Part shown: in pieces, positions 1 through 64,000 of the stretch
How positions within the stretch are numbered: the stretch's first letter is position 1
Layout of the letters: every line of letters begins with the position of its first letter
Virus record (IMG/VR): IMGVR_UViG_3300020477_001008
Coordinates: 124,001-188,000 of that record
Direction: 5' to 3' (one strand)
DNA: 64,000 nucleotides
Made by a program: the position numbers and the translations under genes
The notes under the pieces: model-generated
The model's input: the letters and a program-made list of their open reading frames with translations, nothing else
Database searches by the model: none
Told to the model about the DNA's origin: nothing

Positions 1-1
1 G

Positions 2-166
2 TTTACAACTAATAATATAGGTGATAAAATTGGTATGAAATGGGGCGATCCTAAATTAGCAATAGGTTGGTTACCTGTTGGAAGAATGATAACAAATATT
101 GATTACCAAGAATTAATAGGTATTAATGAAATTAAAAAAGTTGACTATTTAGAAAAAACAAGTTAG
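2..166 (+). CDS. 3' end of a gene entering from the left edge (unknown function)
   Basis: Open frame from position 2 (FTTNNIGDKIGMKWGDPKLAIGWLPVGRM...KTS) to TAG at 164-166; not in the ORF track. Confidence 0.6.
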   Translation, partial: FTTNNIGDKIGMKWGDPKLAIGWLPVGRMITNIDYQELIGINEIKKVDYLEKTS

Positions 167-169
167 TAT
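141..169 (+). promoter_or_regulatory. sigma70-type promoter; ATG of dNMP kinase lies 5 nt after the -10
   Basis: TTGACT(141-146)-N17-TAGTAT(164-169)-N5-ATG(175). Confidence 0.55.
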
Positions 170-174
170 ATATT

Positions 175-804
175 ATGATAGTTGGATTAGTAGGTTTTAT
201 AGGTTCAGGAAAAGATTCAGTAGCAAAACATTTTGAAGAAAGTGGTTTTACAAGAGATTCTTTTGCGGCGCCATTAAAAGATGCTGTATCAAGTATATTC
301 AATTGGCCACGTGATATGTTAGAAGGCGATACAGATAAGAGTAGAGCATTTCGAGAAATGAGAGATACGTGGTGGTCTAGCAAATTAGAAGATAAAGGCT
401 TTACACCAAGATGGGCTTTACAATACATTGGTACAGAAATATTAAGAGATCAATTTAATCATAATATTTGGCTTCATAGTTTAGAAAATAGATATATGGC
501 TAAAGGTAGAAAACAAACTATTGTTAGTGATTGTAGATTTAAAAATGAAGTTGGATTAATTAAAACTTTAGGTGGATATGTAGTTAGAGTTAAAAGAGGG
601 CCAGATCCACATTGGTACGAAATGGCTAAAGAAGCCGCTTCAGGCGATAAATTTGCACAACATAGTTTATATGAAATGGGCGTACATCAAAGTGAATGGG
701 ACTGGGTTAATACTAGAGTAGATTTTGTAGTTGAAAATTCAGGATCATTAGATGATCTATCAAAAGGTGTTCAGAACATTGTCGCTCAAATTAATAAAAA
801 TTAA
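175..804 (+). CDS. deoxynucleoside monophosphate kinase (T4 gp1-like)
   Basis: N-terminal P-loop GFIGSGKD, SFAAPLK, PRWALQYIGTE and IVSDCRFKNE motifs. Confidence 0.9.
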   Translation: MIVGLVGFIGSGKDSVAKHFEESGFTRDSFAAPLKDAVSSIFNWPRDMLEGDTDKSRAFREMRDTWWSSKLEDKGFTPRWALQYIGTEILRDQFNHNIWLHSLENRYMAKGRKQTIVSDCRFKNEVGLIKTLGGYVVRVKRGPDPHWYEMAKEAASGDKFAQHSLYEMGVHQSEWDWVNTRVDFVVENSGSLDDLSKGVQNIVAQINKN

Positions 805-1095
805 TTAAAACGACAAATGCTCATCAGTTTCTAATAGTGGTAAACTTGTTGAAGCAACAGGTTCTATATCTAAAGCATCATATTCTGCTCTAGTAATATT
901 CCATTCTTCTGTTATAACTAAATCACTACCAACAATTTCAGATTTAAAATTTATTCTTCCATTTTCAGTAGCCCAAGTTTGATAGTCTTTACCATACTTG
1001 TTCTCGTAGTACTGTGAACCAGTACCATTTTCTTGTCTGCCTGCTACTAAATCTATTGCACCGGCAGAACCGTCAGTTTTCCAAGAAATTTTCAT
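805..1095 (-). CDS. hypothetical protein, tandem paralog A
   Basis: 96 aa; shares ISWKTDGS.GA, GSD.VITEEW.I.RAEYDAL and LP..ET..HLSF with the 1125..1397 protein. Confidence 0.8.
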   Translation of the reverse strand: MKISWKTDGSAGAIDLVAGRQENGTGSQYYENKYGKDYQTWATENGRINFKSEIVGSDLVITEEWNITRAEYDALDIEPVASTSLPLLETDEHLSF

Positions 1096-1124
1096 TGTTA
1101 CTTCCTTACTTTAAAAATTTAAAA

Positions 1125-1397
1125 TTACGCAAAAGATAAATGATCGCTAGTTTCAACAACTGGTAATGCACTACCATCAGCTGAATGATCAATACCTAAT
1201 GCATCATATTCTGCTCTTGAGATGGACCATTCTTCAGTAATAACGATGTCACTACCAACTTCTTCCCATCTGTAATCTGTTCTTCCGTTAGCATCGGCCC
1301 AAGATCTGTAACTAGTATGCTTATCACCGTTTTCTAACCAATTTTTTACTGTGTCAACTGCGCCTGTTGAACCATCAGTTTTCCAAGATATCATCAT
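1125..1397 (-). CDS. hypothetical protein, tandem paralog B
   Basis: 90 aa; SD AAGGAG upstream; obvious paralog of 805..1095. Confidence 0.8.
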   Translation of the reverse strand: MMISWKTDGSTGAVDTVKNWLENGDKHTSYRSWADANGRTDYRWEEVGSDIVITEEWSISRAEYDALGIDHSADGSALPVVETSDHLSFA

Positions 1398-1435
1398 AGT
1401 ATAATGCTCCTTTTTAATAATATATATTATGTTTG

Positions 1436-1443
1436 TATTTATA
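1436..1443 (-). promoter_or_regulatory. T4-type late promoter TATAAATA driving the paralog pair
   Basis: Reverse complement of tatttata at 1436-1443 is the T4 late consensus. Confidence 0.6.
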
Positions 1444-1471
1444 CAGTAATATATAAAATTTAAGTGATTTA

Positions 1472-1897
1472 CTATAATTTAACGTCTATGCCCATAGAAC
1501 GTGCCTGTCCACTTACAATTTTAACAGCGGCTTCAAGATCGTGTGCATTTAAGTCTTCCATCTTTTCTTTAGCTATATCTTCTACTTGAGCTTTAGTTAA
1601 TGTTGCAATTCTTGATCTACCAGGAGTTCTAGAACCTTTTTTCAGCTTTAATTTTTCTCTAATTAAAAAAGATGTAGGTGGTTGTTTTGTAATAAATTTA
1701 AAACTTTTATCTTTAAAAACAGTGATAATGACAGGTATAACTTTACCCATTTTATCTTTAGTTTTATCATTAAATTGTTTACAAAAGTCCATTATGTTAA
1801 CACCTTTTTGACCTAGTGCTGGACCTACTGGTGGAGCTGGATTGGCCTTGCCTGCTTCTATCTGTAATTTTAGCATTCCTGCTATTTCTTTTGCCAT
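1472..1897 (-). CDS. rplK: 50S ribosomal protein uL11
   Basis: [40 protein letters not shown] and G.ARSMGI motifs; true start MAKE at 1897 with SD AAGGA (the ORF track start at 1948 is upstream). Confidence 0.97.
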
Positions 1898-1919
1898 ATA
1901 ATCCTTTGTTGCGACAAAG

Positions 1920-1948
1920 ATAATACGAAGTTTTTTAAGTAAAGTCAA
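1920..1948 (-). promoter_or_regulatory. sigma70-type promoter of rplK
   Basis: Minus strand TTGACT(1948-1943)-N17-TATTAT(1925-1920). Confidence 0.7.
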
Positions 1949-1968
1949 ATGGTTTTTTAGCCAGTATT

Positions 1969-2355
1969 CTAAGGTTTATCAGGCATTAATCCGCCTTGCT
2001 TCCAACCTATTTCTTCTACTGCTTTTATACGACCACAGTTAGCACAAATAGTTTTTAAATTGTTCCAACTAGCATTTTTTAAATTACCATCTATATGATA
2101 AACATCCATTTGTGCAGGATGTTTAGATTTAAATGCACATTTTTCACATATAGACTTTTTTCTATAACCAGCTTTTTCCCAAGAGCTTTTAAAACCAGTC
2201 TTTAATCCTAGACCTTCTTTAATACATTGGTCACACTTACTACGATAGTAGATTTTACCTTTTCTTTTGTAGTTAAAGGCACTCGGCCTCTGTTTACATT
2301 TAGAGCATAAGGGTCTTACGTGCTTTATTTCACTGGTGTCGTTTATATCTTCCAT
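1969..2355 (-). CDS. Zn-finger / HNH-like protein
   Basis: Three CxxC pairs plus HIDGN...NL.T.CANC, HNH-like but lacking the last His; TAAATA-N6-ATG. Confidence 0.6.
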
Positions 2356-2489
2356 ATATTGTATTTAATACCTTTAAAGGCGATCTTGAATAGGGTACTT
2401 TTTGCAGAAATACAATAAATATAAGCATTAACATAGGACTAGTTTATATTATTAATATAACAGAATATAAGCAGGGAGGATAATAGATT

Positions 2490-5400
2490 ATGCCAACATT
2501 AGTATCACCAGGTGTATCAGTTTCAGTAACTGATGAATCAATGTATGCTCCAGCTGGCCAAGGTACAGTACCACTAGTAGTAGTTGCGACTGCAGAGAAT
2601 AAAACAGATCCAAGTACTAGTAATATAGCAATAGGTACAACTTCGGCAAATGCAGGAAAACCATACCTTGTAACATCACAAAGAGAACTGGTTACAACCT
2701 TTGGCGAACCTAAGTTTCAATCACTAGCTGGAGTACAGCTAAATGGTGATGAAAGAAACGAATACGGTTTGCTATCAACATATTCATATTTAGGTATCTC
2801 AAACAGAGCTTATGTAGTAAGAGCTAACGTGGATTTAGCAGAGCTAGAAGGAACATCAACAGCTCCTAAATTAGCCCCGGCAAATGGCACATATTGGTTA
2901 GATACTGCAGAGACAGATTGGGGTATATTTACAGCTAACACTACGTCAAGTGCGTGGGAAAAGCTAACACCAACAGTATTAACAGACACACCAGGAGCAG
3001 GTGGAAGTAGAGTAAACAATACAGCAGACAAAGATCCAGTAACAACATATGGTCAAGATAATGACTATGTTTTAGTTGCATCGGCATCTCCAGCCAAGTT
3101 ATGGCAGAAGATTTCAGGAACTTGGGAAGTTGTAGGTTCACCATCTTGGAAGTCAGCAACAAGTGCCAACACATATATACAGCCAGGCACAGGCACAGCG
3201 CCAACAGTAGCGGCATCAGGTGCATATAGAGACGTTTGGTTAAAATCAACACCAGGCGGACAAGGTGCTAATATAGCCGTTAAATCATACTCAACATCAA
3301 CAGCAAAATGGACTTCATTGTCAGCTAACTTGTATTCAAGAGACGACGCGGCAACAGCCACTGAAGGTTCATCATTAGCACAGAACGATGTTTATGTACA
3401 ATTTGACGACTTTGATGACGGTAATATTGCGGCACAGTTAGAAGCAACATTTACTTCTACAGCGGCAACTTTATCATCAGTAGCTTTTGGTAAAACATCA
3501 ATTGAACAATATAACACAGCGGCAAGTAAAACACCGGAAATTATGTACACTCTAAAAATTAGAGGTTCAGGAACAGAATCATCAATCACAGGTACAGCAA
3601 TGGCTTTAATTGGTGGAGTTCCAGGTGTAGATTTAGCGGCAACTAAAACAGCTATCAACTTTGAGCTTAACGGTTACGACTTTAACGTTACAGCGGCAGG
3701 TGGTGCAGGTTCACACGTTACGTTAGCAGAGATTGTTACATCAATTAATAACGGTCAAGCAAACACAGGTAACGTAGTAGCTTCAATTGATTATAGAAGT
3801 GCAACAGATCAAAGATTAAATTTAACAAGAGCAGGTGGTTACGAAATTTACTTACAAGACGGAACAGATGCAGGAACAGTAGTAGGTATTCAAACTGCTA
3901 ACCTAGGTTTTGTAGATAACACTTCAACAGGTTCAACAGCATTTAAACATTTTTCATTATGGTCAGATGCAACGTATGAAGCAAGTGATTCAACACCTAC
4001 AAGCTCACCGGTAGATGGAACATTATGGTACAAATCAACACAAGATGCAGATATCTATATTGCTGAAAACGATGGCGGAACAATGAAATGGAAAGCTTAC
4101 GTAAACAGTAAAGATGTTGCTCCAACAGGATCAACAGCATCAGGTGGTTTAAGAGACTTACAAATTGTTTCAGCAGAACCAACAAAACAATCAGATGGTA
4201 CAGCTTTAGCTAACGGCGATATTTGGATTGATTCAGATGAATTAGATTCATATCCAAAAATTTACAAATATAATTCAGGTACAAGTAAATGGGTATTGTT
4301 AGACAATACTGATCAAAGTACAGCAGACGGAGTTATTTTTGCAGACGCAGTTGGTAATCCGGGCGGTGCAGATCAAGATGCTCAAGGATGGGGATCAAAC
4401 TATACAGCTTTCCATTCAGACGCAACTGATCCAGCAACAGCACCAGCTGGTATCTTATTGTTTAATACAAGATTATCAGGTTACAATGTTAAGAAGTATA
4501 CAGTAAATTATACTTACAACAGTACAAACAACGGTAATGTATGGGTTTCAACATCTGGATTAAGAACAGATGGTAGTCCATATATGGGAAGAGCGGCACA
4601 AAGAAATACAGTAGTAACTTCAATGCAGTCAGCTCTTGCAAGTAACGAAGAAATTAGAGCAGAGTCAAGATTCTTTAATATTATAACGGCACCTGGATAT
4701 CCAGAAATGGTCGATGAGATGATTACTCTATCTACTGATAGAAAACAAACAGCTTTCGTACTTGCTGACACACCATTTAGATTAAAACCAAGCGGAACAA
4801 CAGTTCAAGCTTGGGCAACTAACTCGAACAATGCGGCTACAAACGGTGAAGATGGTTTAACATCAGCTTCTCCATATGCGGCAGTTTATTATCCATCAGG
4901 TTATTCAACTGACTTGGCAGGTAGTAACGTAGTAGTTCCACCATCGCATATTGCGTTAAGAACTCTTGCATTTAACGATCAAGTTGCTTATCCTTGGTTT
5001 GCTCCAGCAGGTTTCACTAGAGGTTTAGTAGGTAACTCAACTTCAGTTGGTTACGTTACTGGCGAAGGTGAATTCCAAGCTGTAACATTATCAGAAGGTC
5101 AAAGAGACACTATGTACGCAAACAAAGTTAATCCGATTGCGTTTATTCCAAACAGAGGATTAGTTGTATTTGGTCAAAAGACTTTAAGTTCAACTGCATC
5201 TGCAATGGATAGAATTAACGTAGCTAGATTGATTGTGTACTTAAGATATCATTTAGACTTAATTGCTAAACCGTTCTTGTTTGAACCAAATGATAGAATT
5301 ACTAGAGATCAAGTAACAGACACGTTTAACAGATTCTTAGAAGATCTAACATCGAAAAGAGCTTTGTTTGACTTCTTAGTAGTTTGTGACGAAACTAATA

Positions 5401-5525
5401 ACACTGGCACTAGAATTGATAAGAATGAATTATGGATTGATATTGCAATACAACCAGTAAAAGCAGTAGAATTCATTTACATTCCATTACGTATCAAAAA
5501 TACTGGTGAAAGTTTAACAAGTTAA
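2490..5525 (+). CDS. contractile tail sheath protein (gp18-like)
   Basis: N-terminal LVSPGVSVSVTDES; C-terminal WFAPAGFTRG, NKVNPI, VVFGQKTL, DRINVARL, FLFEPND and IQPVKAVEFIYIP. Confidence 0.97.
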   Translation: MPTLVSPGVSVSVTDESMYAPAGQGTVPLVVVATAENKTDPSTSNIAIGTTSANAGKPYLVTSQRELVTTFGEPKFQSLAGVQLNGDERNEYGLLSTYSYLGISNRAYVVRANVDLAELEGTSTAPKLAPANGTYWLDTAETDWGIFTANTTSSAWEKLTPTVLTDTPGAGGSRVNNTADKDPVTTYGQDNDYVLVASASPAKLWQKISGTWEVVGSPSWKSATSANTYIQPGTGTAPTVAASGAYRDVWLKSTPGGQGANIAVKSYSTSTAKWTSLSANLYSRDDAATATEGSSLAQNDVYVQFDDFDDGNIAAQLEATFTSTAATLSSVAFGKTSIEQYNTAASKTPEIMYTLKIRGSGTESSITGTAMALIGGVPGVDLAATKTAINFELNGYDFNVTAAGGAGSHVTLAEIVTSINNGQANTGNVVASIDYRSATDQRLNLTRAGGYEIYLQDGTDAGTVVGIQTANLGFVDNTSTGSTAFKHFSLWSDATYEASDSTPTSSPVDGTLWYKSTQDADIYIAENDGGTMKWKAYVNSKDVAPTGSTASGGLRDLQIVSAEPTKQSDGTALANGDIWIDSDELDSYPKIYKYNSGTSKWVLLDNTDQSTADGVIFADAVGNPGGADQDAQGWGSNYTAFHSDATDPATAPAGILLFNTRLSGYNVKKYTVNYTYNSTNNGNVWVSTSGLRTDGSPYMGRAAQRNTVVTSMQSALASNEEIRAESRFFNIITAPGYPEMVDEMITLSTDRKQTAFVLADTPFRLKPSGTTVQAWATNSNNAATNGEDGLTSASPYAAVYYPSGYSTDLAGSNVVVPPSHIALRTLAFNDQVAYPWFAPAGFTRGLVGNSTSVGYVTGEGEFQAVTLSEGQRDTMYANKVNPIAFIPNRGLVVFGQKTLSSTASAMDRINVARLIVYLRYHLDLIAKPFLFEPNDRITRDQVTDTFNRFLEDLTSKRALFDFLVVCDETNNTGTRIDKNELWIDIAIQPVKAVEFIYIPLRIKNTGESLTS

Positions 5526-5532
5526 TTTAACC

Positions 5533-5562
5533 TTAAAGGGGTAGTGAAAGCTATCCCTTTAA
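5533..5562 (+). terminator. 13-bp hairpin with GAAA tetraloop after the sheath gene (terminator or mRNA-processing stem)
   Basis: TTAAAGGGGTAGT-GAAA-GCTATCCCTTTAA with two G-U pairs. Confidence 0.7.
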
Positions 5563-5637
5563 ATTACCTTTAATAAATTTTTTGCCTAGGCATTAATTTA
5601 GTAAAGTTGTAAATATTAATATAAGGAGCATTTTAAA

Positions 5638-6234
5638 ATGGCAACACTTTCAAAATTTGGTGTACCGATAGACGGATCAACAGGACGTGGTGGTATCTTA
5701 CAACCTAAATTAAAATATAGATTTAGAGTTAGATTCACAGGTTTTGGATCTGTAGGACAATCTCCATTGCAACTTACACAACAAGTGATGAACATAACTA
5801 GACCTAAAGTTTCTCACGAGGAAGTACCTATTCACTCATATAACTCAATCGCTTATATGCAAGGTAAACATACTTGGGAAGCTATCAACATTACATTACG
5901 TGATGATATTAATAATAATATTTCAAAACTAGTTGGTGGACAAGTACAGAAACAAATGAACCACTTTGAACAAACTTCTGCAATATCAGGTTCAAGATAT
6001 AAATTTGGCACTAAGATTGAAATCTTAGATGGTACAAATAATACTGAACTAGAGCAGTGGGATTTAGAGGGTTGTTTCTTGCAAAACGTTGATTACTCAG
6101 ACGGTGACTACGCAGTATCAGAACCAGTTCAAGTTATCTTGACGCTGAAATATGATAATGCTATTCATACAGCACCAGGTGATACAATATTCCCATTCAG
6201 TTCGCTTTCGGCTTTTAGTGGCTCGGGAGTATAA
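5638..6234 (+). CDS. tail tube protein (gp19-like)
   Basis: Follows the sheath gene; QPKLKYRFRV, GKHTWEAINITLRDD, GCFLQNVDYS and LTLKYDNA tube-like pattern. Confidence 0.9.
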   Translation: MATLSKFGVPIDGSTGRGGILQPKLKYRFRVRFTGFGSVGQSPLQLTQQVMNITRPKVSHEEVPIHSYNSIAYMQGKHTWEAINITLRDDINNNISKLVGGQVQKQMNHFEQTSAISGSRYKFGTKIEILDGTNNTELEQWDLEGCFLQNVDYSDGDYAVSEPVQVILTLKYDNAIHTAPGDTIFPFSSLSAFSGSGV

Positions 6235-6262
6235 TCCTTATTAATTTATTAAGGAGGCTGAA

Positions 6263-7486
6263 ATGGCAACAGAACAGGATATAGCACTACATCCAGCGAA
6301 TCGTGCCGCTCATCTCTATTTGAGCGGCACTAATAACGAGACTAGACGTGCTGATCAATTTTTTATCGTTTTTAACTTATATCCAATTGACGATGATTTC
6401 CTACAAGCAAAATATTCATATCTAAAAGAGTTTAGAGATAGATTACATTTTCTTTGTCATACAGCTGAAGGACCAAAATTTCAGATTCAGCAAGATGTAA
6501 TGAATCAATACAATAGGAAAAGAGTTATTAATAGAAAAGTTGATTATGATCCTGTTAGTATAAGAATGTATGATACAGTTGATGGATTAGCTTTAAAATT
6601 TGCAAAATTATTATACGAATTTGAATTCCAAAATGCTAGATTGTATTCATCTAGACAGCAAGGACCTTCTGTAACAACAGGTTCAAAATCAGATAATTTC
6701 CAAGAATCAGTTTTAACTAATGAAAATCAATTTAAAAAAACTCATAACTTTGGTATGATTGCTCAAAAAGGTCATCAACATAGATTACTTAAAAGTATAG
6801 ATTTATATCAACTTCAAGGCAAGTTATATAGCAAAGCAAGAATGGTACATCCTAGATTATCAAGAATGGATATGGATCAATTTGATTATGCTTCAAGTGC
6901 CATAACAAATGTTTCATTAGCATTCCAATATGAAAATTTAATGTTTGATGAAGTGGCTGTTAAAATGCAAGGCTTACCAGCTAACGTAAAAACTGCATTT
7001 ACTGAATCATCTGGAAAATATGAAGATTGGGTTAGATCTACAGCTACAGAAAATACTGACGCTCCAGCTGATGACGGAATTAATTCAGTTATTGTAGAAG
7101 ACGGTATTGCAGGAAGTTATAAAAATAATGAAGTTACAGCAGATGATGGATTTGCAACAGCTGATAATGTTCAAAGTTCAGATATGCAAAAATCAGTTAC
7201 AAGTAAGTTTTCACTTCCAACAAATAATATTTTAAATAAAGTTCACCAAGCTGTATATAGAACTACAGTAACAAATCAAAATACATCTTCTGAACTAAAG
7301 GCATTGAACGCCACTTTAAGTTCAGCACAGTTAACTGCTGAAAGAGATAAAATAATTGCTAATGGTCCTACTAGTAATACATTAGATGCCAAAGCGGCAC
7401 ATAAAGAAAATATTGCAATTTACGATCAAGCAATTGCAAATAAAAAAACTGACGAAGCAAATAATAAATCAGGAACTTGGACGTAA
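6263..7486 (+). CDS. tube-fold baseplate/tail-tube initiator protein (gp19/gp48/gp54-like)
   Basis: GPKFQI..DVMNQYNRKR....KVDYDPVSIRMYD and ..VSLAFQYE tube-fold pattern, with a C-terminal extension. Confidence 0.65.
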   Translation: MATEQDIALHPANRAAHLYLSGTNNETRRADQFFIVFNLYPIDDDFLQAKYSYLKEFRDRLHFLCHTAEGPKFQIQQDVMNQYNRKRVINRKVDYDPVSIRMYDTVDGLALKFAKLLYEFEFQNARLYSSRQQGPSVTTGSKSDNFQESVLTNENQFKKTHNFGMIAQKGHQHRLLKSIDLYQLQGKLYSKARMVHPRLSRMDMDQFDYASSAITNVSLAFQYENLMFDEVAVKMQGLPANVKTAFTESSGKYEDWVRSTATENTDAPADDGINSVIVEDGIAGSYKNNEVTADDGFATADNVQSSDMQKSVTSKFSLPTNNILNKVHQAVYRTTVTNQNTSSELKALNATLSSAQLTAERDKIIANGPTSNTLDAKAAHKENIAIYDQAIANKKTDEANNKSGTWT

Positions 7487-7489
7487 GAT

Positions 7490-7930
7490 ATGGCAGTAGA
7501 TAGTACAAAAGCAGTTGAGAGTTTAGGAGCAATTAAAACCATTATAAAACAATTTGGTAAAATTACTTCTTCAATGGGAGGTGGAAACAACGTTGATATT
7601 TCTCAAACCGTTTTAGAAAACATTGGTGGCAGACCAGAATTTATTAATGGTCAACAATTTGAATTAATAAAAGGCATCTTTCAACAACATACTGATAATG
7701 AAAATTTAGCTACGGCTTATGCATTATTAACTACAGATGCTATGAAGAAATTTAATACAGAATACGAACAATTGTTTGAACAAATAAACAATGAAGATGG
7801 TAGTGTAAATTTAAGATTTAGTCAATTAGGCGTTGCATTACTTAATAATTATAGACCATCTACAAGTCAAATTGGTATAAAAGTTGCACAAAATACACAA
7901 CCTTACGTGGCACGTAATATTATCGTTTAA
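7490..7930 (+). CDS. hypothetical protein (tail cluster)
   Basis: 146 aa ORF tightly packed after the tube-like gene. Confidence 0.75.
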   Translation: MAVDSTKAVESLGAIKTIIKQFGKITSSMGGGNNVDISQTVLENIGGRPEFINGQQFELIKGIFQQHTDNENLATAYALLTTDAMKKFNTEYEQLFEQINNEDGSVNLRFSQLGVALLNNYRPSTSQIGIKVAQNTQPYVARNIIV

Positions 7931-7951
7931 TAACCCTGGTTAAATAACTGT

Positions 7952-8380
7952 ATGGCACAGTTTCATAGAGGCACATTTAAACCTAAAAATCCATCGAAGT
8001 ATGCTGGAAAGCGACTTCCAATATATAGGTCTGGTTGGGAATTAACATTTATGCGAATGTGTGATAACCATCCTGCTGTTTTAAGTTGGGCAAGTGAACC
8101 AGTAAGAATACCATATCGTAATCCTTTCACTGGAAAATATACAATGTATGTTCCAGATTTTATAATGGTATATCAAAACAAAAGTGGAAAGAAAATTGGT
8201 GAGCTTGTTGAAATAAAACCAAAAGCACAAACACTAGTTGAACAAGCTAAAACAAGAAATGATAAAATGAAAATCCTATTAAACAGAGAAAAGTGGAAAG
8301 CGGCTGGAGAATGGGCAAAAAGAAAAGGATTAAGATTTAGAATTATAAATGAAGATTCAATTTATTCAATTAAAAAATAA
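7952..8380 (+). CDS. head completion protein (T4 gp4-like, TnsA-type nuclease fold)
   Basis: G.FKPKNPSKY, YRSGWE..FM..CD, WASE...IPY, Y.PDF, VEIKP and KW.AA. Confidence 0.9.
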   Translation: MAQFHRGTFKPKNPSKYAGKRLPIYRSGWELTFMRMCDNHPAVLSWASEPVRIPYRNPFTGKYTMYVPDFIMVYQNKSGKKIGELVEIKPKAQTLVEQAKTRNDKMKILLNREKWKAAGEWAKRKGLRFRIINEDSIYSIKK

Positions 8381-8381
8381 C

Positions 8382-8410
8382 TTGTTATTGTGGATAAATT
8401 GTGTTATGAT
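8382..8410 (+). promoter_or_regulatory. sigma70-type promoter with extended -10; ATG 5 nt downstream
   Basis: TTGTTA-N17-TGn-TATGAT(8405-8410)-N5-ATG(8416). Confidence 0.55.
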
Positions 8411-8415
8411 ATGAT

Positions 8416-8976
8416 ATGAATAAAAAATTAGAAGATACATTTGATTTACCAAGTATGGAAGAAGCTTTGGAAAATGCTAAAGATAAAGAGCAAAAATCTG
8501 AAAGCAAAGAGAAAGTAGAAAAACCAGCTGACGAAAAGGTAATTGAAGAGCTTAAAATTAAAAAAGCACTAACAACAGCAGAAAAAATTGATAGAGCATT
8601 ACCACAAGTTAAAGACTTAGAAACTCACGATGAAGATATGGACGTGTATTCAGATGAAGCTATGAAGTCATATAAAGAATTAATGGATTTAGGTATGAAT
8701 TCTGAGGCTAGACACGCCGGTAAAATGTTTGAAGTTGCGGCTACTATGCTTAAAAATGCAGTAGAATCTAAGAATGCAAAAGCTGATAAAAAGCTTAGAA
8801 TGATTGAATTACAGCTTAAAAAACAGCGGGTAGATCAGTGGGATAAACGTGATGATAAGCAAGATGAAGTAATAGAAGGTGAAGGATATGTGGTTGGAGA
8901 CCGTAATAAGCTACTAGATCAGCTAATTCAGAAGGTTCAGGAAACCGACTCAGAATCCGATAAGGAGGATAAATAA
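8416..8976 (+). CDS. helical protein, possibly small terminase subunit (gp16-like)
   Basis: RHAGKMFEVAATMLK resembles the gp16 HPRAYEV..QLIK motif; remote similarity only. Confidence 0.45.
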   Translation: MNKKLEDTFDLPSMEEALENAKDKEQKSESKEKVEKPADEKVIEELKIKKALTTAEKIDRALPQVKDLETHDEDMDVYSDEAMKSYKELMDLGMNSEARHAGKMFEVAATMLKNAVESKNAKADKKLRMIELQLKKQRVDQWDKRDDKQDEVIEGEGYVVGDRNKLLDQLIQKVQETDSESDKEDK

Positions 8977-8980
8977 TTAT

Positions 8981-9640
8981 ATGAAGACATTTACACAATA
9001 TCTATCTGAAGCGGTTAAAGAAATTCCAGTAAGAATTAAACTGGCTACAGATTTATCAGACGATATGATTGACATTATTGAGTCAGAATTAGCTCGTTAT
9101 GATGTAGTTAATGTTGCAAAACCAGTAAAAACTATCGTACAAGAACATCCATTAGATTTTGGTACTAAAATTAGAAATGCTGAAGTTGTTATAATTGACG
9201 CTACAGTAAGAATGCCAATATCTCCAGAAACGTTTAGAAGAAACTTATCTGATAAGTTAGGTATACCATATGATTACGTTGTAGTCAAAGGTCCTAATGA
9301 TCCATTAGAAGCTGAGAATGAAGCTGAAGTAAAAAGACAAGGTAGTACAGGTGAAGACTATGAACCTAAAATGGGTCAAGATTATACAGAAGAAGAAAGA
9401 GGCGAATCAGGTGATAAGGTTGCTGGTGAGAAATTTAAAGCTGAGTTTTTAAAAACTTTAGCAGACAACAAATCAAAAAATCCAGACAGAGCTCAAGTAG
9501 AAGTTGATGGTCCTTTAAGTGCTGAGACACCTAAAAAGGAAGATGATACTAGTCAGCCTAAAGAAGATGACAAAAAAGCAGTATCCCCATATCAAACTAA
9601 AAAAACTATATCTTTTCCAAATCACCCAAAGAAAGGATAA
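8981..9640 (+). CDS. hypothetical protein with capsid-targeting-like N-terminus
   Basis: MKTFTQYLSE matches the T4 internal-protein CTS pattern (e.g. MKTYQEFIAE); SD GGAGG. Confidence 0.7.
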   Translation: MKTFTQYLSEAVKEIPVRIKLATDLSDDMIDIIESELARYDVVNVAKPVKTIVQEHPLDFGTKIRNAEVVIIDATVRMPISPETFRRNLSDKLGIPYDYVVVKGPNDPLEAENEAEVKRQGSTGEDYEPKMGQDYTEEERGESGDKVAGEKFKAEFLKTLADNKSKNPDRAQVEVDGPLSAETPKKEDDTSQPKEDDKKAVSPYQTKKTISFPNHPKKG

Positions 9641-10132
9641 TTGACTATGGAACCAATTACCAAGCCAAATATGCAGAGGTATTCAGTTATAGTCGATGAT
9701 CTAGGTGATTTTGATTTAGATGATGACAGATCAATTGCTCCATCTATAGCATTTTCTTTAAAGCAAGGTGGTATAAAAGATGCAGTTGTTGATCAACACG
9801 AGTTTAATAGAGCGGCTGTTGAGGTAAGTACAACAGCATCAGCTGATGAAGTTGAAAAAGCTTTAAGGATGGATGATTTACACGCAGAGGTACAAATTAT
9901 GGAAGCCAAAGAAATTGAAAACGTAAACACTGGTCCAGGTCATTTTAAACAAGACGACTTTACAAGTTCAGTTAAGAAGTCTAAGAAGTTTAAATATAAA
10001 CCTGCAGGACACGGTGATAACGGTTTAGCAGACGAAGATAAACAAACTGACGGCAAAGCTGTAAACGAAAAAGCTGAAGCTTTATTAAAAGAATATAGAA
10101 AGTTTGTTAGTGAGTCTAGCAAAACCGAGTAA
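9641..10132 (+). CDS. hypothetical protein
   Basis: 163 aa ORF; start may be the ATG at 9647. Confidence 0.7.
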   Translation: MTMEPITKPNMQRYSVIVDDLGDFDLDDDRSIAPSIAFSLKQGGIKDAVVDQHEFNRAAVEVSTTASADEVEKALRMDDLHAEVQIMEAKEIENVNTGPGHFKQDDFTSSVKKSKKFKYKPAGHGDNGLADEDKQTDGKAVNEKAEALLKEYRKFVSESSKTE

Positions 10133-10785
10133 TGAGATATAGAGAGATAACTGAAGTTGATTACACTTATGCAGGTCGTCTAAGAAGAAACGATCAGCAG
10201 ATCGCTAGAGCTCTCTTAAAAGATTACTCAGGACCATTAGCAAAATCATTACAAACATATAATTTAGCAGTAAAAGAATTAGCATTATCTCCAGAGAATA
10301 GAGGACAAAGAGTTAATACTTTTCAAACAAGAAGATTACAAGCATCAAACGTAAGCGGTGATCCAATGTTTATGGGTATGGCAACTAGTATGTTTAGAAT
10401 GGGTAGAGGTAAAAAAGATTTAGGTAAATTATTAACAACTGATGAGCCAGCTGACACGTTATCTAATATTAGAAAATATGCTGAAAAAAATTGGTTCCAA
10501 CAATTACAATCTGCAATGAGACAGGATAATCCAAATGCATCAAAAACATTTGTAACTCCTGAAAATTTAAAAAAATCATTAGCAACTGCACCAGCATCAT
10601 TGTTTGGTGGAGAAGTTGAAAATATGATTAACGATGAAGTAGATGTAGTTAAATTTTATGCTTTAGTAGACTTCTTTGAAGTTATATTAACTGATTTAAA
10701 TTTAAAAGATAAAGCTGGTAAATTTACACCTAGTAATATTGCAAAAGGCTTTAGCGATTTCGAACGTACAGTAACTGGCCAATAG
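10132..10785 (+). CDS. hypothetical protein (candidate internal head protein)
   Basis: 217 aa; N-terminus MRYREITE. Confidence 0.7.
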   Translation: MRYREITEVDYTYAGRLRRNDQQIARALLKDYSGPLAKSLQTYNLAVKELALSPENRGQRVNTFQTRRLQASNVSGDPMFMGMATSMFRMGRGKKDLGKLLTTDEPADTLSNIRKYAEKNWFQQLQSAMRQDNPNASKTFVTPENLKKSLATAPASLFGGEVENMINDEVDVVKFYALVDFFEVILTDLNLKDKAGKFTPSNIAKGFSDFERTVTGQ

Positions 10786-10801
10786 TAAATACTATTAGGT
10801 T

Positions 10802-12121
10802 ATGTCAGAAAAATTTAAGAAAACTCAGGAACGTCTAAATTCAGTTTCGCCAACATTATGTTTGGCTAAATGGCAACAAGTAACGATACATTTACAAAAT
10901 GGACATACACATAGTTGTCACCATCCACAAACACATAAAATTCCTTTAGAAGAAATTAAAGAAAATCCATCAGCATTACATAATACAAAGTTTAAAAAAG
11001 AACAACGTAAATTAATGCTAGAAGGTAAACGTCCTAGCGAATGTCATTATTGTTGGGCAGTAGAAGATTCAAAAGGAGAACATTATAGCGATAGAATTAA
11101 AAAGTCAGCAAACAAAACCTGGGCGGCACCTTATTTTGATGAAGTAAAAAATAACGATTACAATTATGATGTTATACCAAAACAAATAGAAGTAAGCTTT
11201 GGTAATGTATGTAATATGAAATGTTTATATTGTGGTCCTGTGTTTAGTAGTGATTGGTGGAGTGAAATAAAAAATCACGGACCTTATCCTACACAAGACA
11301 GTTATAATAATTTAGAATGGATAGCTGAAACAGATAGGACTCCGTATTTAAACAGAGAATTAAATCCTTATGTAGAAGCTTGGTGGAAATGGTGGCCAAC
11401 AATAAGAAGCGAACTTAAAGTATTAAGAATAACAGGTGGTGAACCTTTGTTAAACCATAACACACAGAAGCTATTAAATGACATTCAGCAGAACCCTGCC
11501 CCGGATTTACAACTGGAAATTAACTCTAATTTGGCAATATCAAATAAACTATTAAAAGATTTTGTAATTCAATTAAAAGTATTGGTACAAGAAAAGAAAA
11601 TTAAAAGTATTCTTATACACACTAGTTGTGATACACACGGAGAACAAGCAGAATATATACGTGAAGGTTTGATATATAATGAATGGTTAGACAACTGTGA
11701 ATACGTATTACAAAATGACATACCAGTACACGTAATGATTACTGCCAATCAATTATGCATTGATCGTTTTTATGTATTTTTACAAGACTTATATTCATTA
11801 AAAGAAAAGTACAAATTAACATACGGAATATCATTATTAAACAATCCACCATTTTTAGATGTGCGTAATTTACCAAAAACAGAGTATTGGAACGCAAAAT
11901 TTAATAGGGTACTTGCTTATGTAAGTGAAAACAAATTTACAAACACTAACGAGTTAAACTATATTATTAGATTAAAAAATTATTATACACAAAGTCAATT
12001 TACTGAACAGCAAATAAAGAACAATAAAGAAGACTTGATGAAGTTTGTAAGAGAAATTGACCGAAGACGTAATAAAAATTTTACTAATACATTTACTACT
12101 TTTATAAATCATATAAGCTAA
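10802..12121 (+). CDS. radical SAM protein with N-terminal twitch/SPASM-like Cys cluster
   Basis: CNMKCLYC (CxxxCxxC), ITGGEPLL; N-terminal LCLAKW...SCHH...ECHYCW. Confidence 0.9.
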   Translation: MSEKFKKTQERLNSVSPTLCLAKWQQVTIHLQNGHTHSCHHPQTHKIPLEEIKENPSALHNTKFKKEQRKLMLEGKRPSECHYCWAVEDSKGEHYSDRIKKSANKTWAAPYFDEVKNNDYNYDVIPKQIEVSFGNVCNMKCLYCGPVFSSDWWSEIKNHGPYPTQDSYNNLEWIAETDRTPYLNRELNPYVEAWWKWWPTIRSELKVLRITGGEPLLNHNTQKLLNDIQQNPAPDLQLEINSNLAISNKLLKDFVIQLKVLVQEKKIKSILIHTSCDTHGEQAEYIREGLIYNEWLDNCEYVLQNDIPVHVMITANQLCIDRFYVFLQDLYSLKEKYKLTYGISLLNNPPFLDVRNLPKTEYWNAKFNRVLAYVSENKFTNTNELNYIIRLKNYYTQSQFTEQQIKNNKEDLMKFVREIDRRRNKNFTNTFTTFINHIS

Positions 12122-12165
12122 TACACATACAAATTAGCACATACAAAAATTGCGTAAATACACTT

Positions 12166-13290
12166 ATGTTTAATATTTTAACTCTAGACAAAGTAAGAAA
12201 AATTGAAGTAGAGACTACTACCTACTGTAACGCAGGATGTCCTCATTGTGCAAGACATAAACCAAATACAAGTATATTGCAAGACAATATGGAAATGGAA
12301 CATCTTAATTCTGAGTTAATTTATAAACTTAAAGATGACTTTGGTGAACAAACATCAAAAATGGATATATGGTATGTAGGTAATTTAGGTGATTCATTAA
12401 TGCACCCTCATATGGAAAATATGTGGGATTTTACTGCTAAAAATTTTAGATATACTGAAATGGAAACTAATGGTGGTGCAAGAAAAAAAGACTTTTGGAA
12501 AAATTTAGGAAACATTAGTAAAACAAATGGTAATGCTATGATGCTTTTCTCTATTGATGGTTTAGAAGATACTAATGAAATATATAGAAAAAAAGTAAAG
12601 TGGGACGCTGTAATGGAAAATGTTCAAGCTTATATTGGTGCTGGAGGATTAGCTACTTGGAAATGGTTAATTTTTAAACACAATGAACATCAGGTAGAAG
12701 AAGGAAAAGAGTTAGCAAGAAAATTAGGATTTGCAGAATTTATACCTCAATATGCAACACGATTTGAACAAAAAACATATGATGCTACACCAAAGAATGT
12801 TAATGAAAATGTTAAAAAGAGTTTAGGAAAAGATAACCTTGTTAAGCTCCAAGAATCAGAAGTACAACACGCATCAAATATTTCTGAAGTAACTTCTAAA
12901 AAATTAAAGCAAGTTAATTTTGATAATTCAATATTAAAAGTAGATTGCAAATATATTAAAAAACAACGTATGTATTTGAATGCTAGAGGTAGAGTATGGC
13001 CTTGTTGTTGGCATTCAACTTGGGATCAATTTAATGATCATAGACATATGGATCCATTAATATTACCTCATTATAAAAGAGGATTCAATAATTATCATAC
13101 AAAATCGATGTCTGAAATATTTAATGATTCAGCTTGGAAAGAAATGACCGATGCTTGGGAAACAGAATCAGTAAATGAAAGAGGAAAACAACCAATGAGT
13201 ATATGTTATCGTAAATGTATGAATAAAAAATGGGAAGCTTTATGTAATATTAAAGATTTGGAAAATAAGGCAGTTTTTGCAAATCATTAA
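12166..13290 (+). CDS. radical SAM protein with C-terminal SPASM/twitch domain
   Basis: CNAGCPHC, FSIDGLE; C-terminal CKY...VWPCCW...CYRKC. Confidence 0.9.
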   Translation: MFNILTLDKVRKIEVETTTYCNAGCPHCARHKPNTSILQDNMEMEHLNSELIYKLKDDFGEQTSKMDIWYVGNLGDSLMHPHMENMWDFTAKNFRYTEMETNGGARKKDFWKNLGNISKTNGNAMMLFSIDGLEDTNEIYRKKVKWDAVMENVQAYIGAGGLATWKWLIFKHNEHQVEEGKELARKLGFAEFIPQYATRFEQKTYDATPKNVNENVKKSLGKDNLVKLQESEVQHASNISEVTSKKLKQVNFDNSILKVDCKYIKKQRMYLNARGRVWPCCWHSTWDQFNDHRHMDPLILPHYKRGFNNYHTKSMSEIFNDSAWKEMTDAWETESVNERGKQPMSICYRKCMNKKWEALCNIKDLENKAVFANH

Positions 13291-13310
13291 ATACGCATAT
13301 AAATACTAGT

Positions 13311-14915
13311 ATGGTACACAAAAGTCTAGACGGAAACCTAACAAAAAAAGCATATAGTAAGTCAAAATATAATGATAAGAAATTATTAGACTTAAAAAAA
13401 TGTGCTGACAAAGATACAGGTTATCTTTATTTTATGGAAAATTTTATGTGGATTCAACATCCTACTAAAGGACGTATGAAGTTTATACCATTTGAATACC
13501 AAGAAAGATTATTAAAAACATACAACGATAATAGATTTGCAATAGCGATGTGTGCCAGACAAACTGGTAAAACAACCTGTGCGGCAGGATTTTTATTATG
13601 GTATGCTATGTTCAATCCAGATGTTTTAATTTTAATTGCGGCACACAAATATCAAGGTGCTCAAGATATTATGCAACGTGTTAGATTTGCATATGAAGAA
13701 TGTCCTGATTATATTAGATGTGGTGTAACAAGTTATAATAAAGGATCAATGGATTTTGATAATGGTTCAAGGATTATGGCACAAACAACTACAGAAACAA
13801 CTGGTAGAGGTATGTCTTTATCTTTAGTGTATATGGATGAGTTTGCGTTTGTTGAACCACAACAAAAAGCTAGTGAGTTCTGGACTTCCTTATCTCCTAC
13901 ATTGTCAACAGGTGGTAAATGTATTATTACATCAACACCAAATAATGATGATGACGTTTTTGCAGGTATATGGAGAGGTGCTAATAAAAAAGTTGATGAA
14001 TACGGACAACCTAAAAGAGATGGTACAGGTATAAATGGCTTTAAAGCAATTAATGTACATTGGTCAGAACATCCTGATAGAGATGAAAAATGGGCTAATG
14101 ATGAACGTGCTAGAATTGGTGAAGAAAGATTTAGGCGTGAACACGATTGTGAATTTATTGCATTTGATGAAACACTAATTGATGGATTAAAACTTGTAAC
14201 ACTTGCAGGTAAAGATCCTTTATATAAATCAGGTCAAGTACGTTGGTATGAAAGGCCTAAAAAAGGTTCAACTTATGTTATAGCTTTAGATCCTAGTTTA
14301 GGTACAGGAGGTGATTATGCGGCAATACAAGTTTTTAGTGTACCAGAATTTAAACAAGTAGCTGAATGGCAACATAATAAAACAACTGTACAAGGGCAAG
14401 TTAGAACATTGTTAGCTATATTAAAAGATATAGATAGTCAATTAAAAGAACAAGGCACACCACAACCAGAAATATATTGGACTATTGAAAATAATACTTT
14501 AGGTGAAGCGGCTATTGTTGCAGTAGAAGAAATGGATGAAGCAAGATTTCCTGGATACTTTATGCACGAACCTAGACGTGCAGGACAGCAAAGAAGAGAT
14601 GTACATAAACGTAAAGGTTACAATACAACTCATAAAGCAAAATTATCAGCTTGTTCTAGGTTAAAAAATTGGGTAGAATCAGGAAAACTACAAGTTAATA
14701 GTAGGAACTTAATTAGAGAATTAAAAGTGTTTGTTGCAAAAGGAAATTCATTTGCGGCTAAATTAGGTGAAAATGATGATCTAGTTTCAGCAAGTTTATT
14801 ATGCTGTAGGCTAGTTGGATATCTATCAAAATATGACCCTATATTTGAGAAGAGTTTAGGTGAAAATGATACAGAAGATGGAGGCATATCTGGTCCAATG
14901 CCTATGATAATATAA
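13311..14915 (+). CDS. terminase large subunit (gp17-like)
   Basis: Walker A ARQTGKTT, Walker B YMDEFAF, ITSTPN, nuclease ALDPSLG and DDLV; no intein seen. Confidence 0.96.
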   Translation: MVHKSLDGNLTKKAYSKSKYNDKKLLDLKKCADKDTGYLYFMENFMWIQHPTKGRMKFIPFEYQERLLKTYNDNRFAIAMCARQTGKTTCAAGFLLWYAMFNPDVLILIAAHKYQGAQDIMQRVRFAYEECPDYIRCGVTSYNKGSMDFDNGSRIMAQTTTETTGRGMSLSLVYMDEFAFVEPQQKASEFWTSLSPTLSTGGKCIITSTPNNDDDVFAGIWRGANKKVDEYGQPKRDGTGINGFKAINVHWSEHPDRDEKWANDERARIGEERFRREHDCEFIAFDETLIDGLKLVTLAGKDPLYKSGQVRWYERPKKGSTYVIALDPSLGTGGDYAAIQVFSVPEFKQVAEWQHNKTTVQGQVRTLLAILKDIDSQLKEQGTPQPEIYWTIENNTLGEAAIVAVEEMDEARFPGYFMHEPRRAGQQRRDVHKRKGYNTTHKAKLSACSRLKNWVESGKLQVNSRNLIRELKVFVAKGNSFAAKLGENDDLVSASLLCCRLVGYLSKYDPIFEKSLGENDTEDGGISGPMPMII

Positions 14916-14932
14916 AACAGATAAATACTAAT

Positions 14933-16966
14933 ATGGCAGTAAATTATAGCACAGTTGCAGAAAAAATTTTTAGGGTACTTAAAGGTCACGGGTATCAAGT
15001 ACAGATGTTTGACGACACTGAAGGCAACGAAATATCAAATCCAGCTGAAGCTAGGTTTTTTTATGTTAATCAGCCTAACTTAATGGTTAATTTATCGCCA
15101 GAAAATGAAGAAGTTAAAATGCATAAAGGACCTGAAAATATTGAAAATGTTGAAAAAACCGTACAATCAGTTAAAAACTTGGCTAAAGACAACTTATTAG
15201 ACTTTGATTTGCGTGAATTTGGAAGGGAAATAAAGCCTAAAAATTATGCATTTAGGTTAAATAGTAATACTATGTCAGATGAAAATATTAAAACAGAAAG
15301 CTACAGCCAAATGGCTGGAACTGTAAAAACTTCTAATCAAAAGTTAGAAGGTGCTAAACTATTAATTAAGCATAGAAAAGCAGTAAACGAAGAAATTCCA
15401 GGTGCTAGATCAAGAAACATCAAAGCATTATATATTGAAAATGCTGACGGTGAAAGATTTAAGTATCCATTCATACATTTAAACGGTGCTAGAGCAATGA
15501 CTAGACACGTACAGGCGGGAGGAAATCCGTTTGATGAAGTAGGACAAAGTATTACAAATATCAGCGAAAGATTAAGCAAGATTAGAGAAGTACTAAACAT
15601 AATTAGACGTTCTCCAGCTATTCAAGAACAAGCGGCTTCAGTAGTAACATCATTAAATTACAATCAAGATAGATTAAGAGAAACTATTAAGAAATTAATG
15701 ACTGGTGTTGGCTATGAGTCATATGTTGAGAATTATGCAAAAGCTGAAACAAAAGAATATGATCAAAATACATTGGATTCAATGAAAGAGAAATTTACAG
15801 TAACTAACATTGAAAATAAAATTACAGATTTATTACCAATGATACAAGAAATACACGACGAAGAAATTAATGATACTGACTCTTTAAGAAAAAGAGTACA
15901 AGCTAAATTAAATGATCCAGTTGAAATTCACGCACCATCAGATAGTCAAAAAGCTTTTGGTAGTGATATTGTAAAATATAGAACTAACGCAGATGCTATA
16001 AGACATAGAATTGGTGAGTTAGCTCAATTAGTTAAAGATGATGAAATTTCAGTTTTCTTATCAAGAATGCACGATAAGTTATCTGGAATGGATGAAGAAC
16101 CAATGTCAAAAGATGACGTTGCAACTGTTAGAGCAATTTTAGATAAAGTTAAAAAAGATGAACCAAAAGCAGTTGCAAATGCAGAATCAACTGAAGTAAA
16201 AGAAGTTACAGATTTAAATGAATCTTTTAATAAAATTTTAGGTGTGTTCAATCCAGACGCAATCAACATTGATCCAACAAACATTAATGAAGAGCCAGGT
16301 GATTATAAGACTGTTATGTCTTACACAGGTAAAGATGCTAAACCAACAATGAGTTATGATGCTTGGTTAAAAAAAGAAAAAGGCATTGAAAGAGGTGCGG
16401 CAGGAATTAAAGCTGACCAACACATTAAGTTTGGTAAAGAATACAGAGATCTTAAAAAATCAGATAAAATGACTTGGGCTGATGAATCAGTTGAAGAAGC
16501 AAAACCAGACTTTTTAGATTTAGATAAAGACGGAAATAAAACAGAGCCAATGAAAAAAGCGGCAGATGATAAAGAAGCTAAAAAAGAAGATTGGACTCAA
16601 GCAGATTCAGACGCAGAAAGATTTGCTGAAATTCACGATTACGAGCAATATAGAGATGCAGTAATGGATACTATTGAAGATCCAGAAGGTTATTACAAAG
16701 GTAAGTCAACAGAAGAAATTGCAAAATCATTAAGAGATGAAGCCGCAAGTATTGATTATGCTGATGTAACAGATGGCGAAAGACATCCGTCAGAATCAGC
16801 TTGGTTAGAAAAAATTGCAGATGAACTAGATGGCTCAGCTTCAGAAGAAGTAGAAGCACCAAGTTCAGGTATGGATGCTCCAACACCAGCAGATGGTGAA
16901 ACAGTAGCACCAACAGATTTAAATAAAGTAATACTTAGAATTAAAGATTTAGCAGGTATCAAATAA
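14933..16966 (+). CDS. large acidic hypothetical (head/scaffold-like) protein
   Basis: 677 aa; TAAATA-N5-ATG; contains KPDFLDLDKDGNKTEPMKKAA and an internal TAAATA-N8-ATG at 15272. Confidence 0.75.
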   Translation: MAVNYSTVAEKIFRVLKGHGYQVQMFDDTEGNEISNPAEARFFYVNQPNLMVNLSPENEEVKMHKGPENIENVEKTVQSVKNLAKDNLLDFDLREFGREIKPKNYAFRLNSNTMSDENIKTESYSQMAGTVKTSNQKLEGAKLLIKHRKAVNEEIPGARSRNIKALYIENADGERFKYPFIHLNGARAMTRHVQAGGNPFDEVGQSITNISERLSKIREVLNIIRRSPAIQEQAASVVTSLNYNQDRLRETIKKLMTGVGYESYVENYAKAETKEYDQNTLDSMKEKFTVTNIENKITDLLPMIQEIHDEEINDTDSLRKRVQAKLNDPVEIHAPSDSQKAFGSDIVKYRTNADAIRHRIGELAQLVKDDEISVFLSRMHDKLSGMDEEPMSKDDVATVRAILDKVKKDEPKAVANAESTEVKEVTDLNESFNKILGVFNPDAINIDPTNINEEPGDYKTVMSYTGKDAKPTMSYDAWLKKEKGIERGAAGIKADQHIKFGKEYRDLKKSDKMTWADESVEEAKPDFLDLDKDGNKTEPMKKAADDKEAKKEDWTQADSDAERFAEIHDYEQYRDAVMDTIEDPEGYYKGKSTEEIAKSLRDEAASIDYADVTDGERHPSESAWLEKIADELDGSASEEVEAPSSGMDAPTPADGETVAPTDLNKVILRIKDLAGIK

Positions 16967-16981
16967 TCAAAGGGAGAGGTT

Positions 16982-17188
16982 ATGAAATTACCAAAATTTA
17001 AAATGCCAACGATTAAAATGCCAAACATTGGTGAAAAAGTTGGTAAAGCTACAGATAAAGTTAAAGGTGCTATGTCAGGTGCAACAAATAAAGCCAAAGG
17101 TGCTGTATCAGGTGCAACAGACAAAGCCAAAGGTGCTGTTTCTAGTGCAACTAACAAAATCAAAAGCTTAAATCCTTTTAAAAAATAA
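16982..17188 (+). CDS. small basic protein with 11-residue amphipathic repeats
   Basis: SD GGAGAGG; ATDKVKGAMSG / ATNKAKGAVSG / ATDKAKGAVSS. Confidence 0.75.
   Translation: MKLPKFKMPTIKMPNIGEKVGKATDKVKGAMSGATNKAKGAVSGATDKAKGAVSSATNKIKSLNPFKK
17048..17164 (+). repeat. 33-nt coding tandem repeat (about 3.5 copies)
   Basis: Units start at 17048, 17081, 17114 and 17147 (gcWacWRaYaaag...aaaggtgct). Confidence 0.85.
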
Positions 17189-17217
17189 TACTTGCTTCTT
17201 AAGAATAAGAAAGTTTT

Positions 17218-17631
17218 ATGAAGAAGCGATTAGACGTAGACGACAATACAGCAATTAGTATGCCAATCCGTAATATGATTGCCATCATTGGTGTCGTATG
17301 TATTGGTGTTTGGGGTTACTTTGGTATAACTGAAAAACTTAATCAGCACTCAACTACAATTACGTTAATGCAAAAAGATCTCAACGAAAATTCAGAATTT
17401 AGAATTAAATATCCTCGAGGCGAGTTAGGCCAATCACAAAATGATTTAGAACAATTTATGCTCATCGAAGAGCTGTATACACAAATTGAAAGAATGCAGA
17501 AGCATCTAGATGATATGGCAAACAACAAAATAAACATAGAATTTTTAAAAGAGCAAATGGAAAAAGCTCAATCAAGTATTGAAAAACTAAAAGATGCAGA
17601 CAGAGAGATTGTCTACAAGAACGGAAACTAA
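17218..17631 (+). CDS. hypothetical membrane-anchored coiled-coil protein
   Basis: One hydrophobic segment (MIAIIGVVCIGVWGYF) followed by heptad-rich region. Confidence 0.75.
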   Translation: MKKRLDVDDNTAISMPIRNMIAIIGVVCIGVWGYFGITEKLNQHSTTITLMQKDLNENSEFRIKYPRGELGQSQNDLEQFMLIEELYTQIERMQKHLDDMANNKINIEFLKEQMEKAQSSIEKLKDADREIVYKNGN

Positions 17632-17843
17632 TGATAGAAACAGTTGTAGCCTTATTGATGTTTATTAATAATGAGATCAAAGAACACAGAATACAAGACA
17701 CTATGAGTCAGTGTTTAAGAGGAAAACGTACAGCCGAAAGACAATATTCTGAAGGAGTAAAGTATCAGTGTATCAAGTCTAAAGCTGAAGTAGAACTAAA
17801 TATTGACGGAAGTAAAACAATCAAATCTTTGATACTGGAGTAA
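17631..17843 (+). CDS. hypothetical small protein
   Basis: 70 aa, translationally coupled; hydrophobic N-terminus and two Cys. Confidence 0.7.
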   Translation: MIETVVALLMFINNEIKEHRIQDTMSQCLRGKRTAERQYSEGVKYQCIKSKAEVELNIDGSKTIKSLILE

Positions 17844-17845
17844 TT

Positions 17846-18121
17846 ATGAAATTATTAGCAACTATACTATTTTTATTCGCAACTGTGGCAGTAGTCACAG
17901 ACGTTAATGCTGGTCACAAAAGAGGCAATGGTACTTGTTTTGATGACTATACGCATTGGAAAAATATGATCAACAAAAGATCTGATGCACCACTTTGGCA
18001 ACAAAGTAAGGATATGAGAGATTTAGCAATATCTCAACGTGTCCAAGGTAATACTGAAAAGTGCGAAGAATTAATGGAAGAAGCTTTACGAATGATTCGT
18101 AAACCTTATCCAACTGAATAA
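17846..18121 (+). CDS. hypothetical secreted protein
   Basis: Sec-type signal peptide MKLLATILFLFATVAVVTDVNA; two Cys. Confidence 0.7.
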   Translation: MKLLATILFLFATVAVVTDVNAGHKRGNGTCFDDYTHWKNMINKRSDAPLWQQSKDMRDLAISQRVQGNTEKCEELMEEALRMIRKPYPTE

Positions 18122-18127
18122 ATCTGC

Positions 18128-18155
18128 TTGACATCGGAGCAAAATCAAGTATAAT
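18128..18155 (+). promoter_or_regulatory. consensus sigma70 promoter of the B12 module
   Basis: TTGACA(18128-33)-N16-TATAAT(18150-55). Confidence 0.85.
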
Positions 18156-18164
18156 AAAAATTAA

Positions 18165-18341
18165 GTAGTGAATCGTGTTGGGGAATCAGTGTGAAATTCG
18201 CTGGCTCTACCAGGAACCGTAAAGTCGGAGTGCCAACCACTACAAGTCCGCTGTCGAATGAGGGCCTGGGAAAGTCTAGTTCTACAATGAAAAGTTAACA
18301 GTGGCGAGGCACGGCAACGTGTCATAAGGAAACTGTTAATG
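18165..18341 (+). ncRNA. cobalamin riboswitch (5' UTR) with RBS-sequestering expression platform
   Basis: Closing helix GTAGTG/CACTAC, GGGAA, T-loop GTGAAATTC, ACCGT, TGCCA; possible kissing pair CCAGG/CCTGG; TTAACAGT...ACTGTTAA stem encloses SD AAGGA and reaches the ATG; precedes a BtuB-like gene. Confidence 0.8.
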
Positions 18342-18848
18342 AATAAAACAACTGAAACGTTAGTATTATTTCTCTACTATATAGGTATTATAGCCTTGAG
18401 TAGAATAATACCACATCCACCAAACTTTACACCGGTTATTGCTATGGCAATTTTTATGCCATATATGACTCGCGATGTATATTTGGCTATGTTAGTTCCA
18501 ATTACGGCAATGTTTGTTTCAGATCTTTATTTGGGTTTGCACTCATTTATGATTTGGATTTATGGAACTATAATGTTATGTACACTTGTTAGTAGATATT
18601 TTAATTTAATAACAATGTCTATATTTGCACCAGTTATATTTTTTACAACAACTAATTTTGGTGTATGGTTAACAAGCACATTATATCCAAAAACACTAGA
18701 CGGTTTAATCTTATGTTACACGATGGCGATACCTTTTTTTAGAAACACATTATTGAGTACGATATTTTATATATTATTACTTGGAGCAATATATGAAATA
18801 GCAAAAAGGAGTTATACGTGGTTAAAAAAATATTACTATCTGCAATAA
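18339..18848 (+). CDS. DUF6580-like / ECF S-component-like membrane transporter (putative cobalamin)
   Basis: SRIIPHPPNFTPV.A.A.F motif, SDL.LG, NFGVW, Y..AIPFF.NT; multiple TM helices. Confidence 0.75.
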   Translation: MNKTTETLVLFLYYIGIIALSRIIPHPPNFTPVIAMAIFMPYMTRDVYLAMLVPITAMFVSDLYLGLHSFMIWIYGTIMLCTLVSRYFNLITMSIFAPVIFFTTTNFGVWLTSTLYPKTLDGLILCYTMAIPFFRNTLLSTIFYILLLGAIYEIAKRSYTWLKKYYYLQ

Positions 18849-20686
18849 TACTATTATGTTGGTGGCTTGTTATGACAAAGGTACAAGCTAATGAAACAGA
18901 ACAATTTAAATCAGAATCTTTTTATGAAGAAGATGGTGCGTTAGTTGTTGATATAACAATTTATTTGATTAGAGATCCAAGCACACTTACAACAAAATCA
19001 ATGAGTGTTGATTATGTAGACAAATACACAATTGAAAATACAAATAGTGTTGATACAATACAAGCAATACAAAGAGTAACAGGTTTAACAATAGTACAAT
19101 CAGGTCCAACAGGACAACAAACATCAATCTTTATGAGAGGAACAAATTCTAATCATACAATGGTTGCTATAAATGGAATACCAATTAAAGATAATTCAAC
19201 AACAGGCGGACTACACGATTTAGGACAAGACTTTATTAAACATATTACTGGAATACAAGTAGTAAAAGGTTCACAAGGAACACTATTTGGTCCAAATGCA
19301 GTTGGTGGTGTAATTAATTTTATTACAACAGACAGTTATGAAAATTCAATATCAACAACAATAGGATCAAACAATACTAAAGGTGTAACAGTAAAAATAC
19401 ACGAAGATATTGATAATCACTCAATAAGTTTAATTTTAGATGGTACAAAATCAGATGGTATATCAGTATATCCAAATGGTGCTGAAAAAGATGGATATGA
19501 TACTAAAAATATTACAGTAAACACAAATAGTAAATTTGAAAACTTTGATATAGGAACTACTATTATTAAAAGAAATAATAATTCAGATTTAGATGCATCA
19601 GGTTCTGATGATACAGATTACACATCAAATAACAAAATGAGTGTATATCAAATTTATACAAAAATAAAAAATGCACTAGGATTTAGTAATTTTACTTTTT
19701 CTAGAAGTGAATATGATAGAGAATATGTAAATGGTACAGAAATTGATGAATATGATTCAAATACGAACACTTATCTTTTTACAAATACTTTTATGTTTAA
19801 TGATTTTGATATAACGCCTGGTATTGAGTATGAACAATATGATGGTACGTTTAACAATAGAGGTTCATATACATCATCAGTTGATAAAGAAGGAGATAAC
19901 ACAGGAACATTTATTAATGGAAATTATCTAGTAAATGATAAACTTCTTTTTTCAATAGGTTTAAGAAATGATAACTCTAGTATGTTTAACAACTATAACA
20001 CTTATAGACTAGGTACTACATATGAACTAACTGATGACTTAACATTAAAAAGCAATTATTCAACAGCAGTAAAAACACCTACACTATACGAACTATATGG
20101 TGCAGACAGTTATGGTTATAATGGTAATCCTGACTTACAACCAGAAGAAGCAGAAACAATAGATATAGGTTTTGAATATCAAATAAATGATAAAATGGAT
20201 ATGGACCTTGTTTACTTTACTACTGACTTAGATAATATGATCACGTATGGTAATAGTACATATTCAAATGCAACAGGTACATCTAACAGACACGGTGCTG
20301 AATTAAAAATGAATAGTGCTATAGATGAAAACTTTTATGTAAGGTCAGGTACAACGTTTACTATTGCACAAGACAGTGATGATAAACAAGTTACTAGAAG
20401 ACCAAAATGGAATTGGTTTACAGGTATTGATTACAAGAAAGACAAAGTTACAAACACACTTGAATGGATTTATACTGGAAAGCATTTAGACATAGATTCA
20501 CAAACTTATGCTACTATTGAAAAACCAGCAGTTGATATAATTAATTTTCATTCAAAGTATGAGCTTAATGAAAGTTCAGAATTAATACTTTCTGTAAACA
20601 ATCTTACAGATGTAGATTATGAAAGACCAGATGGCTATTCGCAAGATGGTAGAAACTTCTTACTAACATTTAAAATTAAATACTAA
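18818..20686 (+). CDS. btuB: TonB-dependent outer-membrane receptor, BtuB-like (vitamin B12)
   Basis: Signal peptide; plug motif SIFMRGTNSNHTMVAINGIPI, GSQGTLFGPNAVGGVINFIT, NPDLQPEE; C-terminal NNLTD.DYE...GY...GR.F....K.KY; downstream of Cbl riboswitch. Confidence 0.85.
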   Translation: MVKKILLSAIILLCWWLVMTKVQANETEQFKSESFYEEDGALVVDITIYLIRDPSTLTTKSMSVDYVDKYTIENTNSVDTIQAIQRVTGLTIVQSGPTGQQTSIFMRGTNSNHTMVAINGIPIKDNSTTGGLHDLGQDFIKHITGIQVVKGSQGTLFGPNAVGGVINFITTDSYENSISTTIGSNNTKGVTVKIHEDIDNHSISLILDGTKSDGISVYPNGAEKDGYDTKNITVNTNSKFENFDIGTTIIKRNNNSDLDASGSDDTDYTSNNKMSVYQIYTKIKNALGFSNFTFSRSEYDREYVNGTEIDEYDSNTNTYLFTNTFMFNDFDITPGIEYEQYDGTFNNRGSYTSSVDKEGDNTGTFINGNYLVNDKLLFSIGLRNDNSSMFNNYNTYRLGTTYELTDDLTLKSNYSTAVKTPTLYELYGADSYGYNGNPDLQPEEAETIDIGFEYQINDKMDMDLVYFTTDLDNMITYGNSTYSNATGTSNRHGAELKMNSAIDENFYVRSGTTFTIAQDSDDKQVTRRPKWNWFTGIDYKKDKVTNTLEWIYTGKHLDIDSQTYATIEKPAVDIINFHSKYELNESSELILSVNNLTDVDYERPDGYSQDGRNFLLTFKIKY

Positions 20687-20712
20687 TATAAATATAGTTA
20701 AAGGAAATAAAA

Positions 20713-21483
20713 ATGCCATACCACAATAGTGATAAAAGGTTTGAAAAATATCAGAACATAGCATTTATGCCATTAGACATTCCATATGAAAAAATGGATT
20801 TAGAAGAGCTACAAGTATTTTCTGATAGGAACTATATATGGCCACCTGATGTACACACAAATTTGTACGGAAATAAAAAAAACAAACACGGTGAATATGT
20901 TGAAAAACATCCTCATATGATTTGGAGAATAGTTTGTTTACGTGGTCAAGGATTTGAAAAACCTGAAGATTGGATTGATGCGGCAATGGTTAGAAACTCT
21001 TGGTCAAGCAGATTAGAACGTACACAAGAAGTTAAAAACAATCCAAACTTACCAAAAGAACTACAAGGTATAATAAAGTTAATTGAACAATTACCTATAC
21101 AATGTAATCACGCAGAACTTGTACAGCAAAGAAAAGATGTTCCATTACATAATGACGCCGCAGTAGATTTAGATTCAAGTAAGCTATCTCCATATGAACC
21201 ATCAGGTTTTAGATTACTATTAAATGATGTAAGAAAACCAAGTTTTTATTTCTGTAAAGAACACAAACCAACAGAAGACAATCCATTGTTATATGTGGAT
21301 GTACCAATGGATACAAATGCGTTTGTGATTAATGAATTAGTATACCCACACGGTGCTAAAAAAATAGACGAATTAAAGTGGGTAGTAACAGCAACTGGTC
21401 CTATAGATTCTGGAAAACATTTACAATTATTGGAAAAAAGCTATAACAAATATAGTGATAAAATAATTGCATTTACAGAGTAA
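20713..21483 (+). CDS. hypothetical protein, possible 2OG/Fe(II) oxygenase-type cupin
   Basis: HxD (LHND) and distal His (YPHGA); late promoter TATAAATA at 20687-20694. Confidence 0.45.
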   Translation: MPYHNSDKRFEKYQNIAFMPLDIPYEKMDLEELQVFSDRNYIWPPDVHTNLYGNKKNKHGEYVEKHPHMIWRIVCLRGQGFEKPEDWIDAAMVRNSWSSRLERTQEVKNNPNLPKELQGIIKLIEQLPIQCNHAELVQQRKDVPLHNDAAVDLDSSKLSPYEPSGFRLLLNDVRKPSFYFCKEHKPTEDNPLLYVDVPMDTNAFVINELVYPHGAKKIDELKWVVTATGPIDSGKHLQLLEKSYNKYSDKIIAFTE

Positions 21484-21563
21484 CCAGTTGGTTTAAAAGC
21501 CCCTCCCGGGATTAAGGAACCTAAGGTGTAAAAGCTATGGTTCCTTTCTATTGAAAAAAAGAC

Positions 21564-21592
21564 TTGACTTTATCATAAAAGCTAAATATAAT
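21564..21592 (+). promoter_or_regulatory. overlapping sigma70 and late promoter of the SSB gene
   Basis: TTGACT(21564-69)-N17-TATAAT(21587-92), with TAAATA at 21583-88. Confidence 0.7.
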
Positions 21593-21626
21593 GTGTATAT
21601 AATGTTTAAGATATTTTATACATTAT

Positions 21627-21675
21627 GGCAAACAAAGGCTAATATAGGCAAACATAGGCTTAATAAAAGGAGGCA
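21627..21675 (+). repeat. 10-nt-period GGC(A/T)AA repeats in the gp32 leader
   Basis: GGC at 21627, 21637, 21647 and 21657; GGCAAACAAAGGCT / GGCAAACATAGGCT direct repeat before SD AGGAGG. Confidence 0.7.
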
Positions 21676-21681
21676 CATTAT

Positions 21682-22728
21682 ATGGCATCATTAGCAGACA
21701 TCCGTGCGAAACTGGCGGCACAAGAAAATAAAAGCTCAAACAGAGCATCAGTTTCAGATAACGCAATTTACCCATTTTGGAATATACCTGAAGGAACAAC
21801 TTCTACTATGAGGTTCTTACCTGATGGAGATAAATCCAATACTTTCTTTTGGCAAGAAAGAGCAATGATTAAATTACCATTTCCAGGAGTTAAAGGTCAA
21901 GCTGATACTAAACCAACTTTAGTACAAGTACCTTGTATGGAAATGTTTAATGAACCTTGCCCAGTACTTGCAGAAGTAAGAACTTGGTTTAAAGATTCAT
22001 CTTTAGAAGATATGGGTAGAAAATATTGGAAGAAAAGAAGTTACATCTTTCAAGGTTTTGTAGTTAATTCAACTTTAGACGAGGAAACTACACCAGAGAA
22101 TCCTATTCGAAGGTTTGTAATTAATCCATCAATATATCAAATCATCAGATCAGCATTAATGAATCCTGATATGGAAGATCTACCAACTGATATTGAAAAA
22201 GGTAGAGATTTCAAATTAACAAAAACACAAAAAGGTGGTTATGCTGATTATTCAACTTCAACTTGGTCATTTAAATCAAGAGCATTAAGTGATTCAGAAC
22301 AAGGTGCAATCAAACAATATGGTTTGCATAACTTGGCAGACTTTATGCCTAAAAAACCATCTCAAGAAGATCTTAACGTGATTCAAGAGATGTTTAAAGC
22401 ATCAGTTGATGGTGAATTGTATGATCCAGAAAGATTTGGACAATATTATAAGCCAGCTGGATTAAACACAGGATCTAAAGCAACGGCTACAACTAAATCA
22501 GTACCAGTACAAGCGGCACCAACACAGCCAGCACCTGTACAAACTGAAGCAGTAGTACAACCGTCACCTGTTCAAGCTGAAGTTAAAGTAGCAGAAACAG
22601 TAACAGCGACAGCAACAACTGAATCTCCTGCTCAAACAACAGCACCAGCAACATCTACAGCAAGTCAAAGTAAAGTATCAGCAGATGATATTTTATCAAT
22701 GATTAGAAGTAGACAAGCTAACAAATAA
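21682..22728 (+). CDS. single-stranded DNA-binding protein (T4 gp32-like)
   Basis: MASLADIRAKL, RFLPDG, VPCMEM...CPV, RKYWKK.SYIFQG, GRDFKLTK and YADYSTS. Confidence 0.93.
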   Translation: MASLADIRAKLAAQENKSSNRASVSDNAIYPFWNIPEGTTSTMRFLPDGDKSNTFFWQERAMIKLPFPGVKGQADTKPTLVQVPCMEMFNEPCPVLAEVRTWFKDSSLEDMGRKYWKKRSYIFQGFVVNSTLDEETTPENPIRRFVINPSIYQIIRSALMNPDMEDLPTDIEKGRDFKLTKTQKGGYADYSTSTWSFKSRALSDSEQGAIKQYGLHNLADFMPKKPSQEDLNVIQEMFKASVDGELYDPERFGQYYKPAGLNTGSKATATTKSVPVQAAPTQPAPVQTEAVVQPSPVQAEVKVAETVTATATTESPAQTTAPATSTASQSKVSADDILSMIRSRQANK

Positions 22729-22730
22729 TT

Positions 22731-22770
22731 TGTATAATAGAGGCTGTGGGGAAACTCACAGCCTTATACA
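22731..22770 (+). terminator. GAAA-tetraloop hairpin between the SSB and uvsX genes
   Basis: AGGCTGTGGG-GAAA-CTCACAGCCT flanked by TGTATA/TATACA; no U-tract. Confidence 0.6.
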
Positions 22771-22785
22771 AGAACAGGAGAAATT

Positions 22786-23889
22786 ATGGTAAGACCATTT
22801 GACGTAAGTAAGTTTAGATCCAGTTTAACAAAAAGTATACAGGGTATTTCTACAGGTTTTGAATCTGATCCTGATACTTGGATCTCAACAGGAAATTATA
22901 CATTAAATTATCTAATTAGTGGAGACTTTAATAAAGGTGTACCGCTAGGTAGAGTAACAATGTTAGCAGGAGAATCAGGCTCGGGTAAGAGTTTAATTGC
23001 TTCTGGTAACTTAATTAAAAATGCACAAGACCAAGGTATATTTTGTGTAGCAATAGACAGTGAAAATGCATTACACGAAGATTGGTTACAAGCATTAGGT
23101 GTAGATACATCACCTGAAAAGATGTTAAGAATAAATGTATCAATGGTAGATGATGTTGCTAAAATTATTAGTGACTTTATTTCAAGTTATAAAAAAGATT
23201 ACGAAGGTAAAGAAGACAAGCCAAAAATTCTATTTGTTGTAGATAGTTTGGGTATGTTACTAACACCAACAGATAGAGATCAATTTGAAAAAGGTGAAAT
23301 GAAAGGTGATTTAGGGAGAAAAGCTAAATCATTAACAGCACTCATTCGTAATACAGTAAATTTAATTGGTAGTTTAAATATTGGATTAGTAGCAACTAAT
23401 CATACATACGCATCGCAAGATATGTTTGATCCAGATGATAAGATATCAGGTGGACAAGGTTTTATGTATGCAAGTTCAGTAGTAGTTGCTATGAGAAAAC
23501 TTAAACTCAAAGAAGACGAAGATGGTAATAAAATAACTGATGTAACTGGTATTAGATCAGCTTGTAAAGTAATGAAATCAAGGTTTAATAAACCTTTTGA
23601 AGCAGTACAAGTAAAAATTCCATATGAAAAAGGAATGGATCCATATTCAGGATTAGTTGACTTGTTTGAAAAGAAAGAAATTTTAGTAAAACAAGGTAAT
23701 AGATTAAAGTACGTTGACAGATTTGGAAAAGAACATTTACATTATCGTAAACAATGGACGGGAGAACATTTGGATTTAGTTATGGCTGAGTTCCAGGATA
23801 ATAATGACCCGGAAAACATAAATAAAACCAAACAAACCATAGGAGCAAACAGCGATGATGAATCACTCGGAGGTAGCGATGCTACTTGA
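22786..23889 (+). CDS. uvsX: RecA-like recombinase UvsX
   Basis: WISTGNYTLNYLISG, Walker A AGESGSGKS, DSENAL, VVDSLGML and ISGGQG. Confidence 0.95.
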   Translation: MVRPFDVSKFRSSLTKSIQGISTGFESDPDTWISTGNYTLNYLISGDFNKGVPLGRVTMLAGESGSGKSLIASGNLIKNAQDQGIFCVAIDSENALHEDWLQALGVDTSPEKMLRINVSMVDDVAKIISDFISSYKKDYEGKEDKPKILFVVDSLGMLLTPTDRDQFEKGEMKGDLGRKAKSLTALIRNTVNLIGSLNIGLVATNHTYASQDMFDPDDKISGGQGFMYASSVVVAMRKLKLKEDEDGNKITDVTGIRSACKVMKSRFNKPFEAVQVKIPYEKGMDPYSGLVDLFEKKEILVKQGNRLKYVDRFGKEHLHYRKQWTGEHLDLVMAEFQDNNDPENINKTKQTIGANSDDESLGGSDAT

Positions 23890-24115
23890 AGCCTGGAATA
23901 AAATAGTTGAATACATACCACAAAAAGATAGAATGGAAGCCGCAAAAGCTTATGTAACATTATTAGATGATTACGGCATTGACGGCCAAGATTTAGAAGA
24001 GTTTAAAGGTAGTGATGACTATTTAGAAACAGCAATCTCAGAACATTATGAAGATTTAGAAGAGTATGATGATGAAGATGAAGGATCTGCGTACAACGAC
24101 GAAGAGGCTTACTAA
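23855..24115 (+). CDS. acidic hypothetical protein
   Basis: 86 aa between uvsX and uvsY; alternative start at 23879 after GGAGGT. Confidence 0.7.
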   Translation: MMNHSEVAMLLEAWNKIVEYIPQKDRMEAAKAYVTLLDDYGIDGQDLEEFKGSDDYLETAISEHYEDLEEYDDEDEGSAYNDEEAY

Positions 24116-24588
24116 TGTCAGCTAAATGGTACGGACAAGTTTCAAACAATCTTGGTAAGATTCCTGAATGTATCGAATATTACGAAAATCAATTAGAAGA
24201 AGCAAGACTAGAGTGTGGACTTACTGGTAACATTGAAAGAAATGCTAAAAATGTTCCTGGTATAGTTGAACATCGATTTAATCAATTACAAGAAATAGAA
24301 GCAATTTTAGAGTTTCTTAATATCCAACTAAGAAAAATCAGAAGTAAACATTATAAGAAGTTTTTAGAAAATTATCAAAGAGCATTAACATCAAATGATG
24401 TTAGAAACTATATTGACGGAGAAGATGACGTTGTTGATATGGCTAATTTAGTTAATGAATTTGCTTTGTTAAGAAATAAATTCTTAGGTTTACTTAAAGC
24501 CATTGATGCCAAACAATTTCAAATTAATAATATTGTAAAATTAAGGGTAGCTGGGCTAGATGATGCAGAATTATTTGCAAAAAAATAG
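24115..24588 (+). CDS. uvsY: recombination mediator UvsY-like
   Basis: Position between uvsX and uvsW; ...RALTSNDVRNYIDGEDDV...LLRNKFLG..KAID.KQFQI.NIVKLR.AG. Confidence 0.75.
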   Translation: MSAKWYGQVSNNLGKIPECIEYYENQLEEARLECGLTGNIERNAKNVPGIVEHRFNQLQEIEAILEFLNIQLRKIRSKHYKKFLENYQRALTSNDVRNYIDGEDDVVDMANLVNEFALLRNKFLGLLKAIDAKQFQINNIVKLRVAGLDDAELFAKK

Positions 24589-24603
24589 TCTCAGTTGTAT
24601 AAT
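24575..24603 (+). promoter_or_regulatory. sigma70 promoter; uvsW ATG 5 nt after the -10
   Basis: TTGCAA(24575-80)-N17-TATAAT(24598-603)-N5-ATG(24609). Confidence 0.65.
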
Positions 24604-24608
24604 AAGAA

Positions 24609-26060
24609 ATGAAAACAACAGTACTGCATATTAAAGACGAAGTAAATGTTAAGTTTGAAAACTTAGATGTAGTAACTCGTAGAAAAATTTCCGACAAGTT
24701 AAAATTTTTTGTACCATATGCATATCATTTACCAGCATATAAGCTAGGAAGATGGGATGGTAATATACGTTTCTGTGATATAGGTGGAAGAACATATTTA
24801 AATTTAATTGATAGAATACTGCCTGTTATTGAAGATCAAGATTATGATATTAAAATCAAAGATGATAGAAAAGATTATGATTTAAAATTTGAAGCTATAG
24901 ATGAAGGATATTTGTCAGAAATTACTTGGCCTAAAACTCATCCAGAAGCTGGAGAACCAATTATATTAAGAGACTATCAAGTTAAAGTTATAAATGAATT
25001 TATAAAAGCACCACAAAGTTTACAAGAAATTGCCACAGGTGCAGGTAAAACAATTATTACTGCCGCATTATCAAAAATGTGTGAGAAGTATGGTAGAACT
25101 ATTGTTATAGTACCTAATAAAAGTTTAGTAGGACAAACAGAACAAGATTATATTACTTGCGGATTAGATGTTGGTGTATATTTTGGAGACAGAAAAGAAT
25201 TAGGTCATCAACATACAATTTGTACTTGGCAAAGTTTAAATGTATTGCACAAAAAAACTAAAAAAGCAGAAGCTCCTTTTCCTTTAGATGAGTTTATAAA
25301 AGATGTTGTATGTGTAATGGTAGATGAAGTTCATATGGCAAAAGCAGATGTATTAAAAACTTTATTAACAGGACCATTTGCACACGTTCCAATGAGATGG
25401 GGATTAACAGGAACAATACCAAAAGAAGATTATGAAAAAATAAGTTTAATAGCTTCACTAGGTAAAGTAATAAATCAATTATCAGCAAGTGAATTACAAG
25501 AAAAAGGTGTGTTAGCACAATGCCACGTTAATATTATTCAAACGCAAGACTTTCAAACTTTTAGATCTTACCCAGAAGAATTAACTTATCTTACAAGTTT
25601 TAAACCAAGACTTACATTTATGGGTAAGTTAGTTGATGAAATAAGATCAGGTGGTAATACATTAATATTAGTTGATAGAATTAAAACAGGAGAACTGTTA
25701 CAAGAAGAAATACCTGGATCAGTTTTTATACAAGGTAAAACAAAATTAGAAACACGTGAAGAAGAATATTCAGAAGTAGCTACAGAACAATATAAAGTTA
25801 TTATTGCAACATACGGAGTTGCGGCAGTAGGTATTAATTTACCAAGAATTTTTAATCTAGTACTTGTGGAACCAGGAAAAAGCTTTGTAAGAGTTATACA
25901 AAGTATAGGAAGAGGTATTAGAAAAGCAGAAGACAAAGATTATGTGCAAATTTGGGATATTACATCAAGTTGCAAATATTCAAAAAGACACTTAACGGCA
26001 AGAAAAAGGTTTTACAAAGAAGCCAAATACCCGTATACTGTTAGTAAGGTAAAAATATAA
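24609..26060 (+). CDS. uvsW: SF2 DNA helicase UvsW
   Basis: LRDYQ, ATGAGKT, DEVH, GLTGT, GINLP and QSIGRGIRK. Confidence 0.93.
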   Translation: MKTTVLHIKDEVNVKFENLDVVTRRKISDKLKFFVPYAYHLPAYKLGRWDGNIRFCDIGGRTYLNLIDRILPVIEDQDYDIKIKDDRKDYDLKFEAIDEGYLSEITWPKTHPEAGEPIILRDYQVKVINEFIKAPQSLQEIATGAGKTIITAALSKMCEKYGRTIVIVPNKSLVGQTEQDYITCGLDVGVYFGDRKELGHQHTICTWQSLNVLHKKTKKAEAPFPLDEFIKDVVCVMVDEVHMAKADVLKTLLTGPFAHVPMRWGLTGTIPKEDYEKISLIASLGKVINQLSASELQEKGVLAQCHVNIIQTQDFQTFRSYPEELTYLTSFKPRLTFMGKLVDEIRSGGNTLILVDRIKTGELLQEEIPGSVFIQGKTKLETREEEYSEVATEQYKVIIATYGVAAVGINLPRIFNLVLVEPGKSFVRVIQSIGRGIRKAEDKDYVQIWDITSSCKYSKRHLTARKRFYKEAKYPYTVSKVKI

Positions 26061-26560
26061 TGAAGATATTAACAACAGAAAATTATTCGTACAATTTAGA
26101 CAAAGTTCCAGAATCAGCAGATGAAGTGCAATATTGTGTGTTGGATACTAATAATCCAAAAAATATAGACTTCTTTTTTGTGCCTTTAATTTTTATGGAA
26201 ACTTTTAATGCTCCAAGTATGATAATGGAAATAGGAAGAAACACAGTTCAAATGCCTATTGATTGGAGCGTCTTGGCTGTTGAAAGAGAATTAGGGATAT
26301 GTGAAATGGTTCCGTTAACAAGTTTAAATGATAGAGGATTTGAAGTATTAACAATTAATCCACTGACTCATAAAATGATACAAGCAAAAGAAGTTAAAAT
26401 AGTAAATGTGTTTCAAGAAGTAAAATGGTATTTTCCAAAATTAAAACACGGACATATAATTGCTGTTCCATTAAATGACCAACCAAATCCACCGTGTGTT
26501 TTCTTTGCAAAAGAAACAAATCAAATTCCAGACTCTTTTGATGCAGGGAGTATACTATGA
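26060..26560 (+). CDS. conserved hypothetical protein
   Basis: 166 aa, coupled to uvsW. Confidence 0.75.
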   Translation: MKILTTENYSYNLDKVPESADEVQYCVLDTNNPKNIDFFFVPLIFMETFNAPSMIMEIGRNTVQMPIDWSVLAVERELGICEMVPLTSLNDRGFEVLTINPLTHKMIQAKEVKIVNVFQEVKWYFPKLKHGHIIAVPLNDQPNPPCVFFAKETNQIPDSFDAGSIL

Positions 26561-27030
26561 CAAAGCCAAATATAAATTTAAATCAGATGTTGTATAATTT
26601 AGATATTGGTAAAAAGGATTGGTACGAAAATTTAGATAGTGAACTTAAAAAAACATTTTCATCATATCTTGCTATGAGATTTGCTAGTAGTATAAAAGCT
26701 AGTAAAATATTACAAGAAACATATATTCAAAATGTTAATGAGTTTTGCAATAAGGATTTTTCTACTTTACAAAAACACGCAGGTGATAGTTTATTATTTT
26801 GGAAGTTATTATGTTTATGTGGTGTAGGTAAAAAAATGTTTCACCCGTGGATTAAAGCACCAAAAGGAAAAGGTAAAAAAACTAAAAGGATTGAGTTTCT
26901 ACAATCATTATATCCTAACTATAAAAATGATGAAGTAGAGTTATTGTCAAGCATATTAGATAAAGATGCTATAAAGCAATTAGCTCGTGATGCCGGATTA
27001 GATGATAAAGAAATTAAATTATTAAAATGA
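26557..27030 (+). CDS. hypothetical protein, remotely like clamp-loader small subunit gp62
   Basis: YLAMRFASS...FHPWIKAPK...EFLQSLYP pattern; weak similarity. Confidence 0.4.
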   Translation: MTKPNINLNQMLYNLDIGKKDWYENLDSELKKTFSSYLAMRFASSIKASKILQETYIQNVNEFCNKDFSTLQKHAGDSLLFWKLLCLCGVGKKMFHPWIKAPKGKGKKTKRIEFLQSLYPNYKNDEVELLSSILDKDAIKQLARDAGLDDKEIKLLK

Positions 27031-27704
27031 TGTATGAGTGTAAGTTCTGCAAAAAAAGTTTTTCTAATGAAAGCACACTGGTTGCACATCTTTGTGAACC
27101 AAAAAGAAGATGGAACAATAGGAAAGATACAAACGTGCAATTAGCTTTAAGATGTTATCAACACTTTTTTCGTATTAGTAGTACTACTATGAAAAATGAA
27201 AGAAACTATGAAGACTTTATGGGAAGCAAATATTATACAGCATTTGTTAAATTTGCAAACTATGTAACTGGAGTTTATATTGCATCAGTAGAACATTATA
27301 TTGAATGGTTGTTAAAGAACAGAGAAAGAGTTGACAGATGGTCAAGCGATGAAGTATATGAAAAATATATTAAAGAATTTAGTCATAGAGAAAGTGTTAG
27401 TTCAGCAACAGAAAGAACTATACTATCAATACAAAAATGGGCAGAAGAAATAAATGCAGATTGGACTAAATTTTTTGAAGAAGTATCTTTACCAAGAGCA
27501 ATTCATATGATTAGATCAGGTAAAATTAGTCCGTGGGTTATCTATAACAGTGAAGGCGGAATAAACTTATTAGAAAAATTATCTTCAGAACAAATGACAA
27601 TGATTGAAGATTATATTTCACCAGGTCCTTGGGCTAAACGATTTCAAGATAGTCCTGATGATGTTAAATTTGTAATAGAAGTAACTAAGGCGGCTGGACT
27701 ATGA
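27027..27704 (+). CDS. hypothetical protein with N-terminal C2H2-like Zn finger
   Basis: YECKFCKKSFSNESTLVAHLC. Confidence 0.7.
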   Translation: MMYECKFCKKSFSNESTLVAHLCEPKRRWNNRKDTNVQLALRCYQHFFRISSTTMKNERNYEDFMGSKYYTAFVKFANYVTGVYIASVEHYIEWLLKNRERVDRWSSDEVYEKYIKEFSHRESVSSATERTILSIQKWAEEINADWTKFFEEVSLPRAIHMIRSGKISPWVIYNSEGGINLLEKLSSEQMTMIEDYISPGPWAKRFQDSPDDVKFVIEVTKAAGL

Positions 27705-27982
27705 CAAAAGAAATAACTGATTTACGATCTATAGCAACAGCAATGACTCTTACGGAAACAAATAGAAAAGAAATATTAGAAGAATGGGAAAAATTACAAG
27801 TAGTAGTACAGTTAGCTGAAAAAGAACTGTATAATAAAAATGTAGATACTGTTAAACAATCTTTAATTCAAATGAAAGATTTAGGGCAAAGAGTAAAGAT
27901 GTTAGAAACATATACAGGCTCTCTTAAAAATAGAGTAGAAGTATTAATACAACAACGAGATCCAAGGCATAATCAAGAATGA
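27701..27982 (+). CDS. hypothetical coiled-coil protein
   Basis: 93 aa, 4-nt overlaps on both sides. Confidence 0.7.
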   Translation: MTKEITDLRSIATAMTLTETNRKEILEEWEKLQVVVQLAEKELYNKNVDTVKQSLIQMKDLGQRVKMLETYTGSLKNRVEVLIQQRDPRHNQE

Positions 27983-28584
27983 ATATAGCTAAAACAGATA
28001 TAGATATAGATACAGGTAATAGAGATAAACTTTTAGAATTATTAAAGCATATACCTGCAAGTATTAAAGATAAGAATGGATTAAAAAAACATAATACAGG
28101 TGTGTATTGCACAGATATTCCAGTTAATCCAATTCTTGGTGTATCTAATATTGAGTATAAAGAAGCAGAAGAGAGAGGTTATTTTAAATTAGATATTTTA
28201 AATGTATCAATTTACAATGATGTAAAAGATGAAAAGCATTTAATAGAACTTTTAAATCAGGAGCCGTTATGGGAATTACTCACGCACAAAGAATTCAGCA
28301 GTCAATTGTTTCACGTAGGAGAACACAGTTCGATACTAAAGACAATGAATCCAACAAGCATAGAACAACTAGCGATGGTACTAGCAATTATCAGACCAGC
28401 CAAGAGGAACTTGCTAGGAAAAAGTTGGGAAGAAATAAAAAGCCAAGTTTGGGTTAAGCCAACTGACGGATCTTATTACTTTAAGAAGGCACACGCCATA
28501 GCCTATGCACACGCCATTGTCGTTCAGATGAACTTAATATGTAATGATTTTTCGGGGGTACTTACACCCCAGGTGACCACTTAA
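27979..28584 (+). CDS. miniature DNA polymerase III alpha (DnaE)-like protein
   Basis: DIDID, KHNTGVY, GYFKLDIL, L.M.LAIIRP and YYFKKAHAIAYA are family-C polymerase palm/thumb motifs in only 201 aa. Confidence 0.8.
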   Translation: MNIAKTDIDIDTGNRDKLLELLKHIPASIKDKNGLKKHNTGVYCTDIPVNPILGVSNIEYKEAEERGYFKLDILNVSIYNDVKDEKHLIELLNQEPLWELLTHKEFSSQLFHVGEHSSILKTMNPTSIEQLAMVLAIIRPAKRNLLGKSWEEIKSQVWVKPTDGSYYFKKAHAIAYAHAIVVQMNLICNDFSGVLTPQVTT

Positions 28585-28634
28585 ACCCCGCTGTATGACC
28601 CTTAAAATGCGTTTATTACCGTGGAAAATGCTAA

Positions 28635-29006
28635 TTAATCGTCTGTTTTCTTAATTAAGCTAATATTACGTCTTATAATACGTTTCTTTAAAACATTGTT
28701 TAAACTAGTGGCTGGACCAAAAACTACCTCTGTATCTTTAGTAGTGAACGTCTTAATATAACCTCTAAATTCTTCAAATTCTCTATTTAAAAATATATTA
28801 ATAGGAATGGTTCTATTAGACTCCCACCACCAAACTTCACCTAATTCTAGGAATAGTTGCTTTTTGTTATGATCTTTAATTTCATCATATACATAGATTG
28901 ATGTTACATACTGATCTTGATTGAGTAATATACCTACATATTCGTTATTACTGTGTCTAATACAGCTTAAAAACGGAAATTTTTCTTGTAACTCTGCGTA
29001 TTCCAT
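28635..29006 (-). CDS. conserved hypothetical protein
   Basis: 123 aa; one of the few minus-strand genes; WWWESNR.IPINIFL. Confidence 0.75.
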   Translation of the reverse strand: MEYAELQEKFPFLSCIRHSNNEYVGILLNQDQYVTSIYVYDEIKDHNKKQLFLELGEVWWWESNRTIPINIFLNREFEEFRGYIKTFTTKDTEVVFGPATSLNNVLKKRIIRRNISLIKKTDD

Positions 29007-29016
29007 AAATATTAAT

Positions 29017-29817
29017 ATGTCCAGTTCATATACAGTATATATCTTAGATAAAACTTATACACTAGCGGTACCAACTTCGTTAAATAGTAATATGCCAATG
29101 TATGACAAAACAATATTACTATATTCTGGTACAGATAACAAGATAAATTTTAATCTAGTTAACTCTGATAATAAACCCTACGACTTAACAAGTCAATCGG
29201 CTTATTTTAGTATGTCAGATATAGAAAACAATGAAACTGTATTAGCAAAGCAATTAACTATTAGTGATGCTACTAGGGGTATATGTCATACCACAGTTTT
29301 AGTTAGTGAATTGTATAATTTAGCACCTGGCTTATATCATTTCTCATCTTATGTTCAAAATGCCTCAGGTGCAAAAACACTAGTTCATACAGATAGAGCC
29401 GGTGATGCCGTAGGAGTAGTAGAAATCAAAGGCGATAGTTTTCCAACAGCAAGATCAACAAAAGTAGCAAACACGTGGTCAGTAAGAGGTGGATGGAATT
29501 ATAGTAATAATCTGTCAGGCTCATCTGAACAAAACCTTACATCAAGAGCTCATACAATAGCAATATACACTACAAACTTTAATGGTAATGTAGCTATTGA
29601 AGGCAATATGGATGACACAGCTAGTACCAATGATGATCATTGGTTTGTAATACCAATTCAAGGTATGGGTACAACACAAACACAATTTACGCCAGCTTCG
29701 GCTGATCCAAAAATTGATCCATATCAATTTAATACTGCCGTAAGATGGATTAGAGTAAAATGGAAAGCGGCAACTGGAAACACAGGAACCTTTGATCAAA
29801 TGCTATTAAGAAATTAA
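29017..29817 (+). CDS. putative virion structural protein (BppU-like Ig/baseplate N-domain)
   Basis: True start 29017 (TAAATA-N5-ATG); INFNLVNSDNKPYDLT and DATRG...T motifs; beta-rich. Confidence 0.6.
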   Translation: MSSSYTVYILDKTYTLAVPTSLNSNMPMYDKTILLYSGTDNKINFNLVNSDNKPYDLTSQSAYFSMSDIENNETVLAKQLTISDATRGICHTTVLVSELYNLAPGLYHFSSYVQNASGAKTLVHTDRAGDAVGVVEIKGDSFPTARSTKVANTWSVRGGWNYSNNLSGSSEQNLTSRAHTIAIYTTNFNGNVAIEGNMDDTASTNDDHWFVIPIQGMGTTQTQFTPASADPKIDPYQFNTAVRWIRVKWKAATGNTGTFDQMLLRN

Positions 29818-30776
29818 TGCTTGATCTTTTATATAGCGACATAAATCCACAAGATAAAAAATGTTATCAGGCTTACATAAGCAGTGATGCAGGATCTGAA
29901 CGTTCTAATATAGTTCGTTTATCTTTTGAAACATTTAATAGTAAAGAAGATTTTGAAACTCGTTGTTTGAATGTAGCCTTTTCAGATTACACAAAACAAG
30001 TAACATCAGGACAACCTTTTAATGGTATATCGTTAGTAGTTGCAAATGATTTTGGATTAGGTGGTAAAGCTATTGATAAGCAAATTGTATTCTTAATTAA
30101 TTTTTTAACAAAAAAATATAATTTAAAAGTTTATCCATCTGCAGGAGTCCCTCAACATATTATAAACAAATTAAAAGAAGTACAATGGCCACCTGATGTA
30201 GATATGTGTGAACCAGATTATATGAGTTTACTTCATACAATATTAGCAACAAAAAAAGCAATTGGTAGAAATTTATTATCAGTATATTTTGACTATGATT
30301 ATGAAGATAGTTTTAATCAATTTTTTAAATATTATCATATTGATGTTGTAGATGATCCAAAAGATGCAGTTCTTATTACAGACAAATATATTGATTTTGA
30401 TAGAGCAAAAGAAATAGTTAAGTTAAAACCAGAAATAGTTATTAGTTTTAATGATGCTTGTATTTGGGAAAGTAGTATTAATGATGCTCCAATGGCATTA
30501 TTAAGAGTAAACAACATAGATTTAATTCCATCTGGTATTACAAAACTTGGAAACAGCTTAATTGCTGATAATTTTGTTAATAATTTACGTTCAATTGAGC
30601 AAACTTTTAAATTAATTGAAACAACTGGATTGCGAGTAGAAAAACTTTGGAAATATGCATTGGAACAAAGAATAAATTTCAATGATGTTGTATCAGAAAT
30701 AGCCAAAGCAAAAATAGCCACAAATAGGTTCAAATTAGAAACACACGATGTTGGTGTTAATATATATAAAGCTTAA
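29817..30776 (+). CDS. hypothetical protein, possibly a degenerate Glu/Leu/Phe/Val dehydrogenase fold
   Basis: GLGGKAI and C-terminal ..IDLIP....LGN.LIA...I..T......K.A....I....V...IAK.KI pattern; no GxGxxG. Confidence 0.35.
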   Translation: MLDLLYSDINPQDKKCYQAYISSDAGSERSNIVRLSFETFNSKEDFETRCLNVAFSDYTKQVTSGQPFNGISLVVANDFGLGGKAIDKQIVFLINFLTKKYNLKVYPSAGVPQHIINKLKEVQWPPDVDMCEPDYMSLLHTILATKKAIGRNLLSVYFDYDYEDSFNQFFKYYHIDVVDDPKDAVLITDKYIDFDRAKEIVKLKPEIVISFNDACIWESSINDAPMALLRVNNIDLIPSGITKLGNSLIADNFVNNLRSIEQTFKLIETTGLRVEKLWKYALEQRINFNDVVSEIAKAKIATNRFKLETHDVGVNIYKA

Positions 30777-30781
30777 ATTAA

Positions 30782-30810
30782 TTGACTTTTAGATAGCTTT
30801 CACGTATAAT
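30782..30810 (+). promoter_or_regulatory. sigma70 promoter of the primase gene
   Basis: TTGACT-N17-TATAAT(30805-10)-N7-ATG(30818). Confidence 0.75.
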
Positions 30811-30817
30811 AACATTA

Positions 30818-31816
30818 ATGAATTTACAATCTACAATTTTAGCATTTATTGGTGGTAAACATAAAAAAACACCATCAGGTTGGCACACTATTAATTGTCC
30901 AATGTGTGTAACTCAAGGGCATTCTGCAGACAAAAGAAGACGTGGTGGATTTAAATTCAGCGAAGTTTCAAGCTATCATTGTTTTAATTGTGGATATAAA
31001 GCATCATATACAGCCGGAAGATTAATAGGACGTAAAATGCGTGACTTATTAATTAATATTGGAGTACCAGAAGCAACAGTAAAAGAATTACAATTACTTG
31101 CAATGAAAGAAAAAGACGATAATGTAATTGTTAATAAACAAACCCACTATGCAAATGATTTTGAAGAAAAACAATTACCAAAAAATTCAGTATTATTAAG
31201 TGAAATTATTAAAGGTGCAAATCCACCTGCTAGTGCTTTATTTGTTTACAAATATTTAATGGATAGAGGTTTAGATTTTTATGATAAGTTTTATTGGAGT
31301 TCAGATCCATATATGAAAATTAATGAAAGAGTTATTATACCATTTTATGCTAATGGAAAATTAGTAGGATATACAGCTAGAATTATAAGAAATTATGATA
31401 ATGTACCAAAATATTATTCAGTAGTACAACCTGGATACATTTATAATTTTGATCACTTGTATAAAGATAGAAAATATATTATAATAACAGAAGGTGTGTT
31501 AGATGCACTTGCAATAGATTCAGTAAGTTCTTTAGGAAATAAGCTTACACAAGGACAAATAGATTTAATTAATAGCATTGGCAAAACTGTCATTGTTTGT
31601 CCAGACAGAGATAAGTCTGGAGGAAATTTAATTGATGTTGCTGTTGAAAACAACTGGCTAGTAAGTTTTCCACAATGGGAAAACAATATTAAAGATTGTG
31701 CAGAAGCAGTAAATAATTATGGGAGATTATATACAGTACAGTCTGTAATAAATGGTGCTATAGGTAATATAGCAAAAATTAAAGTTTTGAAAAGAATAGG
31801 AGCCACTAATGGTTAA
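30818..31816 (+). CDS. DNA primase (gp61/DnaG-like)
   Basis: Zn ribbon CPMC...HCFNCG, RVIIPF, TOPRIM ITEGVLDA and PDRD. Confidence 0.92.
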   Translation: MNLQSTILAFIGGKHKKTPSGWHTINCPMCVTQGHSADKRRRGGFKFSEVSSYHCFNCGYKASYTAGRLIGRKMRDLLINIGVPEATVKELQLLAMKEKDDNVIVNKQTHYANDFEEKQLPKNSVLLSEIIKGANPPASALFVYKYLMDRGLDFYDKFYWSSDPYMKINERVIIPFYANGKLVGYTARIIRNYDNVPKYYSVVQPGYIYNFDHLYKDRKYIIITEGVLDALAIDSVSSLGNKLTQGQIDLINSIGKTVIVCPDRDKSGGNLIDVAVENNWLVSFPQWENNIKDCAEAVNNYGRLYTVQSVINGAIGNIAKIKVLKRIGATNG

Positions 31817-32417
31817 AGAAAGTAAGAAAGATAAAGATAAAAACGCACAACCAAAGCAACCACAACAACCAATGCAACCAGGTATGTTAATGTGGGAAGC
31901 TGGAATAATGTATTTCAGTGATGGTTTTGATAGCCAAACAACGAAGCCAGTAATTCAAGCAATTATTGAAAAGAATTTAATGCCAGATTCACAAAGGCCA
32001 AAAGAATTAACGTTGGTGGTTAATTCACCAGGTGGACAAGTACATTCAGCATTTGCATTAATAGACACAATGAAAGGATCAGCAATTCCTGTAAAGACAG
32101 TAGGACTTGGTATGATAGCAAGTTGTGGATTGCTAACTTTTATGAGTGGTCATAAAGGACGTAGGGTTATTACACCAAACACGTCTATATTATCACACCA
32201 ATACAGTTGGGGATCTGGTGGTAAAGAACACGAACTATTTGCAAGAGTAAGAGAGTTTGAATTGAGTACAGCAAGAATGTTAGAACATTATAAAAAATGT
32301 ACAGGTTTAAGCGAAAAGAAAGTTAGAGATATTTTATTACCACCTGAAGACAGATGGTTAAGTGCCAAAGAAGCAGTCAAGTATGGTATTGCAGATAAAA
32401 TTGTATCAACATATTAG
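31809..32417 (+). CDS. clpP: ATP-dependent Clp protease proteolytic subunit ClpP-like
   Basis: VNSPGG, catalytic Ser (IASCG), His (LSHQ), Asp (EDRWLSAKEA.KYGIAD). Confidence 0.9.
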   Translation: MVKESKKDKDKNAQPKQPQQPMQPGMLMWEAGIMYFSDGFDSQTTKPVIQAIIEKNLMPDSQRPKELTLVVNSPGGQVHSAFALIDTMKGSAIPVKTVGLGMIASCGLLTFMSGHKGRRVITPNTSILSHQYSWGSGGKEHELFARVREFELSTARMLEHYKKCTGLSEKKVRDILLPPEDRWLSAKEAVKYGIADKIVSTY

Positions 32418-32426
32418 GAGAATAAA

Positions 32427-33077
32427 TTGAAAGTCACATTAGTTGACAAAATGGGAACAGACTTAACGGTAGTAAATGCCGCTAGAGTAAGTTATGCAAA
32501 AACTAAAGAGAAGTTTGACGATAAAGATAAAAAGTTAATTAGCTATCTTGCAAAACACAATCATTGGTCACCATTTGCACACGCAAGTTTACAATTTAGA
32601 ATTAAGGCTCCTATTTTTGTAGCAAGGCAATTGGTTAAGCATCAAGTTGGTTTAAGTTGGAATGAAGTTAGCAGACGTTATGTTAATTATACACCTGAGT
32701 TATATGATATAGAAACTTGGAGAGGTAAGCCAGAAAATTCAAAACAAGGTTCTGGAGGTGAAATAAAACTTAATAGAAGATTAGCAAACGCAGTAGCAAT
32801 GGCTATGAAAAAATGTACAGTTGCTTATGTTGAATTAATTGAAAAAGGAGTTGCACCAGAAATGGCAAGAGCTGTTTTACCACAAAGTATGATGACTGAA
32901 TGGTATTGGAGTGGAAGTTTATATGCATTTGCTAGAGTATGTAATTTAAGATGTGCAAAAGATACACAGTTAGAAACACAAGAAGTGGCTAATAAAATTG
33001 ATAAAATTTGCAATAAAGAGTTCCCACATAGTTGGAAATACTTGCGAAACTTAGATGAAGAGGTTATAATAAAATAA
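32427..33077 (+). CDS. thyX: flavin-dependent thymidylate synthase
   Basis: VVNAARVSY, HWSPFAH, ARQLVKHQ..SWNEVSRRY, EMARAVLP; TTG start after AGGAG. Confidence 0.95.
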   Translation: MKVTLVDKMGTDLTVVNAARVSYAKTKEKFDDKDKKLISYLAKHNHWSPFAHASLQFRIKAPIFVARQLVKHQVGLSWNEVSRRYVNYTPELYDIETWRGKPENSKQGSGGEIKLNRRLANAVAMAMKKCTVAYVELIEKGVAPEMARAVLPQSMMTEWYWSGSLYAFARVCNLRCAKDTQLETQEVANKIDKICNKEFPHSWKYLRNLDEEVIIK

Positions 33078-34480
33078 TGGCAACAGTATATACAGACGAT
33101 TTACAAAAATTATTTTTAGAGTTTATGATAACTGACCCTGAGTTATTTGTAAGAGCTAGAAATATTATTAGTCCAGTTTATTTTAGTAAAAAGTATTTTG
33201 AAACAGTTTCAATGTTTGTTGAACACGCAGAGAAATATAAAACATTACCAACAATTGATCAAATTAAAGCTAAATGTGAAATAGAATTAACACCAGTACC
33301 TAATATCGATGAAACACAGAAGCAATGGTTCTTAGATGAATTTGAAACATTTTGTAGACACAAAGCATTAGAAAGAGCAATTATAGATTCAGCTGACTTG
33401 TTAGAAAAAGGTGATTACGGTCCTGTTGAAGAAAAAATTAAAGACGCAGTAAGGATCGGGCTTACAAAAGATTTAGGAACAGATTATTTTGAAGATCCAA
33501 AAGCAAGATTAATGGCACTTAAAAATAACAATGGAACAATTAAAACTGGTTGGTCTATGTTAGATAAAAAATTATATGGTGGATTTAATAAAGGTGAATT
33601 AACAATATTTGCAGGATCATCTGGAGCAGGTAAAAGTTTATTTTTACAAAATTTGGCATTAAATTGGATAGGTCAAAAATTAAATGTTTTATATTTTACA
33701 TTTGAGTTAAGTGAAGAATTAAGTGCAATGAGATTAGATGCAATGGTAACAGGAACACCAACTAATGAGATATTTAAAAAAATAGAAGATGTTGATTTAG
33801 CAGTTAGATTAGAAAAAACTAAATCAGGAAATTTCCAAGTAAAATATATGCCATCTGGTAGTACTACTAATGATTTACGTTCATTTGTTAAAGAGTATAC
33901 TATACAAAAAGGCGTAGCACCAGACGTAGTTTTAGTTGACTATTTAGATTTAATGATGCCAATTAGTAAAAGAATATCACCAACAGAATTGTTTATTAAA
34001 GATAAATTTGTGTCTGAAGAATTAAGAAATTTTGCAGTAGAACAACAAATAGTATTAGTAACAGCATCACAATTAAACAGAGGTGCAATAGAAGAAGTAG
34101 AATATGATCAAAGTCATATAGCAGGTGGTATTAGTAAAATTAATACAGCAGATAATTTAATAGGTATTTTTACAAGTAGAGCTATGCGTGAAAGAGGCAG
34201 ATATCAAATACAATTAATTAAAACTAGATCAAGTGGTGGTGTAGGAAGTAAAATTGATTTAGCATTTGATATTGATAGATTAAGAATTACTGACTTAAAT
34301 GAAGATGATGAGGAGATTTTACCAACATCATCAGACGCTTTAGTTCAGTCAATTAAGAAAAGATCATCCACAGTAACAGACAAATCAGAAGGTTCAGTAG
34401 TGGCCGAAAAGACGGAAATTACTAAAGGATTACGTGATTTATTAAAGTCACAACGTCAAACCTTTGATAATACCCAATAA
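33077..34480 (+). CDS. replicative DnaB-like helicase (gp41-like)
   Basis: GGFNKGELTIFAGSSGAGKS, FELSEE, VDYLDL and TASQLNR; TTGCGA-N17-TATAAT-N6-ATG. Confidence 0.93.
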   Translation: MATVYTDDLQKLFLEFMITDPELFVRARNIISPVYFSKKYFETVSMFVEHAEKYKTLPTIDQIKAKCEIELTPVPNIDETQKQWFLDEFETFCRHKALERAIIDSADLLEKGDYGPVEEKIKDAVRIGLTKDLGTDYFEDPKARLMALKNNNGTIKTGWSMLDKKLYGGFNKGELTIFAGSSGAGKSLFLQNLALNWIGQKLNVLYFTFELSEELSAMRLDAMVTGTPTNEIFKKIEDVDLAVRLEKTKSGNFQVKYMPSGSTTNDLRSFVKEYTIQKGVAPDVVLVDYLDLMMPISKRISPTELFIKDKFVSEELRNFAVEQQIVLVTASQLNRGAIEEVEYDQSHIAGGISKINTADNLIGIFTSRAMRERGRYQIQLIKTRSSGGVGSKIDLAFDIDRLRITDLNEDDEEILPTSSDALVQSIKKRSSTVTDKSEGSVVAEKTEITKGLRDLLKSQRQTFDNTQ

Positions 34481-34538
34481 ATGCTGTTAATTTTTTGTAA
34501 AAATGTAATAAATATTTCATAAGGCGGTAATTTAAGCT

Positions 34539-34799
34539 ATGAAGAAACATACACGTACCATATTACAAGAAATTAGCAGAGTAGTTCCTGCTACAGATAT
34601 GAATAATTTAGTTGAGACTCGTGCTGGCCACGTTATATCATCAGCAATTAATATCACTAAAATGATATATGAATCATATGATGAAGCAGTTGCTGACGAT
34701 TTAGTAAAGAGATTTGTTAATAGCATTAAGACAGCAGATCCAAAGAAATTTGAGCGTGGTATAAAAAAGTTAAATGAGTCCAATAACAATGAAAGCTAA
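34539..34799 (+). CDS. hypothetical protein
   Basis: 86 aa; TAAATA at 34509-14 upstream. Confidence 0.7.
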   Translation: MKKHTRTILQEISRVVPATDMNNLVETRAGHVISSAINITKMIYESYDEAVADDLVKRFVNSIKTADPKKFERGIKKLNESNNNES

Positions 34800-36675
34800 T
34801 GATTTATTACAAGAAAATCCAAATCTTCATCTTACACACCTTGAAGATTTAGCCTTATTTCAAGGTAAAGCAGGTGCCACTAGAGCAGTTGCATTTTTAA
34901 GAAATTTAGCCAATTTAGCCAAAACATCAAGTACTAAAAAATTTAATGTAACAATTAAATGGGACGGGTCACCAGCAATAGTATGTGGTACTGATCCTAG
35001 TGATGGAAAGTTTTTTGTTGCAACAAAAAGTGCATTTAATAAAGATGCAAAACTTAATAAGAGTATAGACGATATTAGAGTTAATCATCCTGATGCAGGG
35101 GAAACTAGCAAACAAGGATTAAGAGATAAACTAGTACAAGCATTTAATAGTTTACAAAAACTAGGTATAAAAAATGTATTACAAGGTGATTTACTTTGGA
35201 CTAAAGGAGATTTAAAAACAATAAATTACCAAGGCGAATCTTATATTGCTTTTAAACCAAATACAATAACTTATGCTGTTCCACAAAGTATGGATCTAGC
35301 AAAACAAATACAACAAGCAAATTTAGGTATTGTTTTTCATACAAGCTATTCAGGAAAAAGTTTAGATAGTATGACAGCAAGTTTTGATATTGATATAGAA
35401 GGTTTAAACAAAACACCTGATGTATGGTTTGATGATGCTTACATAAAAGATTTTACAGGAGTTGTAAATCTTACAAAAGGTGAGTATGCTAATATAACTC
35501 AAGCTATTAATGATGCTGAAAAATATATTAACTCATCAGGTAATATTTTTGATTTTTTAGAAGCTAGTGAGTTAGGAAAAAATTTTCAACAATTAGTTCA
35601 CGCCAATCATAACAATATGATTAAAGCTGGAGAAATTACACAAGACCCTTTAGCATTCTTTTATAACTTTGCAAAAGATTACGAAGCAAGAGTTGAAAAA
35701 GAAATTGCAAAATTAAAAACAGGCAGAGAAGGTCCAGCTGGGCAAAGAAAATTATTAGCATTAGAACAATGGCGAAATTATTATATGGCTAATAAGAAAA
35801 ATATTCAAAATTGGTATAGTGCTTGGTTAAAGTTAACAGCAATCAAAAACACATTATATCAAAAACTAAAAAATATAAAATCAATTGATGCTTTTGAATT
35901 ACAAGGCGATGAATATGTTGTAAGAGATCAAGAAGGATTTGTTGCAGTTGACCACGTAGGTAATGCAGTTAAAGTTGTAGATAGATTAGATTTTAGTAGA
36001 AAGAATTTTGCTAAAGAAAGTTTATCATTAGTTAATGATTTAAGTGAAAGCAGAGCTTTTAGATCTAGACAAGATTTAGGAAAAAATTCAGCATATGAAA
36101 ATGGTGAATTAGTTTATGCTTATTGTTTAGCATTACTAGTTTTAACAGGTGAATACAAATATCAAAAAATGGCAAGAAATTATATTATTAGAAGTATGAG
36201 TTATGGTAATTATGATTTTTTTAGAACTAATGGAACAGATTTATATTTGTTATTACATAGTATAGTTGGTTCAGGATCTATTGTACAATTTGACGATACA
36301 TCAAGTAAAAATTATATTGAAAGACTACAAAGACAATACACTGATATAAATCAATTATTAAGATATATTTCTAATGACAACTTTTCAAGAAAACAAACGT
36401 CAACTATGCTAATAAGGTTAGAATCACAATTAGCAATAAGATCACGTGATTTAAAAAAAATAAGAAGATTTGCATCTGATTGGGACCGTTTAAAACAAAA
36501 AGAAAAGTATAATGTTGCAATTGATATAATGCATTATATAAGAGACCATTCTCCTAAAAGTGAACTTTATGGAATATTACAAAATATGGTTAAAGAAAGA
36601 AACTTACAAGATAGGCATAATGTAAGACAAAAATCATTGCCTAGAAACGTGGCGGTAGGAGCAATAAGAAGATAA
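34789..36675 (+). CDS. protein with ligase-type nucleotidyltransferase motifs (RNA-ligase-like N-domain) plus helical C-domain
   Basis: Motif I KWDGSP, III QGDL, IV QEGFVAV, V VKVV; likely start 34789 (MKANDLLQE). Confidence 0.55.
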   Translation: MKANDLLQENPNLHLTHLEDLALFQGKAGATRAVAFLRNLANLAKTSSTKKFNVTIKWDGSPAIVCGTDPSDGKFFVATKSAFNKDAKLNKSIDDIRVNHPDAGETSKQGLRDKLVQAFNSLQKLGIKNVLQGDLLWTKGDLKTINYQGESYIAFKPNTITYAVPQSMDLAKQIQQANLGIVFHTSYSGKSLDSMTASFDIDIEGLNKTPDVWFDDAYIKDFTGVVNLTKGEYANITQAINDAEKYINSSGNIFDFLEASELGKNFQQLVHANHNNMIKAGEITQDPLAFFYNFAKDYEARVEKEIAKLKTGREGPAGQRKLLALEQWRNYYMANKKNIQNWYSAWLKLTAIKNTLYQKLKNIKSIDAFELQGDEYVVRDQEGFVAVDHVGNAVKVVDRLDFSRKNFAKESLSLVNDLSESRAFRSRQDLGKNSAYENGELVYAYCLALLVLTGEYKYQKMARNYIIRSMSYGNYDFFRTNGTDLYLLLHSIVGSGSIVQFDDTSSKNYIERLQRQYTDINQLLRYISNDNFSRKQTSTMLIRLESQLAIRSRDLKKIRRFASDWDRLKQKEKYNVAIDIMHYIRDHSPKSELYGILQNMVKERNLQDRHNVRQKSLPRNVAVGAIRR

Positions 36676-37049
36676 TGTATTCTCTAAATACTAATAAAAA
36701 TCAGTATATGCAAGTAAGTGAAGATCTTGAAGTATATAAACTAATTACAACGTTACCAATTGATTATCAAAATAACGATTTAGATCACGATAAGCAAAAA
36801 GATTTTGATCATTTACATCAAATGATTACAATGTATGGTAAAATATTATTTTTTTCAAAACCACGTAAATCTACCTATAAAGGTAAGCAAGTTTATGAGG
36901 TAACATTTGGAGTTGAGCAAAAGAATTTATTTGAGCTTGGTGTAAATCCTGTGGGAGTGCTTGAAAATCGTCTAAATAACGTCGTTTTGTTTAGTGATAC
37001 TATATGCACACAAGGAGTAAATACAAATGTATGGATTACTAAATTTTAA
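36675..37049 (+). CDS. hypothetical protein
   Basis: 124 aa, coupled to the previous gene. Confidence 0.7.
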   Translation: MYSLNTNKNQYMQVSEDLEVYKLITTLPIDYQNNDLDHDKQKDFDHLHQMITMYGKILFFSKPRKSTYKGKQVYEVTFGVEQKNLFELGVNPVGVLENRLNNVVLFSDTICTQGVNTNVWITKF

Positions 37050-37063
37050 GGAGCATAGAGAAA

Positions 37064-37324
37064 ATGGATAAAGTACCACCAAAAGTAGTTACAGCACCAA
37101 AAACGCAGGATAGTGTTGAATTTGGTAGTTTGGAAGTTCACGTAGCTTTAAGTCGTGAAAGACACGAGGAAATTAACTCAAGGTTTGATAGAGTTGAAGC
37201 ACATATGATAAAAATTGAAGAAGAAGTAGACAAAGGCTTTGAAAAGATACAAAAAGTCGTTTTATGGTCTGCTGGTACAATGTTTTTCACATTAATATCT
37301 ATGTTTGTTTCAACACTCTTATAA
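37064..37324 (+). CDS. small coiled-coil protein with C-terminal TM helix
   Basis: SD AAGGAG; hydrophobic VVLWSAGTMFFTLISMFVSTLL. Confidence 0.7.
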   Translation: MDKVPPKVVTAPKTQDSVEFGSLEVHVALSRERHEEINSRFDRVEAHMIKIEEEVDKGFEKIQKVVLWSAGTMFFTLISMFVSTLL

Positions 37325-37335
37325 AAGGAATTACG

Positions 37336-37668
37336 ATGCTAATAAAAGACATAGTAGGCGAAGGCACACCGCAAATATACGGAAAGTATAAGCAATCTCT
37401 TAAGAGAAGATATAGATGCCAAACGGGTCCAAGAAAAGGCAGAATAGTAGCTGATCCGGCCACTTGTACAGCACCAATTAATATTCAAAAAAAACAACAG
37501 ATGAAAGCCACTAGAGCAAAACGTTCTACAATTCAAGGCAAGTTATCATCATATACTAAAAAATACAACCCAACTTCAAAAATTGCTAGAAAACTTAACA
37601 CGCAAGTTAAGAAAAGAAGACAACCAAAAATGAAAGCTTTAAAACCTATTAAGTTAGGAAAAAGATAA
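37336..37668 (+). CDS. highly basic protein, tandem paralog A
   Basis: True start 37336 after AAAGGA; YRC..G..KGRIV..P..C.AP and TKKYNP shared with the next gene. Confidence 0.75.
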   Translation: MLIKDIVGEGTPQIYGKYKQSLKRRYRCQTGPRKGRIVADPATCTAPINIQKKQQMKATRAKRSTIQGKLSSYTKKYNPTSKIARKLNTQVKKRRQPKMKALKPIKLGKR

Positions 37669-37669
37669 A

Positions 37670-37963
37670 ATGTTTATTAGTGATATTATAACTGACGGTA
37701 TACAAGAAGCTAAAATGATATATGGTCGTAAAGGTAAGACCGTAGTTAAAAAATATCGTTGTACATTTGGTAGAAAAAAGGGTAGGATTGTTAGCAATCC
37801 AAGTGTTTGTAGTGCCCCATTAGATATCAAAAAACGTTTTATTATGAAAAAAATGAAAGCAAGAATGGGTGCTAGATTACAAAGAAAAATCAAGTTTACT
37901 AAAAAGTATAATCCTGCTTCACGTAGGGTTAGAGCATTAAACAAGTCATTAAGACGAAAATAA
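37670..37963 (+). CDS. highly basic protein, tandem paralog B
   Basis: KKYRCTFGRKKGRIVSNPSVCSAP...TKKYNPASR. Confidence 0.75.
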   Translation: MFISDIITDGIQEAKMIYGRKGKTVVKKYRCTFGRKKGRIVSNPSVCSAPLDIKKRFIMKKMKARMGARLQRKIKFTKKYNPASRRVRALNKSLRRK

Positions 37964-38001
37964 TACTTGATCTTTGATAATAAATTTAGTATATTATTAG
38001 T

Positions 38002-38754
38002 ATGGGTATAAACATAAACAAAAATTTACCAGACAGAAGCGGTCCAGCATATAAGAGAAATAGAGAATTTTGCGTAGCAGGTTTTCCTGACTACCCTTCA
38101 CTTAATTCAGCTATAGAGCATTTTAGATTTATTAAGATCCTTTCAAAATGGGGTCCACCAGGAACAGTTAGAGCTGACTTTTTAGATCATATGGAACTAC
38201 AATTAAAGAAATTCAAAGGTCAAAAAGATGCACATAAAAAGAAAGTCCAACACGTAAGAGAAATGTTGGATAAATTTGATCATATAACTGATAAAGTTGT
38301 TAAACGTATAGTAATAAAAAACAAAAATAATCCAAATTTTAATGAAGCAGTATCTACTAAAAAACGTAATGATGGTGTTGAAGTAGGTAATTATGTTATT
38401 CAGGTTGTAAAACAAAAGTATAAAAGCTACGATATTATAAACAAGTTAAATCAAGATAAAATTTTTACTGAGATTAGGCTTTATGAATCAGCATATCTTA
38501 TTGTAAAAGCCTTAATAAATGGGGCTACTGTAGACTCTGAAGAAGTAGAAAACTTCTTAGATGAAAATGAAGAATACAATGAAATAGCTAAAAATATATG
38601 GCTTGAATCACGTAAATTACGTGATAAATCATTATCAGACGAAGATAAAGATGCGGCTAAACAGACTATAGACCACCTTGAAGATCAGCTATTTGATATA
38701 AAAACGCATATAACGAGCAATTACAATAGCGAAATTAATGGCGAAGATGTATAA
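38002..38754 (+). CDS. hypothetical protein
   Basis: 250 aa; TTGATC-N17-TATATT-N6-ATG. Confidence 0.75.
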   Translation: MGININKNLPDRSGPAYKRNREFCVAGFPDYPSLNSAIEHFRFIKILSKWGPPGTVRADFLDHMELQLKKFKGQKDAHKKKVQHVREMLDKFDHITDKVVKRIVIKNKNNPNFNEAVSTKKRNDGVEVGNYVIQVVKQKYKSYDIINKLNQDKIFTEIRLYESAYLIVKALINGATVDSEEVENFLDENEEYNEIAKNIWLESRKLRDKSLSDEDKDAAKQTIDHLEDQLFDIKTHITSNYNSEINGEDV

Positions 38755-38765
38755 ATAACTGTACT

Positions 38766-39557
38766 ATGAAATTAAACGATCTAAAATCCACATATGAAAC
38801 GAAGATAGCGAGAGTAAATCGTTGGCTTGAAGAGACTTATGGCTTCAAAGTGTTTGATAAAGTTGATATAGAAAAGCTATATGCAACTAAAGAACAGTTA
38901 GACGTACAACGTGAAGAGCTTAAAAGAAGCTTACCTTTCAATTCGTATCACGAACATCCTGACTATGCAAAAAATATTCTTTTATCAGAAGCAATTGTTT
39001 TAATGATTGGTCAAATTGCTGATGAAGACTTACCAGCAAAACCAGATGATGATAATGAAGATGGTGAAGAAAGTCCATTAACAACTGACAATAATAGTGA
39101 TGAAGCTCCTGCAACAGAGAGCAAAGAAGCTATTAAAGAAAACGAAGATTTAGAACAAGCTGAAACAGTTTTAGCTTCTAAAAATTTAGTTGATTCATTA
39201 CAAGGTATGATTGAAGATTTAGGTAAAATGCAAAATGAAGATTTAGCGGCAATTACAGACCAAATGCAAAATCAGTTTGGTGTAGATTCAGCTAGTTCGT
39301 TTAATGCTAATGTAAACGGAATTATTGATAACTTATTAAATGCGGCAAAAGAAGCTAAAGAGAGTGTCAACAATGAAGTATTGATGCTACAAGGTGAAGC
39401 ACCAGCAACTATGTCAGACGAACCATCAATGGATGCACCAGCAGATGACGAAGGTGACTCTTTAGAAATAGAAGAACCAGTTGATGCTGAAACAGACGGT
39501 GACGATTCTGCATCAGGTCCATTGGATGAGCCTCTTGGTAGAGCCAAGAAGGCATAA
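38766..39557 (+). CDS. acidic hypothetical protein (scaffold/internal-protein-like)
   Basis: TATAAATA(38750-57)-N8-ATG; acidic linker and tail. Confidence 0.75.
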   Translation: MKLNDLKSTYETKIARVNRWLEETYGFKVFDKVDIEKLYATKEQLDVQREELKRSLPFNSYHEHPDYAKNILLSEAIVLMIGQIADEDLPAKPDDDNEDGEESPLTTDNNSDEAPATESKEAIKENEDLEQAETVLASKNLVDSLQGMIEDLGKMQNEDLAAITDQMQNQFGVDSASSFNANVNGIIDNLLNAAKEAKESVNNEVLMLQGEAPATMSDEPSMDAPADDEGDSLEIEEPVDAETDGDDSASGPLDEPLGRAKKA

Positions 39558-39880
39558 TGAGACTTAAAGAAATTTCAGAAAGCTATATATCAAAATTGCG
39601 TACTGACGCACTTAATCTTCTTGTGAGATTAGTTGCTAAAGGAGACAATGAAATTAATACAAATTCAATGTCCGATGAACTTAATAAAATGGGTCATTCA
39701 GTAAATCCTAATTCATTAGCTGATTTAGTAAAAAATATGCCAATGGTTAGAAGTATTAACCCAGATAAAATCACTTTAAAACCAAATTCGAATTTGACAC
39801 AGTTCTCAAAAGATGCTACAATGGATAATGAAAAGAAAGTTGATAAACTTGCTAAAAAAACCATTGATAAGAATCTTTAA
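39557..39880 (+). CDS. hypothetical protein
   Basis: 107 aa; N-terminus MRLKEISE. Confidence 0.7.
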   Translation: MRLKEISESYISKLRTDALNLLVRLVAKGDNEINTNSMSDELNKMGHSVNPNSLADLVKNMPMVRSINPDKITLKPNSNLTQFSKDATMDNEKKVDKLAKKTIDKNL

Positions 39881-39882
39881 TT

Positions 39883-40563
39883 GTGACCAAATTACTAATA
39901 GAAAAATTTCAATATAAAAGTTTAAAAAGAACAACAATAGACGGTAAGCGTCATTATGTTGGTGAAGATGGTAATCCTGTTCCTAGTGTTACTACAATAT
40001 TATCTCACTCTAAAGATATGACGGCTCTTAATGCTTGGAAAAAGCGAGTAGGTAAAGCTGAAGCTCAAAGAATTGTTACAGAGTCAGCAAATTTAGGTAC
40101 AGTTACACACAAACATTTAGAATCATATATTGAAGGAGTTGAGCGTCCGGGCGGTAGCAATCAAGTATATCAACAAGCAAAACAATTAAGCGATATTATT
40201 ATTGATAAAGGATTTGATAAAGTTAATGAAGTTTGGGGGATCGAGCAGGGGTTGTGTTTTCCTAACTTGTATGCCGGGACGGCAGATATGGTTTGTGTGT
40301 ATGACGGTATGCCTGTGATAGGTGACTTTAAAACAAGTCGTAAAGTTAAAAAGAAAGAGTGGATTGAAGATTATTTTGTTCAATGTGCCGCTTATGCCTT
40401 AGCACACAATGAAGTTTACGGCACAGATATACAAGCAGGGCTTATTTTTATAGTATCTCATAGTGGTGAATACCAGCAATTTTTAGTCAAAAACGGCGAA
40501 TTTAAAAAATATACAGATATGTGGCTTGACAAAGTAGAAGCTTTTTACAAAGCTACTAAATAG
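39883..40563 (+). CDS. PD-(D/E)XK exonuclease (RecB/Cas4-like superfamily)
   Basis: PSVTTIL, GTVTHKHLE, E..L......YAGTAD, IGDFKTS and Q..AYA. Confidence 0.88.
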   Translation: MTKLLIEKFQYKSLKRTTIDGKRHYVGEDGNPVPSVTTILSHSKDMTALNAWKKRVGKAEAQRIVTESANLGTVTHKHLESYIEGVERPGGSNQVYQQAKQLSDIIIDKGFDKVNEVWGIEQGLCFPNLYAGTADMVCVYDGMPVIGDFKTSRKVKKKEWIEDYFVQCAAYALAHNEVYGTDIQAGLIFIVSHSGEYQQFLVKNGEFKKYTDMWLDKVEAFYKATK

Positions 40564-40586
40564 TATTATATTAAGGTTTTAGCAAG

Positions 40587-41897
40587 ATGACAACAACATT
40601 TGTAAGATTAAAGAACAGAAGAGGAAATCGTACTGATTTACCCCAGCCATTAGCTGAAGGTGAAATTGGTCTAGCACTAGATACACGTGAGTTGTATATT
40701 GGTGGTGGTGACCAGTCAACTAAAAACAGAATGGTGCAAGTAGGTAATTTCTTAAATGCACAATCATCTGTACAAAGTTTAATTGATACAAGATTAGTTG
40801 TTTTTAAAATGGCTTCAACTGAAAGTTTTGTAGGTAATGGAACAGATACAAGTTCAACTGTATTAAACGGTGGAACAGCTTTAACATTTCCAACTGGAAA
40901 AAGTACAACTGGTTTTGGTTCAGATAAACTTGAGATATACAAATACAATGTTAACAAGTTGCCTTCAAAAGTTTCAACAGCAGGATATTCAGTTGGTGTA
41001 GCAGGTTCAGATTTAACTATTACATTTAACTCAGCAGGTAAGCCAGAAAACAATTCAGTAATTTGTGTAACAAAATGGCTTGGTACAGAAATAATTGATT
41101 ATGTTAAAAAAGCTTATGCAGATGAAATGTCAATTGCCACAACGGCTGTAACAACAGCAGTTTCAAAAACAGAAGACGTTATAACTTTTAGTGCTACTGG
41201 TAAATCAACATATACATTATACATAGATGTTTCAACTGGTACTGGATTTGTTGATATTGGAGATCAAGGTGCTAACCAAGTTGCTAAACAAAATTCATTT
41301 GCAACAGAATTAGCGGCGGAAAATGGAATTAGCTCAGCTGGTATTAATACGGCTGTGTTTATACGTGGAACAATGGCAGGATTAGGATACACAGCGGCAA
41401 AAGTATCAGTTCCAGGATCATTGTTAATTGAATTAGATAGTCCACAACAAGCAGTACTATTATCAAAATTTTTAAATTTAGCTGTTGGAACAGCAGAAGT
41501 TTCAGTAGCAAACAATATTAAAATTTATACTCAAGATAGCAAACCAGAATTTGCTAATAATCAATATGTTGGGCCAACTTTTTTAATTAAGAAAACTTTA
41601 ACCAAAGGTGGTGCAACAGCAGACGTTACAAGTTTTTCATCAACTGAAACTAATACTTACTTTTTAGACTACTCACTAAAGATAGGTAGTGCCTATGCCG
41701 TAGGTTGTATAAGAATTATTTCAGATGGAACAAACGTTCATTATATTGATGATAGAACAGAAACAGCAAGTACAAGCGATGTAGTGTTTTCTACTCCAGC
41801 AGTAAGCGGTGGATTAATTAAATTACAATACACTAATTCAAATTCTTCAACTGATGCTACATTATCTTATGTTTTAAAACGTTGGTTAACCAGTTAA
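40587..41897 (+). CDS. putative tail fibre / virion structural protein
   Basis: N-terminal RRG...L...LAEGEIGLALDTRELYIG fibre-attachment motif; Thr/Ser/Gly-rich. Confidence 0.7.
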   Translation: MTTTFVRLKNRRGNRTDLPQPLAEGEIGLALDTRELYIGGGDQSTKNRMVQVGNFLNAQSSVQSLIDTRLVVFKMASTESFVGNGTDTSSTVLNGGTALTFPTGKSTTGFGSDKLEIYKYNVNKLPSKVSTAGYSVGVAGSDLTITFNSAGKPENNSVICVTKWLGTEIIDYVKKAYADEMSIATTAVTTAVSKTEDVITFSATGKSTYTLYIDVSTGTGFVDIGDQGANQVAKQNSFATELAAENGISSAGINTAVFIRGTMAGLGYTAAKVSVPGSLLIELDSPQQAVLLSKFLNLAVGTAEVSVANNIKIYTQDSKPEFANNQYVGPTFLIKKTLTKGGATADVTSFSSTETNTYFLDYSLKIGSAYAVGCIRIISDGTNVHYIDDRTETASTSDVVFSTPAVSGGLIKLQYTNSNSSTDATLSYVLKRWLTS

Positions 41898-42006
41898 CTA
41901 TCCAGATAACTAACATTTGTCCACGATTTTATTAATATTATTATTGACAATAGACTATGTTGTCTAGTAATATTATTATTATAAAGAATTTAGAGAATAG
42001 GCAAAA

Positions 42007-44334
42007 ATGAATAAAGAAGCAGACCTGTACATTGTTAAACGAGACGGAAGAAAAGAATTACTTGATATTAATAAAGTACACAAAATGACTGAAGCGGCTT
42101 GTGAAGGCTTAACTGGAGTTTCATCATCACAAGTAGAAATGAATTCAGGTTTACAATTTTCAGATGGAATGTCAACACAAGACATTCAAGAAGTATTAAT
42201 TAAATCAGCAAACGACTTAATTACATTAGAAGCACCTAACTATCAGTACGTTGCTTCAAGACTACTTCTTTTCTCACTTCAAAAACACGTATTTGGAAAA
42301 TGGTTGCCATCAGATAATCATATTCCATTAAGATATTTGGTATCAAGAAATATTGAACGTGGTGTATACGATAAAGCAATATTAGATCAATTTAGTGATG
42401 ATGAATGGAATAAGTTAAATGGGTATATGAAGCACGAAAGAGATTGGGATTTTACATACGCAGGTTTAAGACAAGTTGTAGACAAATATCTAGTACAAGA
42501 TAGAAGTACAGGTGCAGTATACGAAACACCACAATATATGTATATGATGATTGCGGCAACACTATTTGCAAATTATCCATTAGATACAAGAATGCAATAC
42601 ATCAAAAAATATTATAATGCTATTTCTACTTTTAAAATTAATATACCTACACCAGTAATGGCAGGAGTAAGAACACCAATGAAACAATTTGCAAGTTGCG
42701 TTCTTGTAGAAGTTGATGATACACTTCCTTCTATTTTTTCTAGCGATATGGCTATTGGAAGATATATTGCACAAAGAGCCGGCATAGGTATTAATGCAGG
42801 TCGTATTAGAGGTATTAATTCTAAAATTAGAGGTGGTGAAGTAGCACACACAGGCGTTGTTCCATTCCTTAAAAAGTTTGAAGCAACTGTAAGATGTTGT
42901 ACACAAAACGGAGTACGTGGTGGTAGTGCTACAGTTCATTTCCCTATATGGCACCAAGAGATTGAAGACATTTTAGTTTTAAAAAATAATAAAGGTACAG
43001 AAGATAATAGAGTACGTAAACTAGATTATTCAATACAAATTAGTAAATTATTTTATGAGAGGCTATTAGCTAATGCCGATATAAGTCTTTTCTCGCCTCA
43101 CGAGGTGCCGGGTTTGTATGATGCATTTGGCACAACAGAATTTGATGATTTATATATTAAGTATGAAAAAAATAAATCAATTAGACGTAAAAAAGTTTCT
43201 GCACAAGATTTGTTTAATAACTTATTAAAAGAAAGAGCTGAAACAGGTCGTATCTATATTATGAATATTGACCATTGCAATAGTCACTCATCATTTAAAG
43301 ATAAAGTTAATATGAGTAACTTATGCCAAGAGATAACACTACCAACAGTACCAATTAATCACATTGATGGAAATGGTGAAATTGCACTTTGTATTCTTTC
43401 TGCTATTAATGTTGGTCAGATTAAAGATTTAGATGAATTAGAAAACTTATGTGATTTATCAGTTAGAGCTTTAGATGAAATTATTGATTATCAAAAGTAT
43501 CCTGTAAAGGCGGCTGAAATATCAACTAAAGCTAGAAGAAGTTTAGGAGTAGGTTATATTGGACTTGCACACTATCTAGCTAAAAATTATGTTGGCTATG
43601 ATGATAAAAAAGCATTAAAGATTGTACACGAATTATCAGAAGCATTTCAATATTATCTAGTTCAAGCATCTATGAATCTTGCACAAGAAAAAGGTAAATG
43701 TGAATATTTTGAAAGAACAAAATATGCAGATGGTAAAATGCCAATTGATCATTACAAAGAAGATTTAGATGATATTTGTAATACAAGACTAAAATTAAAC
43801 TGGGAAAAATTAAGAAAACAAGTAAAACAATTTGGTATGAGAAATTCAACATTATCAGCCCAAATGCCAAGTGAAAGTTCTTCCGTAGTTAGTAATGCTA
43901 CTAATGGAATTGAGCCACCACGTGGTTTTTTATCAGTAAAAAAATCTAAAAAAGGCCCACTAAAACAAATTGTTCCACAATATAAAACACTAAAAGATTA
44001 TTATACTTTGTTATGGGATATGGAATCAAATGATGGTTATATTAATATTGTTTCAGTAATGCAAAAGTTCTTTGATCAAGCTATATCAGGTAATTGGAGT
44101 TACAATCCAACGCAATTCGAAAATAATGAAGTACCAATGAGTGTTATGTTTAAAGATTTATTAACAACATACAAATTAGGTTGGAAAACAAGTTATTATC
44201 AAAACACATATGATTTCAAAACTGATGCTTCAGTAGAAGTAGAAGTACAACCAATACAACAAGCGGCACAAGATTTTGCAAAAGCAAATTTAGAAGTCCA
44301 AGCAGGTGATGACTGCGATGCTTGTAATATATAG
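42007..44334 (+). CDS. nrdA: ribonucleotide reductase class Ia alpha subunit
   Basis: ATP cone (IVKRDGRKE), PTPVMAG, SCVL, SNLCQEI, QMPSESS and C-terminal CDAC. Confidence 0.97.
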   Translation: MNKEADLYIVKRDGRKELLDINKVHKMTEAACEGLTGVSSSQVEMNSGLQFSDGMSTQDIQEVLIKSANDLITLEAPNYQYVASRLLLFSLQKHVFGKWLPSDNHIPLRYLVSRNIERGVYDKAILDQFSDDEWNKLNGYMKHERDWDFTYAGLRQVVDKYLVQDRSTGAVYETPQYMYMMIAATLFANYPLDTRMQYIKKYYNAISTFKINIPTPVMAGVRTPMKQFASCVLVEVDDTLPSIFSSDMAIGRYIAQRAGIGINAGRIRGINSKIRGGEVAHTGVVPFLKKFEATVRCCTQNGVRGGSATVHFPIWHQEIEDILVLKNNKGTEDNRVRKLDYSIQISKLFYERLLANADISLFSPHEVPGLYDAFGTTEFDDLYIKYEKNKSIRRKKVSAQDLFNNLLKERAETGRIYIMNIDHCNSHSSFKDKVNMSNLCQEITLPTVPINHIDGNGEIALCILSAINVGQIKDLDELENLCDLSVRALDEIIDYQKYPVKAAEISTKARRSLGVGYIGLAHYLAKNYVGYDDKKALKIVHELSEAFQYYLVQASMNLAQEKGKCEYFERTKYADGKMPIDHYKEDLDDICNTRLKLNWEKLRKQVKQFGMRNSTLSAQMPSESSSVVSNATNGIEPPRGFLSVKKSKKGPLKQIVPQYKTLKDYYTLLWDMESNDGYINIVSVMQKFFDQAISGNWSYNPTQFENNEVPMSVMFKDLLTTYKLGWKTSYYQNTYDFKTDASVEVEVQPIQQAAQDFAKANLEVQAGDDCDACNI

Positions 44335-44351
44335 GACAATAAATAATTTAG

Positions 44352-45452
44352 ATGGCTAAGACAATTTTTAACAGAAACGAGATCGACTTCACTAAAGAGC
44401 CAATGTTCTTTGGTGCGGATCAGAACGTGCAAAGATATGATGTATTCAAGTATCCACAGTTTGATAAACTTAACCAAACAATGTTAGGATACTTTTGGAG
44501 ACCTGAAGAAGTAAGTTTACAAAAAGATAGAGCTGATTTTTCTACATTCAGACCAGAACAAAAACATATATTCACATCTAATTTAAAATATCAAACACTA
44601 TTAGATAGTGTACAAGGTAGAGGACCATCATTGGCATTTTTACCTTATGTTTCTAATCCAGAATTGGAAGGTTGTATTGTTACTTGGGATTTCTTTGAAA
44701 CGATACACTCAAGATCATATACACACATCATTAAAAATGTTTATCCAGATCCGTCAGAAGTATTTGATACTATATTAAATGACAAAGAGATTTTAAAAAG
44801 AGCTGTAAGTGTTACAAAAAATTATGATTCATTTAGCGAAGCGGCAGAGAACTATTTTGTAAAAGGCAAAGGTGATTTATATGATGTTAAGAAAAAATTA
44901 TATCTTGCTATGCACAATGTAAACTTATTAGAAGGCTTAAGATTTTATGTATCATTTGCTTGTACCTTTGCATTTGGTGAACTTAAACTTATGGAAGGTT
45001 CAGCAAAAATTATTAGTTTAATTGCTAGAGATGAAGCAACACACTTAAACTTGTCAACACACGTAATTAAAAATTGGCAACAAGGTGATGATAAAGATTT
45101 TACAAAGATTATCAAAGAATGTGATAGTCAAGTATACGAAATGTATAAAACCTGCGTAGAAGAAGAAAAGGCGTGGGCAAAACACTTGTTCAAAGATGGA
45201 AGTATTATTGGATTAAACGATAGACTATTATTTAAATATGTTGAGTTTATTGCTAATAAAAGATTAAAAGCACTAGGTATGGAGCCAATCTTTGAACAAC
45301 CAGTAACACAAAATCCATTACCTTGGACACAGCACTGGTTATCGTCTGCCGGTCTGCAAGTTGCACCACAAGAAACTGAAGTTGAAAGTTATATTATTGG
45401 TGGTGTTAAACAAGACGTAAACAAAGATACATTTAAAGGATTTAAATTATAA
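44352..45452 (+). CDS. nrdB: ribonucleotide reductase class Ia beta subunit
   Basis: FWRPEEV, LLDSVQGR, ETIHSRSY, LEGLRFY, IARDEATH and APQETEVESY. Confidence 0.97.
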   Translation: MAKTIFNRNEIDFTKEPMFFGADQNVQRYDVFKYPQFDKLNQTMLGYFWRPEEVSLQKDRADFSTFRPEQKHIFTSNLKYQTLLDSVQGRGPSLAFLPYVSNPELEGCIVTWDFFETIHSRSYTHIIKNVYPDPSEVFDTILNDKEILKRAVSVTKNYDSFSEAAENYFVKGKGDLYDVKKKLYLAMHNVNLLEGLRFYVSFACTFAFGELKLMEGSAKIISLIARDEATHLNLSTHVIKNWQQGDDKDFTKIIKECDSQVYEMYKTCVEEEKAWAKHLFKDGSIIGLNDRLLFKYVEFIANKRLKALGMEPIFEQPVTQNPLPWTQHWLSSAGLQVAPQETEVESYIIGGVKQDVNKDTFKGFKL

Positions 45453-45772
45453 TGTTAAAAGAACCAATAACAAAAGATGATGTTATAGCTTTAAAACTTG
45501 TATCTGGAGAAGAAGTTATTGCTAAAGTTGTTACAAACGACGAAACAATGCTTACAGTTAATAAGCCATTAACACTAATTCATACACCAAAAGGTATAGC
45601 TATGAGTCAGTATATATTAATGCAAGATATGACTGTGCCAGTACAAATTGATAAAGAAAAAGTTATCGTAATGACTAAAGCCAATTCAATAGCTAGTGAT
45701 CAGTATACTCAAACTTTATCTTCAATTAAAAAGCCAACACCAGCTGAAAAATCAAGTATTATAACAAATTAA
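45452..45772 (+). CDS. hypothetical protein (Sm-like beta pattern)
   Basis: LKLVSGEEVIAKV; coupled to nrdB. Confidence 0.7.
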   Translation: MLKEPITKDDVIALKLVSGEEVIAKVVTNDETMLTVNKPLTLIHTPKGIAMSQYILMQDMTVPVQIDKEKVIVMTKANSIASDQYTQTLSSIKKPTPAEKSSIITN

Positions 45773-45792
45773 TAACAGTTAAATAGTAGTGT

Positions 45793-46998
45793 ATGGACAC
45801 TACTAATAATAAATTTTTTTGTTTTTATCCCTTTCGTGCGATTGATGTATTAGCAGATTCGTCTGTGGTACCTTGTTGTAGATTTGATGGAAGGCACGAC
45901 AAAAGCTTACAATATGTTAATGATAAAAATTCTATAACTGATGCGTTTAATTCTGATTACTTTAATAACTTAAGAAAAAAAATGTTAGCTGGTGAAAAAG
46001 TTAACGGTTGCTGGAAATGTTATAAAGAAGACGAAGCAGGTATTAAAAGTATGAGGCTTGGCTCTGATGAATTTATGGAGCAAACTACAGATGTAGGATT
46101 AGAATTTGTAGAATTAGAATCAGGTAGGTTTTGTAATTTAAAATGTAGATCGTGTAGCCCAGCAGTTTCAAGTGGATTTCATAATGAAGTTAAGTCTTCA
46201 AAATTTATGGCTGAACATTTTGGAATAGATTTAAACAATGAAATATTAGATCCTGCAAATCAATTAAACAAATCGTTTTTATATATTTCAAAAGAACAAG
46301 CACAGAAAATAAAATATATTAAAGTTACAGGTGGGGAACCTCTATTAAGTGAATATTTTTTAAAGTATATTCAAAATCTTAATGAATGGGGTTTGTCAAA
46401 AAATATCACTTTAGAAATCTATACTAATGCATCTTTTCTACCAAAACAAAAGCTCTCAGATGCGTTAAAACCTTTTAAAAAAATTTACTTGTTTATGAGT
46501 ATTGATGCTATAGGTAAAAAATCTGATTATTTAAGATCAGGTAGCAATTGGACTACAATGGAAAAAGTTGCAAAGCATTGGTATGATTTATCAACACAAA
46601 TGAATATGGAATTAAATGTTAGTACTACAATATCTATCTATAATGTTTTATATCTAAAAGAATTAATTGATTGGATACAACAAACTATTAAAATTTCTTG
46701 GCCAAGTATAAATTTTGTACATAATCCTTCGTATATGTGTGTATCAAGCTTTAATGTTGATATTAGAAATGAAATACTTAATACACTACAAAATACTTGG
46801 GACGAAAAAACATTAACAAGTAGGCAAGCCAGAGAATATAAAAAAATTATAAATTTTGTTGAAAATACTACAGAATCTATACCTCCTCACTATTTTTTTG
46901 AAACTACAGAAACAATAGATAAAATTAGAAATGAAGATTGGAAACAACTATTTCCGGAGTTATACAGCTTATTAAGTAGGTATAAAAACAGTATATAA
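45793..46998 (+). CDS. radical SAM protein with N-terminal twitch domain
   Basis: FCFYPF...PCCRF...GCWKCY; CNLKCRSC; VTGGEPLL; SIDAIG..YLR. Confidence 0.9.
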   Translation: MDTTNNKFFCFYPFRAIDVLADSSVVPCCRFDGRHDKSLQYVNDKNSITDAFNSDYFNNLRKKMLAGEKVNGCWKCYKEDEAGIKSMRLGSDEFMEQTTDVGLEFVELESGRFCNLKCRSCSPAVSSGFHNEVKSSKFMAEHFGIDLNNEILDPANQLNKSFLYISKEQAQKIKYIKVTGGEPLLSEYFLKYIQNLNEWGLSKNITLEIYTNASFLPKQKLSDALKPFKKIYLFMSIDAIGKKSDYLRSGSNWTTMEKVAKHWYDLSTQMNMELNVSTTISIYNVLYLKELIDWIQQTIKISWPSINFVHNPSYMCVSSFNVDIRNEILNTLQNTWDEKTLTSRQAREYKKIINFVENTTESIPPHYFFETTETIDKIRNEDWKQLFPELYSLLSRYKNSI

Positions 46999-47006
46999 AT
47001 ACTGTT

Positions 47007-47291
47007 ATGCCAGCGGTAACAAGATTAGGAGATGTATGTACAGGTCACGGGTGTTTTCCCTCTAGACCAAATGTGAGTGCTTCTCCGAATGTATTTGTAA
47101 ATGGAATTCCAGTTCATAGAGTAGGTGATTCCTGGGATGTTCATTGTTGTGGAGTTTGCCACTCAGGTGTATTAGCCAGTGGATCATCAACAGTATTTGC
47201 AAATGTAAAACAAGTAGGTAGAATTGGTGATGCTGTAGATTGTGGTAGCTCAGTAGCAAGTGGTTCTGGAAACGTATACGCAGGAGGATAA
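47007..47291 (+). CDS. PAAR spike-tip protein (gp5.4-like)
   Basis: MPAVTRLGD.CTGH, VFVNG.PVHRVGD..H, GS.TVF.N...GR.GD..CG. Confidence 0.93.
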   Translation: MPAVTRLGDVCTGHGCFPSRPNVSASPNVFVNGIPVHRVGDSWDVHCCGVCHSGVLASGSSTVFANVKQVGRIGDAVDCGSSVASGSGNVYAGG

Positions 47292-47293
47292 AA

Positions 47294-48229
47294 ATGTCAA
47301 CAAGAAATATATGGGGTATAGGACAAGATACATTAAACTTTCCATCTGATACTATTCCAGTATCAAGTATGATGAGTGATACACAAAAGAATTTAATTAA
47401 TAGTGGATTACTTGATCAAGTTGATTTTACGGATCCTTGGGGAAGAAAATCTAAAGCATATCCTGGTTTTCAAAATCCGCATAATGATACTTTAACACAA
47501 ATTGCTAATGGCTGGAATTCAAGATTATCAGTTATGCCAGATGGTTGGAATGATAGCAACTATGCCAATAGAGCAGTTGTTGATGGAAATGCATTAGGTA
47601 ATGGTTTCAGTGCTAGAAAGTTAACTGATACAGAAATTAAAGATATTGGTTTTGTTGAAGGTATATTAAAAGACTTTACATTTTTAACTAATAGACAATC
47701 TGGTATGGACATTATGGAATATGCAAATCCTAATAGTATGTGGTCAGCATTAGGAAATACAGGTACCTATGGTGCTATGGTTGGTTTACCTACCACAGCA
47801 AGTTTTCCAACTGGTATTGTAGTTCCAGGTGTAACAAATTATCTTGGTGTTGCTAGAACTATAAATGAAATTGGACAAATTTTAAATAATGTACCAACAG
47901 GTTATACTTCTGGTCCTTGTAAATGGATAGAAGATATAATGAAAGCTGTAATGAAAGGTGGTTCAATATTAGCAGATATATTGAATAAAGTACTTGACGT
48001 ATTAGGCATCATTGGATTAGTAAACTCAATACTTGGTATGATTAAAATGTTAATGGATATGATACTTGAAGATCTAAGAACATTAGGATCAGCTATTGAA
48101 AGAATGAAGCAGGCGGCTTTATCTGGATTGTTAGAAGCATTAATGAAAGACCCTTGTATGAGATACTTAATTACGGCAGGGTTGGCAGTAGCTGGTACAG
48201 TAGCAATATTAAAAACAACCTCTCTATAA
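47294..48229 (+). CDS. hypothetical protein downstream of PAAR, hydrophobic helical C-terminus
   Basis: 311 aa, SD AGGAGG; long amphipathic/hydrophobic C-terminal helices. Confidence 0.75.
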   Translation: MSTRNIWGIGQDTLNFPSDTIPVSSMMSDTQKNLINSGLLDQVDFTDPWGRKSKAYPGFQNPHNDTLTQIANGWNSRLSVMPDGWNDSNYANRAVVDGNALGNGFSARKLTDTEIKDIGFVEGILKDFTFLTNRQSGMDIMEYANPNSMWSALGNTGTYGAMVGLPTTASFPTGIVVPGVTNYLGVARTINEIGQILNNVPTGYTSGPCKWIEDIMKAVMKGGSILADILNKVLDVLGIIGLVNSILGMIKMLMDMILEDLRTLGSAIERMKQAALSGLLEALMKDPCMRYLITAGLAVAGTVAILKTTSL

Positions 48230-48269
48230 TTTTTTCTTGTTTTTTCTAAAAATTCGTGTATAATTAACA

Positions 48270-48514
48270 GACAACGTTGAAGTTATCGTAATAGATTATA
48301 TGGACGTGGGGGCAGTACCCACCACCTCCACCATTAAGTTAAAAAGTTTTATGGGGGTGAACTAGGATCGACAGTAATTCAAAGGGTAATGGAGTTGTCC
48401 GGATGGAAGCTCGGTTAACGCGACAAACTTATAAATGCAGATGAAAATCTAGCACTTGCGGCCTAATTCGTTAGGCTAACGGGGTCCGGGGCACCTGGCA
48501 ACAGAACGCCCCAC
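48270..48514 (+). ncRNA. ssrA: circularly permuted (two-piece) tmRNA, alphaproteobacterial type
   Basis: Acceptor piece with T-arm GTGGG-GGCAGTA-CCCAC and CACCTCCA-CCA (ends 48333); 19-nt intervening segment; coding piece starts GGGGGTG at 48353 (G3:U70 pair) with GGATCGAC; tag gca gat gaa aat cta gca ctt gcg gcc taa = ADENLALAA (48437-48466); GGCAACAGAA; 5' end approximate. Confidence 0.93.
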
Positions 48515-48521
48515 TTGTATT

Positions 48522-48800
48522 ATGATAAAAAAAATTAAAGAATTTTGGGTAACAAGTTATAAATCAGATCCGTTTGCATTTATTAATGAAATGGCTTCAA
48601 CTATTCTAATAGTTATAGGATCAGCTATTTTAACGTGGACAGTATTAGATCCAAAGCCAGAAATTTTTATTCCTTTTTATTGGGCTGGTAGTATTGCTGG
48701 ATTTATAGGAGCATATCGTAGAACTCTGCCTTGGGTAATGGTATTGACATTTTGGTTTATAATGTTAAATAGTATTGCACTTTGGAGGTTGTTTTTATAA
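48522..48800 (+). CDS. small integral membrane protein
   Basis: Three hydrophobic segments in 92 aa. Confidence 0.7.
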   Translation: MIKKIKEFWVTSYKSDPFAFINEMASTILIVIGSAILTWTVLDPKPEIFIPFYWAGSIAGFIGAYRRTLPWVMVLTFWFIMLNSIALWRLFL

Positions 48801-49180
48801 TGGCAGAAGTACATAAACATTTGATAATCAGAGCTGAAACTAACAAAACACCAACTGATCCAGCTTGGGCTCATCAGTGGTTAACAAAGTTAGTAAAGAA
48901 AATAGGAATGAAAATTTGTCAAGGTCCTATTACTGCTTATGTTAATGTACCTGGCAATAAAGGATTAACAGGTTTAGTAGTTATTGAAACAAGCCATATT
49001 GCTTTGCATTGTTGGGATGAAGATGAGCCAGGATTGTTACAACTTGATGTTTACACTTGTGGACCGTTAGATGAACAAATTATTTTTAATGAACTAAAAC
49101 AATTTGATCCTGTTTGTGTAGAATACAAATACCTTGATAGAAAAAGAAATTTAAAAGAAATAGATGTCAATAAAAAATAA
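48800..49180 (+). CDS. speD: S-adenosylmethionine decarboxylase proenzyme (SpeD/SpeH-like)
   Basis: HLII.AE, GLTGLVVIETSHIALH.W, LDVYTCG; likely start MAEVH at 48800. Confidence 0.88.
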   Translation: MAEVHKHLIIRAETNKTPTDPAWAHQWLTKLVKKIGMKICQGPITAYVNVPGNKGLTGLVVIETSHIALHCWDEDEPGLLQLDVYTCGPLDEQIIFNELKQFDPVCVEYKYLDRKRNLKEIDVNKK

Positions 49181-49568
49181 AATAGACAATTGGGGAAAAC
49201 AATTATCAGTATTAGAAGGTATAGATAGATTACAATATCTAGTTGACCTAGCAGATAAAGAAACTTCATTGGCTAGTGATAAAAGAATAAATGCAAATAT
49301 GATACCTGGATGTGTATCTCAAATTTGGGTAGATGTTAGATTAGAAGATAATAAAGTTATTGCAGATTATGATTCAGATGCAATGATAACAAAAGGAATT
49401 ACAAGTGTAGTATGTGATTGCTTTACAGGTGCTACAAAAGAAGAAGTTAGCAATATAGTTGTAGAAGACTTTGAAAATTTAAATATTAAGCAATTATTAA
49501 CAGCACAACGACAAAATGGTTTAGGAAACCTGATCAATACAGTCATAAACAAGTCCCAGAAGTTATAA
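49164..49568 (+). CDS. sufE: cysteine desulfuration protein SufE
   Basis: DRLQYLVDL, catalytic IPGCVSQIW, DSDAMITKG and R.NGL. Confidence 0.9.
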   Translation: MSIKNKIDNWGKQLSVLEGIDRLQYLVDLADKETSLASDKRINANMIPGCVSQIWVDVRLEDNKVIADYDSDAMITKGITSVVCDCFTGATKEEVSNIVVEDFENLNIKQLLTAQRQNGLGNLINTVINKSQKL

Positions 49569-49607
49569 TAGTAGTTAAGTTTCTATTAACTACCCTTTAA
49601 ATACAAA

Positions 49608-50069
49608 GTGTCAAGCAGTAAGAGAGGCATAACCGCAATCTTCGTAGCATTAATGTTACTCATTGCAACTATACCTTTGAATCTTCATTCCAAGGCTAGT
49701 GCAAGTTCTGACAATTTTATCATAGATTTTAGAATTAATGTTTCGTATGGATTAGGTTGGCGAGTAGATACTCCAGATCCAATGACAATTATACCAGGTA
49801 AAGAATACAAAGTTAATTTAATGGCAGTAAATGATATGGATTCTACTAAAATTGCTGAAATTATGTATGGGTATTTGCCCCCTGAGTTTGCAAGATATTT
49901 TTTATTAGTAGAATGTTTTTGTTATGATACTATTAAATTAAAAGCAAAAAGAATAATTGAATTGCCAGTTGTTTTTATTATTGATCCAGCTATATTAAAA
50001 GATAGAAAATTTAGGAAAGATAAAAATATAACAATAAGATTCAATTTCTACCCACAGATAAAACGTTGA
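49608..50069 (+). CDS. cytochrome c oxidase copper chaperone CtaG/Cox11-like
   Basis: N-terminal TM anchor, Cu-binding ECFCY motif, LPVVFIIDP; GTG start. Confidence 0.72.
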   Translation: MSSSKRGITAIFVALMLLIATIPLNLHSKASASSDNFIIDFRINVSYGLGWRVDTPDPMTIIPGKEYKVNLMAVNDMDSTKIAEIMYGYLPPEFARYFLLVECFCYDTIKLKAKRIIELPVVFIIDPAILKDRKFRKDKNITIRFNFYPQIKR

Positions 50070-50094
50070 CTAAAACATAATTATATCATATAAT
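50066..50094 (+). promoter_or_regulatory. sigma70 promoter of the rnpB-tRNA-Ser transcript
   Basis: TTGACT(50066-71)-N17-TATAAT(50089-94), RNA starting at about 50101. Confidence 0.8.
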
Positions 50095-50100
50095 AGTTTT

Positions 50101-50260
50101 AATGAGTGTAATCGGACTATCGCTGGTAACAGAGGAAAGTCAGGACACAGGTGGATATGTGCAAGTCCAAATAGAGTGTTAACAACCACCGGGACACAGG
50201 GTAGGACGCAAAGGTAGATGATAGTCTAAAACAGAATCCTGCTTACGGATTATACTCATT
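50101..50260 (+). ncRNA. rnpB: minimal RNase P RNA (about 160 nt)
   Basis: P1 AATGAGTGTAATC/GATTATACTCATT; P2 GGACTATC/GATAGTCT; CR-I GAGGAAAGTC; CR-IV TAGATGAT; CR-V AAACAGAATCCTGCTTA; P4 with bulged U and compensatory CAGG/CCTG. Confidence 0.88.
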
Positions 50261-50268
50261 ACTAACCC

Positions 50269-50358
50269 GGAAGGGTGGCTGAGTGGTTGAAAGCACCGGT
50301 CTTGAAAACCGGCAAAGGCGCAAGTCTTTCGTGAGTTCGAATCTCACCCCTTCCGCCA
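50269..50358 (+). tRNA. tRNA-Ser(TGA)
   Basis: Cloverleaf GGAAGGG...CCCTTCC-G-CCA, anticodon arm CCGGT-CTTGAAA-ACCGG, long variable arm, TTCGAAT. Confidence 0.97.
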
Positions 50359-50380
50359 GTTAAATGAAAGAAAAAGAAAA

Positions 50381-50620
50381 ATGGAAGATAATGATACAAA
50401 ATTAAATGATGCTTATAACGTAATTTTTAAGCAAGTAGAGAAATTAACTAAAGATGGAGTAGAGCCTGTTATTATTGCTGGAACATTATTAGCTCAAGCA
50501 CTTAGGTTATACAGAACAGTATTATCAGAACCAGATTTTGAAAAAATGATGGATAGTGTCTTTGGTAGACTTGATGAAATTGAACCATATGGTCCAACTG
50601 ATAAAACTTTGCTTCACTAA
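50381..50620 (+). CDS. hypothetical protein
   Basis: 79 aa helical ORF. Confidence 0.7.
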   Translation: MEDNDTKLNDAYNVIFKQVEKLTKDGVEPVIIAGTLLAQALRLYRTVLSEPDFEKMMDSVFGRLDEIEPYGPTDKTLLH

Positions 50621-50645
50621 ATATGTATAAAATAGAAATAAAAAT

Positions 50646-51005
50646 ATGACCTATTATGTTAATCAAGCCTGTGTAATGTGTAAACACACCGATTGCGTGG
50701 AAGTTTGTCCAGTAGATTGTTTTTACGAAGGTGAAAATTTTTTAGCAATTAATCCAGATGAATGTATAGACTGTGGAGTTTGTGAACCAGAATGCCCAGT
50801 TGATGCAATTAAACCTGACACACACGATGAACCAGACAAAGACAAATGGATAGAAATTAATAAAAAGTATTCAAGTGGACCAAACAGATGGCCAGTATTA
50901 ACAAAAATGATTGAAGCATTAGAAACAGCAGAAGAATATGCAACTAAAACAGATAAAATAAATTTATTATCAGAAAAACCTGGACCAGGAGATGAAGGAC
51001 GATGA
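50646..51005 (+). CDS. fdxA: 7Fe ferredoxin FdxA ([3Fe-4S]/[4Fe-4S])
   Basis: MTYYV...[43 protein letters not shown]. Confidence 0.95.
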
Positions 51006-52042
51006 GTAAAAAGTTTAGTGAGAAGTGGCGAGAAGAAAAAGAAGCTAAAAAGAAAAAGAAATTAGAAAAAGCTGGAGTTAAGCCTGATCCAGAAGTAGGC
51101 AAAAATCTAGATCAAGTAATGAAAAAACAAATTAAAATTGATCTTAACACTCTTAAAGATAGACATTTATTCATTGCCACACCGGCTTATGGTGGTTTAG
51201 TAGGAGAAGCATATTTAAAAGCTATGGTAAGAGTAGGTATATTGTTTAAACAATACAATTTAAACTTTACACTTTGTACAATAGCAAATGAATCATTAAT
51301 AACCAGAGGTAGAAATACACTGACAGCTATGTTTATGAGTGATCCAAAATTTACTGATATGATGTTTATTGATGCTGACATACATTTTGAAGCAGAATCA
51401 GTTATAAAGTTATGGGCTCATATAAGCAATCCAAATTTACCACAATGTGAAGTTGCCATTGGGGCATATCCAAAGAAAACTATTAATTGGGAACAGATTC
51501 ATAAAGCAGTAAGAGCCGGAGCGTCAGTTGATGATATGACTTTACATCAAGGTTCTTATGTAATGAATATTCGTATGGATAATAAAGGAAGAATACCATT
51601 AACAGATGGATTAATTCCTGTATATGATGGTGGAACTGGATTTATGATATTCAAAAGAGAAGTAATACAAACAATGATGGACAAATGGCCTGACTTGCAT
51701 TATAAAAATGATTTAAATACAAACCCTAAACACGATCCATATATGTTTGCTTTATTTGATACTATTATTGATCCTGATACAAGACGTTATTTGTCTGAAG
51801 ATTATACTTTTTGCAGACGTTATCAAGAAATAGGTGGAACAATTTGGATGGATCCTTCTATTAATTTAGATCATCAAGGAAATTATTTGTTTAAAGGTAA
51901 TATTTCTAATCAGTTTACTTACTCAGGTGAAGCAACACAAGAAGAAATGAAAACTATTAATAAAGAGATGGAACTTAATATAGCACCAACACCAAATGAA
52001 CAAAAACCACAAGGTGAATCAAGTGATGAAACAGAACTCTAA
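51002..52042 (+). CDS. GT-A-fold glycosyltransferase-like protein
   Basis: [23 protein letters not shown] (DxD), GTGFM and SEDYTFC..G..IW.D...H.G. Confidence 0.6.
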
Positions 52043-52277
52043 TACTATAAAAACTGAGATTAGTGAATTAAAGAAAGAAGTTAGAGATCAAGCAATAATT
52101 ACTAGAAGAACAATCGTAAAAACATATCAAAAAAATGAAGAAGATAGTTTAAGAAGTAAAGTAGCAAGGCAAGAAAAGAAATTAAAGCAAGAACAATACT
52201 TACGTAGAAAATATCCATCGGTAAATGAAGCATACAAACATTATTTGATGACAATGAAGTTAGTAAAATCAAAATAA
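51996..52277 (+). CDS. hypothetical basic coiled-coil protein
   Basis: RRKYPSVNEAYKHY; true start probably 52026 (MKQN). Confidence 0.6.
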   Translation: MNKNHKVNQVMKQNSNTIKTEISELKKEVRDQAIITRRTIVKTYQKNEEDSLRSKVARQEKKLKQEQYLRRKYPSVNEAYKHYLMTMKLVKSK

Positions 52278-52637
52278 ATGACAAATTGGCATAACGTAAA
52301 CGACCTTTATATAGTTTGTAATAAAAAAATAGCAAACGTACCAAAGAAGAAAGCAACAATTGATTGGGTTGGAATAGATTGTGTATATAAAATTAAAATT
52401 AATAACAAAGTAGTACACGTTGGTAGGTCTGATACTTGTAAGAAACACGGTGGTGCCGAAAAAACTAGAAAAGCTTTAGTTCAATTAATGGGTTGGGAAA
52501 CAAAAAACCCTGGAATTACAACAACAAAGCTTTGGGAAAGCATTAAAAAAACCTATAAACCAAAAATTGGCGATATTAAAATTGGAATTATAGCGACAAA
52601 CAACATAGAAAAAGTGTATAATAAAGAAGCAATATGA
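52278..52637 (+). CDS. hypothetical protein, possibly GIY-YIG-like
   Basis: CVYKI...HVGRS resembles a degenerate GIY-YIG motif. Confidence 0.4.
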   Translation: MTNWHNVNDLYIVCNKKIANVPKKKATIDWVGIDCVYKIKINNKVVHVGRSDTCKKHGGAEKTRKALVQLMGWETKNPGITTTKLWESIKKTYKPKIGDIKIGIIATNNIEKVYNKEAI

Positions 52638-53038
52638 TATTTAGAAGTAACAAAGATCACTTATTACACGAAGTTTTTAAAGGCTTAAATACTTTTGTAG
52701 AGAAAACTATGTTTAAGCAATACGAAAACGATACCCTAAAATCATTAGAATACCTAACTACAAAAACAGGCGAATTAAAACTAGAATATAAAGAATTAAT
52801 GGCTTGTTGGAAATGGTATAACATTGATCGTCCTAAAAGAGAAGCTAAAAATGATTTAGGCAATAGTATGATGTACTATGAGCAAGATACAAAAATGTTA
52901 GCAAGGGCGGTAGCATTAAGAAAATTTTCACAAAAACTTTTTAAAGGAGGAGATTATGAACCAAGAATCGGGACTTTTCAAGCGACACGCAAATCTGTCA
53001 CAAAAGGTAGAAATGTTGGAAAAGGAGAGACAGCATAA
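52634..53038 (+). CDS. hypothetical protein
   Basis: 134 aa; 3' end overlaps a 59-aa ORF. Confidence 0.6.
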   Translation: MIFRSNKDHLLHEVFKGLNTFVEKTMFKQYENDTLKSLEYLTTKTGELKLEYKELMACWKWYNIDRPKREAKNDLGNSMMYYEQDTKMLARAVALRKFSQKLFKGGDYEPRIGTFQATRKSVTKGRNVGKGETA

Positions 53039-53135
53039 TAGAACTTTTCAGCATAAAGCTGAACTACTACAACTTAAAAAAGAAAAATTGAAAATAAAAG
53101 AACAAATAGAAAGATTAAAAACAAGAACAAATTAG
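52956..53135 (+). CDS. YdcH/DUF465-like small coiled-coil protein (not in the ORF track)
   Basis: SD AAGGAGG; MNQESGLFKRHANLSQKVEMLEKER...ELLQLKKEKLKIKEQIERL; stop abuts the next ATG. Confidence 0.7.
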   Translation: MNQESGLFKRHANLSQKVEMLEKERQHNRTFQHKAELLQLKKEKLKIKEQIERLKTRTN

Positions 53136-53136
53136 T

Positions 53137-53562
53137 ATGTACGAATATAGATGTAAAATATTAAAAATCATTGACGGGGATACTGTTGATGTTGATATAG
53201 ATTTAGGTTTTGGAGTATGGATGCACAAGGAACGTGTTAGATTGTTTGGCATTGATACTCCTGAGTCTAGGACTAGAGATAAAGAAGAAAAGAAATACGG
53301 TTTACTATCCAAAAAATTTATACAAGAAAGATATCCAGTAGGATCAAATGCAATATTAATAACGCATAAAGACGCAACTGGAAAGTTTGGACGTATATTG
53401 GGTGAGCTAAAATATAATAATACTACAATTAATAAGAAAATGATACTTGAAGGTTATGCAGTTGCTTATCACGGACAATCAAAAGAAGATGTTGAAGCAG
53501 AACATTTAAAAAATAGAAAAAAGTTGGATAAAAAAATAAGCAAATTTACTAAAGTAAAATGA
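53137..53562 (+). CDS. thermonuclease (SNase-like)
   Basis: IIDGDTVDV.IDLGF, RVRLFGIDTPESRT, GKFGRILG and GYAV.Y.G. Confidence 0.92.
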   Translation: MYEYRCKILKIIDGDTVDVDIDLGFGVWMHKERVRLFGIDTPESRTRDKEEKKYGLLSKKFIQERYPVGSNAILITHKDATGKFGRILGELKYNNTTINKKMILEGYAVAYHGQSKEDVEAEHLKNRKKLDKKISKFTKVK

Positions 53563-53795
53563 GATTAGATCTTCACGGATTTACAGTACACGATGCTTGG
53601 AAAAAATTTAGTGTATGGATTCAAGACGCACAAACAAAGGAAAATGTTAAATCTGTTACAATAGTAACAGGCCAAGGAGAAATCCATAAAGAACTTCCTC
53701 GATGGTGTGATAATATGAATTTTATTAGACAAATACAACCACACTTTCATAATGGTGCTTACCAAATTTATTTTTACAAAAACAGACGTGAATAG
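53559..53795 (+). CDS. stand-alone Smr-domain protein (putative mRNA endonuclease)
   Basis: LDLHG (DxH) and IVTGQG (GxG) Smr signature motifs; 78 aa. Confidence 0.82.
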   Translation: MRLDLHGFTVHDAWKKFSVWIQDAQTKENVKSVTIVTGQGEIHKELPRWCDNMNFIRQIQPHFHNGAYQIYFYKNRRE

Positions 53796-53796
53796 A

Positions 53797-53825
53797 TTGA
53801 CAAAAATTGGATTGTATAGTATATT
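53797..53825 (+). promoter_or_regulatory. sigma70 promoter of queD
   Basis: TTGACA(53797-802)-N17-TATATT(53820-25). Confidence 0.75.
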
Positions 53826-53831
53826 AAACAA

Positions 53832-53882
53832 TGAGGACTTAACGTCAACCCTCTTTAAAAATTCTGCCGTCAATATAAGGAG
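53832..53882 (+). ncRNA. candidate preQ1-I riboswitch
   Basis: GAGG...ACCCTC stem followed by an A-rich TTTAAAAA tail at the predicted +1, upstream of queD; loop CTTA can pair with TAAG of the SD region. Confidence 0.5.
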
Positions 53883-53887
53883 AAAAT

Positions 53888-54352
53888 ATGGGTAAACATT
53901 TTAGTACAAAACATTACGGACATAATATTGGGTTGAGTGCAGTTTTTAGACAACCAAACGCAGACCATTCACATTGTCATTTTTTACACGGATATAGTTT
54001 AGCATTTACATTTACATTTGGTTGTGATGAGTTAGATAATAAAAATTGGGCAGTTGATTTTGGAGGACTAAAACCTTTAAAAAAATGGCTTGAAGACTCA
54101 TTTGATCATAAACTTTGCTTGGATAAAAACGATCCACATCTAGAAAAATTTAAAGAATTAGAAGCAATGGATCTTGCACAGATTAGAATTTTTGATGGTG
54201 TTGGAGCAGAAAAATTTGCCGAACACGCCTTTAATTTTGCAGATAATTTAATTAAAGAAGCAACAAATAATCGTTGTTATGTAGTAAAAGTAGAATGTGC
54301 AGAACACGGAGCCAATTCGGCAATATATCAAATAACTGAAAAAAACCTATAA
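53888..54352 (+). CDS. queD: 6-carboxy-5,6,7,8-tetrahydropterin synthase QueD
   Basis: FRQ..AD.SHC.FLHGY, W.VDFGGLK, FDHK, GAEKFAE and ECAEHGANSAIY. Confidence 0.9.
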   Translation: MGKHFSTKHYGHNIGLSAVFRQPNADHSHCHFLHGYSLAFTFTFGCDELDNKNWAVDFGGLKPLKKWLEDSFDHKLCLDKNDPHLEKFKELEAMDLAQIRIFDGVGAEKFAEHAFNFADNLIKEATNNRCYVVKVECAEHGANSAIYQITEKNL

Positions 54353-54360
54353 ATAGTTAT

Positions 54361-56058
54361 ATGTTATTAACTTTGCTAACATTATTGTCAGCATTATCTA
54401 TAAGTGCGGTAGCGATCTTCTATTCTATAGCAGGTCTGGCCGCGATATTTGCCGGTGCGGCTGTTCCTATTATGATAATGGGTACTGTTTTAGAAGTAGG
54501 TAAATTAGTTACCGCTTCTTGGCTATATCAGAATTGGAAGAAGTCACCATTCTTTTTAAAGTTCTATCTCACGATCGCAGTAGTAGTTTTAATGTTTATA
54601 ACGTCTATGGGTATCTTTGGTTTCTTATCTAAAGCACACGTAGAACAAACAGCACCGTCGACACTTATTACACAAAAGATAGAACAGATAGATGAAAGAC
54701 TAGTTCGTGAAAATGCTAAAGTAGAAAGATTTACATTAGATTTAGAAAGATTAAACACAGGTACTAACGTAAGAATAGATACATTAGTAGATACAGAACA
54801 AGGCAAATTAGATTCAATTTATTCACGTATTGATAAAGAGATTGCTGATATTACAGCAATTGCTAATACAAGTATTAATACGCAAAAAGAAAGAATAACT
54901 CAAGCTAAAGAAAGAGCTGATAGAGATATTGCACAATTAAATGAAGCTAGAGCAAAAACTTGGGGTAAGAAAAGAATTGATGATGAAATAGCAAAGATTA
55001 GAGATAATGAATTAGCTGTGGCGGCCGCGGCACAAAAAGAAATAATAAAAATACAAGAAAAATTAAATGTTGATATACAAGCTATTAAAGACAAATATCA
55101 AGCTAGTATTGATGCTATTACAACCAATGTAACAAAGTTAACAGGCGAAGCTGAAGCTACAACAGGTGAAATAGAAGTCAAAGCAGATGAACTTGAAGGA
55201 AAACTTACAGTTGTATATGCTAATATTGATGATTTAAATGAAGAAAAATTTGTACTACAATCACAAATTAAAGAGATAGAAGTTGAAGTAGGACCAATAA
55301 AATACATAGCAGAATTTGTATATGGTATGGAAGCAGATGCTGATCTATTAGAAAAATCAGTTAGATGGGTTATTATTATAATTATATTTGTATTTGATCC
55401 ACTTGCAGTATTATTATTGATTGCGGCAAACTTCTCTTTAAAAAGAAGATTTGGTAGTGATATGGAAGAAATGGTTGAAGCCAAATTTGGTGGCGGAAAA
55501 TTAGATGACTATTGGAAAGATAGATATCAAGATATGAAAGAAGATCTTTCAAGATTTAATAAACAAAAAGAACACCAAGATACTACACAAGAAGAACATT
55601 CAGTTAGTGCCTCATATAATTTAGGTGAAGTTAATGTTGATAATACTGATCAATCAGTTGAAGATTATTTAGATGAAGTACAATATGATATAGATCCTAA
55701 AGAATTTGAAGGTGTAGAAGAAAACGATTTAGGTCATCCAAATTATGATTTAATTAAAGATGAAGAAACAGGTAAAAAGAAATATTGGGAAGACCAAAAT
55801 AAAGAAGAACAGCTAGAAAGATTTAAACAGCGAGAAGAAGAAGAAAAACAAGCACTAGAAGAATATTCACGTAAAGCTAGGGAAGAAGATGGCTTTGATC
55901 CAGATGAAGTTGAAGGATATGAAGAATTTAATAAAAATTACGAGAATAAAGAAGATGACGAATCAGTTAGTATTGCTGAAGATGAAGTAACGCCAACTAT
56001 AATTGAAGATGTTAAGATTACAGATCTATCCGATGAGGATGTTAAAAAAAAGACTTAA
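54361..56058 (+). CDS. membrane protein with long periplasmic coiled coil and acidic tail
   Basis: N-terminal TMs (SIAGLAAIFAG..., GIFGFLSKAH), coiled coil, VGPIKY, IIFVFDPLAVLLLIAAN; ends just after A_AAA_AAG. Confidence 0.8.
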   Translation: MLLTLLTLLSALSISAVAIFYSIAGLAAIFAGAAVPIMIMGTVLEVGKLVTASWLYQNWKKSPFFLKFYLTIAVVVLMFITSMGIFGFLSKAHVEQTAPSTLITQKIEQIDERLVRENAKVERFTLDLERLNTGTNVRIDTLVDTEQGKLDSIYSRIDKEIADITAIANTSINTQKERITQAKERADRDIAQLNEARAKTWGKKRIDDEIAKIRDNELAVAAAAQKEIIKIQEKLNVDIQAIKDKYQASIDAITTNVTKLTGEAEATTGEIEVKADELEGKLTVVYANIDDLNEEKFVLQSQIKEIEVEVGPIKYIAEFVYGMEADADLLEKSVRWVIIIIIFVFDPLAVLLLIAANFSLKRRFGSDMEEMVEAKFGGGKLDDYWKDRYQDMKEDLSRFNKQKEHQDTTQEEHSVSASYNLGEVNVDNTDQSVEDYLDEVQYDIDPKEFEGVEENDLGHPNYDLIKDEETGKKKYWEDQNKEEQLERFKQREEEEKQALEEYSRKAREEDGFDPDEVEGYEEFNKNYENKEDDESVSIAEDEVTPTIIEDVKITDLSDEDVKKKT

Positions 56059-56264
56059 AAACCAGGAAAGAGAGAATAAAAAAAATTGACATCAACGATG
56101 AAATTAGTGTACAATTAAAAGAAGTAAAAAAAACTATTGATATGGAAGGCATTAATCAAAGAACTCAAAAAACACTGGCACTCAATCACGGAGCAAAAGG
56201 TGAGACAGTAATATCCAAGGCTGACAAAGAATGGTTAGATCAGAAATCAGATAATAATAAATGA
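56046..56264 (+). other. -1 frame extension of the 54361 gene (72 open codons) or small ORF 56142..56264
   Basis: Frame open from 56046 to TGA 56262-64, overlapping the clpX ATG. Confidence 0.45.
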
Positions 56265-57553
56265 GCGATAAAGAGATTAAAATGAAATGCTCGTTCTGTG
56301 AAAAGACTAGAGCCGAATCACATAAATTAATAGCAGGACCTAAAGAAACATTTATTTGCGATGAATGTGTAAAACTTTGCCACGATATTTTAAAAGAAGG
56401 AACAATTGAAAACGAAACAAAAGAGTTTGCTATTCCTGATCCAAAAAAATTACACGGATATTTAAATGAACACGTAATTGGTCAAGATAGAGCAAAGAAA
56501 ATTGTTAGTGTAGCAGTTTATAACCATTATAAAAGAATTGTTAATAATTTAATTAAAGAAGATGGGCAAGACGAAATTGAAAAATCTAATGTTATGATGT
56601 TAGGACCATCAGGTGTTGGAAAAACACTTTTAGCTAAAAAGGTTGCTGAATACGTAAATGTACCATTTGCTATTGCTGATGCAACAACAATAACAGAATC
56701 AGGTTATGTAGGTGATGACGTAGAGAATATTGTAACAAGATTATTGCAACAAGCAGACTTTAATGTTGAAAAAGCTGAACGTGGAATTATATACATTGAT
56801 GAAATAGATAAAAAAGCAAAAAAAGGTGAGAACGTATCAATTACTAGAGATGTATCTGGTGAAGGTGTACAACAAGCTTTATTAAAAATTATTGAAGGAA
56901 CAACTGTTAGAGTTCCGCCACAAGGTGGAAGAAAACATCCTGGTGCAGAAATGATTGAAGTTGATACATCAAATATATTGTTTATAGTTGGTGGAGCATT
57001 TGTTGGTATAGATAAAGTTATTAATAAAAGGGCTAATAAGTCAGCAGGTATTGGATTTAATCAACGAGTAGAAACTGTTGATACAGGATTTGATGAATGC
57101 GAACCAGATGATTTAATTAAGTATGGATTAATACCTGAACTTGTTGGAAGGTTACCAGTTATAGTAGGTTGTCATAATTTAGATAAAAAAGATTTAAAAG
57201 CAATTATGCTTGATGTAAAAAATTCATTGATTAAACAATCTCAACGTTTATTTAAAATGGAAAATGTAAATTTAATTATAACTGAAGATGCAGTAGATTA
57301 TGTAGTAGATGAAGCACACGAAAAGAAATTAGGTGCTAGAGGATTAAAATCTGTGTTAGAAAAAGGTTTATTAGAAATACAATATGACTTACCAGAATAC
57401 AGAGATGGTGGAGTTAGTGAAATTACAGTTACAGAAAAAACGCTCAAAGGAGAAAAACCGATGCTCACTTATGAGTTTGATGCTAAAGATATAAAAGCTA
57501 AAGAAACAAAAAAAGGGAAAAAGGAAGATAACGGTACAACAGGAAAAGAATGA
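56261..57553 (+). CDS. clpX: ATP-dependent Clp protease ATP-binding subunit ClpX
   Basis: Zn domain CSFC...ICDEC; Walker A GPSGVGKT; pore loop GYVG; IDEIDK; RDVSGEGVQ; RKH loop; IGF loop (AGIGF). Confidence 0.97.
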
Positions 57554-58104
57554 AACAAAGATATAGTAATTACGAGTATCAAAAAAAGAAAGCATTAATT
57601 AACGAGAATATTAGAAGTAAAGAAGTTCGTTTAATATTAGAATCATCACAAGAAATAGTAACTACACAAGAAGCATTAAGATTATCTAGAGAGCAAGATT
57701 TAGATCTAGTTTGTGTTAGCACAAAATCAAATCCACCTATATGTAAAATTATGGATTATGGGAAACATCTATATGAACAAAAAAAGAAACAAAAAATTGC
57801 TGATAAAAAACAAAGAGAAGCTATTGTGGATACAAAAGAAATCCAGTTTAGACCAGCAACTGGAATTGGAGATCTTAAAGTAAAAGCTAAAAAGGTACAA
57901 GAGTTTATAGATGATGGAGATAAGGTAAAATTAGTAATGAAATTGCGTGGCAGGGAAAATGCTATGAAGGATTTTGCTATGGAACAATTCAAAAAATTTG
58001 TTGATTTAATTGAGAATTATGACTACGATTATAGGCCAAATATACAGGGAAATAAAATACTTGCAATTTTAAAGAAAGGTGTTATAATAAAGAACAATGA
58101 GTGA
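57550..58104 (+). CDS. infC: translation initiation factor IF3
   Basis: INENIR..EVRLI, DLDLV.VS....[28 protein letters not shown]....RGRE. Confidence 0.95.
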
Positions 58105-58453
58105 TAAACCAAGGAAAAAATACGACATCAAAAATTTCTCTAATTTTGGGAAATTTGAGCAAAAGCGAGATCGAAGACCAAGACGTGAGCCAGATCCACC
58201 TGGTTTAGCAGTTACAGTTCACGGCGACGATGTAATGAAAGCTTATAGAAGGCTTAAAAAGAAACTAATGAAAGATAACCTTATGGATACAATAAGGGAT
58301 AAAAGATATTACAAAAAGCCAAGTGAAATTAGACAAGAAAAATTAAAAGTGCAAAGAAGGAATATGCAAAAAGCTCAAAGAGATAGAGCTATGCAATATG
58401 GTATAAGATATAAAAACTATGATCCTAGCACAGCCAAAACACGTGGCTATTAA
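58097..58453 (+). CDS. rpsU: 30S ribosomal protein bS21 with N- and C-terminal extensions
   Basis: VTVHGDDVMKAYRRLKKKL...RYYKKPSE.R core; own promoter TTGCAA-N16-TGn-TATAAT-N8-ATG. Confidence 0.85.
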   Translation: MSDKPRKKYDIKNFSNFGKFEQKRDRRPRREPDPPGLAVTVHGDDVMKAYRRLKKKLMKDNLMDTIRDKRYYKKPSEIRQEKLKVQRRNMQKAQRDRAMQYGIRYKNYDPSTAKTRGY

Positions 58454-58779
58454 TGTTCGACCAAATAAAGTTTCATCAGCACCCCACAGAGAATAAAGGC
58501 AAACAAGCTATAATAGATTTTGTAGATTACAAAATGAGTATAGTATGCTCACCTACATCTTATGGTGGAGATAAAGGTTTGTTTGAAATTGCAGTATTTG
58601 ATAAAGCTGGAGAGTTTGTTGATTTAAAAGGTATTAGTGATAAAGATGATCAAGTACACGGTTGGTTAAGAGAAGATGAAGTTGTATTAGTAATAGAAAA
58701 ATTGTGTGAAATAACAGATATGGATGTTAGATTAGTTTTATTGCGTTCAGCATTTAGGGAGAACAAAAATGATAGATGA
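58453..58779 (+). CDS. hypothetical phage protein
   Basis: SYGG..GLFEIAV...V.GWL pattern. Confidence 0.7.
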   Translation: MFDQIKFHQHPTENKGKQAIIDFVDYKMSIVCSPTSYGGDKGLFEIAVFDKAGEFVDLKGISDKDDQVHGWLREDEVVLVIEKLCEITDMDVRLVLLRSAFRENKNDR

Positions 58780-58921
58780 ACTTGTAGAACAAATAGCTAG
58801 AATGAACAAAGACGAAAGAAATGAATTTGTTGAAACTCTAGTTAAAAAATGGCCTGATTTATCAGAGTCAATTTATTTTTTATTAAATGTAAATTTAATG
58901 GAGAAGGAGAACATTAAATAG
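58769..58921 (+). CDS. small hypothetical protein (50 aa, not in the ORF track)
   Basis: SD AGGGAG; MIDELVEQIARMNKDERNEFVETLVKKWPDL... Confidence 0.55.
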   Translation: MIDELVEQIARMNKDERNEFVETLVKKWPDLSESIYFLLNVNLMEKENIK

Positions 58922-58934
58922 ATGTTTAATTCAA

Positions 58935-59010
58935 GGGCGGTTAGCTCAGTTGGTAGAGCATCTCGTTTACACCGAGGGGGTCAAAGGTTCGAGTCCTTTA
59001 CTGCCCACCA
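58935..59010 (+). tRNA. tRNA-Val(TAC)
   Basis: GGGCGGT...ACTGCCC-A-CCA; anticodon loop TTTACAC; TTCGAGT. Confidence 0.97.
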
Positions 59011-59014
59011 TTAC

Positions 59015-59090
59015 GGAGTATTAGTGTAGCGGTTAACACGTCGCCCTGTCACGGCGAAGACCACGGGTTCGAATCCCGTATACTCCGCCA
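59015..59090 (+). tRNA. tRNA-Asp(GTC)
   Basis: GGAGTAT...ATACTCC-G-CCA; anticodon arm TCGCC-CTGTCAC-GGCGA. Confidence 0.97.
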
Positions 59091-59108
59091 TCAACAATAA
59101 ATATTATT

Positions 59109-60314
59109 ATGCACAATATTCGAAAACAATTTCCCATATTTGATAAAACATTACCTAACGGTAAAAAATTAGTATATTTAGATAGTGCTAATTCTTCACA
59201 AAAACCGAAAAGGGTATTAGATAGATTATATGATTTTTATGCACAAGAATATAGTAGTGTTGGGAGAAGTATACACCAGTTAAGTACAGGTGCAAGTAAA
59301 TGTTTAAATGATAGTAGAGAAGCAGTTGCAAAATTTTTAAATGCTGGTTCTGTAGATGAAATTGTTTTTACTAAAAGTGCCACAGAAGCTATTAATACGA
59401 TTGCAGAAAGTTTTGGCAGAACTCAACGTGATCATTATGAAATAATTTGTTCTGAATTAGAACATAATTCAAATTATCTTCCTTGGCATTTGCAAAGAGC
59501 TCATAAAAATGCAACAATTAAATTTATTCCTTTAAAAGATGATTATACATTAGATGTAGATAAGCTAGAAAGTTTAATTACTAAAAAAACTAAAATGATA
59601 GCAATAACTCATTTATCAAATGTTACTGGAGAAGTAATTAATGTTAAAAAAATATGTGAGATAGCACACAGTAAAGGAATAGCAGTTTTTGTAGATGGTA
59701 CACAAGGTGCACCACATATGAAAGTTGATGTACAAGATATTGATTGTGATTTTTATTGTATTAGTGGTCATAAAATGTACGGACCTTCAGGCGTTGGGGC
59801 TTTGTACGCCAAAGAAAAATGGTTAGATGAATTATCGCCTTTTCAAGGTGGTGGTGGAACGGTACTTGATGCAACGCAAAGTGTTATTCAATATGCAGAT
59901 GGACCAAAAAAATGGGAAGCTGGAACACACCCAGTTGCTGAAATTGTAGCATTAAAAGAAGCAATTGATTTTTATTATGATGTTGGATTTGATAATATGT
60001 TAAATCACGAAAAACAATTAGTTGAGTATTTGTATGAAAAATTAGCATCTGATAATGATATTGAGTTACTATGTGGTAATAAGCCTAATGCTGTTTTATC
60101 ATTTAATATTAAAGGAATACATCACGAAGATATGTCAATGTTTTTAGATGAATATGGTATTGCTACAAGACCAGGTCAACATTGTGCTATGTTATTCCAT
60201 AAAAGGTACAGTTTAACTGGTTCTGTTAGAGTATCATTAGGTGTATATAATACCAAAGAAGAAATGGACTTTTTCTTACAGTCTTTGGGTGAAATTAAGA
60301 AGAGATTATCCTAA
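59109..60314 (+). CDS. sufS: SufS-type cysteine desulfurase
   Basis: VYLDSA.SSQKP, ELEHNSN, PLP lysine SGHKMYGP, catalytic RPGQHCA, R.SLG.YNT.EE. Confidence 0.93.
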   Translation: MHNIRKQFPIFDKTLPNGKKLVYLDSANSSQKPKRVLDRLYDFYAQEYSSVGRSIHQLSTGASKCLNDSREAVAKFLNAGSVDEIVFTKSATEAINTIAESFGRTQRDHYEIICSELEHNSNYLPWHLQRAHKNATIKFIPLKDDYTLDVDKLESLITKKTKMIAITHLSNVTGEVINVKKICEIAHSKGIAVFVDGTQGAPHMKVDVQDIDCDFYCISGHKMYGPSGVGALYAKEKWLDELSPFQGGGGTVLDATQSVIQYADGPKKWEAGTHPVAEIVALKEAIDFYYDVGFDNMLNHEKQLVEYLYEKLASDNDIELLCGNKPNAVLSFNIKGIHHEDMSMFLDEYGIATRPGQHCAMLFHKRYSLTGSVRVSLGVYNTKEEMDFFLQSLGEIKKRLS

Positions 60315-60319
60315 TCCTA

Positions 60320-60367
60320 TTGACTTCCTGATAAGTATTTTATATAATACTGATGTACAATTAAATA
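60320..60367 (+). promoter_or_regulatory. tandem sigma70 and late promoters for rplL-sufB
   Basis: TTGACT(60320-25)-N17-TATAAT(60343-48); TAAATA 60362-67; SD AAGGA. Confidence 0.7.
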
Positions 60368-60385
60368 TAATTAATAAGGAAAACT

Positions 60386-60856
60386 ATGTCAGAAGATGAA
60401 GTAAAAAAAGCTGAAGAAACAAAGGCAGAAGAAAAGCCAGTAGAACCAAAAGCTGAAGAAACATCTAAAACTATTACAAGAAATTTAGATGCTATTGTTG
60501 AAGAACTTGGACAATTAACAGTTATGGAAGCGGCCGATCTTGCTAAAAAATTAGCTAAAGCTTGGGATATTGATTTAGATAATATGGCGGCCGGTGTTGC
60601 ACCAGCAGGTGGTGGCGCCGCGGGAGCTCCAGCAGACGCAGATGCTCCTGTAACAGTTATATTAAAAGATTTTAAAGAAGGTACTAAAATTAATGTCTTA
60701 AAAGCAATTAAGGCAATTAAAGGTTTAGGACTAATGGAATCTAAACAATTTGTAGAAGCATTACCTAAAGAAGTTGATTCAGAAATACCAAGAGATAAAG
60801 CAGAAGAAATTAAAAAACAATTGGAAGAAGTTGGCGGTAACGTTGAAATAAAATAA
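60386..60856 (+). CDS. rplL: 50S ribosomal protein bL12 (L7/L12) with N-terminal extension
   Basis: [16 protein letters not shown], Ala/Gly hinge, [34 protein letters not shown]. Confidence 0.95.
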
Positions 60857-62280
60857 TGTTAGATGAGCATAAGGTAGGAAAAGATTATAAAGAAGGCTTT
60901 ACTACGGACATTGAAGCCTATACACTACCCCCTGGTCTAAATGAAGACGTTATTAAAAAGATATCAAGTTTTAAAAAAGAACCACAATGGCTTTTAGACT
61001 GGAGACTAAAAGCTTATAAGGTTTGGCTGAATATGAAACAGCCTGAGTGGGCAAAGTTAGATATTAAGCCAATTGACTATCAAGCAATATCATATTATTC
61101 AACACCTAATCCTAAATTAAAATCTTTAGATGAATTAGATCCTAAAATTTTAGAAACATATAATAAGTTAGGTATTCCATTACACGAACAAAAAGCATTA
61201 GCAGGTGTGGCCGTTGATGCAGTATTTGATTCTGTATCTGTAGCTACAACGTACAAAGCAGATTTAGAAAAACAAGGTATACTTTTTTGTAGCTTTAGTG
61301 AAGCAGTAGAAAAATATCCAGAAATAGTTAAAAAATATTTAGGTAGTGTAGTACCACAAGGTGATAATTTTTTTGCTTGTTTAAATTCAGCTGTATTTAC
61401 AGATGGTTCATTTGCTTATATTCCTAAAGGAGTTAGATGTCCTATGGAACTATCAACTTATTTTAGAATAAATGCGGCCAACACAGGACAATTTGAAAGA
61501 ACATTAATTATATGTGAAGATGATGCATACGTATCTTATCTAGAAGGATGTACAGCACCAATGCGTGATGAAAATCAATTACACGCCGCGGTAGTTGAAT
61601 TAGTAGCAAAAGAAAATGCAGAGATAAAATATTCAACAATACAAAATTGGTATCCAGGAGATGAAGATGGAAAAGGTGGTGTATATAATTTTGTAACTAA
61701 ACGTGGTAAATGTCAAGGACGTAAAAGTAAAATATCTTGGACACAATTAGAAACAGGTTCAGCATTAACTTGGAAGTATCCTTCTTGTGTATTAATGGGA
61801 GATTATTCAGTAGGAGAGTTTTATTCAGTAGCAGTATCAACAGGTAAACAACAAGCTGATACAGGAACTAAAATGATACATTTAGGAAAACATACAAAAT
61901 CAACAGTTATATCAAAAGGTATTTCAGCAAAACAAGGAAAGCAAACTTATAGAGGATTAGTATCAATGGGTGGTAATGCTAAAAAATCACAAAACTATAC
62001 TCAATGTGATTCGTTGCTTCTTGGAGATAAGTGTTCAGCACTTACTATACCTTATATTAAAAGTAAAACAAAATCTTCTAAATGCGAACACGAAGCGTCA
62101 ACATCAAAAGTATCTGATGAACAATTATTTTATTTAAGACAACGTGGACTTAAAGAAGAAGATGCTGTGAACTTAATTGTAAATGGTTTTGTAAAAGAAG
62201 TAACTAAACAGTTACCAATGGAGTTTGCAGTTGAGGCCAATAAACTTTTATCAGTAACATTAGAAGGATCAGTAGGATAA
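60856..62280 (+). CDS. sufB: Fe-S cluster assembly scaffold SufB
   Basis: [55 protein letters not shown] and CEHEASTSK. Confidence 0.97.
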
Positions 62281-62501
62281 TGATAGATAAATTAGATTTA
62301 AGAACGTTGCAAAAAGAATCAGCAAGAGCATTAATAGTAATGCAAAATGCTGACAATTTATCTTTATCTGAAATAAATCAAAAAGTTAGTCACGACTCAA
62401 CTATATTTTATAAAAAAGTTTTAGAAAAATATGTAGAACTGTTTGGTGACTTACCAAGTAAAACAACAGAAGGACAAAAAATAAATTTAATAATGGAGTA
62501 G
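62280..62501 (+). CDS. hypothetical protein
   Basis: 73 aa, coupled to sufB. Confidence 0.7.
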   Translation: MIDKLDLRTLQKESARALIVMQNADNLSLSEINQKVSHDSTIFYKKVLEKYVELFGDLPSKTTEGQKINLIME

Positions 62502-62505
62502 TTTT

Positions 62506-63876
62506 ATGAAAGTAGACAAATATATTAAAGTAATTGATGAGTCAATTGAAGCACAGAAAAAATGGAGAACTGTTCCTGCACCTGTACGTGGTGAGGCAAT
62601 TAGAAAGTTTGGAAATAAATTAAGAGAAAATTTAGTATCAGTTGGAAAAGGTGTTACTAGAGAAAGTAAAAAAATATTAGTAGAAGGTATAGGTGAAGTA
62701 CAAGAAGTAATTGATATGTGTGATTTTGCAGTTGGGCTATCAAGACAACTATATGGAAAAACAATGCCTTCTGAAAGACAGGATCATAGACTACAAGAAA
62801 TTTGGAATCCTATTGGAGTAGTTGGTGTAATTACAGCTTTTAATTTTCCTGTTGCACCTTGGGGTTGGAATTTTTGTTTAGCAATTGTATGTGGTAATAG
62901 TGTTATTTGGAAACCATCTCCAAAAACAATGGAAGTATCTCATTTATGTAAAAAGATTTGGGACGAAACTGTAGAAACTGATGATGAACGTAAACTTTTA
63001 GAAATTATAGATGGTGATGTAACTGAATCACGTTGGATGGCACAAGACAAAAGGATTAATTTATTAAGTGCTACAGGTTCTTGTGAAATGGGTAAAGCAT
63101 TAGCACCATTAGTATCAGAAAGAATGGGTAAAGGATTATATGAATTAGGTGGAAATAATGCAATGGTTGTGTCTAAACACGCAAATTTAGATTTGGCAGT
63201 AAGAGCTATTGTTTTTAGTGCAGTAGGAACTTGTGGACAAAGATGTACAACATTAAGAAGATTAATAGTACACGAGTCTAAATATGATGAATTATTGGAA
63301 AGATTAACAAAATCATATGCAAGTTTACCTATAGGAAATCCAATAAAAAGAGAAAATTTAGTAGGTCCATTAATAAATCAACAAGCATTAGATAAAATGC
63401 AAGGTGTATTAAAAGAATGTAAAGAAAAAGGATATACAATACACGGCGGAGAACCATTAGCAGATCTTGGAGAAGGCTTTGTTAAACCTGCTATTGTTGA
63501 AGTACCAGAACAATGCGATATTGTAAGAACAGAAACATTTGCTCCTATTTTGTATACTATGAAATATAATGAGCTAGATGAAGCAATAGCAATACAAAAT
63601 GATGTAGATCAAGGATTAAGTTCTTGTATATTTACAGACAATATTCAAGAAGCTGAAACATTTATTTCTGCACAAGGTTCAGATTGTGGAATAGTAAATA
63701 TTAACATAGGACCATCAGGTGCAGAGATTGGTGGAGCATTTGGTGGAGAAAAAGATACAGGCGGCGGAAGAGAATCAGGCTCTGATGCTTGGAAACAGTA
63801 TATGAAAAGAACTACTGTTACAACAAACTATGGTAAAGACCTACCATTAGCACAAGGAATAACATTCGATGCCTAA
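62506..63876 (+). CDS. aldehyde dehydrogenase, ALDH7 / piperideine-6-carboxylate dehydrogenase family
   Basis: GVITAFNFPVAP, ELGGNN (catalytic Glu), GTCGQRCTT (catalytic Cys), ETFAPILY, GAEIGGAFGGEK.TGGGRESGSD.WK.Y. Confidence 0.92.
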   Translation: MKVDKYIKVIDESIEAQKKWRTVPAPVRGEAIRKFGNKLRENLVSVGKGVTRESKKILVEGIGEVQEVIDMCDFAVGLSRQLYGKTMPSERQDHRLQEIWNPIGVVGVITAFNFPVAPWGWNFCLAIVCGNSVIWKPSPKTMEVSHLCKKIWDETVETDDERKLLEIIDGDVTESRWMAQDKRINLLSATGSCEMGKALAPLVSERMGKGLYELGGNNAMVVSKHANLDLAVRAIVFSAVGTCGQRCTTLRRLIVHESKYDELLERLTKSYASLPIGNPIKRENLVGPLINQQALDKMQGVLKECKEKGYTIHGGEPLADLGEGFVKPAIVEVPEQCDIVRTETFAPILYTMKYNELDEAIAIQNDVDQGLSSCIFTDNIQEAETFISAQGSDCGIVNINIGPSGAEIGGAFGGEKDTGGGRESGSDAWKQYMKRTTVTTNYGKDLPLAQGITFDA

Positions 63877-64000
63877 AGGCTTTTATAAAGATCCAGACTT
63901 AAATTTTGATATTAAGAAAATGCAATCAGCATTAAAAGAAGTTGATTCAAGAGTAGCAAGACAATCTCCGTTAGGTGAAAGAGATATTAATGCAATTTGT
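63869..64000 (+). CDS. 5' end of a gene running off the right edge
   Basis: ATG at 63869 overlapping the ALDH stop; MPKGFYKDPDLNFDIKKMQSAL... Confidence 0.6.
   Translation, partial: MPKGFYKDPDLNFDIKKMQSALKEVDSRVARQSPLGERDINAIC

What the first reader, a model, noticed from the sequence alone, without database searches (positions are those of the whole stretch)
141..59111. Genome-wide leaderless-mRNA architecture for both early and late genes
Seen: the late motif TAAATA is followed by exactly 5 nt and then ATG at 7952, 12166, 13311, 14933, 29017, 47007, 54361 and 59109. Spacing is N4-N8 at 49608, 2355(-), 45793, 38766 and 15272. Sigma70 -10 boxes are followed by N5-N8 and then ATG at 175, 8416, 24609, 30818, 33077, 38002 and 58097. 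These starts lack SD motifs. Established: the T4 late TATAAATA occupies about -13 to -6, so N5 places +1 on the A of ATG. Inference: about 20 genes (terminase, helicase, primase, UvsW, SufS, PAAR and others) are made as leaderless mRNAs. IF3 and bS21, which this phage encodes, are known to affect leaderless versus SD-led initiation. The phage may therefore retune initiation, for example with an IF3 variant more permissive to 70S leaderless starts.
Basis: partly seen in the sequence, partly recalled or inferred. Interest (0 to 1): 0.82.

Follow-up and report, generated by a model that had tools for sequence, protein, structure and literature searches.

The report
Promoters fused to start codons (leaderless genes)
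In this marine jumbo phage about a quarter of the genes have a promoter element placed so close to the ATG that transcription should begin on the start codon itself, a conserved design that is also seen in a cultured SAR11 phage but still needs transcript mapping to prove.

Summary
TAAATA-N5-ATG occurs 10 times on the + strand, against about 1-2 expected (p about 1e-7), and always at an ORF start. Seven gene starts carry a sigma70-like -35/-10 pair ending 5-8 nt before the ATG (7/69 gene starts vs 7/1442 other ATGs).

In 49 related metagenomic loci, 160 of 733 TAAATA motifs sit exactly 5 nt before an ATG, in 23 gene families. T is at -1 in 94%, ATG is the only start codon used, and there is no room for a Shine-Dalgarno (SD) site. 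The cultured relatives PA5oct and Atu_ph07 use the same motif 20-30 nt upstream of SD-led genes. That argues TAAATA is a T4-type late promoter whose leader has collapsed to zero.

Leaderless mRNA is therefore the best explanation (about 0.75). No transcription start site (TSS) was mapped: the metatranscriptome contigs were too sparse.

"Genome-wide" overstates it. About 22 of 80 genes fit, 34 are SD-led, and these include sheath, tube and SSB.

The IF3/bS21 "retuning" idea is not supported. IF3 looks canonical, E. coli data point the opposite way, and Atu_ph07 is reported to encode IF3 and bS21 yet is SD-led.

One new lead: Pelagibacter phage HTVC008M shows the same N5 design at 12 annotated gene starts.

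The parts
7941..7954 (+). TAAATA-N5-ATG; TnsA-like endonuclease gene 7952-8380
   Evidence: conserved in 8 related loci
8970..8983 (+). TAAATA-N5-ATG; virion structural protein 8981-9640. The motif overlaps the stop codon of the upstream gene.
   Evidence: conserved in 10 related loci
12155..12168 (+). TAAATA-N5-ATG; radical SAM/SPASM gene 12166-13290
13300..13313 (+). TAAATA-N5-ATG; large terminase 13311-14915
   Evidence: The motif and N5 spacing are kept in terL homologues down to 56% identity while the flanks diverge.
14922..14935 (+). TAAATA-N5-ATG; 677-aa virion structural protein 14933-16966
   Evidence: 36 related loci keep it
29006..29094 (+). Two TAAATA-N5-ATG sites 75 nt apart in the same frame (ATG 29017 and ATG 29092); virion structural protein ending at 29817
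   Evidence: The PA5oct orthologue (L081:36014) is the only PA5oct gene in the sampled region with TATAAATA-N5-ATG.
46996..47009 (+). TAAATA-N5-ATG; PAAR protein 47007-47291
54350..54363 (+). TAAATA-N5-ATG; 565-aa membrane-like protein 54361-56058
59098..59111 (+). TAAATA-N5-ATG; SufS cysteine desulfurase 59109-60314
44340..44354 (+). TAAATA-N6-ATG; NrdB 44352-45452 (predicted 1-nt leader)
45780..45795 (+). TAAATA-N7-ATG; SPASM/radical SAM gene 45793-46998
38752..38768 (+). TAAATA-N8-ATG; virion structural protein 38766-39557
49598..49610 (+). TAAATA-N4-GTG; CtaG/Cox11 49608-50069. This is the weakest case because of the non-ATG start and the off spacing.
2353..2367 (-). TAAATA-N6-ATG on the minus strand; HNH-like gene 1969-2355
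141..177 (+). TTGACT-17-TAGTAT-N5-ATG; dNMP kinase 175-804
8382..8418 (+). TTGTTA-17-TATGAT-N5-ATG; gene 8416-8976
24575..24611 (+). TTGCAA-17-TATAAT-N5-ATG; UvsW helicase 24609-26060
30782..30820 (+). TTGACT-17-TATAAT-N7-ATG; Toprim primase 30818-31816
33042..33079 (+). TTGCGA-17-TATAAT-N6-ATG; DnaB helicase 33077-34480. The promoter lies inside the 3' end of the upstream thymidylate synthase gene (TAATG overlap).
   Evidence: The -35, -10 and N6 are kept in 24 distinct relatives, and in L173/L175 the ATG moves together with the promoter.
37967..38004 (+). TTGATC-17-TATATT-N6-ATG; gene 38002-38754
58061..58099 (+). TTGCAA-16-TATAAT-N8-ATG; bS21 gene 58097-58453. The promoter lies inside the 3' end of the IF3 gene.
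   Evidence: ATG 58097 is the only in-frame ATG before the S21 domain.
57550..58104 (+). IF3 gene (IF3_N + IF3_C), overlapping the ClpX stop; not itself leaderless
5610..5640 (+). Comparison case: the same TAAATA motif 22 nt upstream of the SD-led tail tube gene (AAGGAG in the leader). Further leadered cases are at 20689, 34509, 40557, 60362 and 1436(-).

Best explanation
Two promoter classes in this phage are placed directly against start codons, so that RNA polymerase should start on, or within 1-3 nt of, the A of ATG and produce leaderless mRNAs.

The two classes are a sigma70-type -35/-10 class and a -35-less (A)TAAATA class with the geometry of the T4 late promoter. In the late class the spacing is fixed at 5 nt, with T at -1, which places +1 on the A.

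These mRNAs would be translated from a 5'-terminal AUG without an SD. Highly expressed genes (sheath, tube, SSB) keep a leader with a strong SD.

What is shown: the motifs, their exact spacing, their conservation, the lack of room for an SD, and ATG-only starts.

What is inferred: the TSS position, the sigma factor that reads TAAATA (a gp55-like sigma, by analogy with relatives), and translation of 5'-AUG mRNAs in the host, probably SAR11.

A plausible pay-off, also inferred: read-through transcripts carry these ATGs internally with no SD. Translation would then become competent only when the gene's own promoter fires. The design also saves intergenic space.
For: 1. Window statistics.

2. Lineage-wide peak. 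In 49 dereplicated related loci (743 kb), 160 of 733 TAAATA are followed by ATG at exactly N5 (149 open at least 60 codons), against 8 at N4 and 12 at N6. The N5 sites with long ORFs, counting the window's own, number 159 and fall in 23 protein families.

3. Start-site signature: T at -1 in 94%, pyrimidine in 99%, A at +1, and no -35.

4. Start codon and SD: 115 of 115 N5 genes start with ATG, against 82% of other genes. Only 7% have an SD-like tetramer against 51% of other genes, which is partly forced by the geometry.

5. Conserved spacing, free sequence. The N5 spacer upstream of terL varies in sequence but not in length down to 56% protein identity. One clade has the same motif further upstream with a leader.

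6. The DnaB sigma70 promoter keeps N6 in 24 distinct relatives, and the ATG shifts together with the promoter in L173/L175.

7. Cultured relatives PA5oct and Atu_ph07 carry (GA)TAAATA 20-30 nt upstream of SD-led late genes. TAAATA therefore behaves as a promoter, not a ribosome-binding site.

8. T4 late promoters are TATAAATA at -13 to -6, with a weak -13 position (PMC1524935).

9. gp55-like late sigma factors exist in relatives (Atu_ph07 gp694, GAP32, HTVC008M) and are common in marine viral contigs (PMC6102473).

10. Precedent: most transcripts of Thermus phages YS40 and Lalka27a are leaderless (bioRxiv 10.64898/2026.04.20.719267). A -10 box adjacent to ORFs, with a spacing requirement, was validated in Deinococcus (PMC12340547).
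Against: - No TSS was mapped. Laying four marine metatranscriptomes on 7800-13700 gave only short, low-depth contigs.
- Some of those contigs cross predicted starts (X1 8296-8451 across 8416; an X2 contig across 13311). Read-through or DNA carry-over therefore exists, and these genes are not exclusively leaderless.
- Several promoters lie inside the 3' ends of upstream genes (33077, 58097, 8981), so part of their conservation could come from coding constraint, and translational coupling is an alternative route for those genes.
- No gp55-like sigma was found in the 64-kb window, and I could not retrieve it from the parent 242.6-kb contig.
- Efficient leaderless translation in the presumed host is unknown.
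- N6-N8 cases would carry 1-3-nt leaders.
- TAAATA also precedes genes that are not classically late (nrdB, SufS, radical SAM).
Confidence: 0.75

Rival explanations
1. TAAATA at -11 to -6 is an mRNA-level, non-SD ribosome-binding or enhancer signal, perhaps read by ribosomes carrying the phage bS21. These genes would then be translated from internal positions of polycistronic mRNAs.
For: - The motif sits where an SD would sit.
- The phage encodes bS21 and IF3.
- bS21 is core to pelagimyophages (PMC7029224), and HTVC008M shows the same N5 pattern.
- Gaps to upstream genes are short, 4-44 nt.
- Some cDNA contigs cross the sites.
Against: - SD-type signals tolerate several nt of spacing variation. 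Here N5 outnumbers N4 and N6 by more than 13-fold.
- T at -1 / A at +1 is a transcription-start signature.
- The same motif lies 20-30 nt upstream of SD-led genes in this window and in PA5oct and Atu_ph07.
- The motif matches the T4 late promoter in both sequence and position (PMC1524935).
- A second, unrelated promoter class (sigma70 -35/-10) shows the same abutting geometry.
Confidence: 0.08
2. The promoters are real, but the abutting geometry is mainly a by-product of genome compaction. Most protein would come from read-through polycistronic mRNAs, by termination-reinitiation coupling or SD-independent initiation in an AT-rich, unstructured context. The short transcripts would contribute little.
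For: - Gene packing is tight, with only 4.7% intergenic sequence.
- 11 further genes overlap or abut their upstream gene without an SD.
- The promoters at 33077, 58097 and 8981 are embedded in upstream genes.
- Contigs cross the sites.
Against: - Compaction alone does not predict an exact N5 with T at -1, exclusive ATG use, or retention of N5 while the spacer sequence drifts.
- Many sites have 17-44 nt gaps, where coupling is inefficient.
- Equally compact relatives keep leaders with an SD.
Confidence: 0.12
3. The pattern is a chance product of an AT-rich genome.
For: GC is 32%. TAAATA and TATAAT-like hexamers are common: 47 and 25 TAAATA on the two strands.
Against: - 10 observed against about 1-2 expected; no shuffle out of 300 reaches 10.
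- Odds ratio 23 for the sigma70 class.
- Replicated in 743 kb of relatives.
Confidence: 0.01

Closest known systems
Thermus phages phiYS40 and Lalka27a (leaderless middle/late transcripts)
   Same: Phage-wide use of promoters that place the A or G of the initiator codon at the transcript's 5' end. Late promoters have a distinct -10-type element without a -35 (bioRxiv 10.64898/2026.04.20.719267, which cites the YS40 work).
   Different: Those hosts (Deinococcus-Thermus) are themselves rich in leaderless genes, the promoters have other consensus sequences (for example TAGGGT), and the TSSs were mapped. Here the motif is of the T4 late type, the host is probably an AT-rich marine alphaproteobacterium, only about a quarter of genes are affected, and nothing has been mapped.
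-10 motif adjacent to ORFs in Deinococcus-Thermus (PMC12340547)
   Same: A TANNNT -10 box a few bp upstream of the ORF drives leaderless genes, has a specific spacing requirement, and is boosted by a -35 placed 17 bp upstream. This matches the sigma70-class sites here.
   Different: That is a cellular, phylum-wide feature validated by experiment. This is a phage feature inferred from sequence.
T4-type late promoters (gp55/gp33/gp45)
   Same: Core TAAATA of TATAAATA at -13 to -6, weak conservation of -13, no -35, and location upstream of structural genes (PMC1524935).
   Different: In the sampled relatives (P-SSM4, PA5oct, Atu_ph07) the late motif lies about 19-30 nt upstream of the start, with room for an SD-containing leader. 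That T4 late mRNAs themselves carry SD-containing leaders rests on my own knowledge, as T4 was not examined. Here the leader length is zero at about half of the motif's gene-proximal occurrences. The sigma factor was not located in this genome.
Pseudomonas phage PA5oct and Agrobacterium phage Atu_ph07 (closest cultured relatives; terL 50-54% identical, syntenic)
   Same: Same gene order (dNMP kinase, sheath, tube, terminase, UvsX, primase, DnaB) and the same (GA)TAAATA motif and TTGAC/TATAAT promoters (PMC7318152). A ClpX-IF3 plus bS21 set is described for the Atu_ph07 relative AP-J-162, with bS21 similar to that of Atu_ph07 (PMC11242549).
   Different: Their late genes keep 20-30-nt leaders with an SD. 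Only one PA5oct gene start in the sampled 41 kb has TATAAATA-N5-ATG, and no annotated Atu_ph07 gene start in 42 kb has the N5 site.
Lambda cI mRNA from PRM
   Same: A phage mRNA that begins with AUG and is translated without an SD (PMC10491246).
   Different: That is a single regulatory gene in a temperate phage. Its translation is favoured by ribosomes lacking uS2 and bS21, which runs against the idea that extra bS21 helps.

Membership tests
Leaderless genes (promoter -10 element abutting the start codon) | A -10-type element ending 5-8 nt upstream of the start codon, more often than chance | tested here: met
Leaderless genes (promoter -10 element abutting the start codon) | No Shine-Dalgarno site between promoter and start codon | tested here: met
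   The geometry leaves no room for one. Only 8981 has AAGGAGG, and it ends at -14.
Leaderless genes (promoter -10 element abutting the start codon) | AUG strongly preferred as start codon | tested here: met
   115 of 115 N5 genes start with ATG, and no GTG or TTG appears among the common codons at N5 with an open frame
Leaderless genes (promoter -10 element abutting the start codon) | Mapped primary 5' end on the first base of the start codon | tested here: inconclusive
   only sparse assembled metatranscriptome contigs and no pile-up of ends. A SMART-oligo-tagged 5' end at 9218 has no promoter upstream.
Leaderless genes (promoter -10 element abutting the start codon) | 5'-AUG mRNA is translated in the host | not testable with these tools
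   Needs reporters, toeprinting or ribosome profiling
T4-type late promoter | TATAAATA-like box at -13 to -6, no -35 | tested here: met
   Profile of 146 unique sites: TAAATA fixed by selection, A at -12 in 53%, -13 not conserved, no -35. Positions as given in PMC1524935.
T4-type late promoter | Located upstream of late (virion and packaging) genes | tested here: inconclusive
   Yes for terL, five virion proteins, PAAR and tail tube. But the motif also precedes nrdB, SufS, CtaG, radical SAM genes and an endonuclease. No expression timing is available.
T4-type late promoter | The phage encodes a gp55-like sigma factor (plus gp33 and a clamp) | tested here: inconclusive
   None among the window's proteins. 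Present in Atu_ph07, GAP32 and HTVC008M and in hundreds of marine viral contigs. The parent 242.6-kb contig was not among the 80 loci returned.
Sigma70-type early promoters | -35 TTGACA-like, 16-18 nt spacer, -10 TATAAT-like | tested here: met
   conserved for DnaB. PA5oct uses TTGAC/TATAATA promoters (PMC7318152).
   IF3 57550-58104 (IF3_N + IF3_C) and bS21 58097-58453
   Against: Atu_ph07, reported to carry bS21 (with IF3 in the AP-J-162/Atu_ph07 group, PMC11242549), is SD-led. For: HTVC008M has bS21 and 12 N5 gene starts, while P-SSM4 has one N5 gene start and cyanomyophages as a group lack bS21 (PMC7029224).
   The alignment to E. coli IF3 is full length and keeps the conserved FRP and RGRE motifs. 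The protein belongs to a diverged, mostly unnamed metagenomic clade. Function cannot be read from sequence.

The most novel reading that the evidence does not exclude
T4-superfamily phages of SAR11 from two unrelated lineages have converged on late promoters fused to the start codon. The lineages are this PA5oct-like jumbo clade and the Kyanoviridae pelagimyophage HTVC008M. Both carry phage bS21, and the jumbo clade also carries IF3. This would imply that SAR11 ribosomes, or phage-modified ones, initiate efficiently on a 5'-terminal AUG, and that these phages gate translation by promoter firing. It would also explain why late promoters could not be found in pelagimyophages with the cyanophage method (PMC7029224).
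Probability: 0.3. Interest if true: 0.8.

Novelty: new variant of a known kind. Interest (0 to 1): 0.62.

Why it matters
If the start sites are confirmed, this would be a case of a T4-type late promoter used at zero leader length, and of large-scale leaderless expression in phages of abundant marine Alphaproteobacteria. Until now that strategy has been documented mainly for Thermus phages and for Actinobacteria and Deinococcus-Thermus hosts.

It has practical consequences. Gene callers and promoter finders that expect an SD or a leader will mis-handle these genomes.

It gives a concrete reason why late promoters of pelagimyophages were not found.

It also offers a testable link between transcription timing and translational competence. 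The cultured pair HTVC008M and Pelagibacter ubique HTCC1062 shows the same motif geometry at 12 annotated gene starts, so the key experiment is feasible.

Tried and rejected
1. Near-identity search of 8 kb against GenBank phages found no match. Identity came from a terL tblastn search and from IMG/VR (window = part of IMGVR_UViG_3300020477_001008, 242.6 kb).

2. Transcript evidence. Ten marine metatranscriptome runs hold parts of 7800-13700. Laying four of them gave only 150-700-nt assembled contigs at low depth, with no end pile-ups. One contig carries a template-switch oligo at 9218, but no promoter lies upstream. This says nothing about TSSs.

3. gp55 in this genome. A single-protein scan found only Atu_ph07 itself. 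Two profile scans each found about 590 gp55-like genes, but the parent contig was not among the 80 returned. The short flanks of those loci were uninformative.

4. Host leaderless content. The Pelagibacter loci fetched around sufS are operon-internal and told nothing.

5. The IF3 homologue search did not identify a host. The phage IF3 sits in a separate, mostly unnamed clade, and named cellular IF3s are at most about 52% identical.

6. The HTVC008M major-capsid relatives gave an N5 peak in every GC bin, but it is probably dominated by one or two orthologous sites next to the capsid gene. I therefore did not use it to claim host tracking.

7. Extended -10 (TGn) reading of the late motif: only weak G at -14 and no T at -15. 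Rejected.

8. 15272 (N8) is an internal in-frame ATG, and 49608 is N4 with GTG. I treat both as doubtful members.

Full report
**What the window is.** The window is 64 kb at 32% GC, with nearly all genes on the + strand.
- Pfam and PHROGs identify tail sheath, two tail-tube proteins, T4-type large terminase, gp32-like SSB, UvsX, UvsY, UvsW, primase, DnaB, NrdA/B and ThyX. They also identify many auxiliary genes: SufS, CtaG/Cox11, QueD, SAM decarboxylase and three radical SAM/SPASM proteins. A ClpX-IF3-bS21 block is present.
- TerL is 50-54% identical to the jumbo phages PA5oct, Phosso and Atu_ph07, and the gene order is syntenic with them.
- The window is 100% identical over the DnaB gene to IMG/VR contig 3300020477_001008 (242.6 kb).
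- Rfam finds an alphaproteobacterial two-piece tmRNA and an AdoCbl-II riboswitch.
- The closest cellular SufS proteins are nearly all from Pelagibacter, at 48-52% identity.
- A marine, AT-rich alphaproteobacterial host, probably SAR11, is likely but not proven.

- TAAATA-N5-ATG occurs 10 times on the + strand: the eight listed sites plus 8981 and 29092.
- The expectation is a mean of 1.0 at other spacings (Poisson p = 1.5e-7) and 2.0 in dinucleotide shuffles, whose maximum is 6.
- All ten sites open long ORFs, and all ten have T at -1.
- TAAATA is strongly intergenic: 19 of 47 copies lie in 4.7% of the sequence.
- For the sigma70 class, 7 of 69 gene-start ATGs have TTGnnn-16..18-TAnnnT ending 5-8 nt upstream. 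Only 7 of 1442 other ATGs do (odds ratio 23, p = 8e-7).
- Between spacings 0 and 79, seven gene starts fall at N5-8 and six everywhere else.

**How much of the genome is affected.** I classified 80 genes.
- 9 have the late motif at N5.
- 5 have it at N4 or N6-8.
- 7 have a convincing sigma70 promoter at N5-8, plus one doubtful TTG start.
- 34 have an SD-like tetramer.
- 11 overlap or abut the upstream gene without an SD.
- 13 fit none of these.

So about a quarter of genes fit the finding, which is roughly half of those without an SD. The strongest SDs (AAGGAGG and similar) belong to sheath, tube and SSB. "Genome-wide" is therefore too strong. The design is one of two main initiation modes.

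**Comparative evidence for the late class.** TerL homologues were fetched from 80 IMG/VR loci.
- Upstream of terL, TAAATA (or TAAGTA) followed by exactly 5 nt and ATG persists down to 56% protein identity.
- Meanwhile the 5-nt spacer and everything further upstream diverge.
- One clade has the same motif about 25 nt upstream instead.
- Over 49 dereplicated loci (743 kb), 160 of 733 TAAATA motifs are followed by ATG at N5. The neighbouring counts are 8 at N4 and 12 at N6. A broad secondary hump at N17-31 corresponds to leadered genes.
- The N5 sites with long ORFs, counting the window's own, number 159 and fall in 23 protein families.
- The position profile shows T at -1 in 94% (pyrimidine 99%), T at -4 in 68%, A at -12 in 53%, nothing at -13 and no -35.
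- All 115 called genes with the motif at N5 start with ATG. Only 7% have an SD-like tetramer, against 51% of other genes. This is partly forced, since the motif occupies the place where an SD would be.

**Comparative evidence for the sigma70 class.** Upstream of DnaB, the -35 (CTTGCGA/CTTGCAA), the 17-nt spacer length, the -10 (TATAAT/TATAGT) and N6 are kept in 24 distinct relatives.
- These relatives have three different upstream contexts.
- In L173 and L175 the ATG has moved by two codons and the promoter has moved with it.
- Caveat: this promoter lies inside the 3' end of the upstream gene, so some of the conservation may reflect coding constraint.

**Why TAAATA is a promoter and not a ribosome signal.**
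1. The T4 late consensus TATAAATA spans -13 to -6, with a poorly conserved -13; Aeh1 uses CTAAATA from -12 (PMC1524935).
2. In this window the same motif also lies 10-24 nt upstream of SD-led genes (5610, 20689, 34509, 40557, 60362, 1436(-)).
3. In PA5oct and Atu_ph07 the syntenic late genes carry (GA)TAAATA 20-30 nt upstream, with AGGAG or GGAGG in between, and there is no N5 peak. PA5oct has one gene start with N5 (TATAAATA-N5-ATG at L081:36014, the orthologue of window gene 29017), and no annotated Atu_ph07 gene start has it.
4. The sharpness of N5 and the T(-1)/A(+1) pair are start-site properties. An SD-like signal tolerates several nucleotides of play.
5. gp55-like late sigma factors are present in Atu_ph07 (gp694), in most Rak2-like phages (PMC6102473), in GAP32 and in HTVC008M. 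They are abundant in marine viral contigs.

I did not find a gp55-like sigma in the window and could not retrieve it from the parent contig.

**Transcript evidence is lacking.** Ten marine metatranscriptome runs contain parts of 7800-13700. Four were laid on that stretch.
- They gave only short assembled contigs at low depth, with no accumulation of ends.
- Two contigs cross predicted starts (8296-8451 across 8416; one across 13311). Read-through RNA or contaminating DNA therefore exists.
- A contig with a template-switch oligo begins at 9218, where there is no promoter.
- The central inference, that the TSS lies on the ATG, remains untested.

**IF3 and bS21.** Both genes are present and adjacent.
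- IF3 (57550-58104) has both domains and aligns along its length with E. coli IF3, keeping the conserved FRP and RGRE motifs.
- It belongs to a diverged clade made mostly of unnamed metagenomic proteins.
- bS21 (58097-58453) has a 38-residue basic N-terminal extension. Its only possible ATG is the one 8 nt after a TTGCAA-16-TATAAT promoter.
IF3 antagonises start selection on leaderless mRNAs (Tedin et al. 1999, as listed in PMC12340547). Ribosomes lacking uS2 and bS21 translate lambda cI leaderless mRNA better (PMC10491246).
- PMC11242549 reports that Atu_ph07 carries a bS21 gene and that AP-J-162 carries a ClpX-IF3 block and bS21. Yet the sampled Atu_ph07 region is SD-led.
- In favour of some link: bS21 is core to pelagimyophages and absent from cyanomyophages (PMC7029224), and this parallels the next result.

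**A lead beyond the finding.** Pelagibacter phage HTVC008M belongs to the Kyanoviridae, a different T4-superfamily lineage with a known SAR11 host.
- It has 14 TAAATA-N5-ATG sites, against about 1-3 at other spacings.
- 12 of them coincide with annotated gene starts, mostly virion genes.
- 150 kb of the Prochlorococcus phage P-SSM4, from the same family, has three such sites, of which one is a gene start. Its late motifs lie 19-27 nt upstream of starts.
- PMC7029224 reports that the late-promoter search used for cyanomyophages was unsuccessful in pelagimyophages. A zero-length leader could be one reason.
- This suggests the trait follows the host rather than the phage lineage. It rests on one genome per group, and the host of the window's phage is only inferred.

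**Comparison with what is known.** Phage-wide leaderless transcription has been shown by experiment for Thermus phages YS40 and Lalka27a (bioRxiv 10.64898/2026.04.20.719267). A -10 box next to the ORF, with a spacing requirement, has been validated in Deinococcus (PMC12340547). phiKZ early transcripts and AR9 transcripts are not leaderless (PMC8244752, PMC5312081). My searches found no report of T4-type late promoters fused to start codons, nor of leaderless expression in SAR11 phages or in PA5oct-like phages. I therefore file it as a new variant of a known kind.

**Verdict.**
- The leaderless interpretation is well supported by sequence and comparative evidence but unproven at the RNA level (confidence about 0.75).
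- The scope is about a quarter of genes.
- The IF3/bS21 mechanism is speculative.

Noticed in passing
window 18128-20686: A perfect sigma70 consensus promoter (TTGACA-16-TATAAT at 18128) drives an AdoCbl-II riboswitch (18165-18243, 85 bits). It is followed by a DUF6580 membrane protein (18339-18848) and a TonB-dependent receptor with Plug domain (18818-20686). This looks like a phage-borne, B12-responsive uptake operon.
   Followed up: partly
window 48221-48515: Two-piece (permuted) alphaproteobacterial tmRNA, 153 bits; ARAGORN reads the tag peptide as ADENLALAA. This is a host-lineage clue.
   Followed up: partly
window 56261-58453: A ClpX-IF3-bS21 gene block. A ClpX-IF3 neighbourhood and a bS21 gene are described for the Sinorhizobium jumbo phage AP-J-162, with bS21 similar to that of Atu_ph07 (PMC11242549). 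bS21 here has an unusual 38-residue basic N-terminal extension.
   Followed up: partly
window 53797-53842, 50066-50182, 39794-39917: Three near-consensus sigma70 promoters (1 mismatch each) are followed at N5 or N7 by an ATG that opens only a tiny ORF: MRT-stop, 26 codons (upstream of tRNA-Ser) and 29 codons. These could be 5'-terminal mini-ORFs on leadered transcripts, or chance.
   Followed up: no
window 29006-29094: Two TAAATA-N5-ATG units lie 75 nt apart in the same reading frame. They could yield two N-terminal isoforms of a virion protein.
   Followed up: no
window 15258-15274: TAAATA-N8-ATG lies inside, and in frame with, the 14933-16966 gene. It may be an internal start or chance.
   Followed up: no
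L289-L291 (Pelagibacter phage HTVC008M, KC465899.1): 12 annotated gene starts, mostly virion genes, have TAAATA exactly 5 nt before the ATG. Examples are 6280, 18943, 19456, 31132, 75830, 16007(-) and 18916(-). The related Prochlorococcus phage P-SSM4 has one. PMC7029224 reports that late promoters could not be predicted in pelagimyophages.
   Followed up: partly
window 10802-13290 and 45793-46998: Three radical SAM/SPASM-type proteins in one phage window, two of them adjacent and two behind late-type promoters. Their function is unknown.
   Followed up: no
Named cellular IF3s are at most about 52% identical and of mixed phyla. This suggests IF3 has been resident in phages for a long time.
   Followed up: partly

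Follow-up and report, generated by a model that had tools for sequence, protein, structure and literature searches.

A complete ribosomal protein uL11 gene in the tail module of a large marine T4-like phage and its apparent SAR11-like origin

A stretch of 64,000 nucleotides (the window in the following), which comprises bases 124001-188000 of the 242,646-bp contig IMGVR_UViG_3300020477_001008, encodes a real, full-length, two-domain ribosomal protein uL11 among the virion genes of a large phage. It is rather likely that this is a working uL11, which goes back to one old capture from a SAR11-like bacterium, has been kept by large marine T4-like myophages and would supplement the ribosomes of their hosts.

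The uL11 gene and its place in the phage genome

The rplK-like coding sequence occupies positions 1472-1897 on the minus strand, with an ATG at 1897 and a TAA stop codon at 1474-1472, and codes for 141 amino acids. Both of its domains are matched over the full length of the corresponding Pfam profiles, namely Ribosomal_L11_N (PF03946; residues 9-66, E-value 1.1e-29, 102.3 bits against a cut-off of 32.9) and Ribosomal_L11 (PF00298; residues 71-139, 4.6e-26, 91.5 bits against a cut-off of 21.4). Residues 1-139 align without gaps to the Thermotoga L11 chains 1mj1 and 1mms (E-value 2e-52), which come from solved L11-RNA crystal structures, and the AlphaFold model (pLDDT 83.4) is superimposed by Foldseek on solved uL11 chains with TM-scores of 0.89-0.93 and an rmsd of 1.2-1.8 Å. 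The open reading frame, both domains, the colinearity and the predicted fold thus bear out the intact rplK that had been proposed in the first-pass annotation, and the low dN/dS values described below agree with this assignment. A version of 158 amino acids starting with TTG at 1948, which is used by some database entries, is an artefact of the ORF caller; the 141-residue start is correct, because the homologues all open with Met-Ala-Lys and are preceded by an invariant AAAGGA.

The surroundings of the gene are viral on both sides. Downstream of it along the window lie the genes of the tail sheath (2490-5525, 1011 aa), the tail tube (5638-6234) and a head-closure protein, and gp15-like and gp23-like capsid genes are found just beyond the window start on the upstream side, which agrees with the earlier placement of uL11 among virion genes and answers the suggestion that the viral nature of the contig be confirmed by its flanking genes. 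The closest relatives of the sheath are those of PA5oct-type jumbo phages, at about 40% identity, and those of Rak2-type phages and SCTP-2, at 35% (35-41% overall). A T4-type large terminase is encoded at 13311-14915, and the window also contains homologues of UvsX, UvsW and UvsY, a DnaB-like helicase and a ribonucleotide reductase. Directly upstream of uL11, on the same strand, is a Zn-ribbon/HNH-like gene (1969-2355, minus strand), which is recognized by weak HNH hits in Pfam and PHROGs, is 76-94% identical and syntenic among relatives, and may share a transcript with uL11.

The order dNMP kinase, (small ORFs), uL11, HNH-like gene, sheath and tube is repeated in more than 15 independent contigs, which come from different samples and assemblers (L002-L010, with sheaths 70-85% identical, L092, L093, L096, L110, L111, L115 and L117). 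In composition, the gene (GC 0.331, GC3 0.169) resembles the ORFs of the window (means 0.317 and 0.184). This recurring synteny and the phage-like composition contradict the host-contig chimera that the first-pass annotation had named as a refuting case. ORF and family scans detect no nusG, rplA or rplJ beside uL11 in the window, and a tblastn search with the SAR11 neighbours of the gene finds none of them beside uL11 in 11 viral loci (L110, L111, L115, L117 and L121-L127), except for rplA in L125 and L127. As its locus lacks the order secE-nusG-rplK-rplA-rplJ-rplL, the gene was filed as viral and not as cellular.

Collections of described phages contain little that is related. A megablast search of window positions 1-24000 against 50,697 phage records returns no match, and no PHROGs family matches this uL11. 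In a tblastn search of the phage collection, uL11 retrieves mostly bacterial fragments, and the only annotated phage uL11 copies are that of MaAM05 and possibly those of the Acinetobacter MD-2021a records. Downstream of uL11, at 805-1397 on the minus strand, a small ORF is present twice in tandem, as paralogues of 96 and 90 aa with 54% identity; locus L110 has three copies of it and L008-L010 have none. These ORFs have no Pfam or PHROG match, and a protein-atlas look-up gives only sub-threshold hits.

A Shine-Dalgarno box of the gene's own, which had been noted before, is confirmed by the alignment of phage loci: AAAGGA (1902-1907, minus strand), 4 nt 5' of the ATG, is unchanged in all nine aligned loci, and the bases that flank it vary. 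The accompanying claim of a separate sigma70 promoter holds only in part. The best sigma70-type site of the region, the candidate TTGACT-17-TATTAT (1948-1920, minus strand), agrees with the consensus at 10 of 12 positions and ends 22 nt ahead of the ATG, and its hexamers hold their position in the near relatives L002, L005, L007, L008 and L009, where the surrounding non-coding bases differ; among the other aligned phage loci, they are not conserved in position in L092, L094 and L096. Sites of this type are, however, as frequent in the AT-rich uL11 region as expected by chance (8 observed against 8.3 in shuffles), so that the match alone proves nothing. A regional signal scan finds no terminator-like site 3' of uL11. 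Judging from these signals, uL11 would form a transcription unit for the host polymerase, probably an early one, which runs against the late structural genes around it.

The T4 late-promoter box TATAAATA was dropped as a marker of timing, as the window has only 6 copies where 15 are expected, most of them at 5-8 nt from a start codon. Its copies all lie at gene junctions, often overlapping the preceding stop codon, at that distance from the following ATG. One copy (1443-1436) is situated between uL11 and the next ORF, which is also preceded by a strong Shine-Dalgarno sequence.

Origin, relocation and conservation of the phage uL11

Among cellular organisms, scanned with one representative per species for 185,579 bacterial and archaeal species, the best 80 of at least 553 matching stretches reach no more than 68% identity to the phage protein, the highest being from Pelagibacteraceae single-cell genomes, in which the gene neighbourhood comprises EF-Tu, secE, nusG, rplK, rplA, rplJ, rplL and rpoB. 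Marine metagenomes contain about 66 uL11 protein clusters at 75-99% identity, on contigs of up to 199,826 bp; after these, identity drops to about 70% and the matches resemble SAR11. A profile-based scan of IMG/VR yields 24 uL11 loci, out of which 17 belong to the clade of this phage, five (L121-L124 and L126) form a second viral clade with 59-65% identity to this uL11, and two (L125 and L127) have uL1 adjacent and may be PhiMa05-like or cellular.

In trees calculated with IQ-TREE (LG+C20), the phage clade has supports of 98/97, the SAR11 clade 100/97 and the two together 95/85. When the second viral clade is included, it is the sister of the first (94/88), and the viral copies as a whole are sister to Pelagibacteraceae (98/83). 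These values derive from 141 columns and from outgroups that are among the best 80 genome hits and include few other Alphaproteobacteria. The phylogeny against cellular uL11 that had been advised as a check thus unites the phage copies in one clade next to Pelagibacteraceae. Six derived residues, K47, K62, S76, G93, D120 and I127, are common to the phage and SAR11 copies only. The AT-rich composition of both groups could draw their branches together, and K47, K62 and I127 are AT-favoured changes. At three further positions SAR11 has the derived residues P53, K65 and I96 where the phage has the general bacterial residue, which implies that the phage uL11 branched off below the crown of the sampled SAR11 or stems from a side lineage. 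By these sequence comparisons, uL11 was apparently captured once, long ago, from a SAR11-like (Pelagibacterales-related) alphaproteobacterium, and the position of the two viral clades as joint sister of Pelagibacteraceae points to one old capture that was followed by relocation in phages.

A two-piece tmRNA of the alphaproteobacterial type (48221-48515, plus strand; Rfam RF01849, 152.8 bits with a gathering threshold of 50; also found by ARAGORN), with the tag peptide ADENLALAA as read by ARAGORN, independently points to an alphaproteobacterial host or donor. At 18165-20686, the window carries an AdoCbl-II (B12) riboswitch directly upstream of genes for a DUF6580 protein and a TonB-dependent receptor (Plug and beta-barrel), a set which looks like a phage-borne, riboswitch-controlled outer-membrane uptake unit. 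Since one would not expect a TonB-dependent receptor behind a B12 riboswitch in a phage of classic SAR11, the host of today may belong elsewhere among the marine Alphaproteobacteria.

The gene has a different place in the second viral clade, where two cold-shock-domain genes come before it and genes for a PTPS (QueD-like) protein and a large membrane protein come after it; the order of the two cold-shock genes and uL11 is found in L121, L122-L124 and L126. In L121 (IMGVR_UViG_3300020477_000990, 328 kb, a related huge phage from the same sample), a full-length EF-G gene lies just upstream, so that EF-G, the two cold-shock genes and a divergent uL11 stand in a row (2169-5423). Neighbourhoods of the L121 type are syntenic with 51-56 kb of the window, where the homologues are 57%, 86% and 53% identical, and this part of the window leads into an island of ClpX, IF3, bS21, tRNA, SufS, bL12 and SufB genes. 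At the slot that holds uL11 in the sister clade, the window has an SNase-like gene, and its own uL11 is 52 kb away in the tail module. The 141-residue ORF at 53137-53562 was considered as a degenerate second uL11 and rejected, as it codes for an SNase-like nuclease.

Further positions are occupied within the clade of this phage. In L094 and L095, uL11 comes just after a bL33 gene (L094:5786-6426), among genes for radical-SAM/SPASM proteins, NAD synthase and a cell-wall hydrolase, and in L092 its orientation is flipped. Related bL33 genes are found on other viral contigs of 72-124 kb (L128-L130). On the contig of the window itself, close-pattern scans of low sensitivity find neither bL33 nor EF-G. 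The distribution fits one capture and several relocations through which uL11 was always kept, and such repeated relocation with retention argues that its function would be independent of a particular operon.

Among nine phage uL11 copies, pairwise Nei-Gojobori dN/dS values range from 0.04 to 0.23 at dS values between 0.15 and saturation, which shows purifying selection in the viral lineage. No frameshifted or truncated copy is seen in about 25 phage loci. In a column comparison of 28 phage, 16 SAR11-type and 74 other bacterial copies, the columns that are invariant across the 90 cellular proteins are also invariant in every phage protein, so that the proline-rich helix N-P-x-P-P-V-G-P-A-L-G, the F-C-K lysine, the P-P hinge and the A-R-S-M-G segment are kept. 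At only two positions do all 28 phage copies have a residue that is practically missing from the 90 cellular proteins: T75 immediately follows the PP hinge between the domains, and Q131 is part of the C-terminal RNA-binding helix. Within the N-terminal domain (residues 1-71), the 28 phage copies have no phage-specific substitution. The copies of the second clade are more altered and have, for instance, GSCRSMS in place of the usual G-x-ARSMG.

Translation genes in the window and the role of uL11

Together with uL11, the window encodes two other ribosomal proteins (bS21 and bL12), IF3, the tmRNA, three tRNAs and ClpX. The first-pass annotation had recognized uL11 and bL12 and overlooked the remainder. 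The ClpX homologue (56261-57553, plus strand; Pfam zf-C4_ClpX, AAA_2 and ClpB_D2-small), whose presence in the same phage accompanies that of the tmRNA tag, has matches in marine metagenome proteins and is conserved on related phage contigs; it accompanies this phage group, since the contigs of its matches have the same lengths as those of uL11 and bL12 matches (for example 136,807, 31,027 and 11,757 bp). It heads a cluster in which it is followed by homologues of IF3 (57550-58104, plus strand; Pfam IF3_N 9.6e-27, IF3_C 2.9e-19) and of bS21 (58097-58453, plus strand; Pfam Ribosomal_S21 6.3e-11 over residues 39-88), the latter with an N-terminal extension of about 38 residues. The start of bS21 overlaps the stop of IF3 by 8 nt, right after ClpX, and the two look like a translationally coupled initiation pair. 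ARAGORN and Rfam identify tRNA-Val(tac) and tRNA-Asp(gtc) at 58935-59090 on the plus strand and tRNA-Ser(tga) at 50269-50358. A tblastn search of the phage collection with bS21 gives no match.

The rplL gene reported at 60386 is also real, since both L12 domains are detected in its product (60386-60856, plus strand, 156 aa; Pfam L12_N 5.8e-11, L12 C-terminal domain 1.6e-21), which aligns to cellular bL12. It has a 30-residue, acidic (Glu)/Lys-rich N-terminal extension and reads GLGLMES where cellular proteins have GLGLKEA, and its identity amounts to 43.5% with SAR11 bL12 and to 53-61% with a group of 120-aa marine proteins encoded outside ribosomal operons (L100 and L101); tblastn against the phage collection returns only C-terminal pieces of bacterial-type records. 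An identical copy is present on contigs of up to 311,421 bp, by which the phage genome may exceed the 242-kb IMG/VR contig. The bL12 gene is wedged between SufS and SufB genes of an iron-sulfur kit, which comprises SufE, ferredoxin, a SufS-like desulfurase and SufB (49164-51005 and 59109-62280), and the window also has genes for CtaG/Cox11, an SpeD-like decarboxylase and an aldehyde dehydrogenase (62506-63876).

The proposal that uL11 is the partner of this bL12 finds no support in position, distribution or origin. A distance of 58 kb separates the genes, which have opposite strands and belong to different modules. Only a few close relatives of the bL12 turn up, whereas uL11 occurs all over a broad phage clade, and uL11 is thus not dependent on this bL12. 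Moreover, bL12 docks on uL10 and not on uL11.

The reading that we prefer is that the phage adds a functional uL11 to its host. The gene would be transcribed from its own sigma70-type promoter by the unmodified host RNA polymerase, therefore probably early, and the protein would bind helices 43/44 of the host 23S rRNA as the host protein does, filling or replacing uL11 on host 50S subunits. A host that grows slowly and has few ribosomes would thereby gain more of them with a complete factor-binding centre. The uL11 would then be one item of a translation kit, along with IF3, bS21, bL12, tmRNA and tRNAs, rather than half of an obligate pair with bL12. What the sequences show is the identity and integrity of uL11, its viral context, its selection and its phylogeny; the timing of expression, the incorporation into ribosomes and the benefit for the phage are inferred. 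In L121, the adjacency of uL11 to EF-G, which docks at the uL11 site, counts for a working uL11. On the other side, uL11 is not known to be limiting in growing E. coli cells. Assembly does not require uL11, which joins late and can be restored to ribosomes that lack it. This fits the view of Mizuno et al. (2019, Nat Commun 10:752) that viruses prefer those ribosomal proteins that can be exchanged. The only precedent for incorporation comes from bS21 and bL12 of viruses, which become part of the 70S ribosomes of E. coli (PMC6375957).

Possible, although doubtful, is a specialised ribosome in which the phage uL11 weakens the activation of RelA/Rel or alters the recruitment of translation or hibernation factors, so that translation continues despite host shutdown. 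The fixation of T75 and Q131, the stronger alteration of the sister viral clade and the genetic links of uL11, with EF-G in L121 and with bL12, IF3 and bS21 in the window, speak for such a change. However, both fixed residues lie outside the N-terminal domain. It is this domain that is needed for RelA activation, and a mutation in its proline-rich helix causes a relaxed phenotype in E. coli. As the N-terminal domain, including this helix, is unchanged in all 28 phage copies, the sequence predicts normal support of RelA, and the blunted stringent response suggested by the first-pass annotation is left without support from the residues. A literature search for a uL11-dependent stringent response in Pelagibacter returned nothing usable. 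A broader idea, which we regard as unlikely, is that the two sister phage clades use the product of the one ancient capture with differing kits (EF-G and cold-shock proteins in one; bL12, IF3, bS21 and tmRNA in the other) to build phage-tuned ribosomes. If this were true, the GTPase-associated centre and the initiation site would be partly viral, and translation would run on in a starved, ribosome-poor, SAR11-like cell.

Quite unlikely is a role outside the ribosome, be it as an RNA chaperone or regulator of an RNA that mimics helix 43/44, or as a decoy that titrates a uL11 binder such as the methyltransferase PrmA or a defence factor. The position of the sister-clade gene behind two genes for cold-shock-domain (RNA chaperone) proteins and the movement of uL11 between genomic modules, with no fixed operon, would suit such a role; against it, conservation extends over the whole protein, including the rRNA and factor surfaces, which incorporation demands and of which a decoy needs less, and Rfam, which might not model such an element, reports no GAC-like RNA in the window. 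That uL11 is a neutral passenger is very improbable: phages do sample host DNA randomly, and a possibly mobile HNH-like gene adjoins uL11, but unused DNA would hardly combine the observed constraint across deep divergence (dN/dS 0.04-0.23), retention in two viral clades and after relocation, a fully ameliorated composition and an invariant Shine-Dalgarno box. A chimeric assembly, or a viral contig contaminated by cellular DNA, of which one is reminded by the many uL11 database matches that are filed as phage and are bacterial (Staphylococcus, Listeria and Salmonella records) and by the cell-like, uL1-adjacent loci L125 and L127, is hardly credible for the window, given the hallmark genes on both sides of uL11, the return of the same junctions in over 15 assemblies that were made independently of different samples, the lack of nusG, rplA or rplJ neighbours and the identity of at most 68% to the best 80 of at least 553 cellular matches.

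Comparison with known viral and cellular uL11 genes

Viral uL11 is already on record, in the contigs of Mizuno et al. (2019) and in the phage PhiMa05/MaAM05, which the first-pass annotation had overlooked, and the present gene extends a known kind of viral gene. That bS21 and bL12 are the ribosomal proteins commonly found in phages, as had been stated, agrees with Supplementary Table 2 of Mizuno et al. (2019; Nat Commun 10:752), where uL11 is the rarer one with 3 contigs, compared with 1310 for bS21 and 30 for bL12. The three viral contigs with Ribosomal_L11_N in that study, two of them environmental and none predicted to be temperate, have a pN/pS of 0 and are possibly from the same marine lineage as this phage; there, however, uL11 is only counted, and its context, phylogeny and co-encoded genes are not described.

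The Microcystis jumbo phage PhiMa05/MaAM05 carries uL11 with uL1, bL33, bS1, bL21 and bL27 (ISME J 2026, PMC13157829). It is likewise a jumbo phage with an annotated full-length uL11, and the MaAM05 copy is 53.6% identical to the one described here. In PhiMa05, however, uL11 stands beside uL1 with bL33 nearby, in a host-operon-like arrangement, and the genes have been traced to Vampirovibrio-like hosts (PMC13157829), whereas the window has uL11 by itself in the tail module, with SAR11 as its kin in the trees and with bS21, bL12 and IF3 in the same genome. The two are independent acquisitions. The nearest cellular relative is the uL11 of Pelagibacteraceae (SAR11), which is 66-68% identical (in the best 80 of at least 553 matches), is sister to the phage copies in the trees and has the six derived residues in common with them, and which differs in its cellular order secE-nusG-rplK-rplA-rplJ-rplL-rpoB.

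Related translation genes are known from other large phages. In pelagimyophages (HTVC008M; Zaragoza-Solas, 2020, PMC7029224), bS21 is a core gene and some members have an L12 homologue, as in the window, and the toolkit of huge phages, with IF3, N-terminally extended S21, L7/L12, EF-G and tmRNA (Al-Shayeb, 2020, PMC7162821), resembles that of the window; unlike in this phage, uL11 is not listed in PMC7029224 or PMC7162821. In a survey of marine jumbo phages, bins with more than one ribosomal protein were removed as a contamination filter (bioRxiv 10.1101/2022.01.18.476781), a rule under which a phage with three of them in 64 kb, such as this one, would have been lost, and phages of its type may have been excluded systematically.

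Compared with these systems, what is new is the definition of a large marine lineage of uL11-bearing phages, with an apparently single SAR11-like origin and a history of relocation, as well as the adjacency to EF-G in the sister clade and the co-occurrence of uL11, bS21, bL12, IF3 and tmRNA in one genome. Should the host be a relative of SAR11, the gene would offer a tractable handle on the translation of a very large phage in a tiny, slow marine cell. Viral ribosomal proteins are a small and recent category, and uL11, one of the rarest among them, is now tied to a well-defined and abundant marine lineage.

Follow-up and report, generated by a model that had tools for sequence, protein, structure and literature searches.

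Why would a very large marine phage carry a vitamin-B12-sensing RNA switch in front of two predicted transporter genes, and what would the virus do with the vitamin? To address this question, we analyzed a 64,000-nt stretch of DNA (hereafter the window; positions 124,001 to 188,000 of IMG/VR record IMGVR_UViG_3300020477_001008) together with the 242.6-kb record to which it belongs, which is estimated to be about 55% complete. A preliminary description, made from the sequence alone, had reported a perfect sigma-70 promoter, a cobalamin riboswitch, a DUF6580-like inner-membrane protein, a BtuB-like TonB receptor, and an 8-bp stem that encloses the SD and touches the ATG. Every one of these elements is present where it had been placed (Table 1), so the observation is confirmed. 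The interpretation offered with it is only partly supported: the region is a B12-riboswitch-led transport operon in a real phage, the stem at the ATG is a conserved translational sequestor, and the RNR is B12-independent, but the likely consumer of the vitamin had been missed. The same contig encodes a predicted cobalamin-dependent enzyme, so the virus probably imports B12 to run its own chemistry during infection, with both import and use inferred.

Table 1. Features of the operon and of the linked radical-SAM gene (window positions, except for the last row, which gives positions on the same contig, labeled G000:C1).
Position	Strand	Feature	Details
18128-18155	+	Sigma-70-type promoter	TTGACA-16 nt-TATAAT
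18165-18243	+	Cobalamin riboswitch aptamer, class II	Rfam AdoCbl-II / AdoCbl-variant, RF01689
18210-18213	+	L5 loop nucleotides CCAG	Proposed kissing-loop partner of L13
18244-18251	+	J1/13 linker	8 nt, between P1 and P13
18252-18286	+	Proposed P13 hairpin	Stem 18252-18258 / 18280-18286 with one Y-U mismatch; 21-nt loop L13 (18259-18279) with kissing-loop bases CUGG at 18266-18269
18248-18304	+	Proposed anti-sequestor helix	CCGCUGU (18248-18254) / ACAGUGG (18298-18304); mutually exclusive with both P13 and the sequestor
18295-18339	+	Sequestor hairpin	Arms 18295-18302 / 18332-18339; encloses the SD AAGGAA (18326-18331); last base is the A of the ATG at 18339
18339-18848	+	DUF6580 membrane protein	169 aa; proposed inner-membrane cobalamin transporter of the solitary ECF-S-component type
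18818-20686	+	BtuB-like TonB-dependent outer-membrane receptor	622 aa; GTG start preceded by the SD AAGGAG (18806-18811); overlaps the DUF6580 gene by 31 nt
G000:C1:90887-92668	-	Homolog of cobalamin-dependent radical-SAM methylases	593 aa; about 31 kb upstream of the window

We first asked whether the operon is a genuine phage feature. The window encodes tail sheath, terminase, gp32, and UvsX, and its terminase is closest to those of jumbo myoviruses. The operon lies at the same syntenic site in 10 related viral loci from 8 contigs, and both genes evolve under purifying selection (dN/dS 0.13 for DUF6580 and 0.09 for the receptor). The riboswitch is present in 12 of 36 DUF6580-bearing viral records. 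The long cobalamin riboswitch RF00174 was found neither in the record nor in 24 riboswitch-less relatives, and no riboswitch of any kind lies near DUF6580 in those loci or in three other Pseudomonadota genomes with DUF6580 genes. The DUF6580 tree is rooted at the midpoint only, without outgroup sequences from other Pseudomonadota. The GenBank phage collection contains no DNA match, no DUF6580, and no TokK-like gene, and its BtuB-like hits are mostly bacterial records or short unannotated fragments.

The promoter matches the consensus at 12 of 12 positions, is one of only four perfect matches on both strands of the record, and has its -35 and -10 boxes kept at the same place in related phage leaders; it probably drives early transcription by the host RNA polymerase. 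The riboswitch matches RF01689 over the full model (positions 1-81) at 85.1 bits (gathering score 36.5; E 5e-20), and it is the only cobalamin riboswitch in the record. Its junction helices P1-P6 are supported by covariation: across 75 relatives, 93.6% of cells are paired and 15 pairs show changes on both sides, which 0 of 500 shuffles reach, while slid controls give 30-46%.

A conserved 3' extension of the riboswitch holds a kissing-loop partner for L5. The three pairs scored (CCA with UGG; CCW/W'GG across the family) are paired in 75/75 sequences, the third switching from U-A (56 sequences) to A-U (19), and a fourth G-C pair is also paired in 75/75. This switch is largely a split between phage-type and SAR11-type sequences, and so it reflects few independent events. 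The columns of the P13 stem are 100% paired but invariant or changed on one side only, so covariation supports the kissing loop but not the stem itself. The anti-sequestor, which is inferred, likewise gains no support from covariation: it is a perfect 7 bp in every phage-type sequence inspected, whereas in SAR11-type sequences the two middle pairs are often mismatched (34/75 and 64/75 paired). The 8-bp sequestor stem is exact and is part of the minimum-free-energy fold. It also exceeds chance, as the equivalent arm finds its best partner on the SD/start region in 52 of 73 family members (71%), against 23% for shuffled arms, with compensatory variants such as ACAGC:GCUGU and ACAUC:GAUGU.

The closest characterized RNA is the env8HyCbl class-II riboswitch, which belongs to the same aptamer family, exerts translational control, and is reported to regulate through a cobalamin-dependent L5-L13 kissing loop and to prefer hydroxo- or methylcobalamin (PMC5028336). 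Its J1/13 linker is 7 nt, and the linker length tunes the kissing-loop rate (PMC5028336). A canonical env8-like copy sits before a receptor gene in another viral contig. In env8 the ribosome-binding site lies in L13 itself, whereas here L13 carries no SD; a conserved extension of about 60 nt follows, and the SD and start codon are buried in a separate hairpin 45-70 nt downstream. This resembles the E. coli btuB layout of a kissing loop plus a separate sequestor. The extension is shared by phage and SAR11 copies.

Based on these elements, we propose a switch, whose ligand and polarity are inferred. When the infected cell is B12-replete, cobalamin would lock the kissing loop between L5 and the loop of P13, which would leave the arm UUAACAGU free to pair with ACUGUUAA; this would bury the SD and the start codon, and translation would be OFF. 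When B12 is scarce, CCGCUGU would pair with ACAGUGG instead, freeing the start so that translation is ON. The opposite polarity is not excluded, in which ligand-stabilized kissing-loop formation favors the CCGCUGU/ACAGUGG helix, keeps the start site open, and B12 induces the transporter. In line with this possibility, the sequestor is the default in the thermodynamic fold, 5 kcal/mol more stable than the fold with the anti-sequestor forced, and the kissing-loop partner lies inside the loop closed by CCGCUGU/ACAGUGG. However, we consider an ON switch unlikely: characterized members of this family, and btuB leaders in general, are OFF switches (PMC5028336; PMC9296465), an 8-nt J1/13 followed by a local P13 hairpin reproduces the env8 geometry, and the CCGCUGU/ACAGUGG helix is mismatched in most SAR11-type members.

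The two genes behind the switch were then compared with known B12 transporters. The receptor has Plug (PF07715, 4.6e-17) and TonB-dependent barrel (PF00593, 2.2e-36) domains and is of BtuB size. Its best NCBIfam family is TIGR01779 (TonB-B12), at 227.6 bits against 100 bits for the next substrate class, and its best solved relative is E. coli BtuB, matched over the full length at E 1e-28. It nevertheless falls far below the BtuB equivalog cut-offs (227.6 against 599.7 bits for TIGR01779, 179.9 against 836 bits for NF007926), and it is only about 23% identical to enterobacterial (Salmonella) BtuB sequences. As in the E. coli btuB operon, a B12 riboswitch precedes a TonB-dependent receptor of this type; here, however, the receptor is encoded by a virus, it is co-transcribed with and downstream of an inner-membrane component, and the aptamer is class II rather than the long AdoCbl class. 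A signal peptide followed by a candidate beta-strand TonB box, GALVVDITIY, was read from the sequence alone. No TonB or ExbD was recognized in the phage record; a MotA/ExbB-like ORF exists, but its neighbor gave no ExbD match, and no TonB_C reached its cut-off in five SAR11 genomes.

The DUF6580 protein matches PF20221 at 138.4 bits (gathering threshold 27; E 3e-40; profile positions 5-159 of 162). Its AF2 model (pLDDT 86.6) has the ECF S-component fold, which makes the earlier label of a DUF6580-like inner-membrane protein more precise. Foldseek gives probabilities of 0.93-0.98 to FolT and BtuM, and the top VIA-align match is the solitary ECF-S-component-like B12 transporter BtuM of Thiobacillus denitrificans (8c7p; Z 13.6 over 152 residues), with RibU, BioY, ThiT, and FolT at Z 10-13. 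BtuM is likewise a small six-helix protein, and BtuM-type transporters co-localize with btuB in Gram-negative bacteria (PMC6072759), as DUF6580 does with the receptor here; no CbiQ/EcfT was found in the record, incomplete as it is. On the other hand, DUF6580 has no characterized member, and sequence homology to BtuM was not detected: phmmer found no PDB hit at E<=10, and a profile search found only 6fnp_A at E 0.053. The invariant residues of DUF6580 are R22, PHPPN at 25-29, D62, W73, and CYTMAIPFF at 126-134, in which C126 is the only invariant cysteine; the cobalt ligand of BtuM, Cys80, lies in loop L3 (PMC6072759).

What, then, would consume the imported vitamin? The RNR in the window is class Ia, with alpha and beta subunits both above their NCBIfam cut-offs. 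We also asked whether DUF6580-only phages carry a B12-dependent class II RNR, but the hits in two of these genomes (G029 and G031) are class I alpha subunits above their own cut-offs, and the idea was rejected. A six-frame screen of the record with PF02310 (B12-binding) found nothing. This was a false negative, as a radical-SAM screen followed by NCBIfam and PDB searches uncovered the 593-aa protein in Table 1, on which PF02310 alone is weak (E 0.035). It matches TokK (7kdx) at E 2.3e-49 over residues 15-395, aligning to TokK residues 21-403 across the cobalamin-binding and radical-SAM domains, CysS at 3e-34, and NF033712 at 4.8e-45, and it has CxxxCxxC at residue 195. At 153.9 bits against the NF033712 cut-off of 700, it is a relative, not a KedN5 ortholog.

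In this record, the radical-SAM gene is about 50 kb from the operon. It is 82-84% identical in five viral records and in a 324-kb contig from an NCBI assembly, where it lies 0.6-6 kb from DUF6580/TBDR. KedN5-like genes occur in 3 of 4 complete DUF6580-bearing phage genomes; one complete DUF6580-bearing phage, G029, has no TokK-like gene.

Altogether, our preferred explanation, held with moderate confidence, is a phage-borne, feedback-regulated cobalamin uptake operon. Host RNA polymerase would transcribe the env8-like riboswitch and two translationally coupled genes, and the imported cobalamin would feed a phage-encoded class-B radical-SAM methyltransferase related to TokK, CysS, and KedN5. 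This enzyme belongs to an unusually large phage set of radical-SAM enzymes, which the phage backs with its own Fe-S assembly genes. Of the two routes offered in the preliminary description, host metabolism (e.g. MetH and SAM supply) or an enzyme encoded elsewhere, the evidence favors the second. We consider the sequence elements, the membership of the riboswitch in RF01689, the kissing-loop covariation, the conserved start-site sequestor, the folds and homologies, the conservation and purifying selection in phages, and the linkage to the B12-dependent radical-SAM gene to be demonstrated by the analysis, while cobalamin binding by the RNA and by the enzyme, the polarity of the switch, the transported substrate, the role of the consumer enzyme, and the host are inferred, without experimental support for any step.

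An alternative is that the operon acts as a classical auxiliary metabolic gene set, importing B12 to boost host pathways such as the host's own B12-dependent radical-SAM enzymes or methionine/SAM supply. SAR11 genomes carry the same riboswitch-TBDR-DUF6580 locus next to their own B12-binding radical-SAM genes, many DUF6580-bearing phage fragments show no B12 enzyme, and the phage encodes 23 radical-SAM ORFs that all consume SAM. However, the TokK-like gene on the same contig is tightly linked to the transporter genes in other lineages. The MetH/SAM-supply idea in particular is not supported: in five SAR11 genomes that carry the locus, the B12-binding-domain hits lie in open frames of 360-707 aa, and none has the length expected of MetH, although SAR11 as host is itself only inferred. 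We regard this alternative as less likely.

The preliminary description had also raised receptor competition or superinfection exclusion. TonB-dependent receptors are common phage receptors, the phage protein is below the BtuB cut-offs, and some phage lineages carry DUF6580-TBDR without a detectable riboswitch, so the receptor might act mainly at the cell surface, as an exclusion factor, decoy, or replacement receptor, or might take up a different ligand, with the riboswitch an inherited leader of little adaptive meaning. We consider this improbable. The riboswitch, kissing-loop partner, and sequestor are all conserved in phage copies, with phage-specific compensatory states and a dedicated consensus promoter, and the receptor is translationally coupled to an S-component-like importer. 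Several lineages keep DUF6580 alone or link it to a B12 enzyme, which an exclusion role does not explain, and the inferred feedback control by B12 argues for a nutritional role.

Phage reuse of a host-type metabolite sensor is known from the glutamine riboswitch of Melnitz and pelagiphages (PMC9004378), and reuse of a host-type uptake protein from cyanophage pstS. Here, by contrast, the predicted ligand is cobalamin, the switch would govern a two-membrane uptake pathway, and a predicted phage-encoded consumer enzyme is present. A survey of pelagimyophages reported no riboswitches (PMC7029224), and we found no report of a phage cobalamin riboswitch in the literature searched. Viruses are usually thought to take cofactors as they find them in the host, whereas this phage appears to sense a vitamin, import it across both membranes, and spend it on its own enzyme, which would extend the idea of auxiliary metabolic genes from bulk nutrients to trace cofactors. 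B12 is scarce and often growth-limiting in the surface ocean, and infected cells that scavenge it more strongly would change who competes for it.

A broader reading is possible but tentative: a jumbo marine phage running its own cofactor economy in a streamlined host, gating B12 import with a riboswitch, building Fe-S clusters with its own Suf and Nfu genes, and using both to power a battery of about 23 radical-SAM enzymes, one of them a cobalamin-dependent methylase that makes a phage-specific modified product. In this view, the riboswitch would be a distinct subclass of class-II cobalamin switches, shared with SAR11, in which the kissing loop is uncoupled from the ribosome-binding site, and DUF6580 would be a new family of solitary S-component cobalamin importers. 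The analysis offers leads on a function for DUF6580 and on a variant class-II architecture, and it bears directly on whether btuB in SAR11 is regulated by B12, a question raised in the literature (PMC9296465), as about a third of the SAR11 genomes sampled carry the riboswitch-receptor-DUF6580 locus.

RNA-library contigs cover the leader and parts of the receptor gene at low depth, but they cannot be told apart from DNA carry-over. The radical-SAM gene of this phage sits among 2OG-Fe(II) oxygenases, a SPASM radical-SAM gene, and SufBC-like genes, and the receptor is represented by more than 120 clusters at 62-94% identity in marine metagenomes.

The operon lies in a linear, single-contig IMG/VR viral record (G000) of 242,646 bp, which has 32% G+C and is about 55% complete by CheckV; the window is G000:C1:124001-188000. 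The record is a phage: the window encodes a tail sheath, a large terminase subunit, and a virion protein immediately upstream of the operon, plus helicases, gp32, and UvsX. The terminase is closest (50-54% identity) to those of the jumbo myoviruses PA5oct, Phosso, and Atu_ph07, and related records reach 324-328 kb, one of them with terminal repeats. All of the elements named in the preliminary description were recovered, namely a perfect promoter, a cobalamin riboswitch, a DUF6580 gene, a BtuB-like receptor gene, and a class Ia RNR; its observation is confirmed. The promoter is one of four perfect sites in the record. The best family for the TonB-dependent receptor, which overlaps the DUF6580 ORF, is the B12 receptor, and its best solved relative is E. 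coli BtuB.

Features of the B12-related locus and other regions of the phage record
Feature	Coordinates	Strand	Details
Radical-SAM ORFs	window 10802-12121, 12166-13290		CxxxCxxC
Conserved small ORF	window 16982
Three small ORFs	window 17218-18121		137, 70, and 91 aa
Promoter	window 18128-18155		TTGACA-16-TATAAT
Riboswitch aptamer	window 18165-18243		RF01689 AdoCbl-II, 85.1 bits
L5 bases	window 18210-18212		CCA; followed by G18213
CCGCUGU/ACAGUGG helix	window 18248-18254 / 18298-18304
P13 hairpin (proposed)	window 18252-18258 / 18280-18286
L13 bases	window 18267-18269		UGG; preceded by C18266
Sequestor arm	window 18295-18302		8-bp stem with the SD/start region
DUF6580 ORF	window 18339-18848
TonB-dependent receptor ORF	window 18818-20686		overlaps DUF6580
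Downstream ORF	window 20713-21483		256 aa
Second promoter, near consensus	window 21564-21592		TTGACT-17-TATAAT, 11/12
Radical-SAM ORF, "N-terminal twitch"	window 45793-46998		above NF033640 cut-off
tmRNA, two-piece (permuted), alpha-proteobacterial type	window 48221-48515	+	152.8 bits to RF01849
tRNA genes	window 50269-50355, 58935-59007, 59015-59087
Region around the TokK-like gene	G000:C1:88161-94609		outside the window, about 30 kb upstream
TokK-like radical-SAM gene	G000:C1:90887-92668	-	593 aa
DnaK to FeS_assembly_P run	G000:C1:190246-196674		outside the window, downstream
SAR11 riboswitch-receptor-DUF6580 locus	L069:3714-6361		Pelagibacter contig

The operon is a maintained phage feature rather than an accident. 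When window proteins were compared by tblastn with related viral loci, DUF6580 and the receptor were found at the same site in ten loci from eight contigs, between the virion protein and small ORF on one side and gp32/UvsX on the other, with receptors that are 65-88% identical. Two contigs keep DUF6580 alone at that site, while other lineages carry DUF6580 plus a receptor (36-41% identical) elsewhere, or DUF6580 alone. Twelve of 36 DUF6580-bearing viral records have the riboswitch directly upstream. Between the window and its closest relative, dN/dS is 0.13 for DUF6580 and 0.09 for the receptor, and the receptor has more than 120 clusters at 62-94% identity in marine metagenomes. The three small ORFs between the conserved small ORF and the promoter, the last of which has a signal peptide, have no counterpart in the closest related viral contigs and no Pfam match. 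The ORF directly downstream of the receptor gene is conserved in relatives (75-93% identical), although it has no Pfam, NCBIfam, or PHROG match.

An alignment of 23 viral DUF6580 proteins shows invariant R22, PHPPN (25-29), D62, W73, TNF (105-107), and CYTMAIPFF (126-134). The AlphaFold model (pLDDT 86.6) has the ECF S-component fold. FolT and BtuM lead the Foldseek matches, and by VIA-align, BtuM bound to cyanocobalamin (8c7p) ranks first at Z 13.6 over 152 of 169 residues, followed by RibU, FolT, BioY, and ThiT at Z 10-13. Sequence searches gave no hit to BtuM, and no EcfT was found in the record. BtuM-type proteins are solitary S-components encoded beside btuB in Gram-negative bacteria, and they bind B12 through Cys80 in loop L3 (PMC6072759). 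We therefore propose, from the predicted fold, that DUF6580 works like BtuM, without assigning it to that family.

Phage leaders share a nearly invariant 3' extension of about 60 nt after P1. Pattern scans found this extension in 15 viral contigs, two Pelagibacterales genomes, and more than 120 metagenome contigs, which gave 75 distinct sequences for alignment. On these sequences, the Rfam helices are well supported, with 93.6% of cells paired, a value reached by 0 of 500 shuffles. Three L5 bases pair with the UGG of L13 in 75 of 75 sequences, and the pair at 18212/18267 switches between U-A (56 sequences) and A-U (19). A fourth pair, G18213 with C18266, is also paired in 75 of 75 by a separate count of our own. 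The scan pattern left the covarying position free, and L5 was not part of it. This is the L5-L13 kissing loop that defines regulation in this riboswitch family (PMC5028336). An 8-nt J1/13 linker and a local hairpin would present L13 as in env8, but because the stem of this hairpin is invariant, covariation cannot test it.

Unlike in env8, L13 holds no SD. Instead, the conserved arm at the end of the extension pairs with the SD/start region, and the 8-bp stem of the window is part of the MFE fold. Across 73 members, the best duplex of the arm falls on the SD/start window in 52 (71%), against 23% for shuffled arms, and the matching changes include ACAGC:GCUGU, ACAUC:GAUGU, and GGCAU:AUGCC. The CCGCUGU/ACAGUGG helix excludes both P13 and the sequestor, which would give a classical three-helix OFF switch. 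This helix is perfect in every phage-type sequence that we inspected, but its centre is often mismatched in SAR11-type sequences, so the polarity of the switch is inferred. No terminator-like site was found in the leader, and we therefore take the control to be translational.

Two other arrangements were seen among related contigs. In six viral and metagenome contigs (L058, L063, L120, L132, L163, and L174), the same promoter and phage-type riboswitch lead directly into a different receptor (about 30-40% identical, with a Cys-rich mature N-terminus), with no DUF6580 gene coming first. In viral contig L052 (IMGVR_UViG_3300044271_002983), a canonical env8-like class-II riboswitch, with a short platform and the SD in the L13-like hairpin, precedes a receptor gene; this contig also has DUF6580 and a KedN5-like gene 24 kb away.

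The probable consumer of B12 lies outside the window. A radical-SAM screen of the whole record returned 23 ORFs, all with CxxxCxxC and most with an N-terminal Cys-rich region, which is an unusually large set for a virus. One of them, the 593-aa TokK-like protein, matches NF033712, the methylcobalamin-dependent KedN5-type C-methyltransferase (4.8e-45), as well as the solved cobalamin-dependent methylases TokK (2.3e-49, residues 15-395) and CysS (3e-34). Its gene lies among two 2OG-Fe(II) oxygenase-like ORFs, a SPASM radical-SAM gene, a GNAT, a SufBD-core protein, and a SufC-like ABC ATPase, which look like phage-encoded Fe-S assembly genes beside modification enzymes. An orthologue (82-84% identical) occurs in five viral records and in a 324-kb contig from an NCBI assembly, where it lies 0.6-6 kb downstream of DUF6580-TBDR. 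With the family HMM, KedN5-like genes appear in 9 of 40 DUF6580-bearing records and in three of the four complete ones, again mostly within a few kb of DUF6580. A methylcobalamin-cycling enzyme needs only the corrinoid, not adenosylation, which fits a riboswitch family that prefers hydroxo- or methylcobalamin (PMC5028336).

Altogether, the interpretation in the preliminary description is partly supported and can be made sharper. The sequence elements, the kissing-loop covariation, the conserved pairing at the start site, the homologies, and the gene linkage are shown by the analysis, while cobalamin binding, the polarity of the switch, corrinoid import, the role of the TokK-like enzyme, and the host are inferred. 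We are very confident that the RNA is a genuine cobalamin riboswitch, and fairly confident that the operon imports a corrinoid. That its purpose is to serve the phage TokK-like enzyme is only somewhat more likely than not, and we hold the explanation as a whole with the same modest confidence.

The same genes have a cellular counterpart in SAR11. A Pelagibacter contig (L069) that begins with the 3' end of 23S rRNA carries the riboswitch, receptor, and DUF6580 in that order just after the 23S rRNA gene, beside GmhA and a B12-binding radical-SAM gene. DUF6580 occurs in 99 of 401 Pelagibacterales species genomes, but in only 3 of 400 other Pseudomonadota sampled. RF01689-like matches occur in 51 of 151 Pelagibacterales genomes, and wherever we compared them with the DUF6580 position, even those below the gathering score lay 2-2.6 kb upstream of it, with one divergent exception (genome G145). 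This bears on whether SAR11 regulates B12 uptake (PMC9296465). B12-binding-domain proteins lie within 12 kb of DUF6580 in five SAR11 genomes, and within about 3 kb in three of them.

In a midpoint-rooted tree, the main phage DUF6580 clade is sister to a SAR11 clade, and other phage copies group with a second SAR11-like clade. However, the phage gene order (DUF6580 then receptor) is the reverse of the SAR11 order, and the phage receptor is only 24-29% identical to SAR11 receptors. Together with the 32% G+C and the alpha-type two-piece tmRNA, this makes SAR11 or a similar streamlined alphaproteobacterium the leading host candidate, though this is not shown. No TonB_C domain reached its cut-off in the phage or in five SAR11 genomes. 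Downstream of the window, the phage encodes a run of DnaK, a MotA/ExbB-like 200-aa protein, ClpS, an SbmA/BacA-like membrane protein (PF05992, E 1e-135), an Nfu/NifU scaffold, and an FeS_assembly_P protein. There is a possibility that the MotA/ExbB-like protein energises the receptor, and, as a BacA-family protein of M. tuberculosis imports B12, the SbmA-like gene may also be relevant.

Riboswitch-controlled btuB is textbook bacterial biology, and phage riboswitches (glutamine; PMC9004378) and phage nutrient-uptake genes are also known. A survey of pelagimyophages found no riboswitches (PMC7029224). Our literature searches found no phage cobalamin riboswitch, no paper on DUF6580, and no phage B12 uptake operon, although their coverage was incomplete and this is absence of evidence only. 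The logic of the system is familiar, whereas its bearer, the inner-membrane component, the layout of the expression platform, and the link to a phage B12 enzyme are new. Beyond the operon, the second, near-consensus promoter lies upstream of gp32, which has the highest depth in the RNA libraries mapped to the region.
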